This document shows, piece after piece, positions 1 through 64,000 of a stretch of DNA of 64,000 bases. The translations under genes were made by a program, and so were the position numbers. A model generated the notes under the pieces. That model was given only the letters and a program-made list of their open reading frames with translations. It ran no database searches and was not told the origin of the DNA. The first letter of the stretch is position 1. Each line of letters opens with the position of its first letter. The DNA is taken from positions 179,118,001 through 179,182,000 of the forward strand of contig NC_091984.1 in the NCBI RefSeq assembly GCF_044704955.1, written 5' to 3'. The stretch comes from Pristiophorus japonicus. Lineage: Eukaryota.

Positions 1-960
1 CAGCTACCTAACAAAAATCTATCGATTTCAGTCTTGAAAATATCAATTGACCCAGTATCCACAGTCTTTTGGGGGGAGAAAGCGGAGTTAGTTCCAGATT
101 TAAACTACCGTGTGCGTTAAATGGTGCTTCCTGATTTCACTGCTAATATTGTGTCCTGTTCTTCTGGATTGCCACACTAGTTGAAATAGTTTATCTGGAT
201 TTATCGCATCGAATTCCCCGATAATGTTAAATATCTCGGTTAGATCATTCCTCAACCGATAAAACTCAAGCGAATACAAACTACGTTTATGCAATCCATC
301 CTCATAATTAAACCCTTTAAGCCCTGATATCAATCTGATAAATCTCCACGGTACCCCTTCAAAGGCCAATATATCTTTCCAGAGGGTCGGTGCGCAAAAC
401 TGGATGCATCACTCCACATGGGATCTGACCAAGGCTGTGTACAACCAGAAGCATTACTTCTTCACTTTTTAGTTCCAAATTTCTTTTGACAAAGTCCAAC
501 ATTCCATTAGCCTGTTTGGTCACCTTTTACACCTATACACTAGATTTTAGTGATTTGTGTACATGGACACCTAAATCCGTTTGCTCACCCGAGCTCATAG
601 TCTCTCGGGATTTAGTGCATATTCTGATTTACCATTCTCAGGCCCAGTGGCGTTGAACTTCATCTGCCATAATTTTGCCCATTCACTTAGTCTATCTATG
701 TAATTTCCATCGCGAATCCACATAACGTACTGTGCCTTTTAACTTAATGACTTCTGCAGACGTATGTACAGAACACTCTATGCTGTCATTTAAGTCATTA
801 ATATATATGTCGAAAAGCTGAGTTCCCAGAACTGATCCCAAGGGAACACCACTTGTAACATCCAGCCAATTAGAGAAAAAAGCCTATATTCCTACTCTCC
901 GTCTCCAACCTCCGAAACGATTACGAATCCATAGCTTCAAATACATTATTTATTTGATCT
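1..960 (-). mobile_element. Old CR1-type LINE 3' fragment, shared with the paralogous region ~51250-52200
   Basis: Degenerate CR1 RT C-terminus (LYSLEFYRLRNDLTE...); collinear similar sequence lies 3' of cluster 2. Confidence 0.75.
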
Positions 961-1564
961 GTAGGTGGTTATCTTATATTTATGCCTCCTTGTTCTGGGC
1001 ACACCCACAGTGGAAACAGTTTCTCCACGCCCCCTATCGCACCTATTCACATTTTAAAGGCCTTTATCAAATATCATCAGTCTTCTCATTTCCAGAGAAA
1101 ACATTTGAAGCTGTTCGTTTTCCTGATAGCAGCATCTTCCCATTTCTAGTAGCAACCTTGTACATATTGTTTGCACTTTCTCCAGTCTTTCATTGTCATT
1201 TTTGTAAAATGGAGACCAGAGCTGAGCACAGTTCTATATAAATCTAACACTAATCTTTTTTTATCCTATTTCTCTAGAAATGAACCCACATTTTGTTTGC
1301 AATCTTTATGGCCTTAACAACTTGTGTTACTCTTTTTAGAGATTTATGTATTTTTAGTCCAAAATCAGTTTGAGCAAAGAAGACTATGTCCTAAGGGGAT
1401 ATCGTTCAAGCTTGTTATTAATGTGAAGCTGAATTTAAAAAGCGTGATTCTTATCTGAGCTGGTTTCAGTCAATGGCCTGATACAATCTGTAGTTATGAA
1501 GTTTTGACTTGCTACTAATAGCACCTGCTTCAATATAACCATTATTGACTAATGATTAAAGTCA

Positions 1565-3467
1565 AAATACTGCGGATGTGGAATCTGAAATAAAAACAGA
1601 GAAAGCTGGAAATCTCAGCGGGTCAGGCAGCATCTGTGGAGAGAAACAGAATTAACGTTTCAGGTCGATGAGCCTTCGTCAAAACTGCCAAAGGTTCGAA
1701 AAGAGTACATTCTTAAGCACTGAAAGGGGAAGGGGAAGAAAGAACAAAAGGGAATGTCTGTGATAGGGTTGAAGGCAGGAGAGATTAGAGAGACAAAAGG
1801 GACGATTGGTGAATTAAAGGAAGTTAGAAAAAGTTTAATCTGGATAGGGTGTGAATGGCATAGTAATGACAAGCTGCCATTATAGACAAAGAGAAAAGAA
1901 AGAGGGAAGAAAGAAGGAATAAAAACATAAATTGGGGTGGGGGAGGGAGAGGGAGCCAAAGATGGCCAGAGGTTATGCTCTGAAATTGTTAAACTCGATG
2001 TTGAGTCTAGAAGGCTGTAAAGTGCCTAAACGAAAGAGGAGCTGTTGTTCCTCGAGCTTGCATTGAGCTTCATTGGAACAGTGGAGGAGTCCGAGGATGG
2101 AGATATCAGAGTGGGAGTGGAGTGGCGAATTAAAGTGACAAGCAATCGGAAGCTCAGGGTCACACTTACGGACTGAACGGAGGTGTTCAGCAAAGCGGTC
2201 ACCCAATCTACGCTTGGTCTCCTCAATGTAGAGGAGACCACATCGTAAGCAGCAAATACAGTATATTAAATTGAAAGAAGTACAAGTAAATTGCTGTTTC
2301 ATCTGGAAGGAATATTTGGAGCCATGGACAGTGGGAGCAGAGGAGGTAAAAGGATGGGTGTTGCATGGAAAGGTGCTGTGGGAAGGGGAGGGGCTGCGGG
2401 GGGAAGGGTGGTGGTGACTGCGGAATGGACCAGGTTGTCATGGAAGGAGCGGTCCCTTTGGAATGCTAAGAAGGGAAGGGCAAGGAAGATGTGATTGGTG
2501 GTGGGATCATGTTGGAGGTGGCAGAAATGGCAGTGGATGATCTGTTGAACATGGAGGCTGGTGCGGTGACAGGTGAGGACAAGGGAACCCCTGTTGTGGT
2601 TCTGAGAGGGAGGGGAAGAGGTGAGAGTGAAGATGTGGGTAATAGAATGGACACGGTCGAGGGCCATATTAACCACAGTGAAGGGGAATCTTTAGTTGAG
2701 GAAAAAGGAAGATATATCAGAGGCACTAGTGTGAAAGGTGGCATCATCAGAGCAGACGCAACAGAGATGGAGAAACTGGGAGAATGGAATGGAAACAGGC
2801 TGGGAGGAAGCTTAGTCCAGATAGCTGTGGGAGTCAGTGTGTTTATAACAGATACTGGTCGAAAGCCTATCCCCAGAAATGGAGACAGAAAAGTCGAGGA
2901 AGGGAAGGAAAGAGTCACAGATGGACAATGTGAAGGTGAGGGAAGGATGGAAATTGGATGCAAAGTGAACGAAATTTTCAAGTTCAGGGCGAGAGCAGGG
3001 AACAGCACTGATAAAGTCATCAATGTACCAGAAAAAGAGGTGAGGAAGGGGAGCCGAATGGGACTGGAACAAAGAATGTTCCACATATCCCATGAAAAGG
3101 CAGGCATAGCTAGGACCCATGTGGGTACACACAGCAACATCTTTAATTTGGAGAAAGTGAATGGAGTTAAAGGAGACGTTCTTCAATTTGAGAACAAGTT
3201 CATGCATGTGGAGGAGGGTGGTGGTGGATGGGGACAGGTTGGGCCTCTACTCGAGGAAGAAGCGGAGCGCCCTCAGGCCATCCTGGTGGGGGTTGGGTGG
3301 GGGTGGAAGTGTAGAGGGACTGGATGTCCATGGTGAAAAGGAGACGGTTGGGGCCAGGAAACTGGAAACTGTTAAAGTGATGGAGGTCGTTGGAGGAGTC
3401 ACGGATGTAGGTGGGAGGAGAGTAGACAAGGGGAGAACAAATAGAGTCGAGATATGGAGGAATAAGT
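1565..3467 (-). mobile_element. Penelope-like element (RT + GIY-YIG), left arm of an inverted insertion
   Basis: ORFs contain MGPSYACLFMGYVE and WYIDD (PLE RT) and NLIYCICCLRCGLLYIEETKRRLGDRFAEH (GIY-YIG). The pLTR-type tail points left. Confidence 0.85.
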
Positions 3468-5557
3468 TCTCCAACGCCCTCCGTCACTTTAGCAGTTTCC
3501 AGTTTCCTGGCCCCAACCGTCTCCTTTTCACCATAAACGTCCAATCCCTCCACACTTCCATCCCCCACCAGGATGGTATGAGGGCGCTCTGCTTCTTCTT
3601 CCAGAAGAGGCCCAACTAATTCCCATCCACCATCACCCTCCTCTGCCTGGCTGAACTTGTTCTCATATTGAACAACTTCTCCTTTAACTTCACTAACTTT
3701 CTCCAAATTAAAGGTGCTGCTATGGGAACCCACATGGGTCCTAGCTATGCCTGTCTTTTCATGGGATATGTGGAACATTCTTTGTTCCAGTCCTAATCGG
3801 CTCCCTTCCCTCACCTCTTTTTCCAGTACATTGATGACTGTATCGGTGCCGATTCCCGCTCTCGCCCTGAACTAGAAAATTTCATACACTTTGCATCCAA
3901 TTTCCATCCTTCCCTCACCTTCACATGATCCATCTCCGACTCTTCCCTTCCCTTCCTCGACTTCTCTGTCTCCATTTCTGAGGATAGGCTTTTGACCAGT
4001 ATCCACTCTAAGCCCTCTGACTCCCACAGCTACTTGGACTAAACTTCCTCCCACCCCGCATCCTTTAAGGACTCAATTCCAATCTCCCAGTTTCTCCATC
4101 TCCGTCGCATCTACTCTGACGACACCACCTTTCACACTAGTGCCTCTGACATGTCTTATTTTTCCTCAAACAAGGATTCCCCTCCCTCGTGGATAACATG
4201 GCCATCGACCGTGTCTGTTCTATTTCCCGCACCTCCACTCTCACCCCTTCCCCTCCCTCTCGGAACCACGACAGGGTTCCCCTTGTCCTCACCTTTCACC
4301 CCACCAGCCTCCACCTCCACATTCAACAAATCATCCTCCGCCATTTCTGACACCTCCAGTGTGATCCCACCACCAATGACATAAGAACATAAGAAATAGA
4401 AGCAGGAGTAGGCCATACAGTCCCTCAAGCCTGCTCCACCATTTAATACAATCATGGCTTATCTGATCATGGACTCCGGTCCACTTCCCTGCCTACTCCC
4501 CATAACCCCTTATTCCCTTATCGGTTAAGAAACTGTCTATCTTTGTCTTAAATCCATTTAATGTCCCAGTTTCCACAGCACTCTGAGGCAGCGAATTCCA
4601 CAGATTTACATACCTCTGAGAGAATAAATCCCTCCTCATCTCAGTTTTAAATGGGCATTTTAAGATTATGCCCCCTAGTTCTATTCTTCCCTATCAGTGG
4701 AAACATCCTCTCTGCATCCACCTTGCCAAGCCCCGCCCCTCCCCTCCCCTCTCAGCATTCACAAGGGACCATTCCCTCCACGACACCCTTGTCCATTCCG
4801 CAGTCACCCCCAGCACACTCCCCCTCCCACGGCACCTTTCCATGCAACCACAGGAGATGTAACACCTGTCCTTTTACCTCATCCATCCCCACCATCCAGG
4901 GCTCCAAATACACCTTCCAGGTGCAACAATGATTTACTTGTACTTCTTTCTATTTAGTGTACTATATTCGCTGCTCACGATGTGGTCTCCTCTTCACTGG
5001 GGAGATCAAGCGTAGATTGGGTGATCGCTTAGCTGAACACCTCCATTCAGTCATTAAGTGTGACCCTGAGCTTCTGGTCGCCTGCCACTTTAATTCTCCA
5101 CTCTATTCCCACTCTGATATCTCCTCCACTGTTCCAATGAAGCTCAACGCAAGCTCAAGGAACAGCACCTCATCTTTCGTTTAGACACTTTATAGTCTAC
5201 ATCGAGTTCAACAATTTCAGATCAGAACCTCTGATCATCTTTTGCTTCCTTTCCCTCCCCCACCCCAACTTAAGTTTTTTTCTTCTTTCTTGTCTCTTTC
5301 TTTTCTCTTTGTCTGTAATGGCAGCTCGTTATTACTACGCCATTCCCATCCTATCCAGATGAACTTTTTTCTAATGTCCTTCATTACCATTTCAATTCAG
5401 CCATCATCCCATTTGTCTCTCTAACCCCTCCTGCCTTCCATCCTATCACAGACCTTCCTTTTTGTTCTTTCTTCCCCTCCCCCTTTCAATGCTTAAGAAT
5501 GTGCTCTTTTCAAACATTCTGCCCACAGATGCTGCCTGACACTCTGAGATTTCCAGC
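3468..5557 (+). mobile_element. Penelope-like element, right arm of the inverted insertion
   Basis: Same RT and GIY-YIG motifs on the plus strand (YIRCSRCGLLFTGEIKRRLGDRLAEH). The whole 1565-5557 unit is flanked by TSD AATGATTAAAGTCA. Confidence 0.85.
4379..4730 (-). mobile_element. CR1 3' fragment nested in the Penelope element
   Basis: (ACATAAGA)n tail and CR1 3' UTR interrupt the PLE sequence. Confidence 0.8.
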
Positions 5558-5979
5558 AATGATTAAAGTCATCGGATACTTTTGAAAAAAGTCAGCATTT
5601 GCAGAAAGTACCCCGCTTTGGATATCCGGGATCTCCAAAAGGGAGGCGGTCAGAGGTTTTCGCTCAATTTGTGTAACAAGATGATTTACAAGAACTTACA
5701 CCATGTACTTTGAATTCTTCCCATAAACACGAACACAATTCAGCAAGGTCTATTTTTAAAACTGTGTTGTAAGATTATTTTCACGAAATGTTAAATTAAA
5801 GTTATACATCGTCCACCTAATCTCACTTTTCTGACTGATTTCAATAACTACTCAAAATGTGCAGAATGTCACGAAAAGTAAAACCTTACTATTTAGTCAC
5901 ATTTAGTAAGTTGGTATGAATTGCTTCAGCAGTAGCGGACAGGAAAGAATAACAGCACCTGAGATAATGGAAGAGTTAT

Positions 5980-5985
5980 TTTATT
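5980..5985 (-). terminator. Polyadenylation signal (AATAAA) of Ig light-chain cluster 1
   Basis: About 210 bp 3' of the C stop codon; conserved in the paralog at 53597-53602. Confidence 0.75.
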
Positions 5986-6194
5986 ACACTGCGGTATTTG
6001 TAACTTTACACTGAAATTTGATCAGTTCAGGGTGAACACACTAAATACTGAAGCTGAAGGCAGCGGACAAATTGCACACCTGTTGTGATTTGACTTGTTC
6101 CACTTAAAATCAAACATGTAATAGTTGATTATGGAAATACATTTTAAAGAAACTTTACTAAAATTATAATAGATCAATACATAAGATATTTGAA

Positions 6195-6517
6195 TCAGAT
6201 ACAGCTGGATCTGGCGATACTTGTTCGAAGCGGGTTTGCCTGAGCCTCATGTTTAACCACACAGGAGTAAAGCTCGTGTGAGTTCCACTCTGAGGCTGGT
6301 AGAGTCAGATAACTGCTCACACTGAACGTGTTGTCCTTCTCCTGCTGGAATCGACTGGTCTCAACACCATTCCCTCTCACACTGCCATCTACAGTCCACT
6401 CAATTTCCGCAGCACCCGGGTTAAAGCCGTCCACTAAACACACCAGGGTCGCCGTGTTCTTTGCTGTGATTTGATCCGATGAAGGCAGAAGGACGGTCAC
6501 CGAGGGGGCCCGCGGAT
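6195..6517 (-). CDS. IGLC: Ig light-chain constant exon, lambda/type II (NS3), cluster 1; reading frame intact
   Basis: Acceptor tttcag|AT at 6518/6517. Translation (N)PRAPSVTVLLPSSDQITAKNTATLVCLVDGFNPGAAEIEWTVDG...YSCVVKHEAQANPLRTSIARSSCI* has both C1-set cysteines, the Trp and the penultimate interchain Cys. It resembles shark lambda CL. Confidence 0.95.
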
Positions 6518-6614
6518 CTGAAAAGCAGAAACAAGTGAAATAAGATCCATTTTTAATTGACATAAAAGTCCAATCAATGTTTTACATTCTGCAAATCTTT
6601 TAAAAATCGACGTC

Positions 6615-7640
6615 ACAAGAACACAAGAAATATGAGCAGGAGTACCCATTTGGCCCCTCGAGCCTGCTCCGCCATTTAATAAGATCATGGCTGAGCTGAT
6701 CATGGACTCAGTTCCACTTCCCTGCCAGCTCCCCATAACCCTTTATTCCCTTATCACTCAAAAATCTGTCTTAAATATATTCAATGACCCAGCTCTCTGG
6801 GGCAGAGAATTCCACAGATTTACAACCCTCTGAGAGAAGAAATTCCTCCTGGTCTCAGTTTTAAATGGGCGGCCCCTTATTCTGAGACTGTGTCCCCTAG
6901 TTTTAGTTTCATCTATGAGTGGAAATATACTCTCTGCATTCATCTTGTCCAGCCTCTCATGATCTTATATGTTTCGATAAGATCACCTCTCAATCTATAC
7001 TCCAATGAGTATAGACCCAACCTACTCAGCCTATCTTCATAACTCAACCCACTGATCTCCAGAATCAAACTAGTGAACCTTTTCTGAGCATCCTCCAATA
7101 CAATTATATCCTTTCTTAAATACGGAGACCAAAACTGCATGCAATACTCCAGGTGTGGCCTAACCAATACCCTGTACAGTTGTATCAGAACTTCTCTGCT
7201 TTTATACTCCATCCTCCTTGCAATAAAGGCCAACATTCCATGTGCCTTCCTGATTACTTGCTGTACCTGCACACTAACTTTTTGTGCTTCATGCACAAGG
7301 GCCCCCAGGTCCCTCTGTACTGAAGCACTTTGCAATTTTTCTCCATTTAAATTGTAATCTGCTTTTCTATTTTTTCTGCCAAAGTGGATAACCTCACATT
7401 TTCCTACATTATACTTTATCTGCCAAACTTTTGCCCACTCACTTAACCTGTCTATATCTCTTTGCAGATTTTTTTGTGTCCTCACAATTTGCTTTCCCAA
7501 CCATCTTTTTATCATCAGCAAACTTGGTTACATTACACTCAGTCCCTTCATCCAAGTCATTAATATAGATTGTAGATAGTTGAGGCCGCAGCACCGATCG
7601 CTGTGGAACCCCAGTAGTTACTGTTTGCCAACTGGAAAAT
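6615..7640 (-). mobile_element. CR1 LINE 3' fragment in the J-C intron of cluster 1
   Basis: RT C-terminal motifs KCEVIHFG and LVRPHLEYC, plus the CR1 3' UTR. Confidence 0.88.
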
Positions 7641-7769
7641 GTTTTATTATATTTGAATTACTTTGTTTGGAGATATGTCTCTGGTCACAGTGTCACAAAA
7701 GATACATTTTCTCTAAAATTATATCCCAACTATAACCTCAATTTTCAAATCATGAAGCCAAAATTTCCC

Positions 7770-7950
7770 GGGCAATACTTATCGCTCAACCACCATTGCT
7801 AATACAGACCAACTGGCCATGATCGCATTGCTGTTTGTGGACCCTTGCTGTGCGCAAATAGGTTGCCACTTTTCTTGCATTAAGAAGCGCTTGGAGATAT
7901 CCTGAGGTCATGGTAGGCGATATATGAATGCAAATTCATTCTTTCTTATT
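7770..7950 (+). mobile_element. Shark SINE fragment (HE1-like), also present at ~55000-55210
   Basis: Contains ttgctgtttgtgg...ttgctgtgcgcaaat and gaagcgcttgga.atatcctgaggtc...atataaatgcaa motifs typical of elasmobranch SINEs (from recall); shared by both clusters. Confidence 0.55.
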
Positions 7951-8034
7951 ATTAAAGAGACATATTCCCATGATTTTAAAATAAAATATAACCCAGTCTA
8001 AGAATGTTGAAGATGGACTGTCACAATATCCTAC

Positions 8035-9745
8035 ATAGAATTACATAGGATATACGCCAAAGAAACAGGTCATTTAGCAGAACCAATCCATGCTGGCGTT
8101 TATCGCTGCACTCGAGTCTCCTTCCGTCTTTCCTCATCTGAAGCTATACACATAACCCTCTATTACCTTCTCCCTCATATGCTTGTCTAGCCTCCCCTTA
8201 AATGCACTGATACAATTCGCTTCAACCACTCCCTGTGGTGGTGAGTTCTATATTCTCACCACTCTTTGTGTAAAGAATTTTCTTCTGAATTCCCTATTCG
8301 ATTTCTTGGTGACTATCTTATATTGATGGCCTGTAATTATGCTGTTCCCCAGAAGTTGAAAGATTCTCTCTATACCAAATCTTTCAAAACCTTTCATAAT
8401 TTTAAAGACTTCTATTAGGTCACACCTCAGCCTTCTTTTTCTGAGAAAAGAGACCCAGCCTGCTCATCCTTTTCTGATTATGTATATCCTCACATTTTTG
8501 ATATCATCCTTTAAATCTTCTCTGCAACCTCTCCAGTGCCTCTAAATCCTTTTTATAATATGGCGACCAGAACTGTATGCAGTACCCTAAGTGTGGTCTA
8601 ACCAAGTTTCGATACAGGCTTTTCAATTCTATACTTCTAGAAATAAACCCTTGTGCTTGGTTTGCTTTTTTAAGGCCTTGCTAACCTGTGTTGCAACTTT
8701 TAGTGATTTGTGTATTTGTACTCCAAGATCTCTTTGTTCCTCTACCCCAGCTAGACTTACACCTCCAAGTAATAAGTGACCTCCTTATTCTCCCTAACAA
8801 AATGTAATACCTCACATTTAGCTGTGTTGAACTTTGTTTGCCAATTATATATCCATTCTGCAAGTTTATTAATGTCCTCCTGTAATTTGTTGCAGTCCTC
8901 TTCAGTATTGATCAATTTGGTGTCATCTGCAAATTTAGAAATTGTGTTTTTGGTTCCAAAGTCTAAATTGTTAATATAAATTGTGAGCAACAGTGGTCCC
9001 AGCACTGATCCTTGTGGAACATCACTACCACCTCTGCCACAATAAATAGCTACCTTTTACCCCTACTCTCTGCTTTCTGTCTTGAAACCAGCTAGCTATC
9101 TATTCTGCTACTTTTCCCCTGACTGCATTCTCTGATCTTGTTCATCAGTCTTTTACGGGGTACATTATCGAAGGCCTTTTGAAAAATCGAGATAAATTAC
9201 ATCTCTCTGTTACCACGTCAAAAAATTCAATGAGGTTGTTCAAGCAAGACTTTCTCTTTTGAAATTGATGCTGACTATTCGTTATTATATTTTTGCTTTC
9301 TAGATATGCCACTATTTTCTCCTTTAGTAGGGATTCCATTATTTTTCCTACCAGTGATGTTAAGCTGACTGGTCTATAATTCCATGGACATGTTCTATCC
9401 CCCTTCTTAAATATAAGTATAACATTAGCTATCCGCCAGTCCTCTGGCATTACACCTTTTTCTAATGAATTATTAAATATGTGTAGAAAGGCCTCTGCTA
9501 TCTCTTCCCTGGATTATTTTAAAATGAATGGATGAAATCTATCGGGACCAAGAGTTTTATCCTCTTTGAGTTTGATTAGTTTATTTAATATATATCCTCA
9601 TTTTATTTTATCTCATTACTAATTTCATCATCCAATGTTCTGTCCACATGTTCTATCTCCCTGGTAAATACTGAAGCAAAATAATTACTTAATATTTCAG
9701 CCATCTCTCTATCGTTACTTGTGGTATTATCCCTTAATGGCCCAG
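8035..9745 (-). mobile_element. CR1 LINE fragment in the J-C intron of cluster 1
   Basis: RT motifs PEDWRIANV..FKKG, NYRPVSLTS and SKFADDTKL. Confidence 0.85.
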
Positions 9746-11752
9746 TAAAATATATTACTATGTTGCTTTATGTTCCTTGACAATTTAATTCATAATTTAA
9801 TTTAATTTAATCTTGTCTCTTTAAATGAACGTTCGCACCGACAACGTTTTGCAAGCATCAGCCGGCAATAACAAACCGTGGGCAAAATGTCATGTAAAGT
9901 AGCGAAGAAAGGGCTGAAACATTTTTATTTTTTCCAATCGGAGAATTTGAGGTTGGACTGCTCCAATTGGTTCTGGCATTGAGGTCAGCTAGATCGGCGT
10001 GCCTCACCCATACCAGGTTTGCCCGGGGCGTTTTAACAATCTATTGTTATTCTAAGCGGTTCAACTTGGAATTTATAATTTCGCCTTGCTTTCTTTATAT
10101 TATAATTTGAAGACTGAAACTGCGAGTAGTCTGACTAGTGCCGCCACTTGTCACAGTTGGTAAAATCTCCCTGCAGCAAGCACTGTTTATCTGAACATTC
10201 TGATACTGAAATATCCGGAGTCCCATGGGAGTATAGATCAGGTTTAACTATCAGTTTATATTGTCTAAACGCAATAGTTTTTCCGTGAACTCTTTGCACT
10301 GGCATTTATACCGGAGATATATCTTTAAACGAACTATTGATAATATTATAGAGCATTTTTCTGCTTTATATCCCGTGCTAGCCCATTTCACCCCAGGGTA
10401 GCCGAATAACCAAGTTAAAATAGCGATAGAGTATACGCATTTTTTGTAATATTACTCGCATCACTGACACTGATCATAGAACCAACAGCAACGCGCAATT
10501 AAGCAAATACAAAAACAGATACAAAAATCTAAAAATAGATTCTGAGACATTCGCACACAATTGCTCGGATGGGAGGTTAATGAGCCCGTGACTTATTAAG
10601 AAAATAGATATCCTGTCATTCGTTGAGGTTTGTTTTTGTGTTATGGAGAAAATAGATAAATGTTGATATTTATACTAGCTGAATTTAGCGAAACAGTCTG
10701 ATTGCTATATCATTGGGGATTAATGTGAAATGTAGGACTGGCGATCTTCTACAGAACGGTTTTCATTAAGTTTGGAGACGAGGGGGAGTAAGTTGCCGCA
10801 AGACTCCTTCCGCAGTCTCCATCCAAGAATGATGATTAAATCTAGTTAGTGCTTTAAGTGGAATGAAAACGGTGTTGTGTGAAGGTTTTGAATTTGTGTT
10901 TTTAGCCCTTTGAGTGAGGCTATAAGGGCAGGGTGTAAACTAGTCTGAAATACTATGTAGGATTGATAGAACAATTACATTATAGGATAGAGTAAAAGGC
11001 CAATCCCGCCCATTGAAAGACACGACCACTTAATCCATTTCCCATACATTCGTTTTTTCTTTTTCAAATGTTTATCCACTTTCCATTTAAGCGCCACCAT
11101 GGGCCCCACTCTTACAGGGAGGACATTGCAGGTCTACCACTCCATTGGACAAAAAAAAAAATCCTAATCTATCACTTGGTTCTTCTAGCAATGACGTTTA
11201 ATTTATGTCCTCAGGTTACCGACTGACCGATCAGTGAAAATAGTTCTTTATCCATTTTGTCGCAACGGAATGATTCCTAATTCTGAACATGTCCAGGAGA
11301 TCACACCTTAAGCTTGGAGTGAATCACTCGTAACTAAAACCTCGCAGTACCGGTATCATCTTAACAAATTCCCCCTGTACCCTCTCTAAGGCCTGAACAC
11401 TCTCCGTAACACTGACTATCTCTTAAATATCACTGGATGCTGATTCACAAGCTTGGTATAATTATATTTTAAGAGCAATAATCTTGATTTACACCAATTC
11501 AATCTACCAAGCCAATGATTTTAAAGTATTTTTTGGTAATTCGTCAGTCATGTTGCAAATGTTAGAGGACAATTTGATGAGCACTTTGGAAACCGAATAT
11601 GAAACAATGCAATTGGCTCAGACAGTCACCATGAGATACTCGGACACTGATATATTTTGATCCAGTAAATTTCGACTCAAACAAAATCAAACACAAATGG
11701 AAAATTGGTTGTTGATAAATCCCAAGTTGCAAACTGCGAATAATTTACTTAC

Positions 11753-12092
11753 TGCTCAGATTCAGCTTGGTTCCTCTCCCGAGGGTTAATCCTTCTTTCC
11801 ACACAGCACAGTAATAGTCGGCGGCGTCCTCGGATAGCACGTTGGTGATGGTTAAATGCATCTTGTTACTCGATGAGTCCGTGGACCCGGTAAATCGATC
11901 TGGAATTCCCGAAGTAGTAACGTAGCTCTCGTGCCAAACATACACAGGGGAACTGTCGGGTTTCTGCCAGTACCAGCTCGTGTAGTAGCTAACCTATGTT
12001 GTGTCCTGACATGGTACAGGTGATCGTGACGGTTCCCCCCGGGGAGGCTGAGATGGACGGTGGCTGAGTCAAGACAGGATCCGCATTTGTAC
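11753..12092 (-). pseudogene. IGLV: Germline-joined VJ exon, Ig lambda/type II, cluster 1; 1-bp insertion in CDR1
   Basis: Acceptor ccag|GT at 12093/12092 and donor A|GTAAGT at 11753/11752. Reads DPVLTQPPSISASPGGTVTITCTMSGHNIG*(TAG 11989-11991). Removing one base gives SYYTSWYWQKPDSSPVYVW...GIPDRFTGS...EDAADYYCAVWKEGLTLGRGTKLNLS. V runs directly into J with no RSS. Confidence 0.93.
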
Positions 12093-12232
12093 CTGGTGAA
12101 ATAACAATTTATCGACCAGTTACAATCTGTGTAATAGTAAATATCGTTTGTATTTCAAGTTCGTTAAACTCGAGCACAAAATTCAGGATAATGTAAAAGG
12201 TAGCGATACTGAAGGTTAGCGTCTGTACTTAC

Positions 12233-12282
12233 TGTGTACACTGACCATCAGTGCGGCGAGAATTCGAACCCATTCAAGTCAT
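12233..12282 (-). pseudogene. Leader exon of cluster 1; 1-bp insertion creates ATG ACT TGA
   Basis: caccATG at 12282, donor A|GTAAGT at 12233/12232. It is 50 nt long versus 49 nt in the paralog. The corrected frame gives the signal peptide MxEWVRILAALMVSVH. Confidence 0.88.
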
Positions 12283-12405
12283 GGTGAAGGTTCTGGTGAG
12301 GGTCAGAAGCAAAATCGTTCCTGACACGAATGTGGTTCTGTGCTCTTTCCAAACCGCTCCTTAAGACGTTTGAAACCTCGCAACGTCATTGAATATTAAT
12401 TATGC

Positions 12406-12413
12406 ATGCAAAT
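12406..12413 (-). promoter_or_regulatory. Ig promoter octamer (ATTTGCAT on the sense strand)
   Basis: Perfect octamer about 124 bp upstream of the leader ATG in light-chain orientation. A TGACGTTG CRE-like motif lies at 12381-12388. Confidence 0.85.
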
Positions 12414-14250
12414 CTCCATCCACTTGAAATCGGGTTACAGGATCTCGTCCTGCTTTGACTGACATTCGCATACATTTAGAAAAAAGAGAAACACGAGCTA
12501 GAATACACCAAGAGAATGGTTGAATATAGCGAAGTAAATGGTGCGGTGAGAGAAGGAGGAGCGATTAGATGAGTCCCGGCTTGGGCTTCAGGAACCTGAA
12601 GATTATAATAGAGGGGAAGCTGAGGGCAAGCGGTTTAATCGCTATGGGGTCCTCGCGAAGAATGAATTGGATAAGCAGAGTTTCTTGGGAGCTGTATTCA
12701 AGTCTTGGAAGGACGGAGGGTGAATGAGGCAAATGTAACAGTTATTTATTGGACTTGTGATTGATATGGAAAACTGCAAGATAACTCCCGCTTTGCGAAT
12801 TTTGTGTGGGAATCAATGTACGAAATTCCATGGCTTCCTGTTTTGAAAATATCAGCCAAAAATAAATGTCAAACAAATACTTTAAATGTTGGGTACTAAT
12901 AACTTACCGGACGTCGTCATTGTTTGTGGCTTTGAAGAACTGAATAAAGTAACGTTTTAATTGTCCAGCTGAAGGGTATAGAAGAGAGCAAGAAGTAAGA
13001 ATTAAATCACTACACTGTGAGGATTGATGATCGGAGGTGCATTTAGCGTCCCATAAGTACATGGAATCATAGAATGATACAGCATAGAAGGAGGTCATTC
13101 TTCCCATCGCGTCTATGTCTGCTCTGTGATTGAGCTATCCGATTAGACCCACTATCCCGCTCTTGTCCCATAGCCCTACATATTCCCCACCTTCAAGTGC
13201 TTATCAAATTCCCTTCAGAAAGATTTATTGCATCTTCTTCCACCATCCTTTCAGACACTGCATTCCAGATCCTAACAACTCATTGCCTTTTTTCCCCTCA
13301 TGTCGACTCTGGTTCTTTTGACAAATTACCTTAAATGTATGTCCTCGGGCTAGGGACCCTTCTGCCATTGAAAACAATTTCTCCTTATTTACTCTATCAA
13401 AATCCTTCAAGGACACATCTTTCAATTCTAGCCATAAACTTTTCTGTGCTAAGGAAAACAGCCTCAGATTTTCTAATCTCCCCTTTTAACTGAAGTCTTT
13501 CCTCTCTGGTGCCATTCTAGTAATTCTTCTCTGCACCCTCTCTAAGGCCTTGACATCGATCTTAATGAGTACTGTCCTGAATTGGACACAATACTCCAGC
13601 TACTGCCTAAACAGTGTTTTATAAATGTTTAGTATAACTTCATTGCGTTTTTACTCGATACCTCTATTTATCAATCCTCTCCATTACTTCAGACAATATG
13701 TCAAACAGGATAAGCCTTTCACAAATTCTTGTTGGCTTTTGAGATCCCTTATGCCATTTGAACAGTCTTCTTGTTTTGTTCTGACTGCTTGTAATACTTT
13801 TATAGGTACACCCAGGTCTCTATGTTCCTGCACCTTTAAAATATTTCATTTTGTTTATATTGCCTCTCCTCGTTCTTTCTACCAAAATTAGTTCTCACAT
13901 TACTGCGTTAAATTTCATCTGTCATGTGTCTGTCCCTTTCACCAGTCTATGCATCTAGTCAGAATTTTATACGTTTCAATGAGATCCCCTCTCATTCTTC
14001 TGAACTCCAGTGAATACAGGCCTAGTCGACCCAATCTCTCCTCATACGACAGTCCTGCCATCCCAGGAATCAGTCTGGTGAACCTTCACTGCACTCCCTA
14101 TATGGCAAGTATATCCTTTCTTAGGTAAGGAGATCAAAACTGCACACAATACTCCAGGTGTGGTCTCACCAAGACCATGTATAACTGTGGTAAGACATCC
14201 TTGCTCCTGTACTCAAATCCTCTTGCAATGTAGGCCAACAAACCATTTGA

Positions 14251-14580
14251 AACTCTTTTGAGTTTATCTGTAAAATAAAGAAACATTAAACCGTGCCACC
14301 CGCCCTGGATGACACAGCAGACATTTACAAGGCCCCTTTTTTTCCCCCTTTTTTGTGTTTTTTTTGTGTTTTTCTTTTTTTTGGTTTTTTTTTGGGCGCT
14401 AAAATCACATTTTTCCAAGTGCCCGCTATAAAAGGGGAGGGGGACACTAAAAGCACCGGCAATTAAAACAAATTAAACTTTAAAACGTAAAATCAAATTA
14501 AAATTTGGTTGCCGGGCGTGATGATGCACTCCAGTCCCTCCGGTGCCCACCTCTCGCAGAAGGCCGCGAGCGTACCGGCG
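14251..14580 (-). mobile_element. Tx1-clade non-LTR element 3' end
   Basis: ORF end AGTLAAFCERWAPEGLECIITPGNQILI* followed by a low-complexity 3' UTR, resembling Tx1 ORF2 C-termini. Confidence 0.6.
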
Positions 14581-14631
14581 GACAAAAGGCAATGGAAACA
14601 CCAATTATCATTTCGATGTCAAATCATTGCC

Positions 14632-14725
14632 TGATTTGGCGAGGATCGAACTCACAAACCTTGGCGTTGTGTCTGCCTATATTGTCATATAATTACTTCA
14701 CGGTAATCCATTGTGCCACTAGAGC
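14632..14725 (-). pseudogene. Intron-containing tRNA-Ile(UAU) pseudogene (head of a chimeric retrocopy)
   Basis: Minus strand GCTCTAGTGGCACAATGGATTACCGTGAAGTAATTATA-[TGACAATATAGGCAGACAC]-AACGCCAAGGTTTGTGAGTTCGATCCTCGCC resembles vertebrate tRNA-Ile-TAT, with intron and A/B boxes. Confidence 0.7.
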
Positions 14726-14798
14726 CACGCTACGGTCCAACAAACCATTTGACTTCCAAATTGCTTGCTGCACCTGCATGTTTACTTTCAATGACTGG

Positions 14799-15160
14799 TG
14801 ATAGAGATTTCAAACAGGCTGCATTTCGACAGATTGTGAGAATTCACAGACAACAAGTTAGAGATGCTCCGTGATTGGGAGCATGTTGCATTAAGTCATC
14901 AATCAACTTGACATTTTAGGACCTTGTGTAGCTAGCCAATTAAAAGGTTAAAAGACTATTAATTGAGCCAATAAGGTCAAAGAAGGCGAGTTCTTTTCTG
15001 TAAATTGATCCAGGTATAAGTACAGCCATTTTGACCATGTGGTCTCAGAAGGACAAAGACCTGGCTTAAAGCCAAGAGCTTGTTGCTGTCTGCCAGAAAT
15101 AAAGTTACATTAAAACTACCATCGGAGTTCATATTTCATTGGAAATTAAGAGATCTAACA
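14799..15160 (+). mobile_element. Solo LTR
   Basis: TG...CA termini and 5-bp TSD ACTGG (14794-14798, 15161-15165). Contains CCAAT boxes, a TATA-like motif at ~15016 and AATAAA at 15098-15103. Confidence 0.85.
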
Positions 15161-16542
15161 ACTGGTGCACAAGGGCACTAAGGTCCCTCTGTACATCAAC
15201 ACTTCCCAAGCGATCACCATTTAAATAATACTTTGTCCTTATGTATTTCCTACCAAAGTGGATAACTTCACATTTATCCACGTTATACTGCATTTGCCAT
15301 GTATTTGCCCACTCCCTCAACCTATCTAAATAGCTTTGCAGCATATTCGCATCCTCCTCACAACTCACAATCCCACCTAGTTTTGTGTCATCAGCAAACT
15401 TGGAAATATTACATTTGGTTCCCTCATCCAAATCATTTATATATATTGTAAATAGCTGGGGCTCAAGCACTGATCCCTGTGGTACTATAGTCACTGCCCG
15501 CCACCCCAAAAAAGATCCGTTTATTCCTACTCTCTGTTTCCTGTCAGTTAACCAATTTTCAATCCATGCCAATACATTACCCCTAATCCTATGTGCTTTA
15601 ATTTTGCACACTAACCTTGTTATGTATTTAACCCTTGGCAACATGTATTACACCACCACCAGAGGGCCGGCCTGTTGGAGTCCCAAGGGATCCAGCAACC
15701 GTTGGGAGCACTGTATATAAGCAGGCCTCCCACGCGGTACCTGCACTCTGGAGCCTAATTAACGGAGCTAAGATCACACTTACTCATTGCTTACAGTACT
15801 CAGTTTCATCCTTTATTATGAGCATAATAATTGGAGACGAGGTAACAAACAACCACGCGAAAATGCAAAGAACAGTTGGTATCCTGGAGGAGTTCTCAGA
15901 AGGGGACGATTGGGAGGCCTTCGTGGAGAGACTCGACCAATACTTTGTGGCCAATGACCTGGAAGGGGACGAGAATGCTGCCAAATGAAGGGCGATCCTC
16001 CTTACCATCTGTGGGGCAACAACCTATGGCCTCATGAAGAATCTTCTAGCTCCGGTAAAATCAACAACCAAATCCTATGAAGAACTGTGTACGCTGGTCC
16101 GGAAGCACCTAAATCTTAAGGAAAGCGTTTTGATGGCGAGGTATCGATTCTACACGTGTCAATGAGGGCCAGGAAATGGTGAGCTATTTCGCCAAAGTAA
16201 GGCACCTTGCAGGACATTGCGAATTTGATGGATTCCTTGAACAAATGCTGAGAGACATTTTTGGGCTTGGCATTGGCCATGAGGTAATCCTTCGCAAACT
16301 ATTGAATGTTGAAACACCGAATCTGAGCAAAGCCCTAACGATAGCCCAGGCATTTATGCCACCAGCGATAACACCAAACAAATTTCGCAGCATAAAGAGG
16401 TTTCGGCCAGTGCCGTGTACAAAATAACGTAGATTTCGAGCAGGAATATACATGGCAGAACGTACACGCCAGCTGCTGCACGACCTCAGATGACCCAGAG
16501 TCTGCCATCAATCATTAATGTGAGGTAGTTAACACCTAACTG

Positions 16543-16690
16543 TCCTGTGACAATTGGAGCTGGTGCTCTCCACTCTCTCTCCTGCGACAGTTGGAGCTGG
16601 TGCTCTCCACTCTCTCTCCTGCGACAGCTGGAACTGGTGCTCTCTACTCTCACGTCCTGTGACAGTTGGAAGTGGTGCTCTCCACTCTCC
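16543..16690. repeat. Tandem repeat, 4 x ~37 bp
   Basis: Unit TCCTGCGACAGTTGGAGCTGGTGCTCTCCACTCTCTC starts at 16543, 16580, 16617 and 16655. Confidence 0.9.
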
Positions 16691-19600
16691 CGTAGGTGTA
16701 GGAGGGAGGGCTTTAGTTTCCTGAACAATTGGGACCGCTTCTGGGGAAGGTGGGACCTGTACAAGTCGGACAGGTTACACCTCAACAGAGACGGGACCAA
16801 CGTTCTCGCGGGTGGTTTTGTTAGTACGGTTGGGAGGGCTTTAAACTAGCTTGGCAAGGGGATGGGAACCCAGGAGAGGGCTCTGAGCTAGTTAGAGTGG
16901 GTGAAAGCTCAGATGAACAGAACCCCAAGAAAGAATGCAAAAGGCAGGAGGCAACAGAGCAGAGTAGCACTGGGGTAAGTGTAAACCACAAGGTGATAGG
17001 AAGGGACAATATGTATGAATATAAAGGGGCTGCAGGAGGGGTCAAAACTAAAAATCATGGTTTAAAAACTAGTATTAAAACACTCTACCTAAACGCATGC
17101 AGCATTCGAAATAAAGTAAATGAGTTGACGGCACAAATCATTACAAATGGGTATGATTTAGTGGCCATTACAGAAACGTGGTTGCAGGGTGGCCAAGACT
17201 GGGAATTAAACATACAGGGGTATCTGACAATTCGGAAAGATAGACAAGAAGGGAAAGGAGGTGGGGTAGCTCTGTTAATAAAGGATGATATCAGGGCAGT
17301 TGTGAGAGACGATATTGGCTCTAATGAACAAAATGTTGAATCATTGTGGGTGGAGATTAGAGATAGTAAGGGGAAAAAGTCACTGGTGGGCGTAGTTTAT
17401 AGGCCCCCAAAAAATAACTTCATGGTGGGGCGGACAATAATCAAGGGAATAATGGGAGGCATGTGAAAAAGGAACGGCAGTAATCATGGGGGATTTTAAC
17501 CTACATATCGATTGGCCAAATCAAATCGCATGGGGTAGCCTTGAGGAGGAATTCATAGAATGCATACGGGATTGTTTCTTAGAACAGTATGTTACAGAAC
17601 CTACAAGGGAGCAAGCTATCTTAGATCTGGTCCTGTGTAATGAGACAGGAATAATAAACGATCTCCGAGTAAAAGATCCTCTCGGAATGAGTGATCACAG
17701 TATGGTTGAATTTGTAATACAGATTGAGGGTGAGGAAGTAGTGTCTCAAAGGAGCGTACTATGCTTAAACAAAGGGGACTACAGTGGGATGAGGGCAGAG
17801 TTGGCTAAAGTAGACTGGGAACACAGACTAAACGGTGGCACAATTGAGGAACAGTGGAGGACTTTTAAGGAGCTCTTTCATAGTGCTCAACAAAAATATA
17901 TTCCAGTGAAAAAGAAGGGCGGTAAGAGAAGGGATAACCAGCCGTGGATAACCAAGGAAATAAAGGAGAGTATTAAATTAAAAACCAATACGTATAAGGT
18001 GGCCAAGGTTAGTGGGAAACGAGAAGATTGGGAAAGTTTTAAACGACAGCAAAGAATGACTAAGAAAGCAATAAAGAAGGGGAAGATAGATTACAAATGT
18101 AAACTTGCGCAAAACATAAAAACAGATAGTAAAAGCTTTTACCAATATATAAAATGGAAAAGAGTGAGTAAAGTAAATGTTGGTCCCTTAGAAGATGAGA
18201 AAGGTGATTTAATAATGGGAAATGTGGAAATGGCTGAGACCTTAAACAATTATTTTGCTTCGGTCTTCACAGTGGAAGACACAAAAACCATGCCAAAAAT
18301 TGCTGCTCACGGGAATGTGGGAAGGGAGGACCTTGAGACAATCAATATCAGTAGCGGGGTAGTGCTGGACAGGCTAATGGGACTCAAGGTAGACAAATCT
18401 CCTGGTCCTGATGAAATGCATACCAGGGTATTAAAAGAGATGGCGGAATTTATAGCAGATACATTCGTTATAATCTACCAAAATTCTCTGGACTCTGGGG
18501 AGGTACCAGTGGATTGGAAAGCAGCAAATGTAACGCCTCTGTTTAAAAAAGGGGGCAGACAAAAGGCAGGTAACTATAGGCCGGTTAGTTTAACATCTGT
18601 AGTGGAGAAAATGCTTGAAGCTATCATTAAGGAAGAAATAGCGGGACATCTAGATAGGAATAGTGCAATCAAGCAGATGCAACATGGATTCATGAAGGGG
18701 AAATCACGTGTAACTAATTTACTGGAAGTCTTTGAGGATATAACGAGCATGGTGGATAGAGGTGTACCGATGGATGTGGTGTATTTAGATTTCCAAAAGG
18801 CATTCGATAAGGTGCCACACAAAAGATTACTGCAGAAGATAAAGGTACGCGGAGTCAGAGGAAATATATTAGCATGGATAGAGAATTGGCTGGCTAACAG
18901 AAAGCAGAGAGTCGGGATAAATGGGTCCTTTTCGGGTTGGAAATCGGTGGTTAGTGGTGTGCCACAGGGATCGGTGCTGGGACCACAACTGTTTACAATA
19001 TACATAGATGACCTGGAAGAGGGGACAGAGTGTAGTGCAACAAAATTTGCAGATGACACAAAGATTAGTGGGAAAGCGGGTTGTGTAGAGGACACAGAGA
19101 GGCTGCAAAGAGATTTAGATAGGTTAAGCGAATGGGCTAAGGTTTGGCAGATGGAATACAATGTCGGAAAATGTGAGGTCATCCACCTTGGGGAAAAAAA
19201 ACAGTAAAAGGGAATATTATTTGAATGGGGAGAAATTACAACATGCTGCAGTGCAGAGGGACCTGGGGGTCCTTGTGCATGAATCCCAAAAGTTAGTTTG
19301 CAGGTGCAGCAGGTAATCAGGAAGGCGAATGGAATGTTGGCCTTCATTGCGAGAGGGATGGAGTACAAAAGCAGGAAGGTCCTGCTGCAACTGTACAAGG
19401 TATTGGTGAGGCCGCACCTGGAGTACTGCGTGCAGTTTTGGTCACCTTACTTAAGGAAGGATATACTAGCTTTGGAAGGGTACAGAGATGATTCACTAGG
19501 CTGATTCTGGAGATGAGGGGGTTACCTTATGATGATAGATTGAGTAGATTGGGACTGTACTCGTTGGAGTTCAGAAGGATGAGGGGTGATCTTATAGAAA

Positions 19601-19986
19601 AATTTAAAATAATGAAGGGGCTAGACAGGATAGAGGCAGAGAGGTTGTTTCCACTGGTCGGGGAGACTAGAACTAGGGGGCACAGCCTCAAAATACGGGG
19701 GAGCCAATTTAAAACCGAGTTGAGAAGGAATTTCTTCTCCCAGAGGGTTGTGAATCTGTGGAATTCTCTGCCCAAGGAAGCAGTTGAGGCTAGCTCATTG
19801 AATATATTCAAATCACAGATAGATAGATTTTTAACCAATAAGGGAATTAAGGGTTATGGGGAGCGGGTGGGTAAGTGGAGCTGAGTCCACGGCCAGTTCA
19901 GCCGTGATCTTGTTGGGTGGCGGAGCAGGGTCGAGGGGCTAGATGGCCTACTCCTGTTCCTAATTCTAATGTTCTTATGTTCTTAT
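16691..19986 (+). mobile_element. CR1 LINE with the ORF1 esterase end and a near-complete ORF2 (APE + RT), a few frameshifts
   Basis: WDRFWGRWDLYKSDRLHLN (ORF1), YLNACSIRNK..ITETW (APE), 573-aa ORF with YLDFQKAFDKV and FADD, and a (TTCTTATG)n tail. Confidence 0.95.
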
Positions 19987-20318
19987 TAATGTTGGGGAAG
20001 TCCAGAACCAGGGGTCACAGTCTAAGGATAAGGGGTAAGCTGTTTAGGACCGAGATGAGGAGAATCTTCTTCACCCAGTGAGTGGTGAACCTGTGGAATT
20101 CTCTACCACAGAAAGTTGCTGAGGCCAATTCACTAAATATATTCAAAAAGGAGTTAGATGTAGTCCTTACTACTAGGGGGATCAAGGGGTATGGCGAGAA
20201 AGCAGGAATGGGGTACTGAAGTTGCATGTTCAGCCATGAACTCATTGAATGGTGGTGCAGGCTCGAAGGGCCGAATGGCCTACTCCTGCACCTATTTTCT
20301 ATGTTTCTATGTTTCTAT
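19987..20318 (+). mobile_element. Second CR1 3' end in tandem
   Basis: CR1 3' UTR with (TTTCTATG)n tail. Confidence 0.85.
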
Positions 20319-22121
20319 GTTATGGAGGTGATCATCGGGCCCATCAATGCCGCTTCAAGCAGTATGCATGCAATGGCTGCAGAACAATGGGACATCTCCA
20401 GCGAATGTGCAGGCGAGCTGAAAACCCTGCAAACCACCACGTTGCAGAGGATGATCGATCCATAGTGGATCAGGCTGAACTAGAGCCTTGAACTGAAGAG
20501 GCAGAAGTGTACGGGGTACACACCTTCACCATGAAATGTCCACCAATAATGTTAAAAGTTGAATTGAATGGAATTCCAGTATCCATGGAACCGGATACGG
20601 GTATGAGTCAGTCCATAATGAGCAAAAAGGCCTTCGACAGGCTGTGGTGCAACAAGGCACACAAGCCCAAGCTCAGCCCCATTCATACCAAGCTAAGAAC
20701 TTATATCAAATAACTGGCAGCGCAGAAGTAAAAGTCTCCTATGGTGGAGCAGTGCACAAACTCCCGCTATGGATTGTGTCAGGGGATGGCCCCACACTGT
20801 TCGGCAGAAGCTGGCTGGGAAAAATCCACTGGAACTGGGACGACATCCGAGCGCTTTCGTCCATTGACGATGCCTCATGTGCCCAGGTTCTGAGCAGATT
20901 TCCATCGATGTTCGAGCCAGGCATTGGAAGTTTCTTGTGGACGAAAGTGTAGATTCACTTGGTTCCCGGTACACGAGCCATCCATCACAAAGCACGGGCG
21001 GTAACGTATATGAAGCTAGAGAAAGTGGAAATTGAGCTGGACAAGCTGCAGCGAGAAGGCATCATCGCGCCGGTGGAATTCAATGAGTGGGCAGTCCAAT
21101 TGTCCCGGTACTCAAAGGTGATGACACAGTCAGAATTTGTGGGGACTATAAAATAACGATTAACTGTTTTTCACTACAGGACCACTACCCGCTACCCAAG
21201 GCAGACGACCTATTTGCGACTCTGGCTGGAGGAAAGACATTCACCAAGTTGGACCCGACCTCGGCCTACATGACGCAGGAGCTGGCGGAATCTTCGAAAG
21301 GCCTCACCTGCATCAACACGCACAAAGGTCTGTTCATCTATAACGGATGCCAGTTCGGGATTCGTTCGGCTGTGGCAATTTTCCAACAGAACACGGAGAG
21401 CCTGCTAAAGTCGGTTCCACGCACTGAGGTTTTCCAGGACCACATTCTGGTCACAGGTTGGGACACCATCGAACACTTGAAGAATCTGGAAGAGGTGTTA
21501 AGTCGGCTAGATCGTATGGGACTCAGGTTGAAACGCTTGAAGTGTGTTTTCCTGGCGCCAGAGGTCGAGTTCTTGTGAAGAAGAATCGCAGCAGATGGCA
21601 TCAGACCCACTGACGCCAAGACAGAGGCCATCAAGAATGTGCCGATATCACAGAACGTGATGGAGCTGCGGTCGTTCCTGGAACTCCTCAACTATTTTGT
21701 TAATTTCCTACCAGGATTAAGCACCTTGCTAGAACCCCTACATGTGCTACTGCACAAGGGAGATGACTGGGTATGGGGAAATTCACAAGAGGCAGCCTTT
21801 GAGAAAGCCAGAAATCTGTTATGTTCAAACAAACTGCTGTTCTGTATAACCCATGTAAACGAATAGTGCTAGTTTGCAATGCGTCGTCATACGGGGTCGG
21901 GTGTGTGTTACAACAGGCTAACGAATTGGGGATTTTGCAACCGGTCGCTTATGCATCCAGGAGTTTGTCCAAGGCCGAAAGGGCCTACAGCATGACTGAA
22001 AAAGAAGCTCTGGCATGTGTTTACAGGGTGAAAAAAATGCATCAGTATTTGTTTGGTCTCAAGTTTGAGCTTGAAACTGACCATAAGCCACTCATATCGT
22101 TATTCTCAGAGAGCAAAGTGA

Positions 22122-22980
22122 TAGAAACATAGAACATAGGTGCAGGAGTAGGCCATTCGGCCCTTCGAGCCTGCACCACCATTCAGTAAGATCATGGCTG
22201 ATCAATCATCTCAGTACCTCTTTCTGCTTTCTCTCCATACCCCTTGATCCCTTTAGAAGTAAGGGCCATATCTAACTCCCTCTTGAATATATCCAATGAA
22301 TGGGCATCAACAACTCTCTGCGGTAGGGAATTCCACAGGTTAACAACTCTCTAAATGAAGAAGTTTCTCCTCATCTCTGTCCTAAATGGCTTACCCCTTA
22401 TCCTTAGACTGTGTCCCCTGGTTCTGGACTTCCCCAACATTGGAAACATTCTTCCTGCATCTAACCTGTCCAGTCCTATCAGAATTTTATATGTTTCTAT
22501 GAGATCCCCTCTCATCCTTCTAAACTCCAGTGAATACAGGCCCAGTCGATCCAGTCACTCCTCATATGTCAGTCCTTCCAATCCCGGGAATCAGTCTGGT
22601 GAACCTTCGCTGCACTCCCCCGATAGCAAGAACGTCCTTCCTCAGATTGGGAGACCAAAACTGAACACAATATTCCAGGTGAGGCCTCACCAAGGCCCTG
22701 TACAACTGCGGTAAGACCTCACTCCTCCTTTACTCAAATCCCTTAGCTATGAAGACCAACATACCATTTGCCTTCTTCACTGTCTGCTGTACTTGCATGC
22801 CAACTTTCAATGACTGATATACCATGACACCCAGGTCTCGTTGCACCTCCCCTTTTCCTAATCTGCCGCCATTCAGATAATATTCTGCCTTCGTGTTTTT
22901 GCCCCCAAAGTGAAAAACCTCACATTTCTCCACATTATAATGCATCTGCCATGCATTTGCCCACTCACCTAACGTGTCCA
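22122..22980 (-). mobile_element. CR1 3' fragment nested in Gypsy pol
   Basis: (CATAGAAA) tail and RT C-terminus; Gypsy RNase H resumes at ~22981 (INTNASVRIQRWAL). Confidence 0.9.
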
Positions 22981-24341
22981 AGGATTAACACCAATGCCTC
23001 TGTCCGCATCCAAAGATGGGCACTCACGCTGTTGGCATACAACTATGTAATCCGGCACAGACCGGGCACAGACAACTGCACTGATGCTCTCAGGCGGCTA
23101 CCATTGCCCACCACCAGGGTGGAAATGGCACAGCCTGCAGACTTGCTCATGGTGATGGATGCATTTGAAAACGAAAAGTCACCCGTTATGGCCCGCCAAA
23201 TCAGGACCTGGACCAGCCAGGATCCTTTACTGTCCCTGGTAAAAAACTGTGCCCTCCATGGGAGCTGGTCCAGCGCCCCAGCGGAGATGCAGGAAGAGAT
23301 TAAGCCATTCCACAGGCGCAAAGACGAAATGTCCTTACAGGCGGACTGTCAGTTGTGGGACAATTGTGTGGTCTTGCCCAAGAAAGGCAGAGAAACGTTC
23401 ATACGTGATCTACACAGCACCCACCCAGGCATTGCAATGATGAAAGCCATAGCCAGATTCCATGTGTGATGGCCTGGCATCAACTCAGATTTAGATTCAT
23501 GCGTGCGCCAGTGCAACACTTGCTCTCAACTGAGCAATGCATCCAGAGAGGCACTGCTAAGTTTGTGATTGTGGCCCTCCAAACTGTGGTCTAAGATCCA
23601 CGTTGACTATGCGGGCCCATTTCTCGGCAAAATGTTCTTGGTTGTTGTGGATGCTTATTCAAAATGGATTGAATGTGTAATAACATCTGTAAGCACGTCC
23701 ACCGCCACCATCGAAAGCCTATGAACCATATTTGCAACCTGATGTCCTAGTCAGCGTGTCGTGCCAATGGGCCGTGTTTCACCAGTGCTGAATTTAAGGA
23801 ATTCATGACCTGCAACGGGATCTGCTCCGTTCAAGCCCATATTTGCAATCCGCCAGTCCTCTGGCACCACTCCCATATCTAAGGAAGATTGGAAGATTGG
23901 CCAGAGCCTCTCTAATTTAGCCCTCTCCTTCCTTCCCTCAGCAGCCAAGGATGCACCCCAACTGATATGCGTGACTTTTCCAGTTTGAGCACTGCGAACA
24001 TTTAAATGCCTCCTCTTTATCTATTTTTATCCTATTCAAATTTTGCATTAATTCATCCTTTACTGTGGCATTGGTCGCAACCTCTGTTTTTGTAAATGTC
24101 ACAATAAAGGAAGAAGTAATAAAACTTCTCCTGGCACTCGTCGGCAGTCTGCTTCTCTTTGTATATATAGGTCTAAATCATTCCGCTTTTCTGTGACTCT
24201 GTACTCTCAGCACTGAAAATGCAGGAATCATTAAAAGTACCACATTGATTGGAAATACCCGATGAGAATATTCTGTAAAACGGATAATTGTTATCTATAT
24301 TTCTTGTTTGAAACACACATTTTGCATTAAAATTTGGCATA

Positions 24342-25494
24342 ATGTGCAAAGTTAAAGCACATGGGATTGGGGGTAGTGTGCTGACATGGAATGAGAACTG
24401 GTTGTCAGACAGGAAGCAAAGAGTTGGAGTAAATGGGGACTTTTCAGAATGGCAGGCAGTGACTAGTGGGGTTCCGCAAGGTTCTGTGCTGGGGCCCCAG
24501 CTGTTTACACTGTACATTAATGATTTAGACGAGGGGATTAAATGTAGTATCTCCAAATTTGCGGATGACACTAAGTTGGGTGGCAGTGTGAGCTGCGAGG
24601 AAGATGCTATGAAGCTGCAGAGCGACTTGGATAGGTTAGGTGAGTGGGCAAATGCATGGCAGATGAGGTATAATGTGGATAAATGTGAGGTTATCCACTT
24701 TGCTGGTAAAAACAGAGAGACAGACTATTATCTGAATGGTGACAGATTAGGAAAAGGGGAGGTGCAACGAGACCTGGGTGTCATGGTACATCAGTCATTG
24801 AAGGTTGGCATGCAGGTACAGCAGGCGGTTAAGAAAACAAATGGCATGTTGGCCTTCATAGCGAGGGGATTTGAGTACAGGGGCAGGGAGGTGTTGCTAC
24901 AGTTGTACAGGGCCTTGTGAGGCCACACCTGGAGTATTGTGTACAGTTTTGGTCTCCTAACCTGAGGAAGGACATTCTTGCTATTGAGGGAGTGCAGCGA
25001 AGGTTCACCAGACTGATTCCCGGGATGGCAGGACTGACCTATCAAGAAAGACTGGATCAACTGGGCTTGTATTCACTGGAATTCAGAATAATGAGAGGGG
25101 ACCTCATAGAAACGTTTAAAATTCTGACGGGGTTAGACAGGTTAGATGCAGGAAGAATGTTCCCAATGTTGGGGAAGTCCAGAACCAGGGGACACAGTCT
25201 AAGGATAAGGGGTTAGCCATTTTGGACCGAGATGCGGAGGAACTTCTTCACCCAGAGAGTGGTGAACCTGTGGAATTCTCTACCACAGAAAGTTGTTGAG
25301 GCCAATTCACTAAATATATTCAAAAAGGAGTTAGATGAAGTCCTTACTACTAGGGGGAATCAAGGGGTATGGCGAGAAAGCAGGAATGGGGTACTGAAGT
25401 TGCATGTTCAGCCATGAACTCATTGAATGGCAGTGCAGGCTCGAAGGGCCGAATGGCCTACTCCTGCACCTATTTTCTATGTTTCTATGTTTCT
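24342..25494 (+). mobile_element. CR1 LINE 3' fragment
   Basis: GVPQGSVLGPQLF and SKFADDTKL motifs; (TTTCTATG)n tail. Confidence 0.92.
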
Positions 25495-26728
25495 AACATT
25501 TCCCTGTGGTAGTTTACCCACTGTTAGCCAATGGAAAATGCATTTGCGCCCACACGTGGTCTGGACAGTAAGGGCAGTGTTTAATACAATAGGTTAACAG
25601 CTTGGCATGGTTAAAGGGTATTATGTTATGGTTAATATAGATGCTACAGTAAAGGGGCAAGTGTAGATATCCAAGGATTACACTAGGCATGATGTGACAG
25701 AAAGCTTAGAGCCTCTAATGTGAAATAATGAAAAATAACTGAATATTGATGTTGGTACCAATAACTTTCTATAGTGGATTCATTCTGTCTGATGCAGTCT
25801 AACACCTGTTTGGATTCTGCAGGCCAAAACTAAGCATTAGAAAGTGTCAGTTGAAGACACTTTGGGAAGACACAAAGGGTTTATTTAAATAATTATGGCT
25901 AATTTGGAGACAAATGTGTTGTTTAAGTTGTTATTATTTTGCTGAGAATATGATATAGTTAACCGCAGCATGTTCTTATATTTACTTATAAGAAATGGAG
26001 GACTTAAAATTCGGGGGCTTTGCACCACCCGTTCCTATCACAATATCATGAAAAGAGGGTGGCTGCCGCTCTCTCACCAGCTGGTGGCGGGTCCTGCCAA
26101 GTCCTCCATTTTCCTCGGCCCAGCAGCGATGCTAGTAAGATATATCACGCTGCAAAATAACACGAGGGAGTGGTGACGTCAGTCGGCATGCATCGCCGAC
26201 TTAAAGGCACCACGGGCAAACTTGGACCTTTGTGCTGAGTTCATCGCTAGGTTCTGAGCTCGCCAGGTAAATCCAGCGTGCAAGCAGACTCACAGAGGCG
26301 CTGTCAGCACCTCTTAAAGGGACACACACATTGCTCACGTAAGTTTGTATTTAAGCTTTCGGATTGTTTTTTTTTAGATTTTACTGCAGTAGTGGCCTGC
26401 TGGAATAAATGTTATTTTTTTAAGTGTGTAGGGATTACTGCTGGTCCCTTGCAAGGCCTCAGATGGTATAGGAAGGCCTCTGAGAAGACAGAAAAAGCTG
26501 CAAATACTCAGCAGGGTAGGCGACATTCGTGGAGAAAGAAACAGATTTCACATCTAAGGTCAAGAAGCTGCCTGACCTGTTGAGTATTTCCAGAATTTTA
26601 TGCTGTAATTTCTGATTTGCAGCATCTGCTTGCAGAGGGACGAGGAAGACGCAGAAGAGGAAGAAGCAAAAGAGGAAGAAACTGAAGAGGCGGAAAAAGA
26701 ACAGGATAAGGCAGAAGAGGATAAGCAA

Positions 26729-27360
26729 AACATAAGAACATAAGAAATAGGAGCAGGAGTAGACTATTTGGCCCCAGGAGCCTGCTCCGGCATTCAATAA
26801 GATGTAGGCTGATCTGAACCTGGTCTCAACACCACTTCCCTGCCCGTTCTCCACAACCGTTGACTCCCTTATCATTGAAAAATCTGTCTATCACTACCTT
26901 AAATATATTCAAAGACCCAGCCTCCACAGCTCTCTGGGTTAGAAAATTCCAAAGATTCACAACCCTCTGAGAGAAGAGAAATTCCTCCTCATTTCTGTTT
27001 TAAATGGACGACCCCTTATTCTGAAACTGTGTCCCCTCGTTCTAGATTCCCCCATGAGGGGAAACATCCTCTCTGTATCTACTCTGTCAAGCCCCCTTAG
27101 AATTTTATATGTTTCAATAAGATCACCTCTCATTCTTCTAAACTCCAATGAGTATAGGCCCTACCTGCTCAATCTTTCTTCATATGGCAACCCCTTCATC
27201 TCAGGAATCAACCTCGTGAACCTTCTCTGAACAGCCTCCAATGCAAGTATACCCTTCCTTAAATAAGGAGACCATTACTGTATGCAGAATTCCAGGTGTG
27301 GTCTTACCAACGCTCTGTATAGTTGGAGCAGGACTTCCCTACTTTTATACTCCACCCCCC
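26729..27360 (-). mobile_element. CR1 3' part, split from its continuation at ~34700-35228
   Basis: Stops at ttttatactccaccccc and resumes at cccatgcaataaaggccaac (~34701), which are contiguous in other CR1 copies in this window. Confidence 0.85.
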
Positions 27361-30300
27361 ATAGTTTTTAACGACTTAGCAGCTTTTTGCCACTTTGCTA
27401 ATTATAGCAATTCAACTATTCTCAGGGTTTATATTTGATTCAAACTAGGAGACACTTATTCAGCTTATAACAAATGCTTTTAGTACAGGTATATTGAGTA
27501 AAATCAACAGAGATTTATCAAGTAAATTATGTTCTGTTACAAAAAGTAATACTTAACAAATGATAGTCGCAGCCGGATTCTCGATAGTGTCCTCTTGAGC
27601 GACTGCAGTGCTGACTCCTTAGCCGCTTTTCCTTCTGAAGATTCTTTCTTCTTGTTGTTTTGATTCGCACTGCCTTCTGAGCAGAAGAGTTGCTTTCTTT
27701 ATAGCATTTTTGTGCCAAAGTACAAGCTAGCAAAATGAGTCCTGGTATATCATATTTTCAATTTCCGAGCTTTGAAACCTTGAAAAGGATACCTGTTTTG
27801 GATCAATAATAATAGACCCAGGTTCGGGATCTGGATGAATGTTAAATAAGAAACAAGACAAATGAAGTAAAGAACAAAATACCGTTTACTGAGAGAAAAG
27901 AAACATTAATAATACAGTTTACGAAGAAAAGAGAAGTATGATAAGATACAACAACGCTCATGGCCTTCCGCCCATCGGGAACTCCACAAGCGATGGCTGG
28001 TCTGGAGCATTGGAGGTCCCGGCACCGCTCGCGAATCACGGTCCAAGGTGAAGTTCAAAGAGCTACGGAACAGTGCTGTACCTTTATACTATCAAATAAA
28101 CATACTATTGAACAAAACATGGGTGCATGTGGCTTATGTCCAACTCCTAATCTGTAAGGCCCCAGGTGCTTGTCCACAAAGCATGAGATCTTGAGCCATC
28201 TCATAATCGTCTGGTGTGCGTCTCAAGATCACATTCTTTCTCTATCCATGAAGCATGGAGCAGAGACACACTGTGAATGACTAAATATCATAATTAACCC
28301 TATGTGATTAACCCCATACAATACAATCCACCCTTGATATTTAGACATTCTAAGTAATATAATCAAGTTGAAGGCATAATGCACCAGTTACACGTTGAGG
28401 ATGCGCAAGCAAAGCCTGCAATCTACACCTAAGAATACATACAAGCAGTAATATCAGTAATAACGCGACGAGTAAAACAATGATCAGTGTTAGCTTTTAG
28501 AAATTGAGCTAAATGAGTTAGGTCTGCAGTCGAAGGAAGGTTAGTAATTGTCTTGTGTACGATCAGTGTTAGCTAACCACCATCCTATACAGCCATCCCA
28601 TGCTGTGTTTGAGGATGGAAGTAGCACAGTCACAGATAATGAGACACAGAGACTGGCCAGCACAAGTTGGTGAGTTGCCATTTTGGGCAGAATTCCTGTG
28701 GGAGGAAGCATAGGTATGTTAATTCAGCCCCGTTGAGTCAATTTACCCTTGTCAACACAGAGAGGAATATCTTGACCAGTCAGGAGCACCCAATAAGTGT
28801 TTCCTTCTCCTTTCGCTAAGATTTCCCCTGCTTGTAAGGGTTTCTGGGGGTACTGCACCCACACTTTTCCTCCTTCACAAACTGTGTCCTGAGTCTGATT
28901 TTCTTTTTCAATAGTAGGGACACTAACTTTGCCTAACATGTGGCTTATGGGAGTTCCCCCCGTAATGGTCGGTGATTCAGATTGCGCACTGCTTGTGGTA
29001 AGACCTTTAACCACCCTTGCAATGTGTTAATGGGAGTTAATATTTTAATCTGTTGCTTAAGTAGTCCATTCATGCATTCTATTAACCCTACAGCTTGCGG
29101 ATAGTAAGGTATGTGGAACATCCAATAGATCCCGTTGTCTACCGCCTACTGTTGCACTGTTTGACCTGTGAAGTGCGACCCATTATCGGACTGTACTTCT
29201 GCTGGCTCACTGTAGTATGTGATTAAACTCTCCAGTCCTTTAATTGTACTTTGTTGATTCGCTTTAGTCACTGGATAAGCTACCAAAAGTCCAGAATAGG
29301 TATCAATAGCAGTGAGCAAATATTGGAACCATTGTTGCAATGGTAAAGGTCCTACATAATCAATTTGCCATATTTGTGCTGGTTGAGTCTCTCTCTTAAT
29401 ATGGGTACCGGGTTGTCGTTGTAGGGGAAAATGCTTCACCTTTTGACAAATTTCACAGGTGTTTATGACCTGTTTAACACTGTCTGTAGTCAAATATAAC
29501 CCCCTATTTCGTGCCCATTGTATCGTACCCTGAATGCCCAAATGTCCAGATTTGTGGTGGGCCCACTTGCCGATGCCATATTCTTCCTCTTCCGCCTCTT
29601 TGACAGCCCGTACCCGGTCTATATTATCAACAGTGTTATTATATTCAGAGGTCTTTGAAGTGTTTTTCATGTGAGCGTCCACATGATATACAGTTATTTT
29701 CATCTTCTGGGCTTTGGACCATATTTGTTCCCATAGGTGCTTTCCCCAGAAGTCTTTCCCAGTTATTTGCCAGTTATGTTCATACCAGTTTCGCATCCAG
29801 CTCGCCATGCCATTGAGTCAGTATATATGTGTACTGCCCATGAGTCAGTATATATGTGTATTTGTTGCTGTTCCTCTTCTAACGCAAGGACTACAGCTGC
29901 TAGTTCTGCTAGCTGGCTGGAGCCTCCCATGCCCTCATCATGCACAATTGTCTGGGTTTTTGGATTGAAGGCAGTGGCTCGCCATCGCCGAAGGCCGTTT
30001 CACCAGACCACTGAGCCATCTGTGAACCAGGCTTGGCTACACTCTTCAGGTGATAACTGTTCAAAAAACACGTCCCCAGGAGATCGGTGACTCCTGGGTT
30101 AAACTGACAGACAACTGTGCAAGTTCACTCTCAGCTGTTTGTGGGTATTCAGCTGCCTGCTCATGTAGTCGGGTGATTCCTCCTTTTCCTTTACTTGCTC
30201 TGTCTGCGATATTCCATCTCCAGCGCACTATAGAGCTTTGCTGCACTCGCCCGACCTTGTATGTCTCATTGGCCAGGTCGATTACCGCATACCACTCTGC

Positions 30301-30747
30301 ACCTTCTTCAGACAGCCGCTCTGTTATAGTTACTACATCTGGGACAGCAGTTGCCAGGGGAGGGGCAAATTTGTTCAGTTGTCGGTAGTCCACAGTCATC
30401 CTCCAACTTTTGCCCAATTTCTGCACAGGCCAAACAGGACTATTGTAAGGGGACACTGCATGTCTAATGATACCCGCCCCCAAGAGCACTTGTATGGTTT
30501 CCCCTGTAAGGTTCACACTTTCTGAAGACTTCCCACATACAGGACAACACTACGAAGGGTTAAAAAACCCTTCACTCTGTATGAAAAAGTGAGTGGAACT
30601 AAAGCAAACAGGCAGCTCCACTATTTTTCCAAACAGGCTATCAGTCACATGAAAAATTCATTCCGCAGTCAAAAAAATCACAAAAGCGCTTTCAGTCACA
30701 GACAGACATTCACAAAGTCTTTCTTCATTCAACCAAGCTTATTATGG

Positions 30748-31938
30748 TTACTCCCCTACCAGGTAAGTAATCGGAATGTGTAGCCTCAGATCCCCGGGAG
30801 CTTGGGTTGATGTGGTTCTAATGGGGGTTGCTCCCGGATCCCGGCCACACCCCAAGTCGAGGGGATCTTCTACATCCTCTAACTGTCCTAATGATAGGCA
30901 GGCGTACCCCACCCGCTGACCTTGGGCTGGTCCCAATAATGCGAGTAGCGCACCCCTCATCATAGGAGGGTCACTCTTAATCAGGCTGCTCCGCATTCCT
31001 GCCGTAAAGAGCTCCTGATCTGGCCCCTCAGATTGTTGGTGATATATTCCTCCCTGTGTTGCCATGTTGCGCAACTGTATTGCACCCTCCACCATAGTAT
31101 TCCAAGGTTTTACCTCCCCTTCCCAATCAATGGCAGAGGGATATTTTTGCCGGACCCCTATAGTAACCATTTCTTGTAACTCAGTAATGGTGAAGTCACG
31201 CACCCCTCTAGTGGTTACCGGCTGTTCCCCATCTTGTTGTTTCGTCTTATTTGTCATAAGGGGTCTAGCTTCCGTGCTCAGAGCATATGGGGGAGGGTCT
31301 TTAGTTTCTTCCCGTTCCCCCCACCGCTCTCCATTTTTTCCAGCTTGTATACATTCCCCACATGATTTTGCATTGGCTTTTAAACACTCACTGGGATCGG
31401 ATTGAGCAAGCCCATACCACATGCAGCAGCAAATACAAAAGATATATTTCAAATCCAGCTGTAATTTCCGACGTCTAGCTTCCTTTTTATTTTGTACTGT
31501 CGGCAGACAGCATATTAAAGTTTCTGATTGTTCATTGACCTTGTCAGCCCGTTCTTGTGCAGTGCGGACCGCTTCAGTCAGGGTTGAGTTTTGACTTTCT
31601 AAAACCTTAGCAGCTGTTTTTAATTGTAGGTTTTCTGCCTCACTTTCCTTCAGTTGTTTACACATCGCCCTTAAGGCTATCAACAAAACCATTCCCATTT
31701 GTGGGGGACTATTTTTCTCCTGTGGGAAGCCCGCATCCTCCAGGAGAGACAGTACCGCGTGGGGTACGGCTCTATCTTTGTTCTGTTCCAATAACGACGT
31801 ATCCCCATGTTGTGGGGGTCCAAACCAGGCTAGCACATTGGCAAGAGAGCCAAAATCCTCATCCCTCATGCCCCACCCTGATATTCTATATTTCTCTCCC
31901 GCAGGAGGAGACTGCTTCTTGTTTTCTCTCTTAGACAT
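30748..31938 (-). CDS. gag: ERV gag ORF (ERV-L/Fv1-like capsid region), open for ~397 codons
   Basis: Motifs RDFTITEL and WNTMVEGAIQLRNMATQGGIY...GPDQELFT resemble ERV-L-group Gag. Confidence 0.7.
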   Translation of the reverse strand: MSKRENKKQSPPAGEKYRISGWGMRDEDFGSLANVLAWFGPPQHGDTSLLEQNKDRAVPHAVLSLLEDAGFPQEKNSPPQMGMVLLIALRAMCKQLKESEAENLQLKTAAKVLESQNSTLTEAVRTAQERADKVNEQSETLICCLPTVQNKKEARRRKLQLDLKYIFCICCCMWYGLAQSDPSECLKANAKSCGECIQAGKNGERWGEREETKDPPPYALSTEARPLMTNKTKQQDGEQPVTTRGVRDFTITELQEMVTIGVRQKYPSAIDWEGEVKPWNTMVEGAIQLRNMATQGGIYHQQSEGPDQELFTAGMRSSLIKSDPPMMRGALLALLGPAQGQRVGYACLSLGQLEDVEDPLDLGCGRDPGATPIRTTSTQAPGDLRLHIPITYLVGE

Positions 31939-31946
31939 TTTACCAG

Positions 31947-31964
31947 ATCCTGTTCGTGACGCCA
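31947..31964 (-). promoter_or_regulatory. Primer-binding site complementary to tRNA-Ser(CGA)
   Basis: TGGCGTCACGAACAGGAT lies 3 nt inside the 5' LTR. Its complement ATCCTGTTCGTGACG+CCA matches my recollection of the 3' end of vertebrate tRNA-Ser-CGA. Confidence 0.8.
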
Positions 31965-33738
31965 AAATGTTTTGGATCAATAATAATACACCCAGATTTG
32001 GGATCTGGATGAATGTTAAATAAGAGACAAGACAAATGAAGTAAAGACTAAAACACCATTTACTGAGAGAAAAGAAACATTAATAATACAGTTTATGAAG
32101 AAAAGAGAAGTATGATAGGCTCACGGCCTTCCACCCGTCGGAACTCCACAAGCGATGGCTGGTCTGGAACATTGTGGGTCCGGCACCGCTCGCGAATCAC
32201 GGTACAAGGTGAAGTTCAAAGAGCTATGGGACAGTGCTGTACCTTTATACTATCAAATAAACATACTATTGAACAAAACATGGGTGCATGTGGCTTATGG
32301 CCAACTCCTAATCTGTAAGGTCCCAGGTGCTTGTCCACAAAGCATGAGATCTCAAGCCGTCTCATAACCATCTGGTGTGCGTCTCAAGGTCGCTTTCTCT
32401 CTCTATCCATGAAGCATGGAGCAGAGACACACTGTGAATGACTAAATATCATAATTAACCCTATGTGATTAACCCCATACAATACAGTACCTTCCATCTC
32501 CTAGGCAGTCCCGTTAATCTCCATACCTCCCACCAGCCTAAACAGTCTCAAGATATACTGCCTTTCTATTGATAAGCAGAACCTGATGTTCTTTGTTATT
32601 CTGTACTAAGTTCAACACATTCCTTTGATTACTTAGGATGGTTCATTTATCATCAAGCTTTGCTTTTCAGCCTTTCACCAGTTTAAAACCCATTTTATGT
32701 TATACGGTCATTTTCTATCATTTGTAAGTGAGTTTTACATGTAATCAATGCATATAAAGGAAGTTACAAACATAAAGGTTATTCATTAATTAAAGACATG
32801 TAAAATAAGCTTCCAAATTCTAATTCTAAGCTGGAGGATCTTCCGACTACTCACAACATCATAATACTGATAAGCCCTTTTAATCTGGACCATTTTACGT
32901 GTCAGATCAATTCATTATCTTCAGTACCCAATCTGGTGACTATCTGTCTGCATTTTCCCATAAAGTCTTGAATATCTAAAGTTATCATTTTTACTCTTGT
33001 CTAATAAACTTTGCGCAGTTATAAATTAAGTTGTGCTTGTGTATAAGATTCAAACCTAATATTACGGAATTCCCCTCTATCATTATAACATCCTTCTACG
33101 GCATCCTCAAATTTCACCATTTGTACACCTATCCCACTTCCGTCAGGTTTGGAGTAGGTTTATTCTCCCCAAGCCTTAAAGGTGTGCATGACAGGTCCAT
33201 TTTCCCCGTGGGTAGATTTAATATGTGTCCCAATGCATGAATGTTGCCCTTCATGTTTTTTCCACCATCTAAGCCAACACAATTTGATGTATGCTTTACT
33301 TAATGATGCTATCGGGCCTTGTTTTTTAAAGAAAATTCTCCCCACAATCCCCCACTCTTTTTCAGAAATCTCCATAACTTTGGGCCTTCCGTATCTCTTA
33401 ATGGACTTCTCATATATACTCCGTATCCTTCTTTTATTTCCCACTGATCTAGACCTTCTTTTATAGTCCAACAATCTGCCGTATATTCTGTTGGTACATT
33501 ATTATCCTTCTTTATCCACAGTGGGAAATGCCATCCATAGGGCTCATTATAAGCCTTTGTTTGTTTATGTCCACCAAGAACCTGTGGTTCTGTTCCAAAA
33601 AAGAGTTGAGTACACTTATTGTCTGAGACTGCTCTGCAGTCCTGCTCTTCATTCGTTATCTTTTCCACATATCCGAGTATCAATAGAAGCATATAGATCC
33701 ACATCATTCACCTGCGAGAAAACCAAACATAATATCTT

Positions 33739-34699
33739 TTAATTCTTAACAGGTTTCATCTGATTGATATGGAACCATTTCAGTTTTTGTTCTCCCTTTG
33801 GGCCATACAGAACATTCGATAGGTACATAGCGGGATTTAATTTATCAATTATTTGATGTGGACCCGTCCATTTTACATCAAAAGAATGTTTCTTTGGGGC
33901 GAAATTCTGTAACATCACATTGTCCCCAACATCATATTCGAATGGTCTTACCCTTTTGTCAAAGTTGTGTTTAATTTGGTTTCGTGACTTTCCAATGTTC
34001 TGTGCAACCAGTCTGTTTACTGTGTCCAAGTGGTCTATCAGTGTCTGCAACCATTTGTGGCTACAAGGCTGTAATTTGAGTGGTGTGTTATTCTCCACCG
34101 TTATGTGCCCTGGTATCTGCATTCGTCTCCCAGTCATAGCCTCGTATGGACTTACCCTCGCTGTCGCATGAGGGGTAGATCGTATTGCCATTAAATATAA
34201 AGGCATCATGTTAGCCCATTGAACGGGGTGTTCTGTACATAATTTACGTAACATTGTTTTCAATGACCGATTACTCCTTTCTACAATTCCCGATGATTGT
34301 GGATGATGTGCAATATGCAATTTGTGCCTTATTTGGAGCATGTCCTGCTCCGGTAAAATGTGGACTCTTATCCGTTTCTACCTGTATCGGTAGTCCCCAT
34401 CTGCAGAACACCTCACTCAAAAGCATTCGCGCGGCCGTACATCCCTTATTATTCTTAGTTGGAAAGGCTTCTAACCATTTTGTGAACTGATCAATTACTA
34501 CCAGAGTGTGTTCATAATTACCCTGGAATTTATTAAAAGGTCCAATAAAATCAATTTGTAGGTCTGTCTATGGACCTTCAGGACGGGGTTGGGATCTGAG
34601 TAGAGCTCGATTAGAGCAGGTAAAAGGGTTTGTCTGTAAACATGGTAAGCATCTATTAACATATTCTTCGACATCATTTTTCAATCCAGGCCACCAACA
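33739..34699 (-). mobile_element. Retroviral/Gypsy-type integrase fragment of a second LTR-type element (the element spans ~27361-34699 and hosts the ERV)
   Basis: WWPGLKNDVEEYVNRCLPC, LQIDFIGP, VVIDQFTKWLEAFP, HPQSSGIVERSNRSLK and the GPY/F-like KWTGPHQI...FHINQMK. Confidence 0.85.
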
Positions 34700-35228
34700 C
34701 CCCATGCAATAAAGGCCAACATTCAATTTGCCTTTTTGATTACTTGCTGTACCTGCATACTAACCTCTTGTGTTTCATGTACAAGAACCCCCAGATCCCT
34801 CTGTACTGCAGCATTTTGTAATCACGCCCCATTTAAATAATAATTTGCTTTTTTATTTTTCCTACCAAAATGGATAACCTCACATTTTCCCACATTATAG
34901 TCCATGTGCCAAATGTTTGCCCACTCACTGAGCCTATCTATATAACTTTGTAGATTCTTTGCATCCTCCTCACAACTTGCTTTTCACCCATCTTTGTATC
35001 ATCAACAAATTTGGCTACGTTACACTCGGTCCCTTTATCCAAGTCATTAATATCGATTGTAAATAGTTGAGACCCCAGCACCGATGCCTGTGGCACCACA
35101 CTAGTTACAGTTTGCCAACCTGAAAATGACCCATTTATCCCGACTCTCTGTTTTCTGTTCTTTAGCCAATCTTCTATCCAAGTTAATATGTTACTGCCAA
35201 CCCAATGAGCTCTAAGCTTTTATGTGAC
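34700..35228 (-). mobile_element. CR1 continuation (5' part of the split element)
   Basis: RT sequence contiguous with 26729-27360. Confidence 0.85.
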
Positions 35229-35229
35229 A

Positions 35230-37200
35230 CCTTATCGAATGTCTTCTGGAAGGAAAGATGCAGCCACTTTCTGGCCGTACTATCTGGGATAGAGTCACCG
35301 GCTGCAGTACCAGTGATCACAACCCCAATTCCCCTTTCAGCATTAGTACCACATTTTACCTTCCTTCCATTACTGACTATTAAAATGCCCTCTTGGCTAC
35401 GATGCTGATATAAAAGGCACCACAAACCAAACTCTCCAATCCAACTTTATATATCTATCCATCCAACACGACATCAAGAAATCAGCTCATCACCCTTAAG
35501 CATTCTCTTAGTGATTGTCTTTTGTGTGCCTTTGTCTCTCCTACTGATGGCATGCAGTGCTACCCCAATGGCTGCAGCATGGCTGGTGGAAAACTGCTAA
35601 CTTTCAGTGGGGACACTGCAACTGGCCTTGCTGGTCGATCTTGAGGAGCTGGTGGCTGGGAGTGTCTAACTGAGGGAAGGTTTTCTTCTTCTTCTTCTGC
35701 TTCACTCATCTCTCCCTCTTCTTGGCCAACAACTGGCTGGGCAGCTGCATTTCTTGGGTGTGTGAAATGAGGAAGGCACAAGGGTGGAGTTGTGGTGAGC
35801 GGAGCATGGGAAAACAAGAGGAGTATGCCAGAAGGAGGATAACATATGAGGATATCAGAATTTTGTATCCTTTCTGCCCTGGTACTGGCCAAGAGCTCAG
35901 CCATGCCCATGTCAAGCATTGCCAGCACCATTTCCTCCAAGAGGGTGAGGTGAGTGAGGAATGTGAGGTGTGCCTCGTGTTTGGTACAGATTTTTGTTCA
36001 GTGAGCGGTTGGGAGACATCGAGTCATGTATTGAGAATCATGTGATGCTGTTGGTGGAGTTGGTAGGAGATGTCTTTTGGAGGTGCATTCCGTGACCGTG
36101 ACCACTGCTATTACATCATGAAGCTTCTTTGGACACTGGGGCCAGGTTGTCGGGGTGAAACTGCTGGCAGTGATGGCCTCAGTGTTCTGGTACCACATCG
36201 CTTTTTCTGGAAGGCCTCCTGGCCCCAATGTGTAGAGGACCTCTCTTGCAGTGTTGTCCCCTCACCCAAAGCTGGAGTGCTGTGTGTGAGACCCTGGCTG
36301 CCCCTTCCCTAGTCCGCTGAGACATTTGTTTTAGTGATGAAGCACTTTTCCCAATTTTTCAGGTTCAGAAGGGAATTGAGCTTTAATTGTTGAAGTTTCC
36401 CATTTGGGAATTCTTTTTAATGTTTTTTTGAAAGGCAGAATGGGCTGAAAATGGCATTTTCCACTTCATTTTAATTTTAGTTCTGAAGTCATTGCCTATT
36501 TAATTACCCACAGTTCCTTGTGAACTCCACTACCATAGGCTTTTCGAAGCTACCAAGACGGGAACTTCGATGTTACAGAGTAACTTAGCGCTGGGCTAAA
36601 CACCACAGCACAATTTTTCCCTGGTAGCGCATTGGCCATCTACAGCGGCATTAACCCGAGTTGCCAGTGACAGTGGGAACTCTCGTGGCGGCCATGAAGT
36701 TTCTCCCCACCCCCAAAATGTTTTTCACATTCCTGTGTTTAGAGGTGGTGCAACATTGTCACCTACTGGTGCAGTAGCATATGACACACAGGGCTATGAT
36801 AGTAGTCTTCGAGCTGATAGGTTCAAAGCAAGTCACCTGCAGTTGCTTTAATATTGTTTATAAGCTGTATAAATATCAGTGAGCGTTAGAACGAATGGCC
36901 ATTGAAGATTCCAATCTATCTGGTGTATGCTCAAACCTGCCCTATGCTCCAAAGTAAGTTAGTGTTTACTTGACTTGTATTCTACTTGCAGGCATGGTTG
37001 GGGGATGGGCAGTGGACTGAGGTAGCTGCTTTGCCGCATGGATTTGTGTTTCAGGGGTAAGAAATGCACCCCCTATTAGGGCCAGAGGAAGCTTAAACAG
37101 TGGAAGGGGGGGGAGAAAGGGTGTCGGAAGGCAACAGATAGCAAGGGATAGGGTTGTTCAGCAGAGGAGCTCCCTAGGGAGCTGCCAGCCCAACGGCCAT
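35230..37200 (-). mobile_element. Degraded PIF/Harbinger-type element (Myb/SANT-like ORF remnant)
   Basis: KAMWYQNTEAITASSFTPTTWPQCPKKLHDVIAVV resembles the W..A..V.A....RTW.QC.KK..DL motif of Harbinger Myb/SANT proteins. Boundaries are uncertain. Confidence 0.5.
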
Positions 37201-37859
37201 CTTGAGTAGCCTTCACCTTCATCAGTGAGTGCTGGATTTCCACCCAAACTGATATTCAACTGACCAGACTTTCCTGCTGCCAAGACTTCGCTCCCCCACC
37301 AGTTGTGGCCGACTCAGCTACTCCTCGCAGACACGATCGACGTCCGGGGAGCTCCCAACCAACTCACAGTGGTTTACTCAACTGTTCCAAGTGACTCCCA
37401 ATGACCTCAGGCGACCTCAGCGCTGGTGAGCCTTCGACCAGGTTCAAAAACAGGTTTCGGCCTACCTCACGCGCAATCCTTCCCTGCGGGCCTCCCTTCC
37501 TCCAGCGATGTCCTGGCCTCTCTTCCTCCGGCGACGTTGAACCTTCGACCAACTCCAAGAAAAGGTTTGGGCCTACCTCACTCGCAAGCCTTCCCTCCAG
37601 TCCTCCCTTCCTCCGGCGACGTGCTGGCCTCCCCTCATCCATCGACAACGTCTTGGGCTCCCTCCTCCAGCACGCGGTGAGCACAATGGCTGTGACCACT
37701 CTGACCTCTCCTCCTTCCACTCTGAACACCCTGACCTCTCCTCCGTCCACTCTGAACACCCTGAACTCCACCCCACAAAATGGACCTTTGACCTCGGATC
37801 ACCTACAATCTCACCTAAGGGCGCTACTCAGCGCCGAGTTTATGGCCCACATCTCACTG

Positions 37860-38780
37860 TAGGCAATTAGGCCCATACAGCAGTGCCTGGTCTCCAGTCA
37901 TCTTAAACCCCTTTACTACTGGACCAAGACCTTGCTCAGCTAGGTCCATGTGGTAGCCATTGTGCAATGGCTACCTCACGTTAAAAGAACTCATGCAAAG
38001 ACATCTTCCACCTTTCAATATGAAGTTCGGGACCTAGAACGTCAGGATCCTCCTGGACAACACCAACAGTGACAGGCCAGAATGTCGCACCGCCATAGTT
38101 GTCTGGGAAATTAGATATTTCGATGTCGACATCACCACCCTAAGCGAGACCCAGCGGGCAGGGCAAGGCAAGCTCAAGGAATAAGATGGACGTTTTACCT
38201 CCTTCTGGAAAGACAAACCAGAGGAAGAACACCACCTCCACGGAGTCAGTTTCGCTATCAAGAACGAGCTGGTCGACCGCCTTAGAAACTCCCACTGCAG
38301 GATTAAAGAACGTCTCATGACTCTCTGACTCACCCTTTCCCGGAACCAATGTGCCACAGTCATCAGTGCGTACGCCTCAACACTTGATGCAACAGATGAG
38401 ACCAAAAAGTGTTTTTACTCCAGCCTCAAAAAATCCCTGTCCCGCGTTCCTACAGACGACAAACTGATCCTCCTCGGTGACTTCAATGCCATGGTTGGCA
38501 AGGACACAGCCCTCTGGGGAGGCGTGATCGGCAGAGAGGGGGTAGGGAAACCAATTCCAGTGGTACCCTGCTCCTGACAAAATGCCTAGAGCACGATCTT
38601 GTCATCACCAACACTTTGTTCTGGTAGATGGACAAATACAAGGCATCGTGGCAACACCCTCGACCCAAACACTGGCACCTGCTTGACTATGTTATCATCC
38701 GAGCCTGGGATTGCAAGGATATGCACATCACCTGCGCCATGACAGGAGCTGACGACTGCTGGATGGACCACCACCTATTC
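37860..38780 (+). mobile_element. RTE-clade LINE 5' fragment (APE domain)
   Basis: MKFGT*NVRILLDN, TLSET, VISAYA, ILLGDFNA and HPRPKHWHLLDY motifs. Confidence 0.8.
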
Positions 38781-39065
38781 TACTTGCCCGTATATAAACA
38801 TATTAGTTTCATGTACTATTCAGTGTGCTAACATTAATTAACAGACATTGGTCAGATAAACCACTGCCTGATAGTTTCTTGGATCTGTTTATTAAATAAA
38901 GGATAGAACACAGGAGCGAGATTAATAGCCCTGATGTGATATCAAGACCACCAGTTGCTATTGCCTCTTTCGCTCCATGACCAATTTCACCACAAAGTTT
39001 ACACGAGGGGTTTCTGTTGAGCATCCGCTGTGGAATAGGAGGTGCTCGAGGACATTCCTAGTGTT

Positions 39066-39740
39066 ATGTACACATCATCATCATCGGAATCGAGGAGGAC
39101 TTGCTTCCACTCTCAAAGTGATTTCTTTGATGGCTGAATAGTCCGATGTGAGAGCCACAGACACTGTTACAGGTAGGACAGACATTCGTCGAGGGAAGGG
39201 GTCGGTGGGGCTGGTTGGCCGCGCACTCCTTCCATTGCCTGCGCTTGGCCTCTTCATGCTCTTTGCGCTGAGACTGGAAGAGCTCAATGCCCTCCTGGAT
39301 GGACTTTCTCCACCTCAGGTGGTCTGCGGCCAGGGTCTCCCAGGTGTCAGTGGTGATGTCGCACTTTACCAGCGAGGTTTTGAGGGTGTCCTTATAACGT
39401 TTCCGTTGTCCTCCTTTGGCTCGTTTACCATGAAAGAGCTCCACATAAAGCATTTGCTTAGGGATTCTCGTATCTGGCATACATACTATGTGGCCTGCCC
39501 AGTGAAGCTGATCGAGTGTGGTCAGTGCTTCAATACTGGGGATGTTAGACTGGTCGAGGACACTAATGTTGATGCGCCTGCCCTCTCAGGGGATTTGCAG
39601 GATCTTGCGGAGACATCGTTGGTGATATATCTCCAGCGACTTGAGGCACCTTCTATACATCGTCCATGCCTCAGATCCATACAGGAGGGCGGGTATTACT
39701 AAGCCTTGTAGACTATGAGTTTGGTGGTGGATTTGAGGGC
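39066..39740 (-). mobile_element. RTE-clade LINE 3' fragment
   Basis: MPDTRIPKQMLY.EL..GKR..GGQRKRYKDTLK, a C-terminal CPTC..H finger and a (GAT)n tail. Confidence 0.85.
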
Positions 39741-40465
39741 CTGTACACAAGTGTTTCCTGGGTTAGATCATTGCTTACACATGGGAGTAGTCATAGATGT
39801 AAATCCAGAGTAAAACGTGTTTAGGCTGCTGGAGTGCATGGAAATTAGAGTGCAGAGTTTAACAAAGACATTTAAAACTATGCACTTCAGCATCATACTA
39901 GAGGATAACTAGGTAAGAGGGACCAATGGTTGGCTCAGTCAATTGAATTCCACACAATTTCAGGGCATGTCTCATCAATATTTTTACCTTAAATTTCAAG
40001 AATTATGATGGCATTCATTAAACATCCAGACAAGAGACCATAATATGGCACTCAGGAACAGAACAACAAAACAGGATTTCTGACTGGGACATTCAAACCC
40101 ACCTCAGTGAACTGAATTGTGGAGGCAGAATCACATGGAAGTTTGTGCCAGCAAGCCTTTCCATTCTGCTAACCTGATAGAAATGCCACGTGCCAGCTAG
40201 AGGGAGGTAACACCGGCAGCGTTTCGAACTCACTCATGTCCACGACTGCTGACGAGAGTCAGAAAAAGTTTAACAACCTCATCAAGCAAGGTAACACACG
40301 AGGTTCTGGGTACCAACATGCACTTTTACATCTTAAAGCAACACTTGGCCAACTAACATTTCATAATTCACTCAGGTTAAGGGAGGTTCCACTGAAGACC
40401 CTGCACTTTGGTTATCCAGCTCCCCTAACAACAACCACTTACATACATAATGCTAAAACCTCCTG

Positions 40466-41478
40466 GAACATAAGAAATAGGAACAGGAGTAGGGCGTACG
40501 GCCCCTCAAGCCTGCTCCACCATTCAATTGGACCATGGCTGATGTGATCATAGACTCAGCTCCACTTCCCTGCCTGCTCTCCATAACCCCTTATCCCTTT
40601 ATTGTTTAAGAAACTGTCTATTTTTGTGTTAAATGTATTCAATGTCTCAGCTTCCACAGCTCTCTGTGGCAGCAAATTCCACAGATTTACAACCCTCTAA
40701 GGGAAGAAATTTCTGCTCATCTCTGTTTTAATGGGTGGCCCTTTATTCTAAGATCATGCCCTCTAGTTCTAGTCTCCCCCATCAGTGGAAACATCCTCTC
40801 TGCATCCACCTTGTCAAGCCCCCTCATAATCTTATACATTTTGATAAGATCACCTCTCATTCTTCTGAATTCCAATGAGTAGAGGCCCAACCCACTCAAC
40901 CTTTCCTCCTAAGTCAACCCCCTTATCACCGGAATCAACTAAGTGAACCTTTTCTGAACTGCCTCCAAAGCAAGTATATCCTTTCTTAAATATGGAAAAC
41001 AAAACTGCACGCAGTATTCCAGGTGTGGCCTCACCAATACCTTATATAGCTGTAGCAAGACTTCCCTGCTATTATACTCCATTCCCTTTGCAATAAAGGC
41101 CAAGATACCATTGGCCTTCCTGATCACTTGCTTTACCTGCATACTATCCTTTTTTGTTTCATGCACAAGTACCTCCAGGTCCCTCTGTACTGCGGCACTT
41201 TGCAATCTTGCTCCATTTAAATAATAACTTGCTCTTTGACTTTTTCTGCCAAAGTGCATGACCTCACACTTTCAGACATTATACTCCATCTGCCAAACTT
41301 TTGCCCACTCACTTAGCCTGTCTATGTCCTTTTGCAAATTTTTTGGTGTCCTCCTCACACATTGCTTTTCCTCCCATCTTTGTATCATCAGCAAACTTGG
41401 CTATGTTACATTCAGTCCCTTCTTCCAAGTCGCTAATATAGATTGTAAATAGTTGGGGTCCCAGAACTGATCCCTTCT
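40466..41478 (-). mobile_element. CR1 3' fragment nested in the Harbinger element
   Basis: CR1 RT C-terminus and 3' UTR. Confidence 0.88.
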
Positions 41479-42579
41479 GGCCATAAGTTGAAGCACTAGC
41501 ACAGGTGAAAGGAATACATGTGTAGGCCACCTGGGGAAGGAGCATGTTAGGAAATAATAAGTCGGTTTGGGTGCACTTTGGACTTCATTGTATTCATTTA
41601 GATTGTACGCTGACATGGCACTTAGTTTTTGATGGAGATTACTGTTCGGCACGAAAGGGTTCAGTATTTTGGTGCTGAATTATCATCCAGGTTCAAATTG
41701 TTGGCACCATGATGTAGAGGCAAAGCGGCTGATGTGTTATCTTGTGTAGGACTGGTAGTAGATTGAGGGAATGTGTCTTTATTGGAAAGGTTGAGTGGAG
41801 AAGAAGGAAAGGCAACAGTGTCAAAGCTGACTTGAGTGATGTTCGTGCTCTGATGCAGCATCACTGAGGGGTCCCTGACTGTTGGTCATCAAGATATTCT
41901 GCACCATGTAGTTTTGGATCTAGACGAGCTCGGGGCTCCTCACAAGTATTGTTAAATAAATCTACCGGATTGGCATAAAAAAATCCCATCTGGTTGACTA
42001 GGCAAAAGTCTGGAGTGTGATGGAATACTCTTGACTTGCCTGGATAAGTGCAGCTCCAAAACACTCAAGAAGCTGAACACCATCCAGGACAAAGCAGCCT
42101 GCTTGATTGGCACCCCATCCACCACCTGAAATATTCACTACTGTGACAACAACTAACCACAGAGGGTACAATCTACAAGATCCACTGCAGCAACTTGCCA
42201 AGTTTTCTTCAACAGCAGATCCCAAACTCATGATCTCTACAGCTTACAAGGTCAGCAGGCGCATGGGAACAACACCAAGTGCAAGTTCCCCTTTAAGTCA
42301 CACACCATTCTGACCTGGAAATGTATTGCTGTTCCTCATTGTCGCTGGGTCAAAATCCTGGAACTTCCTACCTAGCCGCACCTCATGGACTGAAGCTGTT
42401 CCAGAAGGCGGCTCACCACCACCTTCTCAAGGGCAATTAGTGATGGGCAATAAATGCTGTCCTTGACAGCGGCGCTCACATCGCATGAATTAATGAAAAA
42501 ACAGTCCAGGTCTTTTTGAATGATGAAGCTGTAAAAGGTACAGCAGGCTATAACTTGTTCACGAAATAACATCTGGATC

Positions 42580-44840
42580 ATAAGAACATAAGAATTAAGA
42601 GCAGGAGTACGCCATTCTGTCCCATGAGCCTCCTCCACCATTCAATAAGATCATGGCCCATTTTCTACCTCAATTCCACTTTCCTGCACTATCCCCATAT
42701 CCCTTGATTCCTTTAATATCCAAAATTCTATCGATCTCGGACATGAATATGCTCAATGACTGAGCCTCCACAGTCCTCTGAGGTAGACAATTCCAAAAAT
42801 TCACCACCCACTGAATGAAGAAATTCCGCCTCATCTCAGTCCTAAATGGCAGACCCCTTATTCTGATAATGTGACCCATAGTTCTAGACTCCCTAGAGGG
42901 GAACAATTCTCCCTGCATCTACCCTGTCAAGCCCTGTTTTAATGAGATAACCTCCCATTCTTCTAAACTCCAGAGAATTTCGGCCTAGTCTACTCAATCT
43001 CTCCTCATAGGACAATCCTCTCCCCCTCTCCCAGGAATCAGTCTGGTTAATCTTCGTTGCACTCCCTCTATGGCAAGTATATCCTTCCTTAGGTAAGGAG
43101 ACCAAAACTATACAAAATACTCCAGGTGTGGTCTCACCAGGGCCATATATAATTGCAGTAAGACGTCTTTACTCTTATACGCAAATCCTCTTGTAATAAA
43201 GGCATCCTTAATTCCTTAATTGCTTGCTGTACCTGCGTGTTAACTTTCAGTGATTTGTGTACAAGGACACCCAGGTCCCTCTTCACATTTCTACACATTA
43301 TATTCCATTTGTTATAATATTGCCTACTCATGTAGCCAGTGCATATCCCCTTGAAGTCTGTCTGCATCCTCCTCAGAACTTACATTCCCACCTAGCTTTG
43401 TATCATCAGCAAACTTGGATATATTACATTTGGTCCCTCATCTAAATCATTGATATAGATTGTGAATAGCTGGCGCCCAAGCACTGATCCTTGTGGTCCG
43501 CCACTAGTTACAGCCTGCCAACTCGAAAATGACCTGTTTATTCCTACTCTCTGTTTTCTGTCCTTTAACCAATCCCCACTCCATGCCACGAACCCTAATT
43601 TTGTTCAATAACCTCTTGTGTGGCACCTTATCAAATTCCTTTTGAAAATCCAAATACACCACATCCATTGGTTCGCGTTTATATATTCTGCTTGTTACAA
43701 CCTCAAAAAACGAGAATAGATTCATTAGATACAATTTCCCTTCATAAATCCGTGTTGACTCTTCCCAATCCTATTATTATTTTCTAAGTGCCTGGTTACC
43801 ACATTCTTAATAAAAGATTCTAGCACTTTCCCTAATACTAATGTCAGGCTAACTGGCCTGTGGTTCCCTGTTTTCTCTCCCCCTCCTTTCTTAATAAGTG
43901 GGTTACATTTTCTATCTTACACTCCATGGGAACCATTCTAGAATCTATGGAATTTTGGAAGATGACAACCAATGCATCTGCTATCACTGTAGCCACCTCT
44001 TTCAAAACTCTAGGATGTAGGCCATCAGGTCCAGGGGATTTATCGGCTTTCAGTCCTATTAATTTCTCCAGTACTATTTTTTTATTAATACTAATTCATT
44101 TCAGTTCCTCATTCTTGCTAGACCATTGGTTGTCCACTATTTCTGGGAGGTTCGTTGCATCTTCTTCTATGAAGACAAACACAAAGTATTTGTTTTGTAT
44201 CTCTGCCGTCTCAGCCTGTAAGGGACCCATATTTACTTTTGCTAATTTTTCCTTTTTACACATCTATAGAAGGTTTTTACAGTCTGTTTTTATGTCTCTC
44301 GCTAGTTTACTCTCATTCTATTTTCCCTTTCTTTGTCAACTTCTTGATCCTCCTTTGCTGAATTCTAATATTTTCCCAATCCTCAGGCTTACTGTTCTTT
44401 TAGGTTGGACCACTTTTCCTGTGGAGTTTTTGTGCCTTAAAGGAATGTATATTTGTTGTAAATTATGTATTAATTCGTTAAATGCTAGTCATTACTTGTC
44501 TACCATCATACCTTTAATATAATTTCCCAATCCACCTTTGCCAACCCCCACCCCTCATACCTATGTAGATTGCTTTATTTAGATTTAAGACCCTAGTTTC
44601 GAATTTAACTGAATCACTTTCAAACTTAATATAAAATGCTACCATATTATGGTCACTCTTCCCTAAGGGCCCTTTTGCTGCAAAGTTAATAGTGAACTCT
44701 TTCTCATTGAACAATACTAGATCTAAATAGCCTGTTCCCTTGTTGGTTGCTCTGCATACTGATCTAGAAAACTATCTTGTATACATTCCATGGAATCGTC
44801 CTCTACACTATTACTGCAAATTTGGTTTGTCCAGTCTAGA
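42580..44840 (-). mobile_element. CR1 fragment nested in the Harbinger element
   Basis: APE end (GPLGKSDHNMV) through RT; flanked by tctggatcata / tctagatcata. Confidence 0.88.
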
Positions 44841-46204
44841 TCATATTGCAAAGCCCCTTGAAATCTACCCAGGCAGCGAAAGCTGCATTTAAAGCCCTGA
44901 TTATCCTCCCAGTGACCAACCTAGTAGGGGCATTTTCCTCCTAGCTATGCTCCCATGCTTCAGGCCAACTTTACTGTGGGATAATCCATGGGAGCAGTGG
45001 GATAGGGTTAGTCACCCAGAATTCATTGATATAATTTTCAATTCTGAAGAGATAATGTAGGCTGGAGGGTGGGGGGGGGGGGCGGGGGTGGAATCATGCA
45101 GTAGGATCATATGACAATTTCCACCATATTGAGTTTTGACGTTGCACACAAGTTGTACATTCTGGGATATGAGCACCTCGTATTGATGTAGTGGTAGTGG
45201 TTTTCTTTGGTTGTTTGCAAATCAACATGTGTGCTATTGATTGCAGCCTTTGTGGGAACCAGAACCCTGGAAAAGTATATAGCCTGAACTTGCTCCTGTC
45301 TTCCAAAGGTAATGAATTTGCCTGTTCTCCTGTAAAGGATATCAACAACATAATAAATGAATAGCCCAAACTACTGCCCAGTTGTTATGGCAGAAATACC
45401 TAATGGGTGCCTAGAATTAACCACTGATATAAAAGTTGAGCAGAATGATTACCTGTATAGCCCCTGAGAGATCAGTATGAGTAGATGAGTGTGGCTGTCA
45501 GTCCACCTGTATAGATCCTCTTTGCCTCTTTGCTAAAGTACACTGTACTTATGCACAACACCTAAGAATGTTCCTCATATGGTGTAACAGCAGATATGTT
45601 CAATCCTTGTTGAATCCTGCTGGATGCTTCTTTGCTCCATCCTGTGCTGATTCTCCTCCTCCATGCTAATTGCATACAGCGGCAAATCCGTAGGAAATGT
45701 CATCCTTAGGATCATGAGACTGAGAGGATTCCCTTGTCTTGGTTCAGACAGAATGACACTGTCATAAGTTCTAATTCATGATGATTAGCTAAAGAGGAGA
45801 GTTTCCCTTCGGTACTTTATAGCAGTGCTCATTCTGTGTTTGCAGGAAACAATGACGGAGATTTCCAATAGAAACTGGAACCATAAATAACTGAATCAGT
45901 GAACCTTACAAACAGGGCTTGATGATACTCCTCAAACTTTTGGCAAATACTCGCAATGTAACCATGTCATCCATTCCATGTAAACCAGAAGAGCCCGAAT
46001 CTTGATCCTCAGCACAATTCTGATGTAAGGGTTTTCTTGAATTGCAACTGAATTGAACCAGGTCTGTTTTGGCAGGTTTGGAAAAAGAATGGCAGGAACT
46101 AATACTTGCTGAGACCTATTTTATTAGACAGTACTAGAGAAATATTTAACATTTTTCTCTCTCTGCAGAGACATGATATCTTCACACAAACCGGCAAGCT
46201 TAGT

Positions 46205-47310
46205 ATCAGTCTTGTGGTAATAAATCACTGGTTAGACCACAGCTGAAGTATTGTGTCCCATTCTGGGAACAACACTTTAGGGAGGATGTCAAGGTTTTGG
46301 AGAGAGTGCAAAGGAGATTTACCAAAATGATTCCAGAGCTGAGGTTATACAATTGTGTGGAGAGACAAGAGAAGCTGAGATAGTTCTCCATAGAACAGAG
46401 AAAGTTAAAGGAGATTTGATAGAGATGCTTCAAAACTATGAACGGTTTTAATACGAACATAAGAACATAAGAAATAGAGGAGACCATAAAGCCCCTCGAG
46501 CTTGCTCCGCCATTTAATACAATCATGGCTGATCTGATCATGGTCTCAGGGCCACTTCCCTGCCTGCTCCCCATAACCCTTTATTCCCTTATCGGTTAAG
46601 AAACTGTCTATCTCTGTCTTAAAATTATTCAATGACCCAGTTTGCACAGCTCTCTGAGAGAAAAAATTCCTCCTCATCTCAGTTTTAAATGAGCAACCCC
46701 TTATTCTAAGATTATGTCCCCTAGTTCTAGCCTCCCCTATCAGTGGAAACATCCTCTCTGCATTCACCTTGTCAAGCCCCCTCATAATCTTATACGTTTC
46801 GATAAGATAACCTCTCATTCTTCTGAATTCCAATGAGTAGAAGCCCAACCTACTCAACCTTTCCTCATAAGTCAACCCCCTCATCTCCAGAATCAACTGA
46901 GTGAACCTTCTCTGAACTGCCTCCAAAGCAAGTATATCCTTTCTTAAATATGGAAACCAAAACTCTAGGTGTAATCGAGTAAATAAAGAGAAATTGTTTA
47001 CACTGGCAGGAGTGTCAGTAACAGAAGTCACACATTTTAGATGCTTGGTAAAAGATTTAGAGGGAGGATGCAGGAAATTATTTTATGCAACAAGTTGTTA
47101 TGATCTGAGATTCACTGCTGGAAATGGAGATGAAAGCAAATTAAATAATAACTTTCGAAGGGGAATTGGATAAATACTAAAAATGAAAAATGTTCATTGT
47201 AATGGAGAAGGAGCAGGTGAGTGGGACTAATAGAGAAGCTCTCTCAAAGAGCTGGCACAGGCACGATGAGCCGAATGGACATTTCCTTTTCTGTATGATT
47301 CTATGATTCT
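46205..47310. mobile_element. Old plus-strand CR1 3' end with a minus-strand CR1 (46457-46965) nested in it
   Basis: (ATTCTATG)n tail at ~47295 and (ACATAAGA) tail at ~46457. Confidence 0.75.
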
Positions 47311-48509
47311 ATAGAACACAGACAGATTTTATTAAATAATAAGAAGCAAATCTAATTGATTTATGCTGGAACCAGGGATCCGTAATATTAATACAGGATA
47401 TCCAAGAATTGAAAATATTCCTTGCTCAGTCTAATTTTATTGTCACTTCATCTCAGGGCATGGGCAACAATACTATGGCCTCAGTTATTGCCCATCACTA
47501 GATGCACTGTGAAACTGGTGGAGGGCATTCTCTTTGACACTCTGCCATCCCGGTGCTGATTGTGCTCTCATGCTGGTATTGGGTAGGTGATCCCAGGTGA
47601 TTGACTCAGCAACCACGACAGAGCGGCAATATATATCCAAGTTGGAATAGTGTATGGCTTGGAGGGGATCCCAGAGATGATGGTGTTCACACAGCATTGT
47701 TGCTCTGATCCTTCTAGGGGTTAAGGTGGTAAGGTGGGCAGTGCTATCAAATCAACCATAGTAATTTGCTGCAGTGCATTCTCTAGATCCTACATATTGT
47801 TGCTACAGTATGCAAATGATTAGCCAAATATTGGGCTCAATGGTAGGAGCTCAGTTCAAGGAAACTGTTCTCTTTTTGTTGGTGTTGAAATACCTGAGCG
47901 TTATTGAGGCTGCACGCATCCAGATGAGTGGTGAATATTCCACCACGCTGTTCACTTGAGTCATTGGAGGGCCGAGTCGCTTACTGGAGAATCTGCTCTG
48001 CTCTTTTCACCATGGTTTTGCAACAACTGTTTCAGTTAATCTTCTGACAATTGGTAACGACCACGATGTTAATCGTGGGGCTTTTGGGAAGTATGATTCC
48101 AGCTACTGGAGGGATTTTGTTTGAATTTCTCTGAGGTAGGAATTCCTCTTGTCACTGCGTAATATGATACCCAAATGTTTGTGAAGATTCCCCCTTGTTT
48201 GACTCATGAACATAGAAGCTCAGGAGACGTTCTTTTAGAAAGTTTACGAGTTCACTAGCAACAGTGGATGAGGGAATCTTCATCAATAGATTTATAATGT
48301 CCCACAAATCTTGATAAAAATCAATTCGTAACTCATGTGCCACAAGTTTCCTGAGGGGCACCCGATGTTAATACGAAGCTAAACTCAGAGCCACCAATAC
48401 CACATTACACTGCTCTAGAACAAAATGAAACATTTTCTTCCAGGTGAAACAGTGATTTGCTTGTACTTCATTCAATTTAGTATATTGTATTCAATATAAT
48501 ATACTGTAT

Positions 48510-49290
48510 TTAGCCACAAACTTCGTTCCATAGCCAATGACTCCATCCCTGTCCCCAACTTCAGTCTGAGGCTGAATCAGACTGTTCACATTCTTGGTGT
48601 CATATTTGACCCTGAAATGAGATTTTGCTCACATATCCGCAGCATAACTAAGACTGCCTATTTCCACCTCCATAACATCAGCCCTCTCTGCCCTTGACTC
48701 AGCTCATTTGCTGCTGAAACCATCATCCATGCTTCTGCTACCACGAGACTAGACTATTCCTGGTTGGTCTCCCACATTCTATCCTATGTAAACTAGAGGT
48801 AATCCATAATTCGGCTGCCTGTATCCTAACTCGCACCAAATCCCACTCACCCATCACCCCTATGCTCGCTGACCTATATTGGTTTCCAGTTAAGCAATGC
48901 CTCAATTTCAAAACTCCCATCCTTATTTTCAAATCCCACCATGGCCTTGCCCCTCCATATCTCTGTAATCTCCTCCAGCCCTGCAACCCCCCAAGATGGC
49001 TGCACTCCTCCAATTGTACCTTCTTGAGCATCCCTGATTATAATCTCTCAACCATTGGTGGCCATGGCTTCTGTTGCCATGCCCTAAGCTCTGGAATTCC
49101 CTGCCTAAACCTCTCCATCTCGCTACCTCTCTTTCCTCCTTCAAAATGCTCCTTAAAACCTATCTCTTTGACAAAGCTTTTGGTCACCTGCCCTAATTTC
49201 TCCTTATGCAGCTCAGTTTCAATTGTGAAAATCTCATAATACTCCTGTGAAGTGCCTTGGATTGCTTCACTAAACTAAAGGCACTATATA
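48510..49290 (+). mobile_element. L2-clade LINE 3' fragment
   Basis: LADLYWFPVKQCLNFK...HGLAPPYL is a typical L2 RT C-terminus. Confidence 0.75.
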
Positions 49291-49304
49291 AATACAAGTT
49301 ATTG

Positions 49305-50060
49305 TTGATATTGTATTTGCTGCTCGCGATGTGGCCTTCTCTACATTGGTGAGACCAAACGCAGATTGGGTGAATGCTTTGCAGAGCACCTCCATTCAGT
49401 CCGTAAGTATTACCCAAAACTTCCAGTCGCCTGTCACTTTAATTCTCCACTCCACTCCCACTCTGATCTCTCCATCCTCGGCCTCTTACACTGTTCCAAC
49501 GAAGCACAACGTAAGCTCGAGGAACAGCACCTCATCTTTCGTTTAGGCACTTTACAGCCTTCTGGACTCAACACAGGGTTGACCAATTTCAAACCATAAC
49601 CTCTGCCCCTATTTTTTCTGCTTTTTTCTCTCTTTCCCACAGCAGCTGTTGATGATTCTGCCATCTCCGTTTGCACCCTATCTAGACACATCTTTTTTTC
49701 TTGACTTGTCCCATTGCCATCTGCTTTTGCCTTGCACCATCATCACTTTTGTCTCTTAATATCTTCTGCCTTACACCCTATCACAGACCTTCCTCTTTGT
49801 TCTTTCCTCCCATCCACTCTTACCCTGCCCCTACACTTGTTTAAAAAACCTGTTTCACCTCTAACTTTTTCCAGTTCTGATGATACATCATCGACCTGAA
49901 ACGTTAACTCTGTTTCTCTCTCTCCACAGATGCTGCCTGACCTGAAACGTTAACTCTGTTTCTCTCTCTCCACAGATGCTGCCTGACCTGAAACGTTAAC
50001 TCTGTTTCTCTCTCTCCACAAATGCTGCCTGACCTGTTTTTCCAGCATTTTCTGTTTTTA
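49305..50060 (+). mobile_element. Penelope-like element 3' fragment (GIY-YIG + pLTR); its 5' piece is at ~48430-48495
   Basis: CSRCGLLYIGETKRRLGECFAEH motif; same tail as 1565-1700. Confidence 0.85.
49893..50036. repeat. Tandem triplication, 3 x 46 bp, in the PLE tail
   Basis: Unit GACCTGAAACGTTAACTCTGTTTCTCTCTCTCCACAGATGCTGCCT starts at 49893, 49939 and 49985. Confidence 0.92.
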
Positions 50061-51119
50061 TATAAAATAAAATAAAAATACTAGTTACTCTCACACAAAC
50101 AGTATTGGTCATGCTCAATAGAAATAGGGCGTGGGTCACCATTCTCACTCTTTTAGGGACTCAATATTACTGACTTCATTAAATTCCACGATTACGTGTA
50201 ATCTCTTGTTATGTCTCGTTATTTTCTATACTTTAATTGCCAAATATGTAAATGACTGAGCAAATCAATCAATGGATATTTTTGCACAAACATTCTTGCA
50301 GGAGAGGAAGATGCGCATTCAGGGGTTTGATCCTTCTGTATCTGGATTGGTTATGGTGTTTTGTATTTTTAATCTCGTTAACATAAAAATATATTTATAT
50401 ATTCGATTCAGACTGCTGACATTATGTTCACATTGTGTGGTATCCCAGGCGGGGAAGTGACACTTCGTGGCTTTTTGTGACTCTGTTAGGAGGCCACTTT
50501 GAGGACATACTGAGCTTGGCCATTGCATAGTTCGATCTCAGACTGTTGGTTATATTTTTGTACTTTACCGAGATGTACTGCTTGGGTTCATTGTCAATGA
50601 GTACTCTCATTAGCAAAACACCCACCCCTCCTCTAAGAAACAAACTGTATCTGCCCAATATTTAAATGAAAATAATCTGTCCCGGATTGAATACAAAACG
50701 CTTCTGCTCTGTTTGACTTTATTTCAAAAGGTGTTTCGCTGCTGCATCTCTTCGTTATTTGGAGACGCTTGTGTAGTTTAATTAAATGTGCTCCACAGCG
50801 ACACTGCTGGTCAGTGAAGGAACATCCTTCAAAGGGACATCAACCGCAGTGATTTCGAAACAAAATTGTTCGCTATTCGACTGCACGAGGGAAGTGCAGC
50901 TAATTGAATGAAAAAAATCTAACGCAAGCATTATCGGTTTAACTTAGGTGCGGAAGAAATAACTGTGTGCCACCACCTATCATAATTGAAAATAACTCTC
51001 AAACTTTGTGTTCTCGGCACATTTGAAGACAGATCACTTTAAGTTTTTGGCACTGAATACAATGTGATCGTATCGAGTTATTTAAATTGTGTCTCACTAC
51101 ATATAACTGCATAGAAGCA

Positions 51120-52825
51120 GGTCAATTCTGACCAGCCATCTTGTACCGGCTTTCAGTTACATCAGGGTTGATCTTCACCTGACTTCCATTTACCCGCCTT
51201 TGTTATTTGTCAGCATTCCATTAGCCTCTTTGGTCACTTTATATATCTCTTGATACTCTTACCGAATTAAAATCTATCGATCCCAACCTTGAAACTGTCA
51301 ATTGAACCAGTATCCACAGCCTTTGTAGGGCGGGTGAGACCTTGCGGGGGTGCTTCCTGATTTTACTCCTGAAGGCCCAACTCTAATATTAAGACTGTGC
51401 CCTCTTTTTCTGGATTTCCTCGCTAGTTTAAATAGTTTCTCTGTAACCGTGCTATCGAACTTCTTAATTTTAAACACCTCGGTTAAATCACTCCCTAGCC
51501 CTTTAATCTGAAGGAAATACAAATGACGTTCATGCAATTTTTCCTTATAATTGAATCATTTAATCCCTGGTATCATTTTGAAGCATCTGCACTGTACCTC
51601 TTCCAAGACCAATATATCTTTCCTAAATTCGGTGCCCAGACTGAATGTCATACTCCAGATGTGATCTGACCAAGGCTGTGTACAACGGAAGCATTACTTC
51701 TTTACTTTTTAATTCCAATCCGCTCGCGACAAAGGTCAGCATTCCACCCCCCTCTTTGGTCAATTCTTGCACCTGTGCACTAGTTTTTATTGATTTGTGT
51801 ACATGGACACCTAAATCCGTTTGCTCACCCACATCTCCCAGCCTCTCATCATTAAGCAAATTTTCTGATTTTCGTTCTCATGCCCAAAGTGAATGAATTT
51901 ATGCTTCCCCACATTGAGCTGCATCTGCCAAACTTTTGCCCTTTCAGTTAGTCTATCTATGTAGCGTCCATCGCCGATCTACACAACTTATTACGCCTCC
52001 TAACTTAATGTCATCTGCAGACTTGTATATACAACTCTCTGGGCCTTCATTGAAACCATTAATACATATGTTGAAAAGCTGAGGTCCCTGAACTGATTCC
52101 AAAAGGAACAGTTATGACACACAGCCAATCAGAGGACGAACCCTTTATCCCTACTCTCTTTTTCCTACCTCCCAACAAATTACTAACCCATAACTTCAAA
52201 TAAATCAGCAAAGAAGATCTAAAAGAGCTTTGGTGCGATGATGCAGACTTGCTTTACCCCAGTCTGGACGTGGATTGAGTCTGTTGTGGATCCATTGTTC
52301 AGGATCACGGCTTGCATGTCATCGTGGAGCAGACAGAGGATAGTGACAAACTTATGAGGGCAGCCAAAACGGAGGAGGACACCCTATAATCCCTCATGGT
52401 TGACAATGTCAAAGGTCTTTGTGAGTTCAAAGAAGGCCATGTGCAAGAGTTGGTGCTGTTCCCTGCCTTTCTCTTGTAGTTGTCGCGCAATGAAGATCAT
52501 GTCCGTTGTACCTCTTAGTGGATGGATTCCGCAATGCGACTCTGGAAGGAGCTCTTCAGCCACAATCACCCATGGTATTGCCATACCTTTCTTACAAGCC
52601 TCCATTATTTCTTGATTTATACTCTGTACTACAGTGTAGCTACAATTAGGAGGCCTGTAAACTACTCCCACCAGTGACTTATTTCCTTATTATTTCATAT
52701 CTCCACCCAACCTGATTCTACATCTTGATCTTCTGAAACAATATCATTTCCCACTACTGCACTGATCTCTTTATTAACAGAGCTACTCCACCTTCTTTTC
52801 CATTCTGCCTGTCCTTCCGAAATGG
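51120..52825 (-). mobile_element. Old CR1 (paralog of 1-960) plus RTE (~52250-52565) and CR1 APE fragments
   Basis: LVRSHLEY; RGTTDMIFIARQLQEK (RTE); GVVYRPPN (CR1 APE). Confidence 0.75.
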
Positions 52826-53596
52826 CTAGTAACAACCTCGTAAGCATTCTCTGCACTTTCTCAGTCCTTCAATATCATTGTTGTAATATACAAACCAGAA
52901 TTAAGCATAGTTCTATACAAAGCTAACACTAACCCTCTGCTTTTGGTTTCTATTTCTCTAGAAGTTAACTCGCACATCGTTTGCAATCTCTATGGCCATA
53001 ACAACTTGAGTTGCCCCTTTTCGCGATGTATATACTTTAGTCCTATACCAATCTGAAAAATGAAGACTATTTACTAAAAGGAGTTTGTGATTAGTGTGAA
53101 GTTCAATTTTGGTTACAGACCTGACATAATCTGTTGCTATGACGCGTTGACTTGTTATTAATTTCAATATAACCATTATTGACCAATGTTTAAAGTCACC
53201 GGTTAGTTTTAAATTCATACAATTGCAGAAACTGCACCGCTGTAGGTCCAGGTTTTCCCTGAATTTGGGTAACAAGATGATTTAGAAGAACGTAAACCAC
53301 GTGCTTTGAATCCGTGTCATAAAAACGGACATATGGTTCAGTTCCTACATCACACGGACAAAGTTCAGCAAGGACTATTTTTAAAATTATGTTGTAAGAT
53401 TATTTTCACGAACTGTTAACTTAAATCATCCATCGTGTAACTAATCTCTCTGATTTCACTGAAATTGCATAAAATGTGCAGATCGTCACAAAAAGCAAAA
53501 CCTCACGATTTAGTCACATTTAGAAAGTTGGCATGAACTGCTTCAGTGCTAACGGACAGAAAAGAATATTACCAGCTGAGATAATGGAAGAGTCAT

Positions 53597-53602
53597 TTTA
53601 TT
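53597..53602 (-). terminator. Polyadenylation signal of Ig light-chain cluster 2
   Basis: AATAAA in a 3' UTR homologous to that of cluster 1. Confidence 0.7.
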
Positions 53603-53816
53603 ACACTGCGGTATTTGTAACGTTACACTGACATTTGATCAGTTCAAGGTGAACACACTGTAAAATACTGAAAGCGGGATGCAGCGGACTAACTGCACAT
53701 CTGTTGTGATTTGAAATGTTCCACTTAAAATCAAATATATAATAGATGATTACCGGAATGTAATTTTAAAGAAACTTTACTAATGGTACAATAGATCAAT
53801 CAATACGATTTGTGAA

Positions 53817-54134
53817 TCAGATACAGCTGGATCTGGCGATACTTGTTTGAAGCGAGTTTGCCTGAGTCTGGTGTTTAACAAAACAGGAGTAAAGCTCATG
53901 TGAGTAACACTCTGAGGCCGGACAGATAACTGCTCACACTGAACGTGTTGTCCATCTCCTGCTGGACACGACTGGTCTCAACACCATTCCCTCTCACACT
54001 ACTATCTACAGTCCACTCAATCTCCGCAGCGCCCGGGTTAAAGCCGTTTATCAAACACATCAGGGTCGCCCTGTTCTTTGCTGCGATTTGATCCGATGAA
54101 GGCGGAAGAACGGACACCGAGGGGGCCCGCGGAT
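53817..54134 (-). pseudogene. IGLC: Ig lambda/type II constant exon, cluster 2; 5-nt deletion frameshift
   Basis: Acceptor at 54135/54134; PRAPSVSVLPPSSDQIAAKNRATLMCLINGFNPG... It is 318 nt versus 323 nt in cluster 1, with the deletion near 53917-53922 after SSYL. Confidence 0.92.
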
Positions 54135-56216
54135 CTGAAAAGCAGAAACAAAGGAAAAAAGATCCATTCTTAATTGACATAAAAGTCGCAATCGATGTTT
54201 TACTTTCTACAAACATTTTAAAATTCGGCATCACTCTACAAAGCTAGGAGGAATTTAATAAAACGGAACCTAATTAGTGTCAATTTTACAACCACTGGAG
54301 ACCACAGTTCTAAAAAATGCAGAACCTGAGAAGATGTTCCTAATTTCCCTACATGGAAAGGAAGTGATACAAAATCCTTAAAAGGAAATTCAATCTGAAC
54401 GAAATAATGGGTTCAGAATATAATAAAAACATAAAAATAATACTGGGACACAGTATTACATTTGAATGTACTGGTCTGACACAATCTATTACAAACAGTG
54501 AGCTCAGGATTTCGAAAAAAGGTCAAAAGCCATGAATCCGAATTTGGGATAAATATTAGAACCATTGCTGACATTAAAGATTCTGTAATATTTAACTCAG
54601 AACACTCGATTCTAATCAATTTGCCTTTAATCTCGATTGTTTGCTTCAGTCTCCAATTTTGCAATTCTTCTGATGGAGGTGGTGAATGTTGGACAAATAT
54701 TTGGATTTCTGCCCAATTACTGCCACAGCCGCTCTGCTCGGCTCGCGTTTCCACAAGGTTTCCCGCCCCGACCGACGGTGAATATATTGTGTGAAACTCC
54801 AGAAGACTGTTCTATCACATTCAAAATATGCTCTTGGGGAATCTCTGGGGTCAGAGTTTCACAAATAAAACGTTTTCATTAAAAGGGAAAGAGTTTCCAA
54901 CAAATAACGTCGGTTATTGTAAACAATTGTATCCACATTGTATCATTATATTCCAATAATAACCTCAATATGCAAGTCATGAAGCAAAAAATATCCTGGG
55001 CAATATTTAACTCTCAACCAACATCAGTAAAACGGATTAACTGGTCATTATCACCTTGCTGTTTGTGAGACCTTGCTGTGCGCAAATTGACTCCGGCTTT
55101 CTTACATTGCAAGGATGGCTATTCTTTAAAAATACTAATTGACTGTGAAGCGCATTGAGATATCCTGAGGTCGTTGTACGCGCCACATATCAATGCAAGT
55201 TTATTCTTTCTTATTATTAAATAGAAATATTCCCCTGATAATAACAATGAAATATAACCCGGAGTAAGAATTGTGAAGCAAGTCTGATACAATCTCGTAT
55301 CTGTTTAAATGACCGTTCCCATCGACCATATGTTACGAGCACAGCTGCCAATGACAAACCCTCGGTAACATCGTTTACGTAACGTAAACCATCAAAGAAA
55401 GGGCTGGAACATTATTATTTTATTCAATACTAGAATTGGAAGCTGGGCCGTTAAAATTGATTCTGGCATTGAGGTACAGTGCCAGCTATATCGGCGCGGC
55501 TCACGAATATCAGGTTTGCCCGGGTTGGTTTAACAATCTATTACCATTCTGCGAGGTTCGCCCTGGAGCCGACAATTACGCGTTGCTTTCTTTACATTAA
55601 AATTTGGAGTCTCAGTCTGCGAGTAGTCTGGCAATGCCGCCAAGTTCTATTCTCACAGTTGGTGTAATCTCCCTGCATCCTCCAGAGTTTAACTGAACAT
55701 TCTGATACTGAAACATTTGGAGTTCTGTGGGATTATTGAGCGGGATTTACTATCAGTTTATATGGTCTAAACGGAAGAGTTTTACAATGAACTCTGTTTA
55801 CACTGGCTTTTATACCAGATATATATTCGTAAAAGGAACAACTGGTAATATTATGGAGCATTTTTCTATTTCATATCACCTGTTAGCCCGTTTCACCGTG
55901 ATGTAGTCGAATAACCAAGTTAAAATAGCGATAGAGTATCCGCAATTGCTGCAATATTATTCCTCTCACTGACACTAACCACAGCACCAGTAGCAAAGCG
56001 CAATTGAGTGAAAACAAAGCAGGTGAAAAAATCTGACAATCTATTCCGAGGCATTCGCACACAATTGATCGGATGGGAAGATAATGAGCACTTGACTTGT
56101 TAAGACACATACATCCTTTCAATCATTGAGGTTTGTTACTGTGTTCTGGAGAAAATCGATCAGTGTTGATGTTTATCACTAGCTGAATTTAGAGCAAAGT
56201 CTGTTTACTATAGTTA

Positions 56217-56476
56217 CAGATAATGCTGGATATCTCAGCGGATCCGGCAGCATCTGTGGAGAGAAAAACAGAGTTAAGGTTTCGAGTGGCGACCCTTCGC
56301 CAGAACTGCCGAATGTTCGAAAAGAGTTTATTCTTAAGCATTGAAAGGGCGAGGGAAGACAGAACACATTGACAGGTCAGTGACCTTTTCTCTCCACAGA
56401 TGCTGCCTGACCCGCTGAGATTTCCAGCATTCTCTGTTTTTATTTCAGATTCCAGCATCCGCAGTATTTTGCTTTG
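56217..56476. mobile_element. Miniature inverted Penelope pLTR insertion
   Basis: Two opposed copies of the PLE tail; 14-bp TSD GTTTAC(T/G)ATAGTTA at 56203-56216 and 56477-56490. The site is empty in the paralog at ~10700. Confidence 0.8.
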
Positions 56477-57151
56477 GTTTACGATAGTTATCGGGGATTC
56501 ATGCGATATGTAGGACTGAGGAACTTGCACTGAACGGTTTTCACTGAGTTTGGAGACGAATGGGAGTGAGTTACAGCAAGTCGTCACATTATCCTCCCGC
56601 AGTCTCAATCCAAGAAGGTTGATTAAATCCCGGCAGTGCTTCAAGTGGAATGAAAGCGGTATTGCGTGAAAGTGTTGATTGAGTGCTTTTAGCCTTTTGA
56701 GTGGGGCTATAAGGGTCGGCTTTAAACTGGTCTGACAGACTATGTGAGATTCGTAGAATCATAGAATTATACAGCACAGAAAAAGGCCGATCCGTCCTTT
56801 GAAAGACATGTCCACTTAGTCCCTTTCCCATACATTTGTTTTTCCTTTTTCAAATGTTTTTCCACTTCCCATTTAAGCGCCATGGTTCCGCTCATCCCAC
56901 TCTTACAGGGAGGACACTGCAGAGGGAAACAGTCCCTGGGCTAAAGCAAATATCGTAATCTGTCCCTTCCTTCTTCTAGCAATAACGTTCAATTTATGTA
57001 GTCCGTTTACCTACTGACCGATCAGTGATTTTTTTTCTTCATCTTGCTGTAACAGAATGGACCAGAGCTATGAACAGTTCCAGCAAATCATAACGCATGC
57101 ATCGTGAAATGAGATTCACTCGTGTTCTCTCGTAACTAACACAGCGCAGTA

Positions 57152-60100
57152 AACATAGAAACATAGAAACATAGAAAATAGGTGTAGGAGTAGGCCATTC
57201 GGCCCTTCGAGCATGCACCACTATTCAATAAGATCATGGCTGATCATTCCCTCAGTAGCCCTTTCCTGCTTTCTCTCCATACCCCTTGATCCCTTTAGCC
57301 GTAAGGGCCATATCTAACTCCCTCTTGAATATATCCAATGAACTGGCATCAACAACTTTCTGCGGCAGGGAATTCCACAGGTTAACAACTCTCTGAGTGA
57401 AGACGTTTCTCCTCATCTCAGTCCTAAATGGTCTACCCCTTATCCTAAGACTATGTCCCCTGGTTCTGGACTTCCCCAACATCGGGAACATTCTTCCGGC
57501 ATCTACCCTGTCCAGTCCCGTCAGAATCTTATATGTTTCCATGAGATCCGCTCTCATCCTTCTAAACTCCAGTTGATCCAATCTCTCCTCATATGCCAGT
57601 CCAGCCTGGAATCAGTCTGGTGAATCTTCGCTGCACTCCCTCAATAGCAAGAACGTCCTTCCTCCGATTAGGAGACCAAAACTGAACACAATATTTCAGG
57701 TGAGGCCTCACTAAGGCCCTGTAGAACTGCAGTAAGACCTCCCTGCTCCTATACTCAAATCCCCTAGCTATGAAGACCAACATACCATTTGTCTTCTTCA
57801 CCGCCTGCTGTACCTGCATGCCAACTTTCAATGACTGATGAACCATGACACCCAGGTCTCGTTGCACCTCCCCTTTTCCTGATCTGCCACCATTCAGATA
57901 ATATTCTGCTTTCATGTTTTTGCCCCCAAAATGGATAACCTCACCTTTATCCACATTATACTGCATCTGCCATGCATTTGTCCACTCACCTAACCTGTCC
58001 AAGTCACCCTGCAGCCTCTTAGTGTCCTCCTCACAGCTCACACCACCACCCAGTTTAGTGTCATCGGCAAACTTGGAGATATTACACTCAATTCCTTCAT
58101 GTAAATCGTTAATGTATATTGTCAAGAGCTGGGGTCCCAGCACTGAGCCCTGCGGCACTCCACTAGTCACTGCCTGCCATTCTGAAAAGGACCCGTTTAT
58201 CCCGACTCTCTGTTTCCTGTCTGCCAACCAGTTCTCTATCCACGTCAGTACATTACCCCCAATACCATGCGCTTTGATTTTGCACATCAATCTCTTGTGC
58301 GGGACCTTGTCAAAAGCCTTTTGAAAGTCCAAATACACCACATCCACTGGTTCTCCCTTGTCCACTCTGCTTGTTACATCCTCAAAAAATTCCAGAAGAT
58401 TCGTCAAGCATGATTTCCCTTTCATAAATCCATGCTGACTTGGGCTGATCATATCACTGCTTTCCAAATGTGCTGCTATTTCATCCTTAATGATTGATTC
58501 CAACATTTTCCCCACTACTGATGTCAGGCTAGCCGATCTATAATTACCCGTTTTCTCTCTCCCTCCTTTTTTAAAAAGTGGTACTGATCCAGAGTCGATA
58601 GACTGTTGGAAAATGATCACAATGCATCCACTATTTCTAGGGTCACTTCCTTAAGTACTCTGGGATGCAGACGATCAGGCCCCGGGGATTTATCAGCTTT
58701 CAATCCCATCAATTTCCTTAACACAATTTCCCGCCTAATAAGGTTATCCTTCAGTTCCTCCTTCTCACTAGACCCACTGTCCCCTAATACATTCAGAAGG
58801 TTATTTGTATCTTCCTTCGTGAAGGCAGAACCGAAGTATTTGTTCAATTGGTCTGCCATTTCGTGTTCCCAATTATAATTTCACCTGAATCCGACTGCAA
58901 GGGACCTATGTTTGTGTTCATTAATCTTTTTCTCTTCACATATTTATTGAAGCATTTGCAGTCAGTTTGTATCTTCCCTGTAAGCTTCCTCTCGTACTCT
59001 ATTTCCCCCCTCTTAATTAAACTCTTAGTCTTCCTCTGTTGAATTCTAAATTTCTCACAGTCCTCAGGTTTGTTGCTTTTTTTCGCCAATTTATTTGCCT
59101 CCTCCTTGGTTTTAACACTATCCTTAATTTCGCTTGTTAGCCACGCTTGAGCTACCTTCCCCGTTTTAATTTTTATTCCAAACAGGAATGTACAATTGCT
59201 GAAGTTCATCCATGTGATCTTTAAATATTTGCCATTGCTTATCCACCGTCAACCCTTTATCCTTTGCCAGTCTATTCTAGCCAATTCATGCCTCATACCA
59301 TCGAAGTTACCTTTCCTTAAGTTCAGGACCCCAGTTTCCGAATTAACTGTGTCACTCTCCATTTTAATAAAGAATTCTACCATATTATGGTCACTCTTCC
59401 CCAAGGGGCCTCGCACAACAAGATTGCTAATTAGTCCCTTCTTATTACACATCACCCAGTCTAAGATGGCCAGCTCTCCAGTTGGTTCCTCGACATATTG
59501 GTCTAGAAAACCATCCCTAATACACTCCAGGAAATCAGTTTGGTTAGCCCAATCGATATGTAGATTAAAGTCGCCCATGATAACTGCTGTACCTTTATTG
59601 CACCCATCCCTTATTTCTTGTTTGATGCTGTCCCCAACCTCACTACTACTGTTTGTTGGTCTGTGCACAAGTCCCACTAGCGGTTTCTGCCCTTTGATAT
59701 TCCGCAGCTCCACCCATACCAATTCCCCATCATCTCCGTGATGCCAATTACATCATATCCGTTAACTGCTGTCTGCGCAATTAATTCATTCACCTTATTC
59801 TGAATACTCCTTGCATTGAGGCACAGAGCCTTCAGGCTTATCTTTTTAACACACTTTTCCCCTTTAGAATTTTGCTGTAATGTGGCCCTTTTTGTTTTTT
59901 GCCTTGAGTTTCTCTGCCCGCCACTTTTACCATTCTCCTTTCTATCTTTTGCTTCTCTCTCCATGTTATTTCCCTCTGTCTCCCAGCATAGTTTCCCATC
60001 CCCCTGCCATGTTAGTTTATCTCCTCCCCAACAGCACTAGCAAACACTCCCCCTAGGATATTGGTTCTGGTCCTGCCCAGGTGCAGACCATCCGATTTGT

Positions 60101-60446
60101 ACTGGTCCCACCTGCCCCAGAACCGGCTCCAATGTCCCAGGAATTTGAATTCCTCCCTTTTGCACCACTCCTCAAGCCACGTATTCATCTGAGCTATCTT
60201 GTGATTCCTACTCTGACTAGCACGTGGCACTGGTAGTCATCCTGAGATTACTACTTTCGAGGCCCTACTTTTAACTTAGCTCCTAGCTCCCTAAATCCGT
60301 CTCATAGGACCTCATCCCGTTTTTTAACCGATATCGTTGGTACCTATGTGCACCACGACAACTGGCTGTTCACCCTCCCTTTTCAGAATGTCCTGCATCC
60401 GCTCTGAGACATCCTTGACCCTTGCACCAGGGAGGCAACATACCAT
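57152..60446 (-). mobile_element. CR1 LINE (ORF1 end + ORF2) in the J-C intron of cluster 2
   Basis: Esterase FWGRWDQYKSDGLHL, APE, 343-aa RT ORF and (CATAGAAA)n tail. TSD CAGTA; empty site in cluster 1 at ~11345. Confidence 0.93.
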
Positions 60447-60695
60447 CAGTACTGGTATCAGGTTAATCAATTCCCCTTGTACCTTCTCCAGGGCCTGGAT
60501 ACCCTCGGAAAATCGGGCGCCCGGCTACCTCTTCATTACTGTATGCTTATTCACAAGCTCTGTATGAATATATTTTGAGAGCAATAATCTTGGTTCACAT
60601 CAATTCAATCTACCAAGCCAATGATTTAAAGTAAGTTTTGGCATTTTGTTAGTCATGTTGCAAATGTTAGAGTCCTTTACAAATAATTAACTTAC

Positions 60696-61041
60696 TGTCC
60701 AAATTCAGCTTCGTTCTTCTCTCGAAAATGAATATAACGGCATTGGAGAATCTCGCAGCACAGTAATAATCAGCGGCGTCCTCGGACTGCACGTTGGTGA
60801 TGATTAAATGCATCTTGTTAGTCCATGGGTCCACAGACCCAGAAAATCGATCTGGAATTCCCGAACCTGTGGTATCTTTGATACCAAACTTACACAGGGA
60901 CACGGCCGGGTTTTTGCCAGTGCCAGTTCGTGTAATAGTTGTCGATGCTGCCTCAGGACAGGGCACACATGATCGTGACGGTTTTCCCTGGGAAGGTTAA
61001 GATGGACAGTGGCTGAGTCAGAACAGGATCCACGTTTGTAC
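60696..61041 (-). pseudogene. IGLV: Germline-joined VJ exon, Ig lambda/type II, cluster 2; disabled
   Basis: Reads DPVLTQPLSILTFPGKTVTIMCALS*(TGA 60953-60955)GSIDNYYTNWHWQKPGRVPV*(TAA 60890-60892), then a frameshift in CDR2, then GIPDRFSGS...DYYCAARFSNAVIFIFERRTKLNLD|GTAAG. The FGxG motif has decayed to FERR. Confidence 0.92.
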
Positions 61042-61153
61042 CTGGTGAATTAACAATTTATCGATCAGTTACACTCATGCAATTGTGAATATTGTTTGTA
61101 ATTCAGGTTCGTTAAACTCAAGCACAAACAAATCAGGGCAATGTAAAAAGCAG

Positions 61154-61917
61154 TGTTGGGATAAAAAGTAGACCTCTTCCTCAATGTGGACTCACTGATA
61201 TAAGGAATCAGCATCCGCCTGACTGTATAGCGACTACAGAATCACTCAGACTAAACCTCGGTTCAACCAGTTTTTATTCAAGCATACAGGGGAAGGGCTC
61301 CGATGAACACTTCTCCGATCAGAGGTTTTACGATTACAATTATGCAGTTTTTTGAGGTGTGTGACCCTCCTACAAAACCATCGATTGACTTACTGTTATT
61401 AACGAAGTTACATCGATTCGTCGACCCTCATCAGACTGGCTCCGAGTGTCGCTCCCCCACCTGTCCATCTCCCATCACATGTCACCCTTCTGGAATGTGT
61501 TATTCAGTTGTGTCAACTTTGCCTCAGTTGCTCATGACATGTTGATTAACTTTGTTTTCCAGACTGGTGCCTCCTTATACCTCTCCCAAGAACTCTAGTC
61601 AAAACTACCAGTCAAACCATCCTGTTCTCATGCTGCTATAACCTATGTTCCCAAACATTTTACTCTCCTTGTTCTGTACTGAATATGTAAGTTTCCATGA
61701 GTCTGTACCAACGTTAGTACAACAGATCAAGCTTTGCTGCTTCCCATTCATAAACCCCATTCAAGCAAGTGTATAAGCGTGCTTTACATACATAAATGAG
61801 TTTACATACAATCTGGGCCATGTGTCAGATCAACTCACTACCTTCAGTATCCTTTTTAGGGAGCATCTGTCTGTCTGTCTGTCTCCCACTTTAGTGACAA
61901 TATTTTATCCCCTTACA
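61154..61917 (-). mobile_element. Solo LTR in the leader-V intron of cluster 2
   Basis: TG...CA termini with an imperfect inverted repeat (TGTTGGGATAAAA / TTTTATCCCCTTACA). 4-bp TSD GCAG at 61150-61153 and 61918-61921. Absent from the cluster 1 intron. Minus-strand AATAAA at 61273-61278. Confidence 0.85.
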
Positions 61918-61949
61918 GCAGCGATATGAAGGTTATGGCCTGTACTTAC

Positions 61950-61998
61950 CATGGAGATTGAGCATCAGTGCAATGAGAACTCTAATCCATTCAATCAT
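61950..61998 (-). pseudogene. Leader exon of cluster 2 (frame intact)
   Basis: ATG at 61998; MIEWIRVLIALMLNLH G|GTAAGT; 49 nt. Confidence 0.88.
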
Positions 61999-62009
61999 GC
62001 TGAAGCTAC

Positions 62010-62345
62010 TCCCCCACAATCCCCCCCCCCCACACACACACATTTGAATGGGCCCCTGTATCACGGTGCTGTGGTCAGCTTTCTCATCCTCCTAGCAGTC
62101 CCTGCCCTCGTCCACACAGGAAGCAAGAACATCGTACCTGTTTGACACTACCTCTTGTTGCACCCTACCTGCCCCACTCATAGTCACACTGTCCTGTCCC
62201 TGGACCAAATTTGAATTAATTAATCTAATGGGTGTGACTCGGGGTCCAGGTAACTCTCCCCCTCCCTGATATGCCGCAGTGTCCACAGCTCGGAATCCAG
62301 CTCATCAACATGGAGCCGAAGTTCCTCGAACCAACATTTACTGCA
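62010..62345 (-). mobile_element. CR1 ORF1 fragment directly upstream of the cluster 2 leader
   Basis: ICSKCWFEELRLHVDELDSELWTLRHIREGESYLD resembles the CR1 ORF1 zinc-finger/leucine-zipper region. Confidence 0.6.
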
Positions 62346-64000
62346 GATAAATTGATTAGTTGATAAACATCTGTCTGATAGTTTCTCGGAACTGTTTTTA
62401 AAATAAAGGCTAGGACACAGTTTCCACGAGAGGTTTCTGCTGAACATCCATTGAAGTTACCGTCGAGGAGTAGTTGGAGCTTGAGGAATTTCTTGGTTGT
62501 AGGGGCACAAGGATTTCCTGGGTTAGATCTCTGCATACAAAGTGGAGTAGTTATTAATGTAAATCCAGTGTAGCACATGTATAGGATGCTGGAGTGCAGC
62601 GTTTAACAAAGACTGTTACAACTATACACTTCAGCTTCATATTGTAGGACAACCAATTAAGAAGGGAGCAGTGCTTGGCTCAGTCAATTAACTCTCATAA
62701 CTTCAGTGAATGACTCAGCGATGTTTGTTTCAAGAATTGTGATGCTAGGTATAGCATCTGCATCAAGCACCCGGACAAGGTAACAGGACGTGACACTCAG
62801 AAGCAGAAAATAATACAGAATTTCTGATCAGGACTTCCAAGCCCACCTTGGGAAACTGAATTAAAGAGGCAGAGATTTGCGGATGTCTGTACCAGAAAGC
62901 CTTTTAAGAATAACCATTCCTGAAAACCTGACAGGGCTGTCACGTACCAGCTGGAAAAGTGTGGCGGGGGGGGGGGGGGGGGGCACTGGTACTGGGTTCC
63001 CACTCTACCACACCCAGAATTGCCGACGATTGCCAAAGAAGTTCACCAACCCTCGGTTAAGGGATATTCCAACTCAAGAGCTTGCACTGGGATTACACTG
63101 CTTCCTTAATAGCAAATCCTGACATGGATAACTCTAAAATCTCTTCTGAACCTCAGTTTGCACCCAAGAGAAGCACTGGAATGGTGAAAGGAAGGCACGT
63201 GTAGGTACCCAGGAGATGGAGAATGTTAGGACAGAATAAGTTGGATTATGTGCACTTTGGATTTCATTGTATTAAAATAGATCGTGCACTGTCATTGCAC
63301 TGTATTTTTAATGGTGGTTCTAGCCATACACGAAAGGGTGTAGATATTTGGTGCTGAATAATTCCCCAGGTGGTGTTCATTGTCAGCCTCGTGTAGAGGC
63401 AAATGGTGCTGAAGTGTTGTCCTGTTGTAGGAAAAGTAGTAGCTTGAGGGAATGTGTCTTTATTGAAAATTAGAAGGAGGTCATGTGGTGATGTGAATGG
63501 CAGACTTGACTGATGTTTGTGCTCTGATGAAGAGGCTGTAACTTATTTATGAAATACGATCTGGATCATATTGCAAATCCTCTCCAAATCTGCCCAGTAA
63601 AGCTTGCATTTAATGCCCTGATTGTCCTCTCAACGATTAACTTAGTAGAGGCACTAGCCTCCGAGCTGTGTTCCGGTGCTGTTTTCGGGCAGACCTTATG
63701 AGGAGAATAATCATGGACGTGGTAGGCTTTGTTACCAAGAAGCCATTCATGGATGTGATTAACAGACCCACGCCCTGAAACCTGACGAAATGGAGAGGTG
63801 AACCATGCAGTAGGAAGGTATGACAACTTCCATCAGATTGAGTGTTGATATGAAGGATTCTCTGCATGTTGTCGCACACAAGCTGTACATTCTGGGATAC
63901 GAAGCGCCTCGTGTTGATGTAACTGAATTGATTTTCTGTGGTAGTTTGCAAAGCAACATGAGTGCCATCTATTGCAGCCTTTGTGGAAACCCGAATCCCT
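62345..64000. mobile_element. PIF/Harbinger DNA transposon, copy B (runs off the window)
   Basis: Minus strand: YINTRRFVSQNVQLVCDNMQRILHIN..GSCH, WLLGNKAY, TKLIVERTI..L (DDE_Tnp_4/HARBI1-like). Plus strand: Myb/SANT remnant TSWKSVA...TPRIADDCQ.KFTN. Confidence 0.8.

What the first reader, a model, noticed from the sequence alone, without database searches (positions are those of the whole stretch)
6195..61998. Two tandem germline-joined lambda light-chain clusters with different fixed CDR3s
Seen: two same-orientation L-VJ-C units 47.6 kb apart with collinear, homologous introns and flanks. V is fused to J with no RSS. The junctions are unrelated: C-AVWKEGLT-(L)GRG (8 residues) versus C-AARFSNAVIFI-FERR (11 residues). 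Established: cartilaginous-fish type II/lambda genes are germline-joined and cluster-organised. Inference: neighbouring duplicates carry independent V-J joints. Either germline RAG joining occurred separately after duplication, or CDR3 was later rewritten by conversion or indels. This is a physical record of an inherited pre-rearranged repertoire.
Basis: partly seen in the sequence, partly recalled or inferred. Interest (0 to 1): 0.7.

Follow-up and report, generated by a model that had tools for sequence, protein, structure and literature searches.

The report
Two broken pre-joined shark antibody genes
These are two broken neighbouring copies of a shark antibody light-chain gene type that is always inherited pre-assembled; their different binding loops match old loop types found in other copies and other sharks, so they were likely reshaped after assembly rather than joined separately.

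Summary
The anatomy is real: two minus-strand L-VJ-C lambda (type II) clusters with fused V-J, no RSS and loops of 8 and 11 residues. Unit 1 has two 1-nt frameshifts but is still spliced; unit 2 has two stops, V and C frameshifts and no octamer. They begin an array of 15 joined genes (4 intact); 22 of 22 scored lambda joints are in frame, and no split lambda gene was found. By introns and flanks the two units are sisters, with an 11-residue gene next. Unit 2's loop belongs to an 11-residue class shared with dogfish and sevengill shark. Unit 1's loop matches the 9-residue 'xVW' paralogues (17-18/24 nt) better than unit 2 (11/24). Independent joining after duplication is therefore unlikely; a short conversion plus one lost codon fits best. 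Across 81 relatives, loop lengths cluster at 5, 9 and 11-12 and motifs cross shark-ray lines while frameworks group by lineage. All-joined lambda clusters are known, and this scan noted similar arrays and old loops before on other DNA.

The parts
12406..12413 (-). Unit 1 octamer (ATTTGCAT), promoter
   Evidence: same position in intact paralogues
12233..12282 (-). Unit 1 leader exon; 1-nt insertion after codon 2 gives Met-Thr-stop
   Evidence: present without gap in spliced contig of run X5
11753..12092 (-). Unit 1 fused VJ exon; 1-nt insertion in CDR1 (about 11992) with stop
   Evidence: Pfam V-set 1.1e-10 for the part after the break; DNA contigs and X5 agree
11784..11807 (-). Unit 1 CDR3, 8 codons AVWKEGLT, followed by Leu in place of J-Phe
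   Evidence: 17-18/24 nt to 9-residue paralogues L002/L008
6195..6517 (-). Unit 1 C exon, open frame, ends SSCI
   Evidence: Pfam C1-set 8.2e-26; spliced to VJ in X5
61950..61998 (-). Unit 2 leader exon, open; upstream promoter and octamer missing
61042..61949 (-). Unit 2 L-V intron enlarged by a high-copy repeat (about 61180-61870)
   Evidence: depth in the thousands across this part
60696..61041 (-). Unit 2 fused VJ exon; TGA 60955, TAA 60892, 2-nt deficit in CDR2, FGRG decayed to FERR
   Evidence: two DNA contigs, one identical and one with 10 differences, keep the joint and the lesions
60727..60759 (-). Unit 2 CDR3, 11 codons AARFSNAVIFI
   Evidence: 16-18/33 nt without gaps to the six other 11-codon loops; closest to Squalus and Heptranchias loops
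53817..54134 (-). Unit 2 C exon with 5-nt deletion (frameshift)

Best explanation
Both units are broken copies in a tandem array of shark lambda light-chain clusters whose V and J are fused in the genome, and they likely arose by duplication of an already joined cluster, after which unit 1's loop was likely replaced from a short-loop paralogue and shortened by one codon while unit 2 kept the older 11-residue loop. Shown: joined state, lesions, sister relation of the flanks, loop similarities. Inferred: the ancestor of the pair had an 11-residue loop (parsimony: sister gene L005 and the more distant family have 11); a short gene-conversion tract over CDR3-FR4 brought in a 9-residue 'xVW' loop; both genes died later. 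Intact members would work without RAG: octamer-driven transcription, splicing of L-VJ-C, one fixed loop per gene, further variety from hypermutation (recalled). How many original joints founded the 5-, 9- and 11-residue classes cannot be decided; if several, they are likely older than the shark-ray split.
For: 15 of 15 genes of the array and 7 more lambda-like genes 1-1.5 Mb away are joined, 22 of 22 scored joints in frame, against 4 of 6 for recently joined nurse-shark kappa genes (PMC2193156). Non-coding tree: (L005,(unit 1,unit 2)) 100/100* and 100/99*; the five 9-residue genes fall on the other side of that branch; AU rejects unit 1 with the 9-residue genes on flanks (p 0.0009). V framework does not reject unit 1 + unit 2 (p 0.29). 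Informative sites side with unit 2 72:15 in introns and framework but 0:5 in CDR3-FR4 (Fisher p 3e-4). Unit 1 loop: 18/24 and 17/24 nt to L008 and L002 with a one-codon gap (0 of 5000 shuffles), 11/24 to unit 2, 10/24 to L005. Best foreign matches: Heptranchias GVWGSGRLT for unit 1; Squalus AARYSSTYTFI and Heptranchias AVRLSSSVAFI for unit 2. L016 has 8 codons inside a starred clade whose 12 other members in seven species have 11, a likely in-frame deletion after joining. Same-species genes with 88-96% identical frameworks carry different loop lengths in 26 listed pairs.
Against: The site test rests on five sites, was made after seeing the data and depends on gap placement in a fast-evolving loop. 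No exact donor was found. Unit 1's loop also matches an 8-codon loop of the distant family (L048, 15/24 without gap), and 14-15/24 to two 11-codon loops that share the Trp, so its source is not unique. L016's nested position is not established (AU p 0.23). The cross-species tree uses 91 columns, with 23 of 88 branches starred and an unsettled bootstrap. Ends of V and starts of J would look alike even after independent joins, so loop similarity alone does not prove one joint.
Confidence: 0.68

Rival explanations
1. Stepwise change only: unit 1 lost three codons from the 11-residue loop it shared with unit 2 and then diverged fast, without conversion.
For: The two units are sisters; in-frame length changes occur in this family (L016; lengths 6, 8, 13 in other species); 11/24 nt still match (p 0.056).
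Against: It needs 13 changes in 24 nt that happen to converge on the 9-residue 'xVW' loops (17-18/24); 0 of 5 informative CDR3-FR4 sites side with unit 2.
Confidence: 0.17
2. Independent germline RAG joining: an unjoined cluster duplicated, and each copy was joined separately in germ cells.
For: Sister clusters with loops that differ in length and barely align; precedent in nurse-shark kappa (NS4), at least five independent joins (PMC2193156); another AI note reports a lone unjoined lambda-like gene in a different genome (not checked).
Against: No split lambda gene among 24 lambda-like V exons here; the unjoined state would have had to persist along the backbone of the tree and vanish everywhere, with separate in-frame joins for unit 1, unit 2, L005, the 9-residue clade, the second intron family and L006; both loops have counterparts in other sharks; none of 81 relatives has 7 or 10 residues while 33 have 9 and 27 have 11.
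Confidence: 0.1
3. The joints are somatic rearrangements from lymphocyte DNA, or the lesions are assembly errors.
For: The tissue of the DNA runs is not on record; contigs drop rare variants; both unit 1 lesions are single added T beside a T.
Against: Three DNA runs bridge unit 1's joint without a difference and a spliced contig of another sample carries the joint and both insertions; two different DNA contigs keep unit 2's joint and stops; somatic joining would not fix 22 of 22 genes in frame in one assembly, while kappa V exons on the same contig are split with RSS.
Confidence: 0.03

Closest known systems
Cartilaginous-fish Ig lambda light chains (type II, nurse-shark NS3, sandbar-shark lambda)
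   Same: One V, J and C per cluster; V-J fused; all genes of the type joined (PMC4279169 and PMC5192425 passages). An intact paralogue finds 81 chondrichthyan light chains, most named lambda-like, among them sandbar-shark lambda at 64-65%.
   Different: These two copies are pseudogenes; the array has 15 genes, 4 intact (nurse shark has six loci, PMC5192425).
Recently germline-joined kappa (NS4 / type III) genes of the nurse shark (Lee et al. 2000, PMC2193156)
   Same: Fixed joints inherited in the germline, loops differing between genes.
   Different: NS4 joined genes sit beside nearly identical split genes, are dated to 50 Myr or less and 4 of 6 are in frame; here no split relative was found, all scored joints are in frame and loop classes cross species.
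Chicken germline-fused VD pseudogenes (as discussed in PMC2193156)
   Same: One early joint, then duplication and gene conversion, is the history proposed for them too.
   Different: There conversion is a somatic diversifier in B cells; here the inferred conversion is a germline event between clusters, and no donor role was shown.

Membership tests
Chondrichthyan Ig lambda (type II/NS3) cluster | One leader, VJ and C exon per cluster | tested here: met
Chondrichthyan Ig lambda (type II/NS3) cluster | V and J fused, no RSS | tested here: met
   no RSS in the window; one stray 11-spacer match beside a C exon in 77 loci, 365 kb
Chondrichthyan Ig lambda (type II/NS3) cluster | V sequence groups with type II/lambda chains | tested here: met
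   unit 1 framework 84% to a sandbar-shark lambda chain, unit 2 75% to a Heptranchias chain; that tree held only lambda hits; kappa V exons score far lower against a paralogue
Chondrichthyan Ig lambda (type II/NS3) cluster | Joined state in non-lymphoid germline DNA | not testable with these tools
   runs are contigs with no tissue on record
Functional lambda gene | Open leader-VJ-C frame | tested here: not met
   both units broken
Functional lambda gene | Octamer promoter and spliced transcript | tested here: inconclusive
   met for unit 1 (octamer 12413; one spliced contig); no octamer for unit 2
NS4-like recent independent germline joins | Close split relatives with RSS in the same family | tested here: not met
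   none among 24 lambda-like V exons, two of them cut by insertions before the joint; protein search scored 150 of 739 candidates and 8 weaker hits were read
NS4-like recent independent germline joins | P or N nucleotides and trimming readable against a split relative | not testable with these tools
   no unjoined lambda ends exist here to compare with
NS4-like recent independent germline joins | A share of out-of-frame joints | tested here: not met
   22 of 22 in frame

The most novel reading that the evidence does not exclude
Cartilaginous fishes keep a small inherited set of fixed lambda binding loops (5, two kinds of 9, two kinds of 11-12 residues), older than the shark-ray split and in part than the chimaera split, held by selection while frameworks are homogenised and loops are moved between clusters by short germline gene conversion; unit 1 records one such loop swap.
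Probability: 0.45. Interest if true: 0.55.

Novelty: new member of a known kind. Interest (0 to 1): 0.3.

Why it matters
The two genes themselves are ordinary relics of a known system. The array around them shows how an antibody class that lost rearrangement still keeps several loop shapes. The four intact genes carry four different loop classes, each seen in other species. If such loops have been kept for hundreds of millions of years (dates recalled), they are candidates for conserved, innate-like specificities, and chromosome-level shark genomes now make the number and age of the original germline joints testable.

Tried and rejected
Assembly error as the cause of unit 1's frameshifts: rejected, as DNA contigs and a spliced contig of another sample carry them. 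Unit 1 as a true member of the 9-residue clade by descent: rejected on flanks (AU p 0.0009). A displaced promoter for unit 2: none in 18 kb beyond the window, only a distal 69% match. A split lambda gene: the RSS scan and 8 weaker hits gave only split kappa-like V and what I read by eye as TCR-, sigma- and heavy-chain-like V exons. Nesting of L016 among 11-residue genes: unresolved. V-framework trees were too short to place either unit. No RNA holder is listed as such; runs X5 and X17 had no contig over unit 2's VJ, which says nothing on expression. Four papers were not held (PMC47676, PMC4874517, PMC7094790, PMC7708420). N/P signatures could not be read. No structure or complex was predicted, as both genes are broken.
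Full report
Observation. C exons are 47,622 bp apart. Introns and flanks align in collinear blocks of 71-83% identity, and the window has no RSS-like site at the tolerance used. The loops are AVWKEGLT (8) and AARFSNAVIFI (11).

Both are pseudogenes. Unit 1 has a 1-nt insertion in the leader and one in CDR1; its octamer and C exon are intact. Unit 2 has two stops and a frameshift in V, a 5-nt deletion in C, a repeat in the first intron and no octamer within 18 kb beyond the window. Contigs of three DNA runs (one sample, possibly the source) bridge unit 1's joint without a difference. A contig of run X5 (another sample and study, kind not on record) skips the 140-nt intron and runs on into unit 1's own C exon, so it reads as a spliced transcript; it carries both insertions and one substitution in CDR3. 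Two DNA contigs over unit 2, one identical and one with 10 differences and one gap, keep the joint and lesions. Tissue is unknown and contigs drop rare variants.

The array. The window is the low end of a 450-kb array on contig C8 with 16 V matches, which make 15 genes (one is split by an insertion), plus two C exons without a detected V. All 15 are joined; loops are 5 (1 gene), 8 (2), 9 (5) and 11 (7) codons. Four are intact by my reading of the alignments (L002 9, L005 11, L006 5, L009 11); L009 is 100% identical to a UniRef protein labelled Pristiophorus japonicus. About 1-1.5 Mb away lie six V exons of a second family with the same C type and three of a third family with its own C. Of these 24 V exons, 22 have a scorable joint and all 22 are in frame; two are cut by insertions before the joint. 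An RSS scan of 77 loci (365 kb) gave one stray match beside a C exon. A protein search scored 150 of 739 candidates; 8 of the weaker hits were read and none was a split lambda gene, while three kappa-like V exons on the same contig end in a clear 12-spacer RSS.

History of the pair. On 3,883 non-coding columns of the nine clusters with alignable introns, units 1 and 2 are sisters (100/99*), L005 (11 codons) joins them (100/100*), and the five 9-codon genes with one orphan C lie on the other side. Forcing unit 1 to the 9-codon side is rejected (p-AU 0.0009). The J-C intron distance of the pair is 0.26, so the duplication is old. The V framework does not reject the pair (p-AU 0.29). Unit 2's loop aligns without gaps to the six other 11-codon loops at 16-18 of 33 nt (shuffle p 0.002 or less), including a family whose introns do not align. 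Unit 1's loop matches the 9-codon genes L008 and L002 at 18 and 17 of 24 nt with one codon gap, unit 2 at 11 and L005 at 10. Informative sites side with unit 2 by 72 to 15 outside the loop and by 0 to 5 in CDR3-FR4 (Fisher p 3e-4; post hoc, five sites, gap-dependent). The simplest reading is an 11-codon joined ancestor, duplication, then a short conversion of unit 1 and loss of a codon. Against it: no exact donor, and an 8-codon loop of the second family matches 15 of 24 without a gap.

Other species. One search gave 82 proteins; the bat hit was dropped, leaving 81 (80 with a chondrichthyan species label, one unnamed). They are 90%-identity representatives, some from cDNA, and are neither exhaustive nor independent. 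Loop lengths: 5 (9), 6 (1), 8 (2), 9 (33), 11 (27), 12 (8), 13 (1); none has 7 or 10. Lengths 5 and 9 occur in squalomorph and galeomorph sharks, rays and chimaeras (group assignments recalled). Motifs cross these lines: AVGRSGIFT in Squalus and AVGRSGIYT in Pristis on 72% identical frameworks; YAART in Carcharhinus and Mobula. Nearest framework neighbours lie in the same group for 70 of 80 proteins, nearest loop neighbours for 41 of 78, and 26 same-species pairs with frameworks 88-96% identical differ in loop length. A starred clade of 13 genes from seven species has 11 codons in 12 and 8 in L016. Unit 1's best foreign match is Heptranchias GVWGSGRLT, also followed by a non-Phe residue; unit 2's are Squalus AARYSSTYTFI and Heptranchias AVRLSSSVAFI. 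The framework tree is weak (91 columns, 23 of 88 branches starred). Loop length is clustered on it (32 changes, shuffled mean 44.9) but far from the minimum of 6, as expected if loops and frameworks have different histories.

Mechanism. Shown: joined state, lesions, splicing of unit 1, sister flanks, loop similarities. Inferred: duplication of a joined cluster, conversion, codon loss, later decay. Established: lambda genes are joined in all species studied and sit in V-J-C clusters (PMC4279169, PMC5192425, passages); independent germline joins are documented for kappa NS4, with split sisters and 4 of 6 joints in frame (PMC2193156, passages and parts 3-4 of the text). Whether one or several ancient joints founded the loop classes is open, because V ends and J starts would be alike in either case.

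Literature seen. Passages only: PMC5985310 (isotype table), PMC2435157, PMC2193153, PMC12227049; of PMC2192082 only the listing and reference passages. Seven searches listed no paper whose title or abstract start deals with cross-species lambda loop classes, but four key papers were not held and most subscription papers are missing, so this is no proof that it is unpublished; I recall that loop-length variation among sandbar-shark lambda clusters was reported in the 1990s. No supplements were read. Earlier AI notes of this scan reached similar readings on other DNA.

Verdict. A correctly seen pair of dead members of a known gene type. Independent joining after duplication is unlikely (about 0.1). 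The old, shared loop classes and their apparent movement between clusters are the part worth following. Interest 0.3.

Noticed in passing
window 27794-32486: Element bounded by two direct repeats of about 530 bp (92% identical) with an integrase core and zinc finger on the minus strand (Pfam rve 1.7e-15); fragmentary LTR retroelement.
   Followed up: partly
window 16825-19981 and 57160-59615: LINE-type endonuclease and reverse-transcriptase remains; the second lies inside unit 2's J-C intron.
   Followed up: partly
G000:C8:177.71-178.00 Mb (L047-L052): Second joined lambda V family with a very different V but C exons 86-92% identical to unit 1's; loops of 8-9 codons; two V exons are open.
   Followed up: partly
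G000:C8:178.01-178.21 Mb (L072, L074, L076): Third joined lambda-like family with its own C exon (about 70% to unit 1); two open VJ exons with loops GWWQSGVLP and SVWIGSISARI.
   Followed up: partly
L037/L041 and L039/L043: The C exons of two sister clusters (L011, L004) are interrupted at the same place by the same insertion, so the lesion predates their duplication.
   Followed up: no
L020 (C exon of L009): The otherwise intact L009 gene ends SSYI instead of SSCI, losing the cysteine that would link to the heavy chain.
   Followed up: no
9-residue motif class: The widespread AVxxSGIxT loop (14 proteins in 12 species by a loose motif) has no V gene among the 15 in this array; an orphan C may mark its loss.
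   Followed up: no
G000:C8:143.5-148.8 Mb and 159.5 Mb (L080-L082): Large array of split kappa-like V exons with 12-spacer RSS on the same contig as the lambda array.
   Followed up: partly
G000:C2277 and other small contigs (L086): Many near-identical joined VJ-like exons with a short loop on unplaced contigs and C9; other notes of this scan read them as a receptor family.
   Followed up: no
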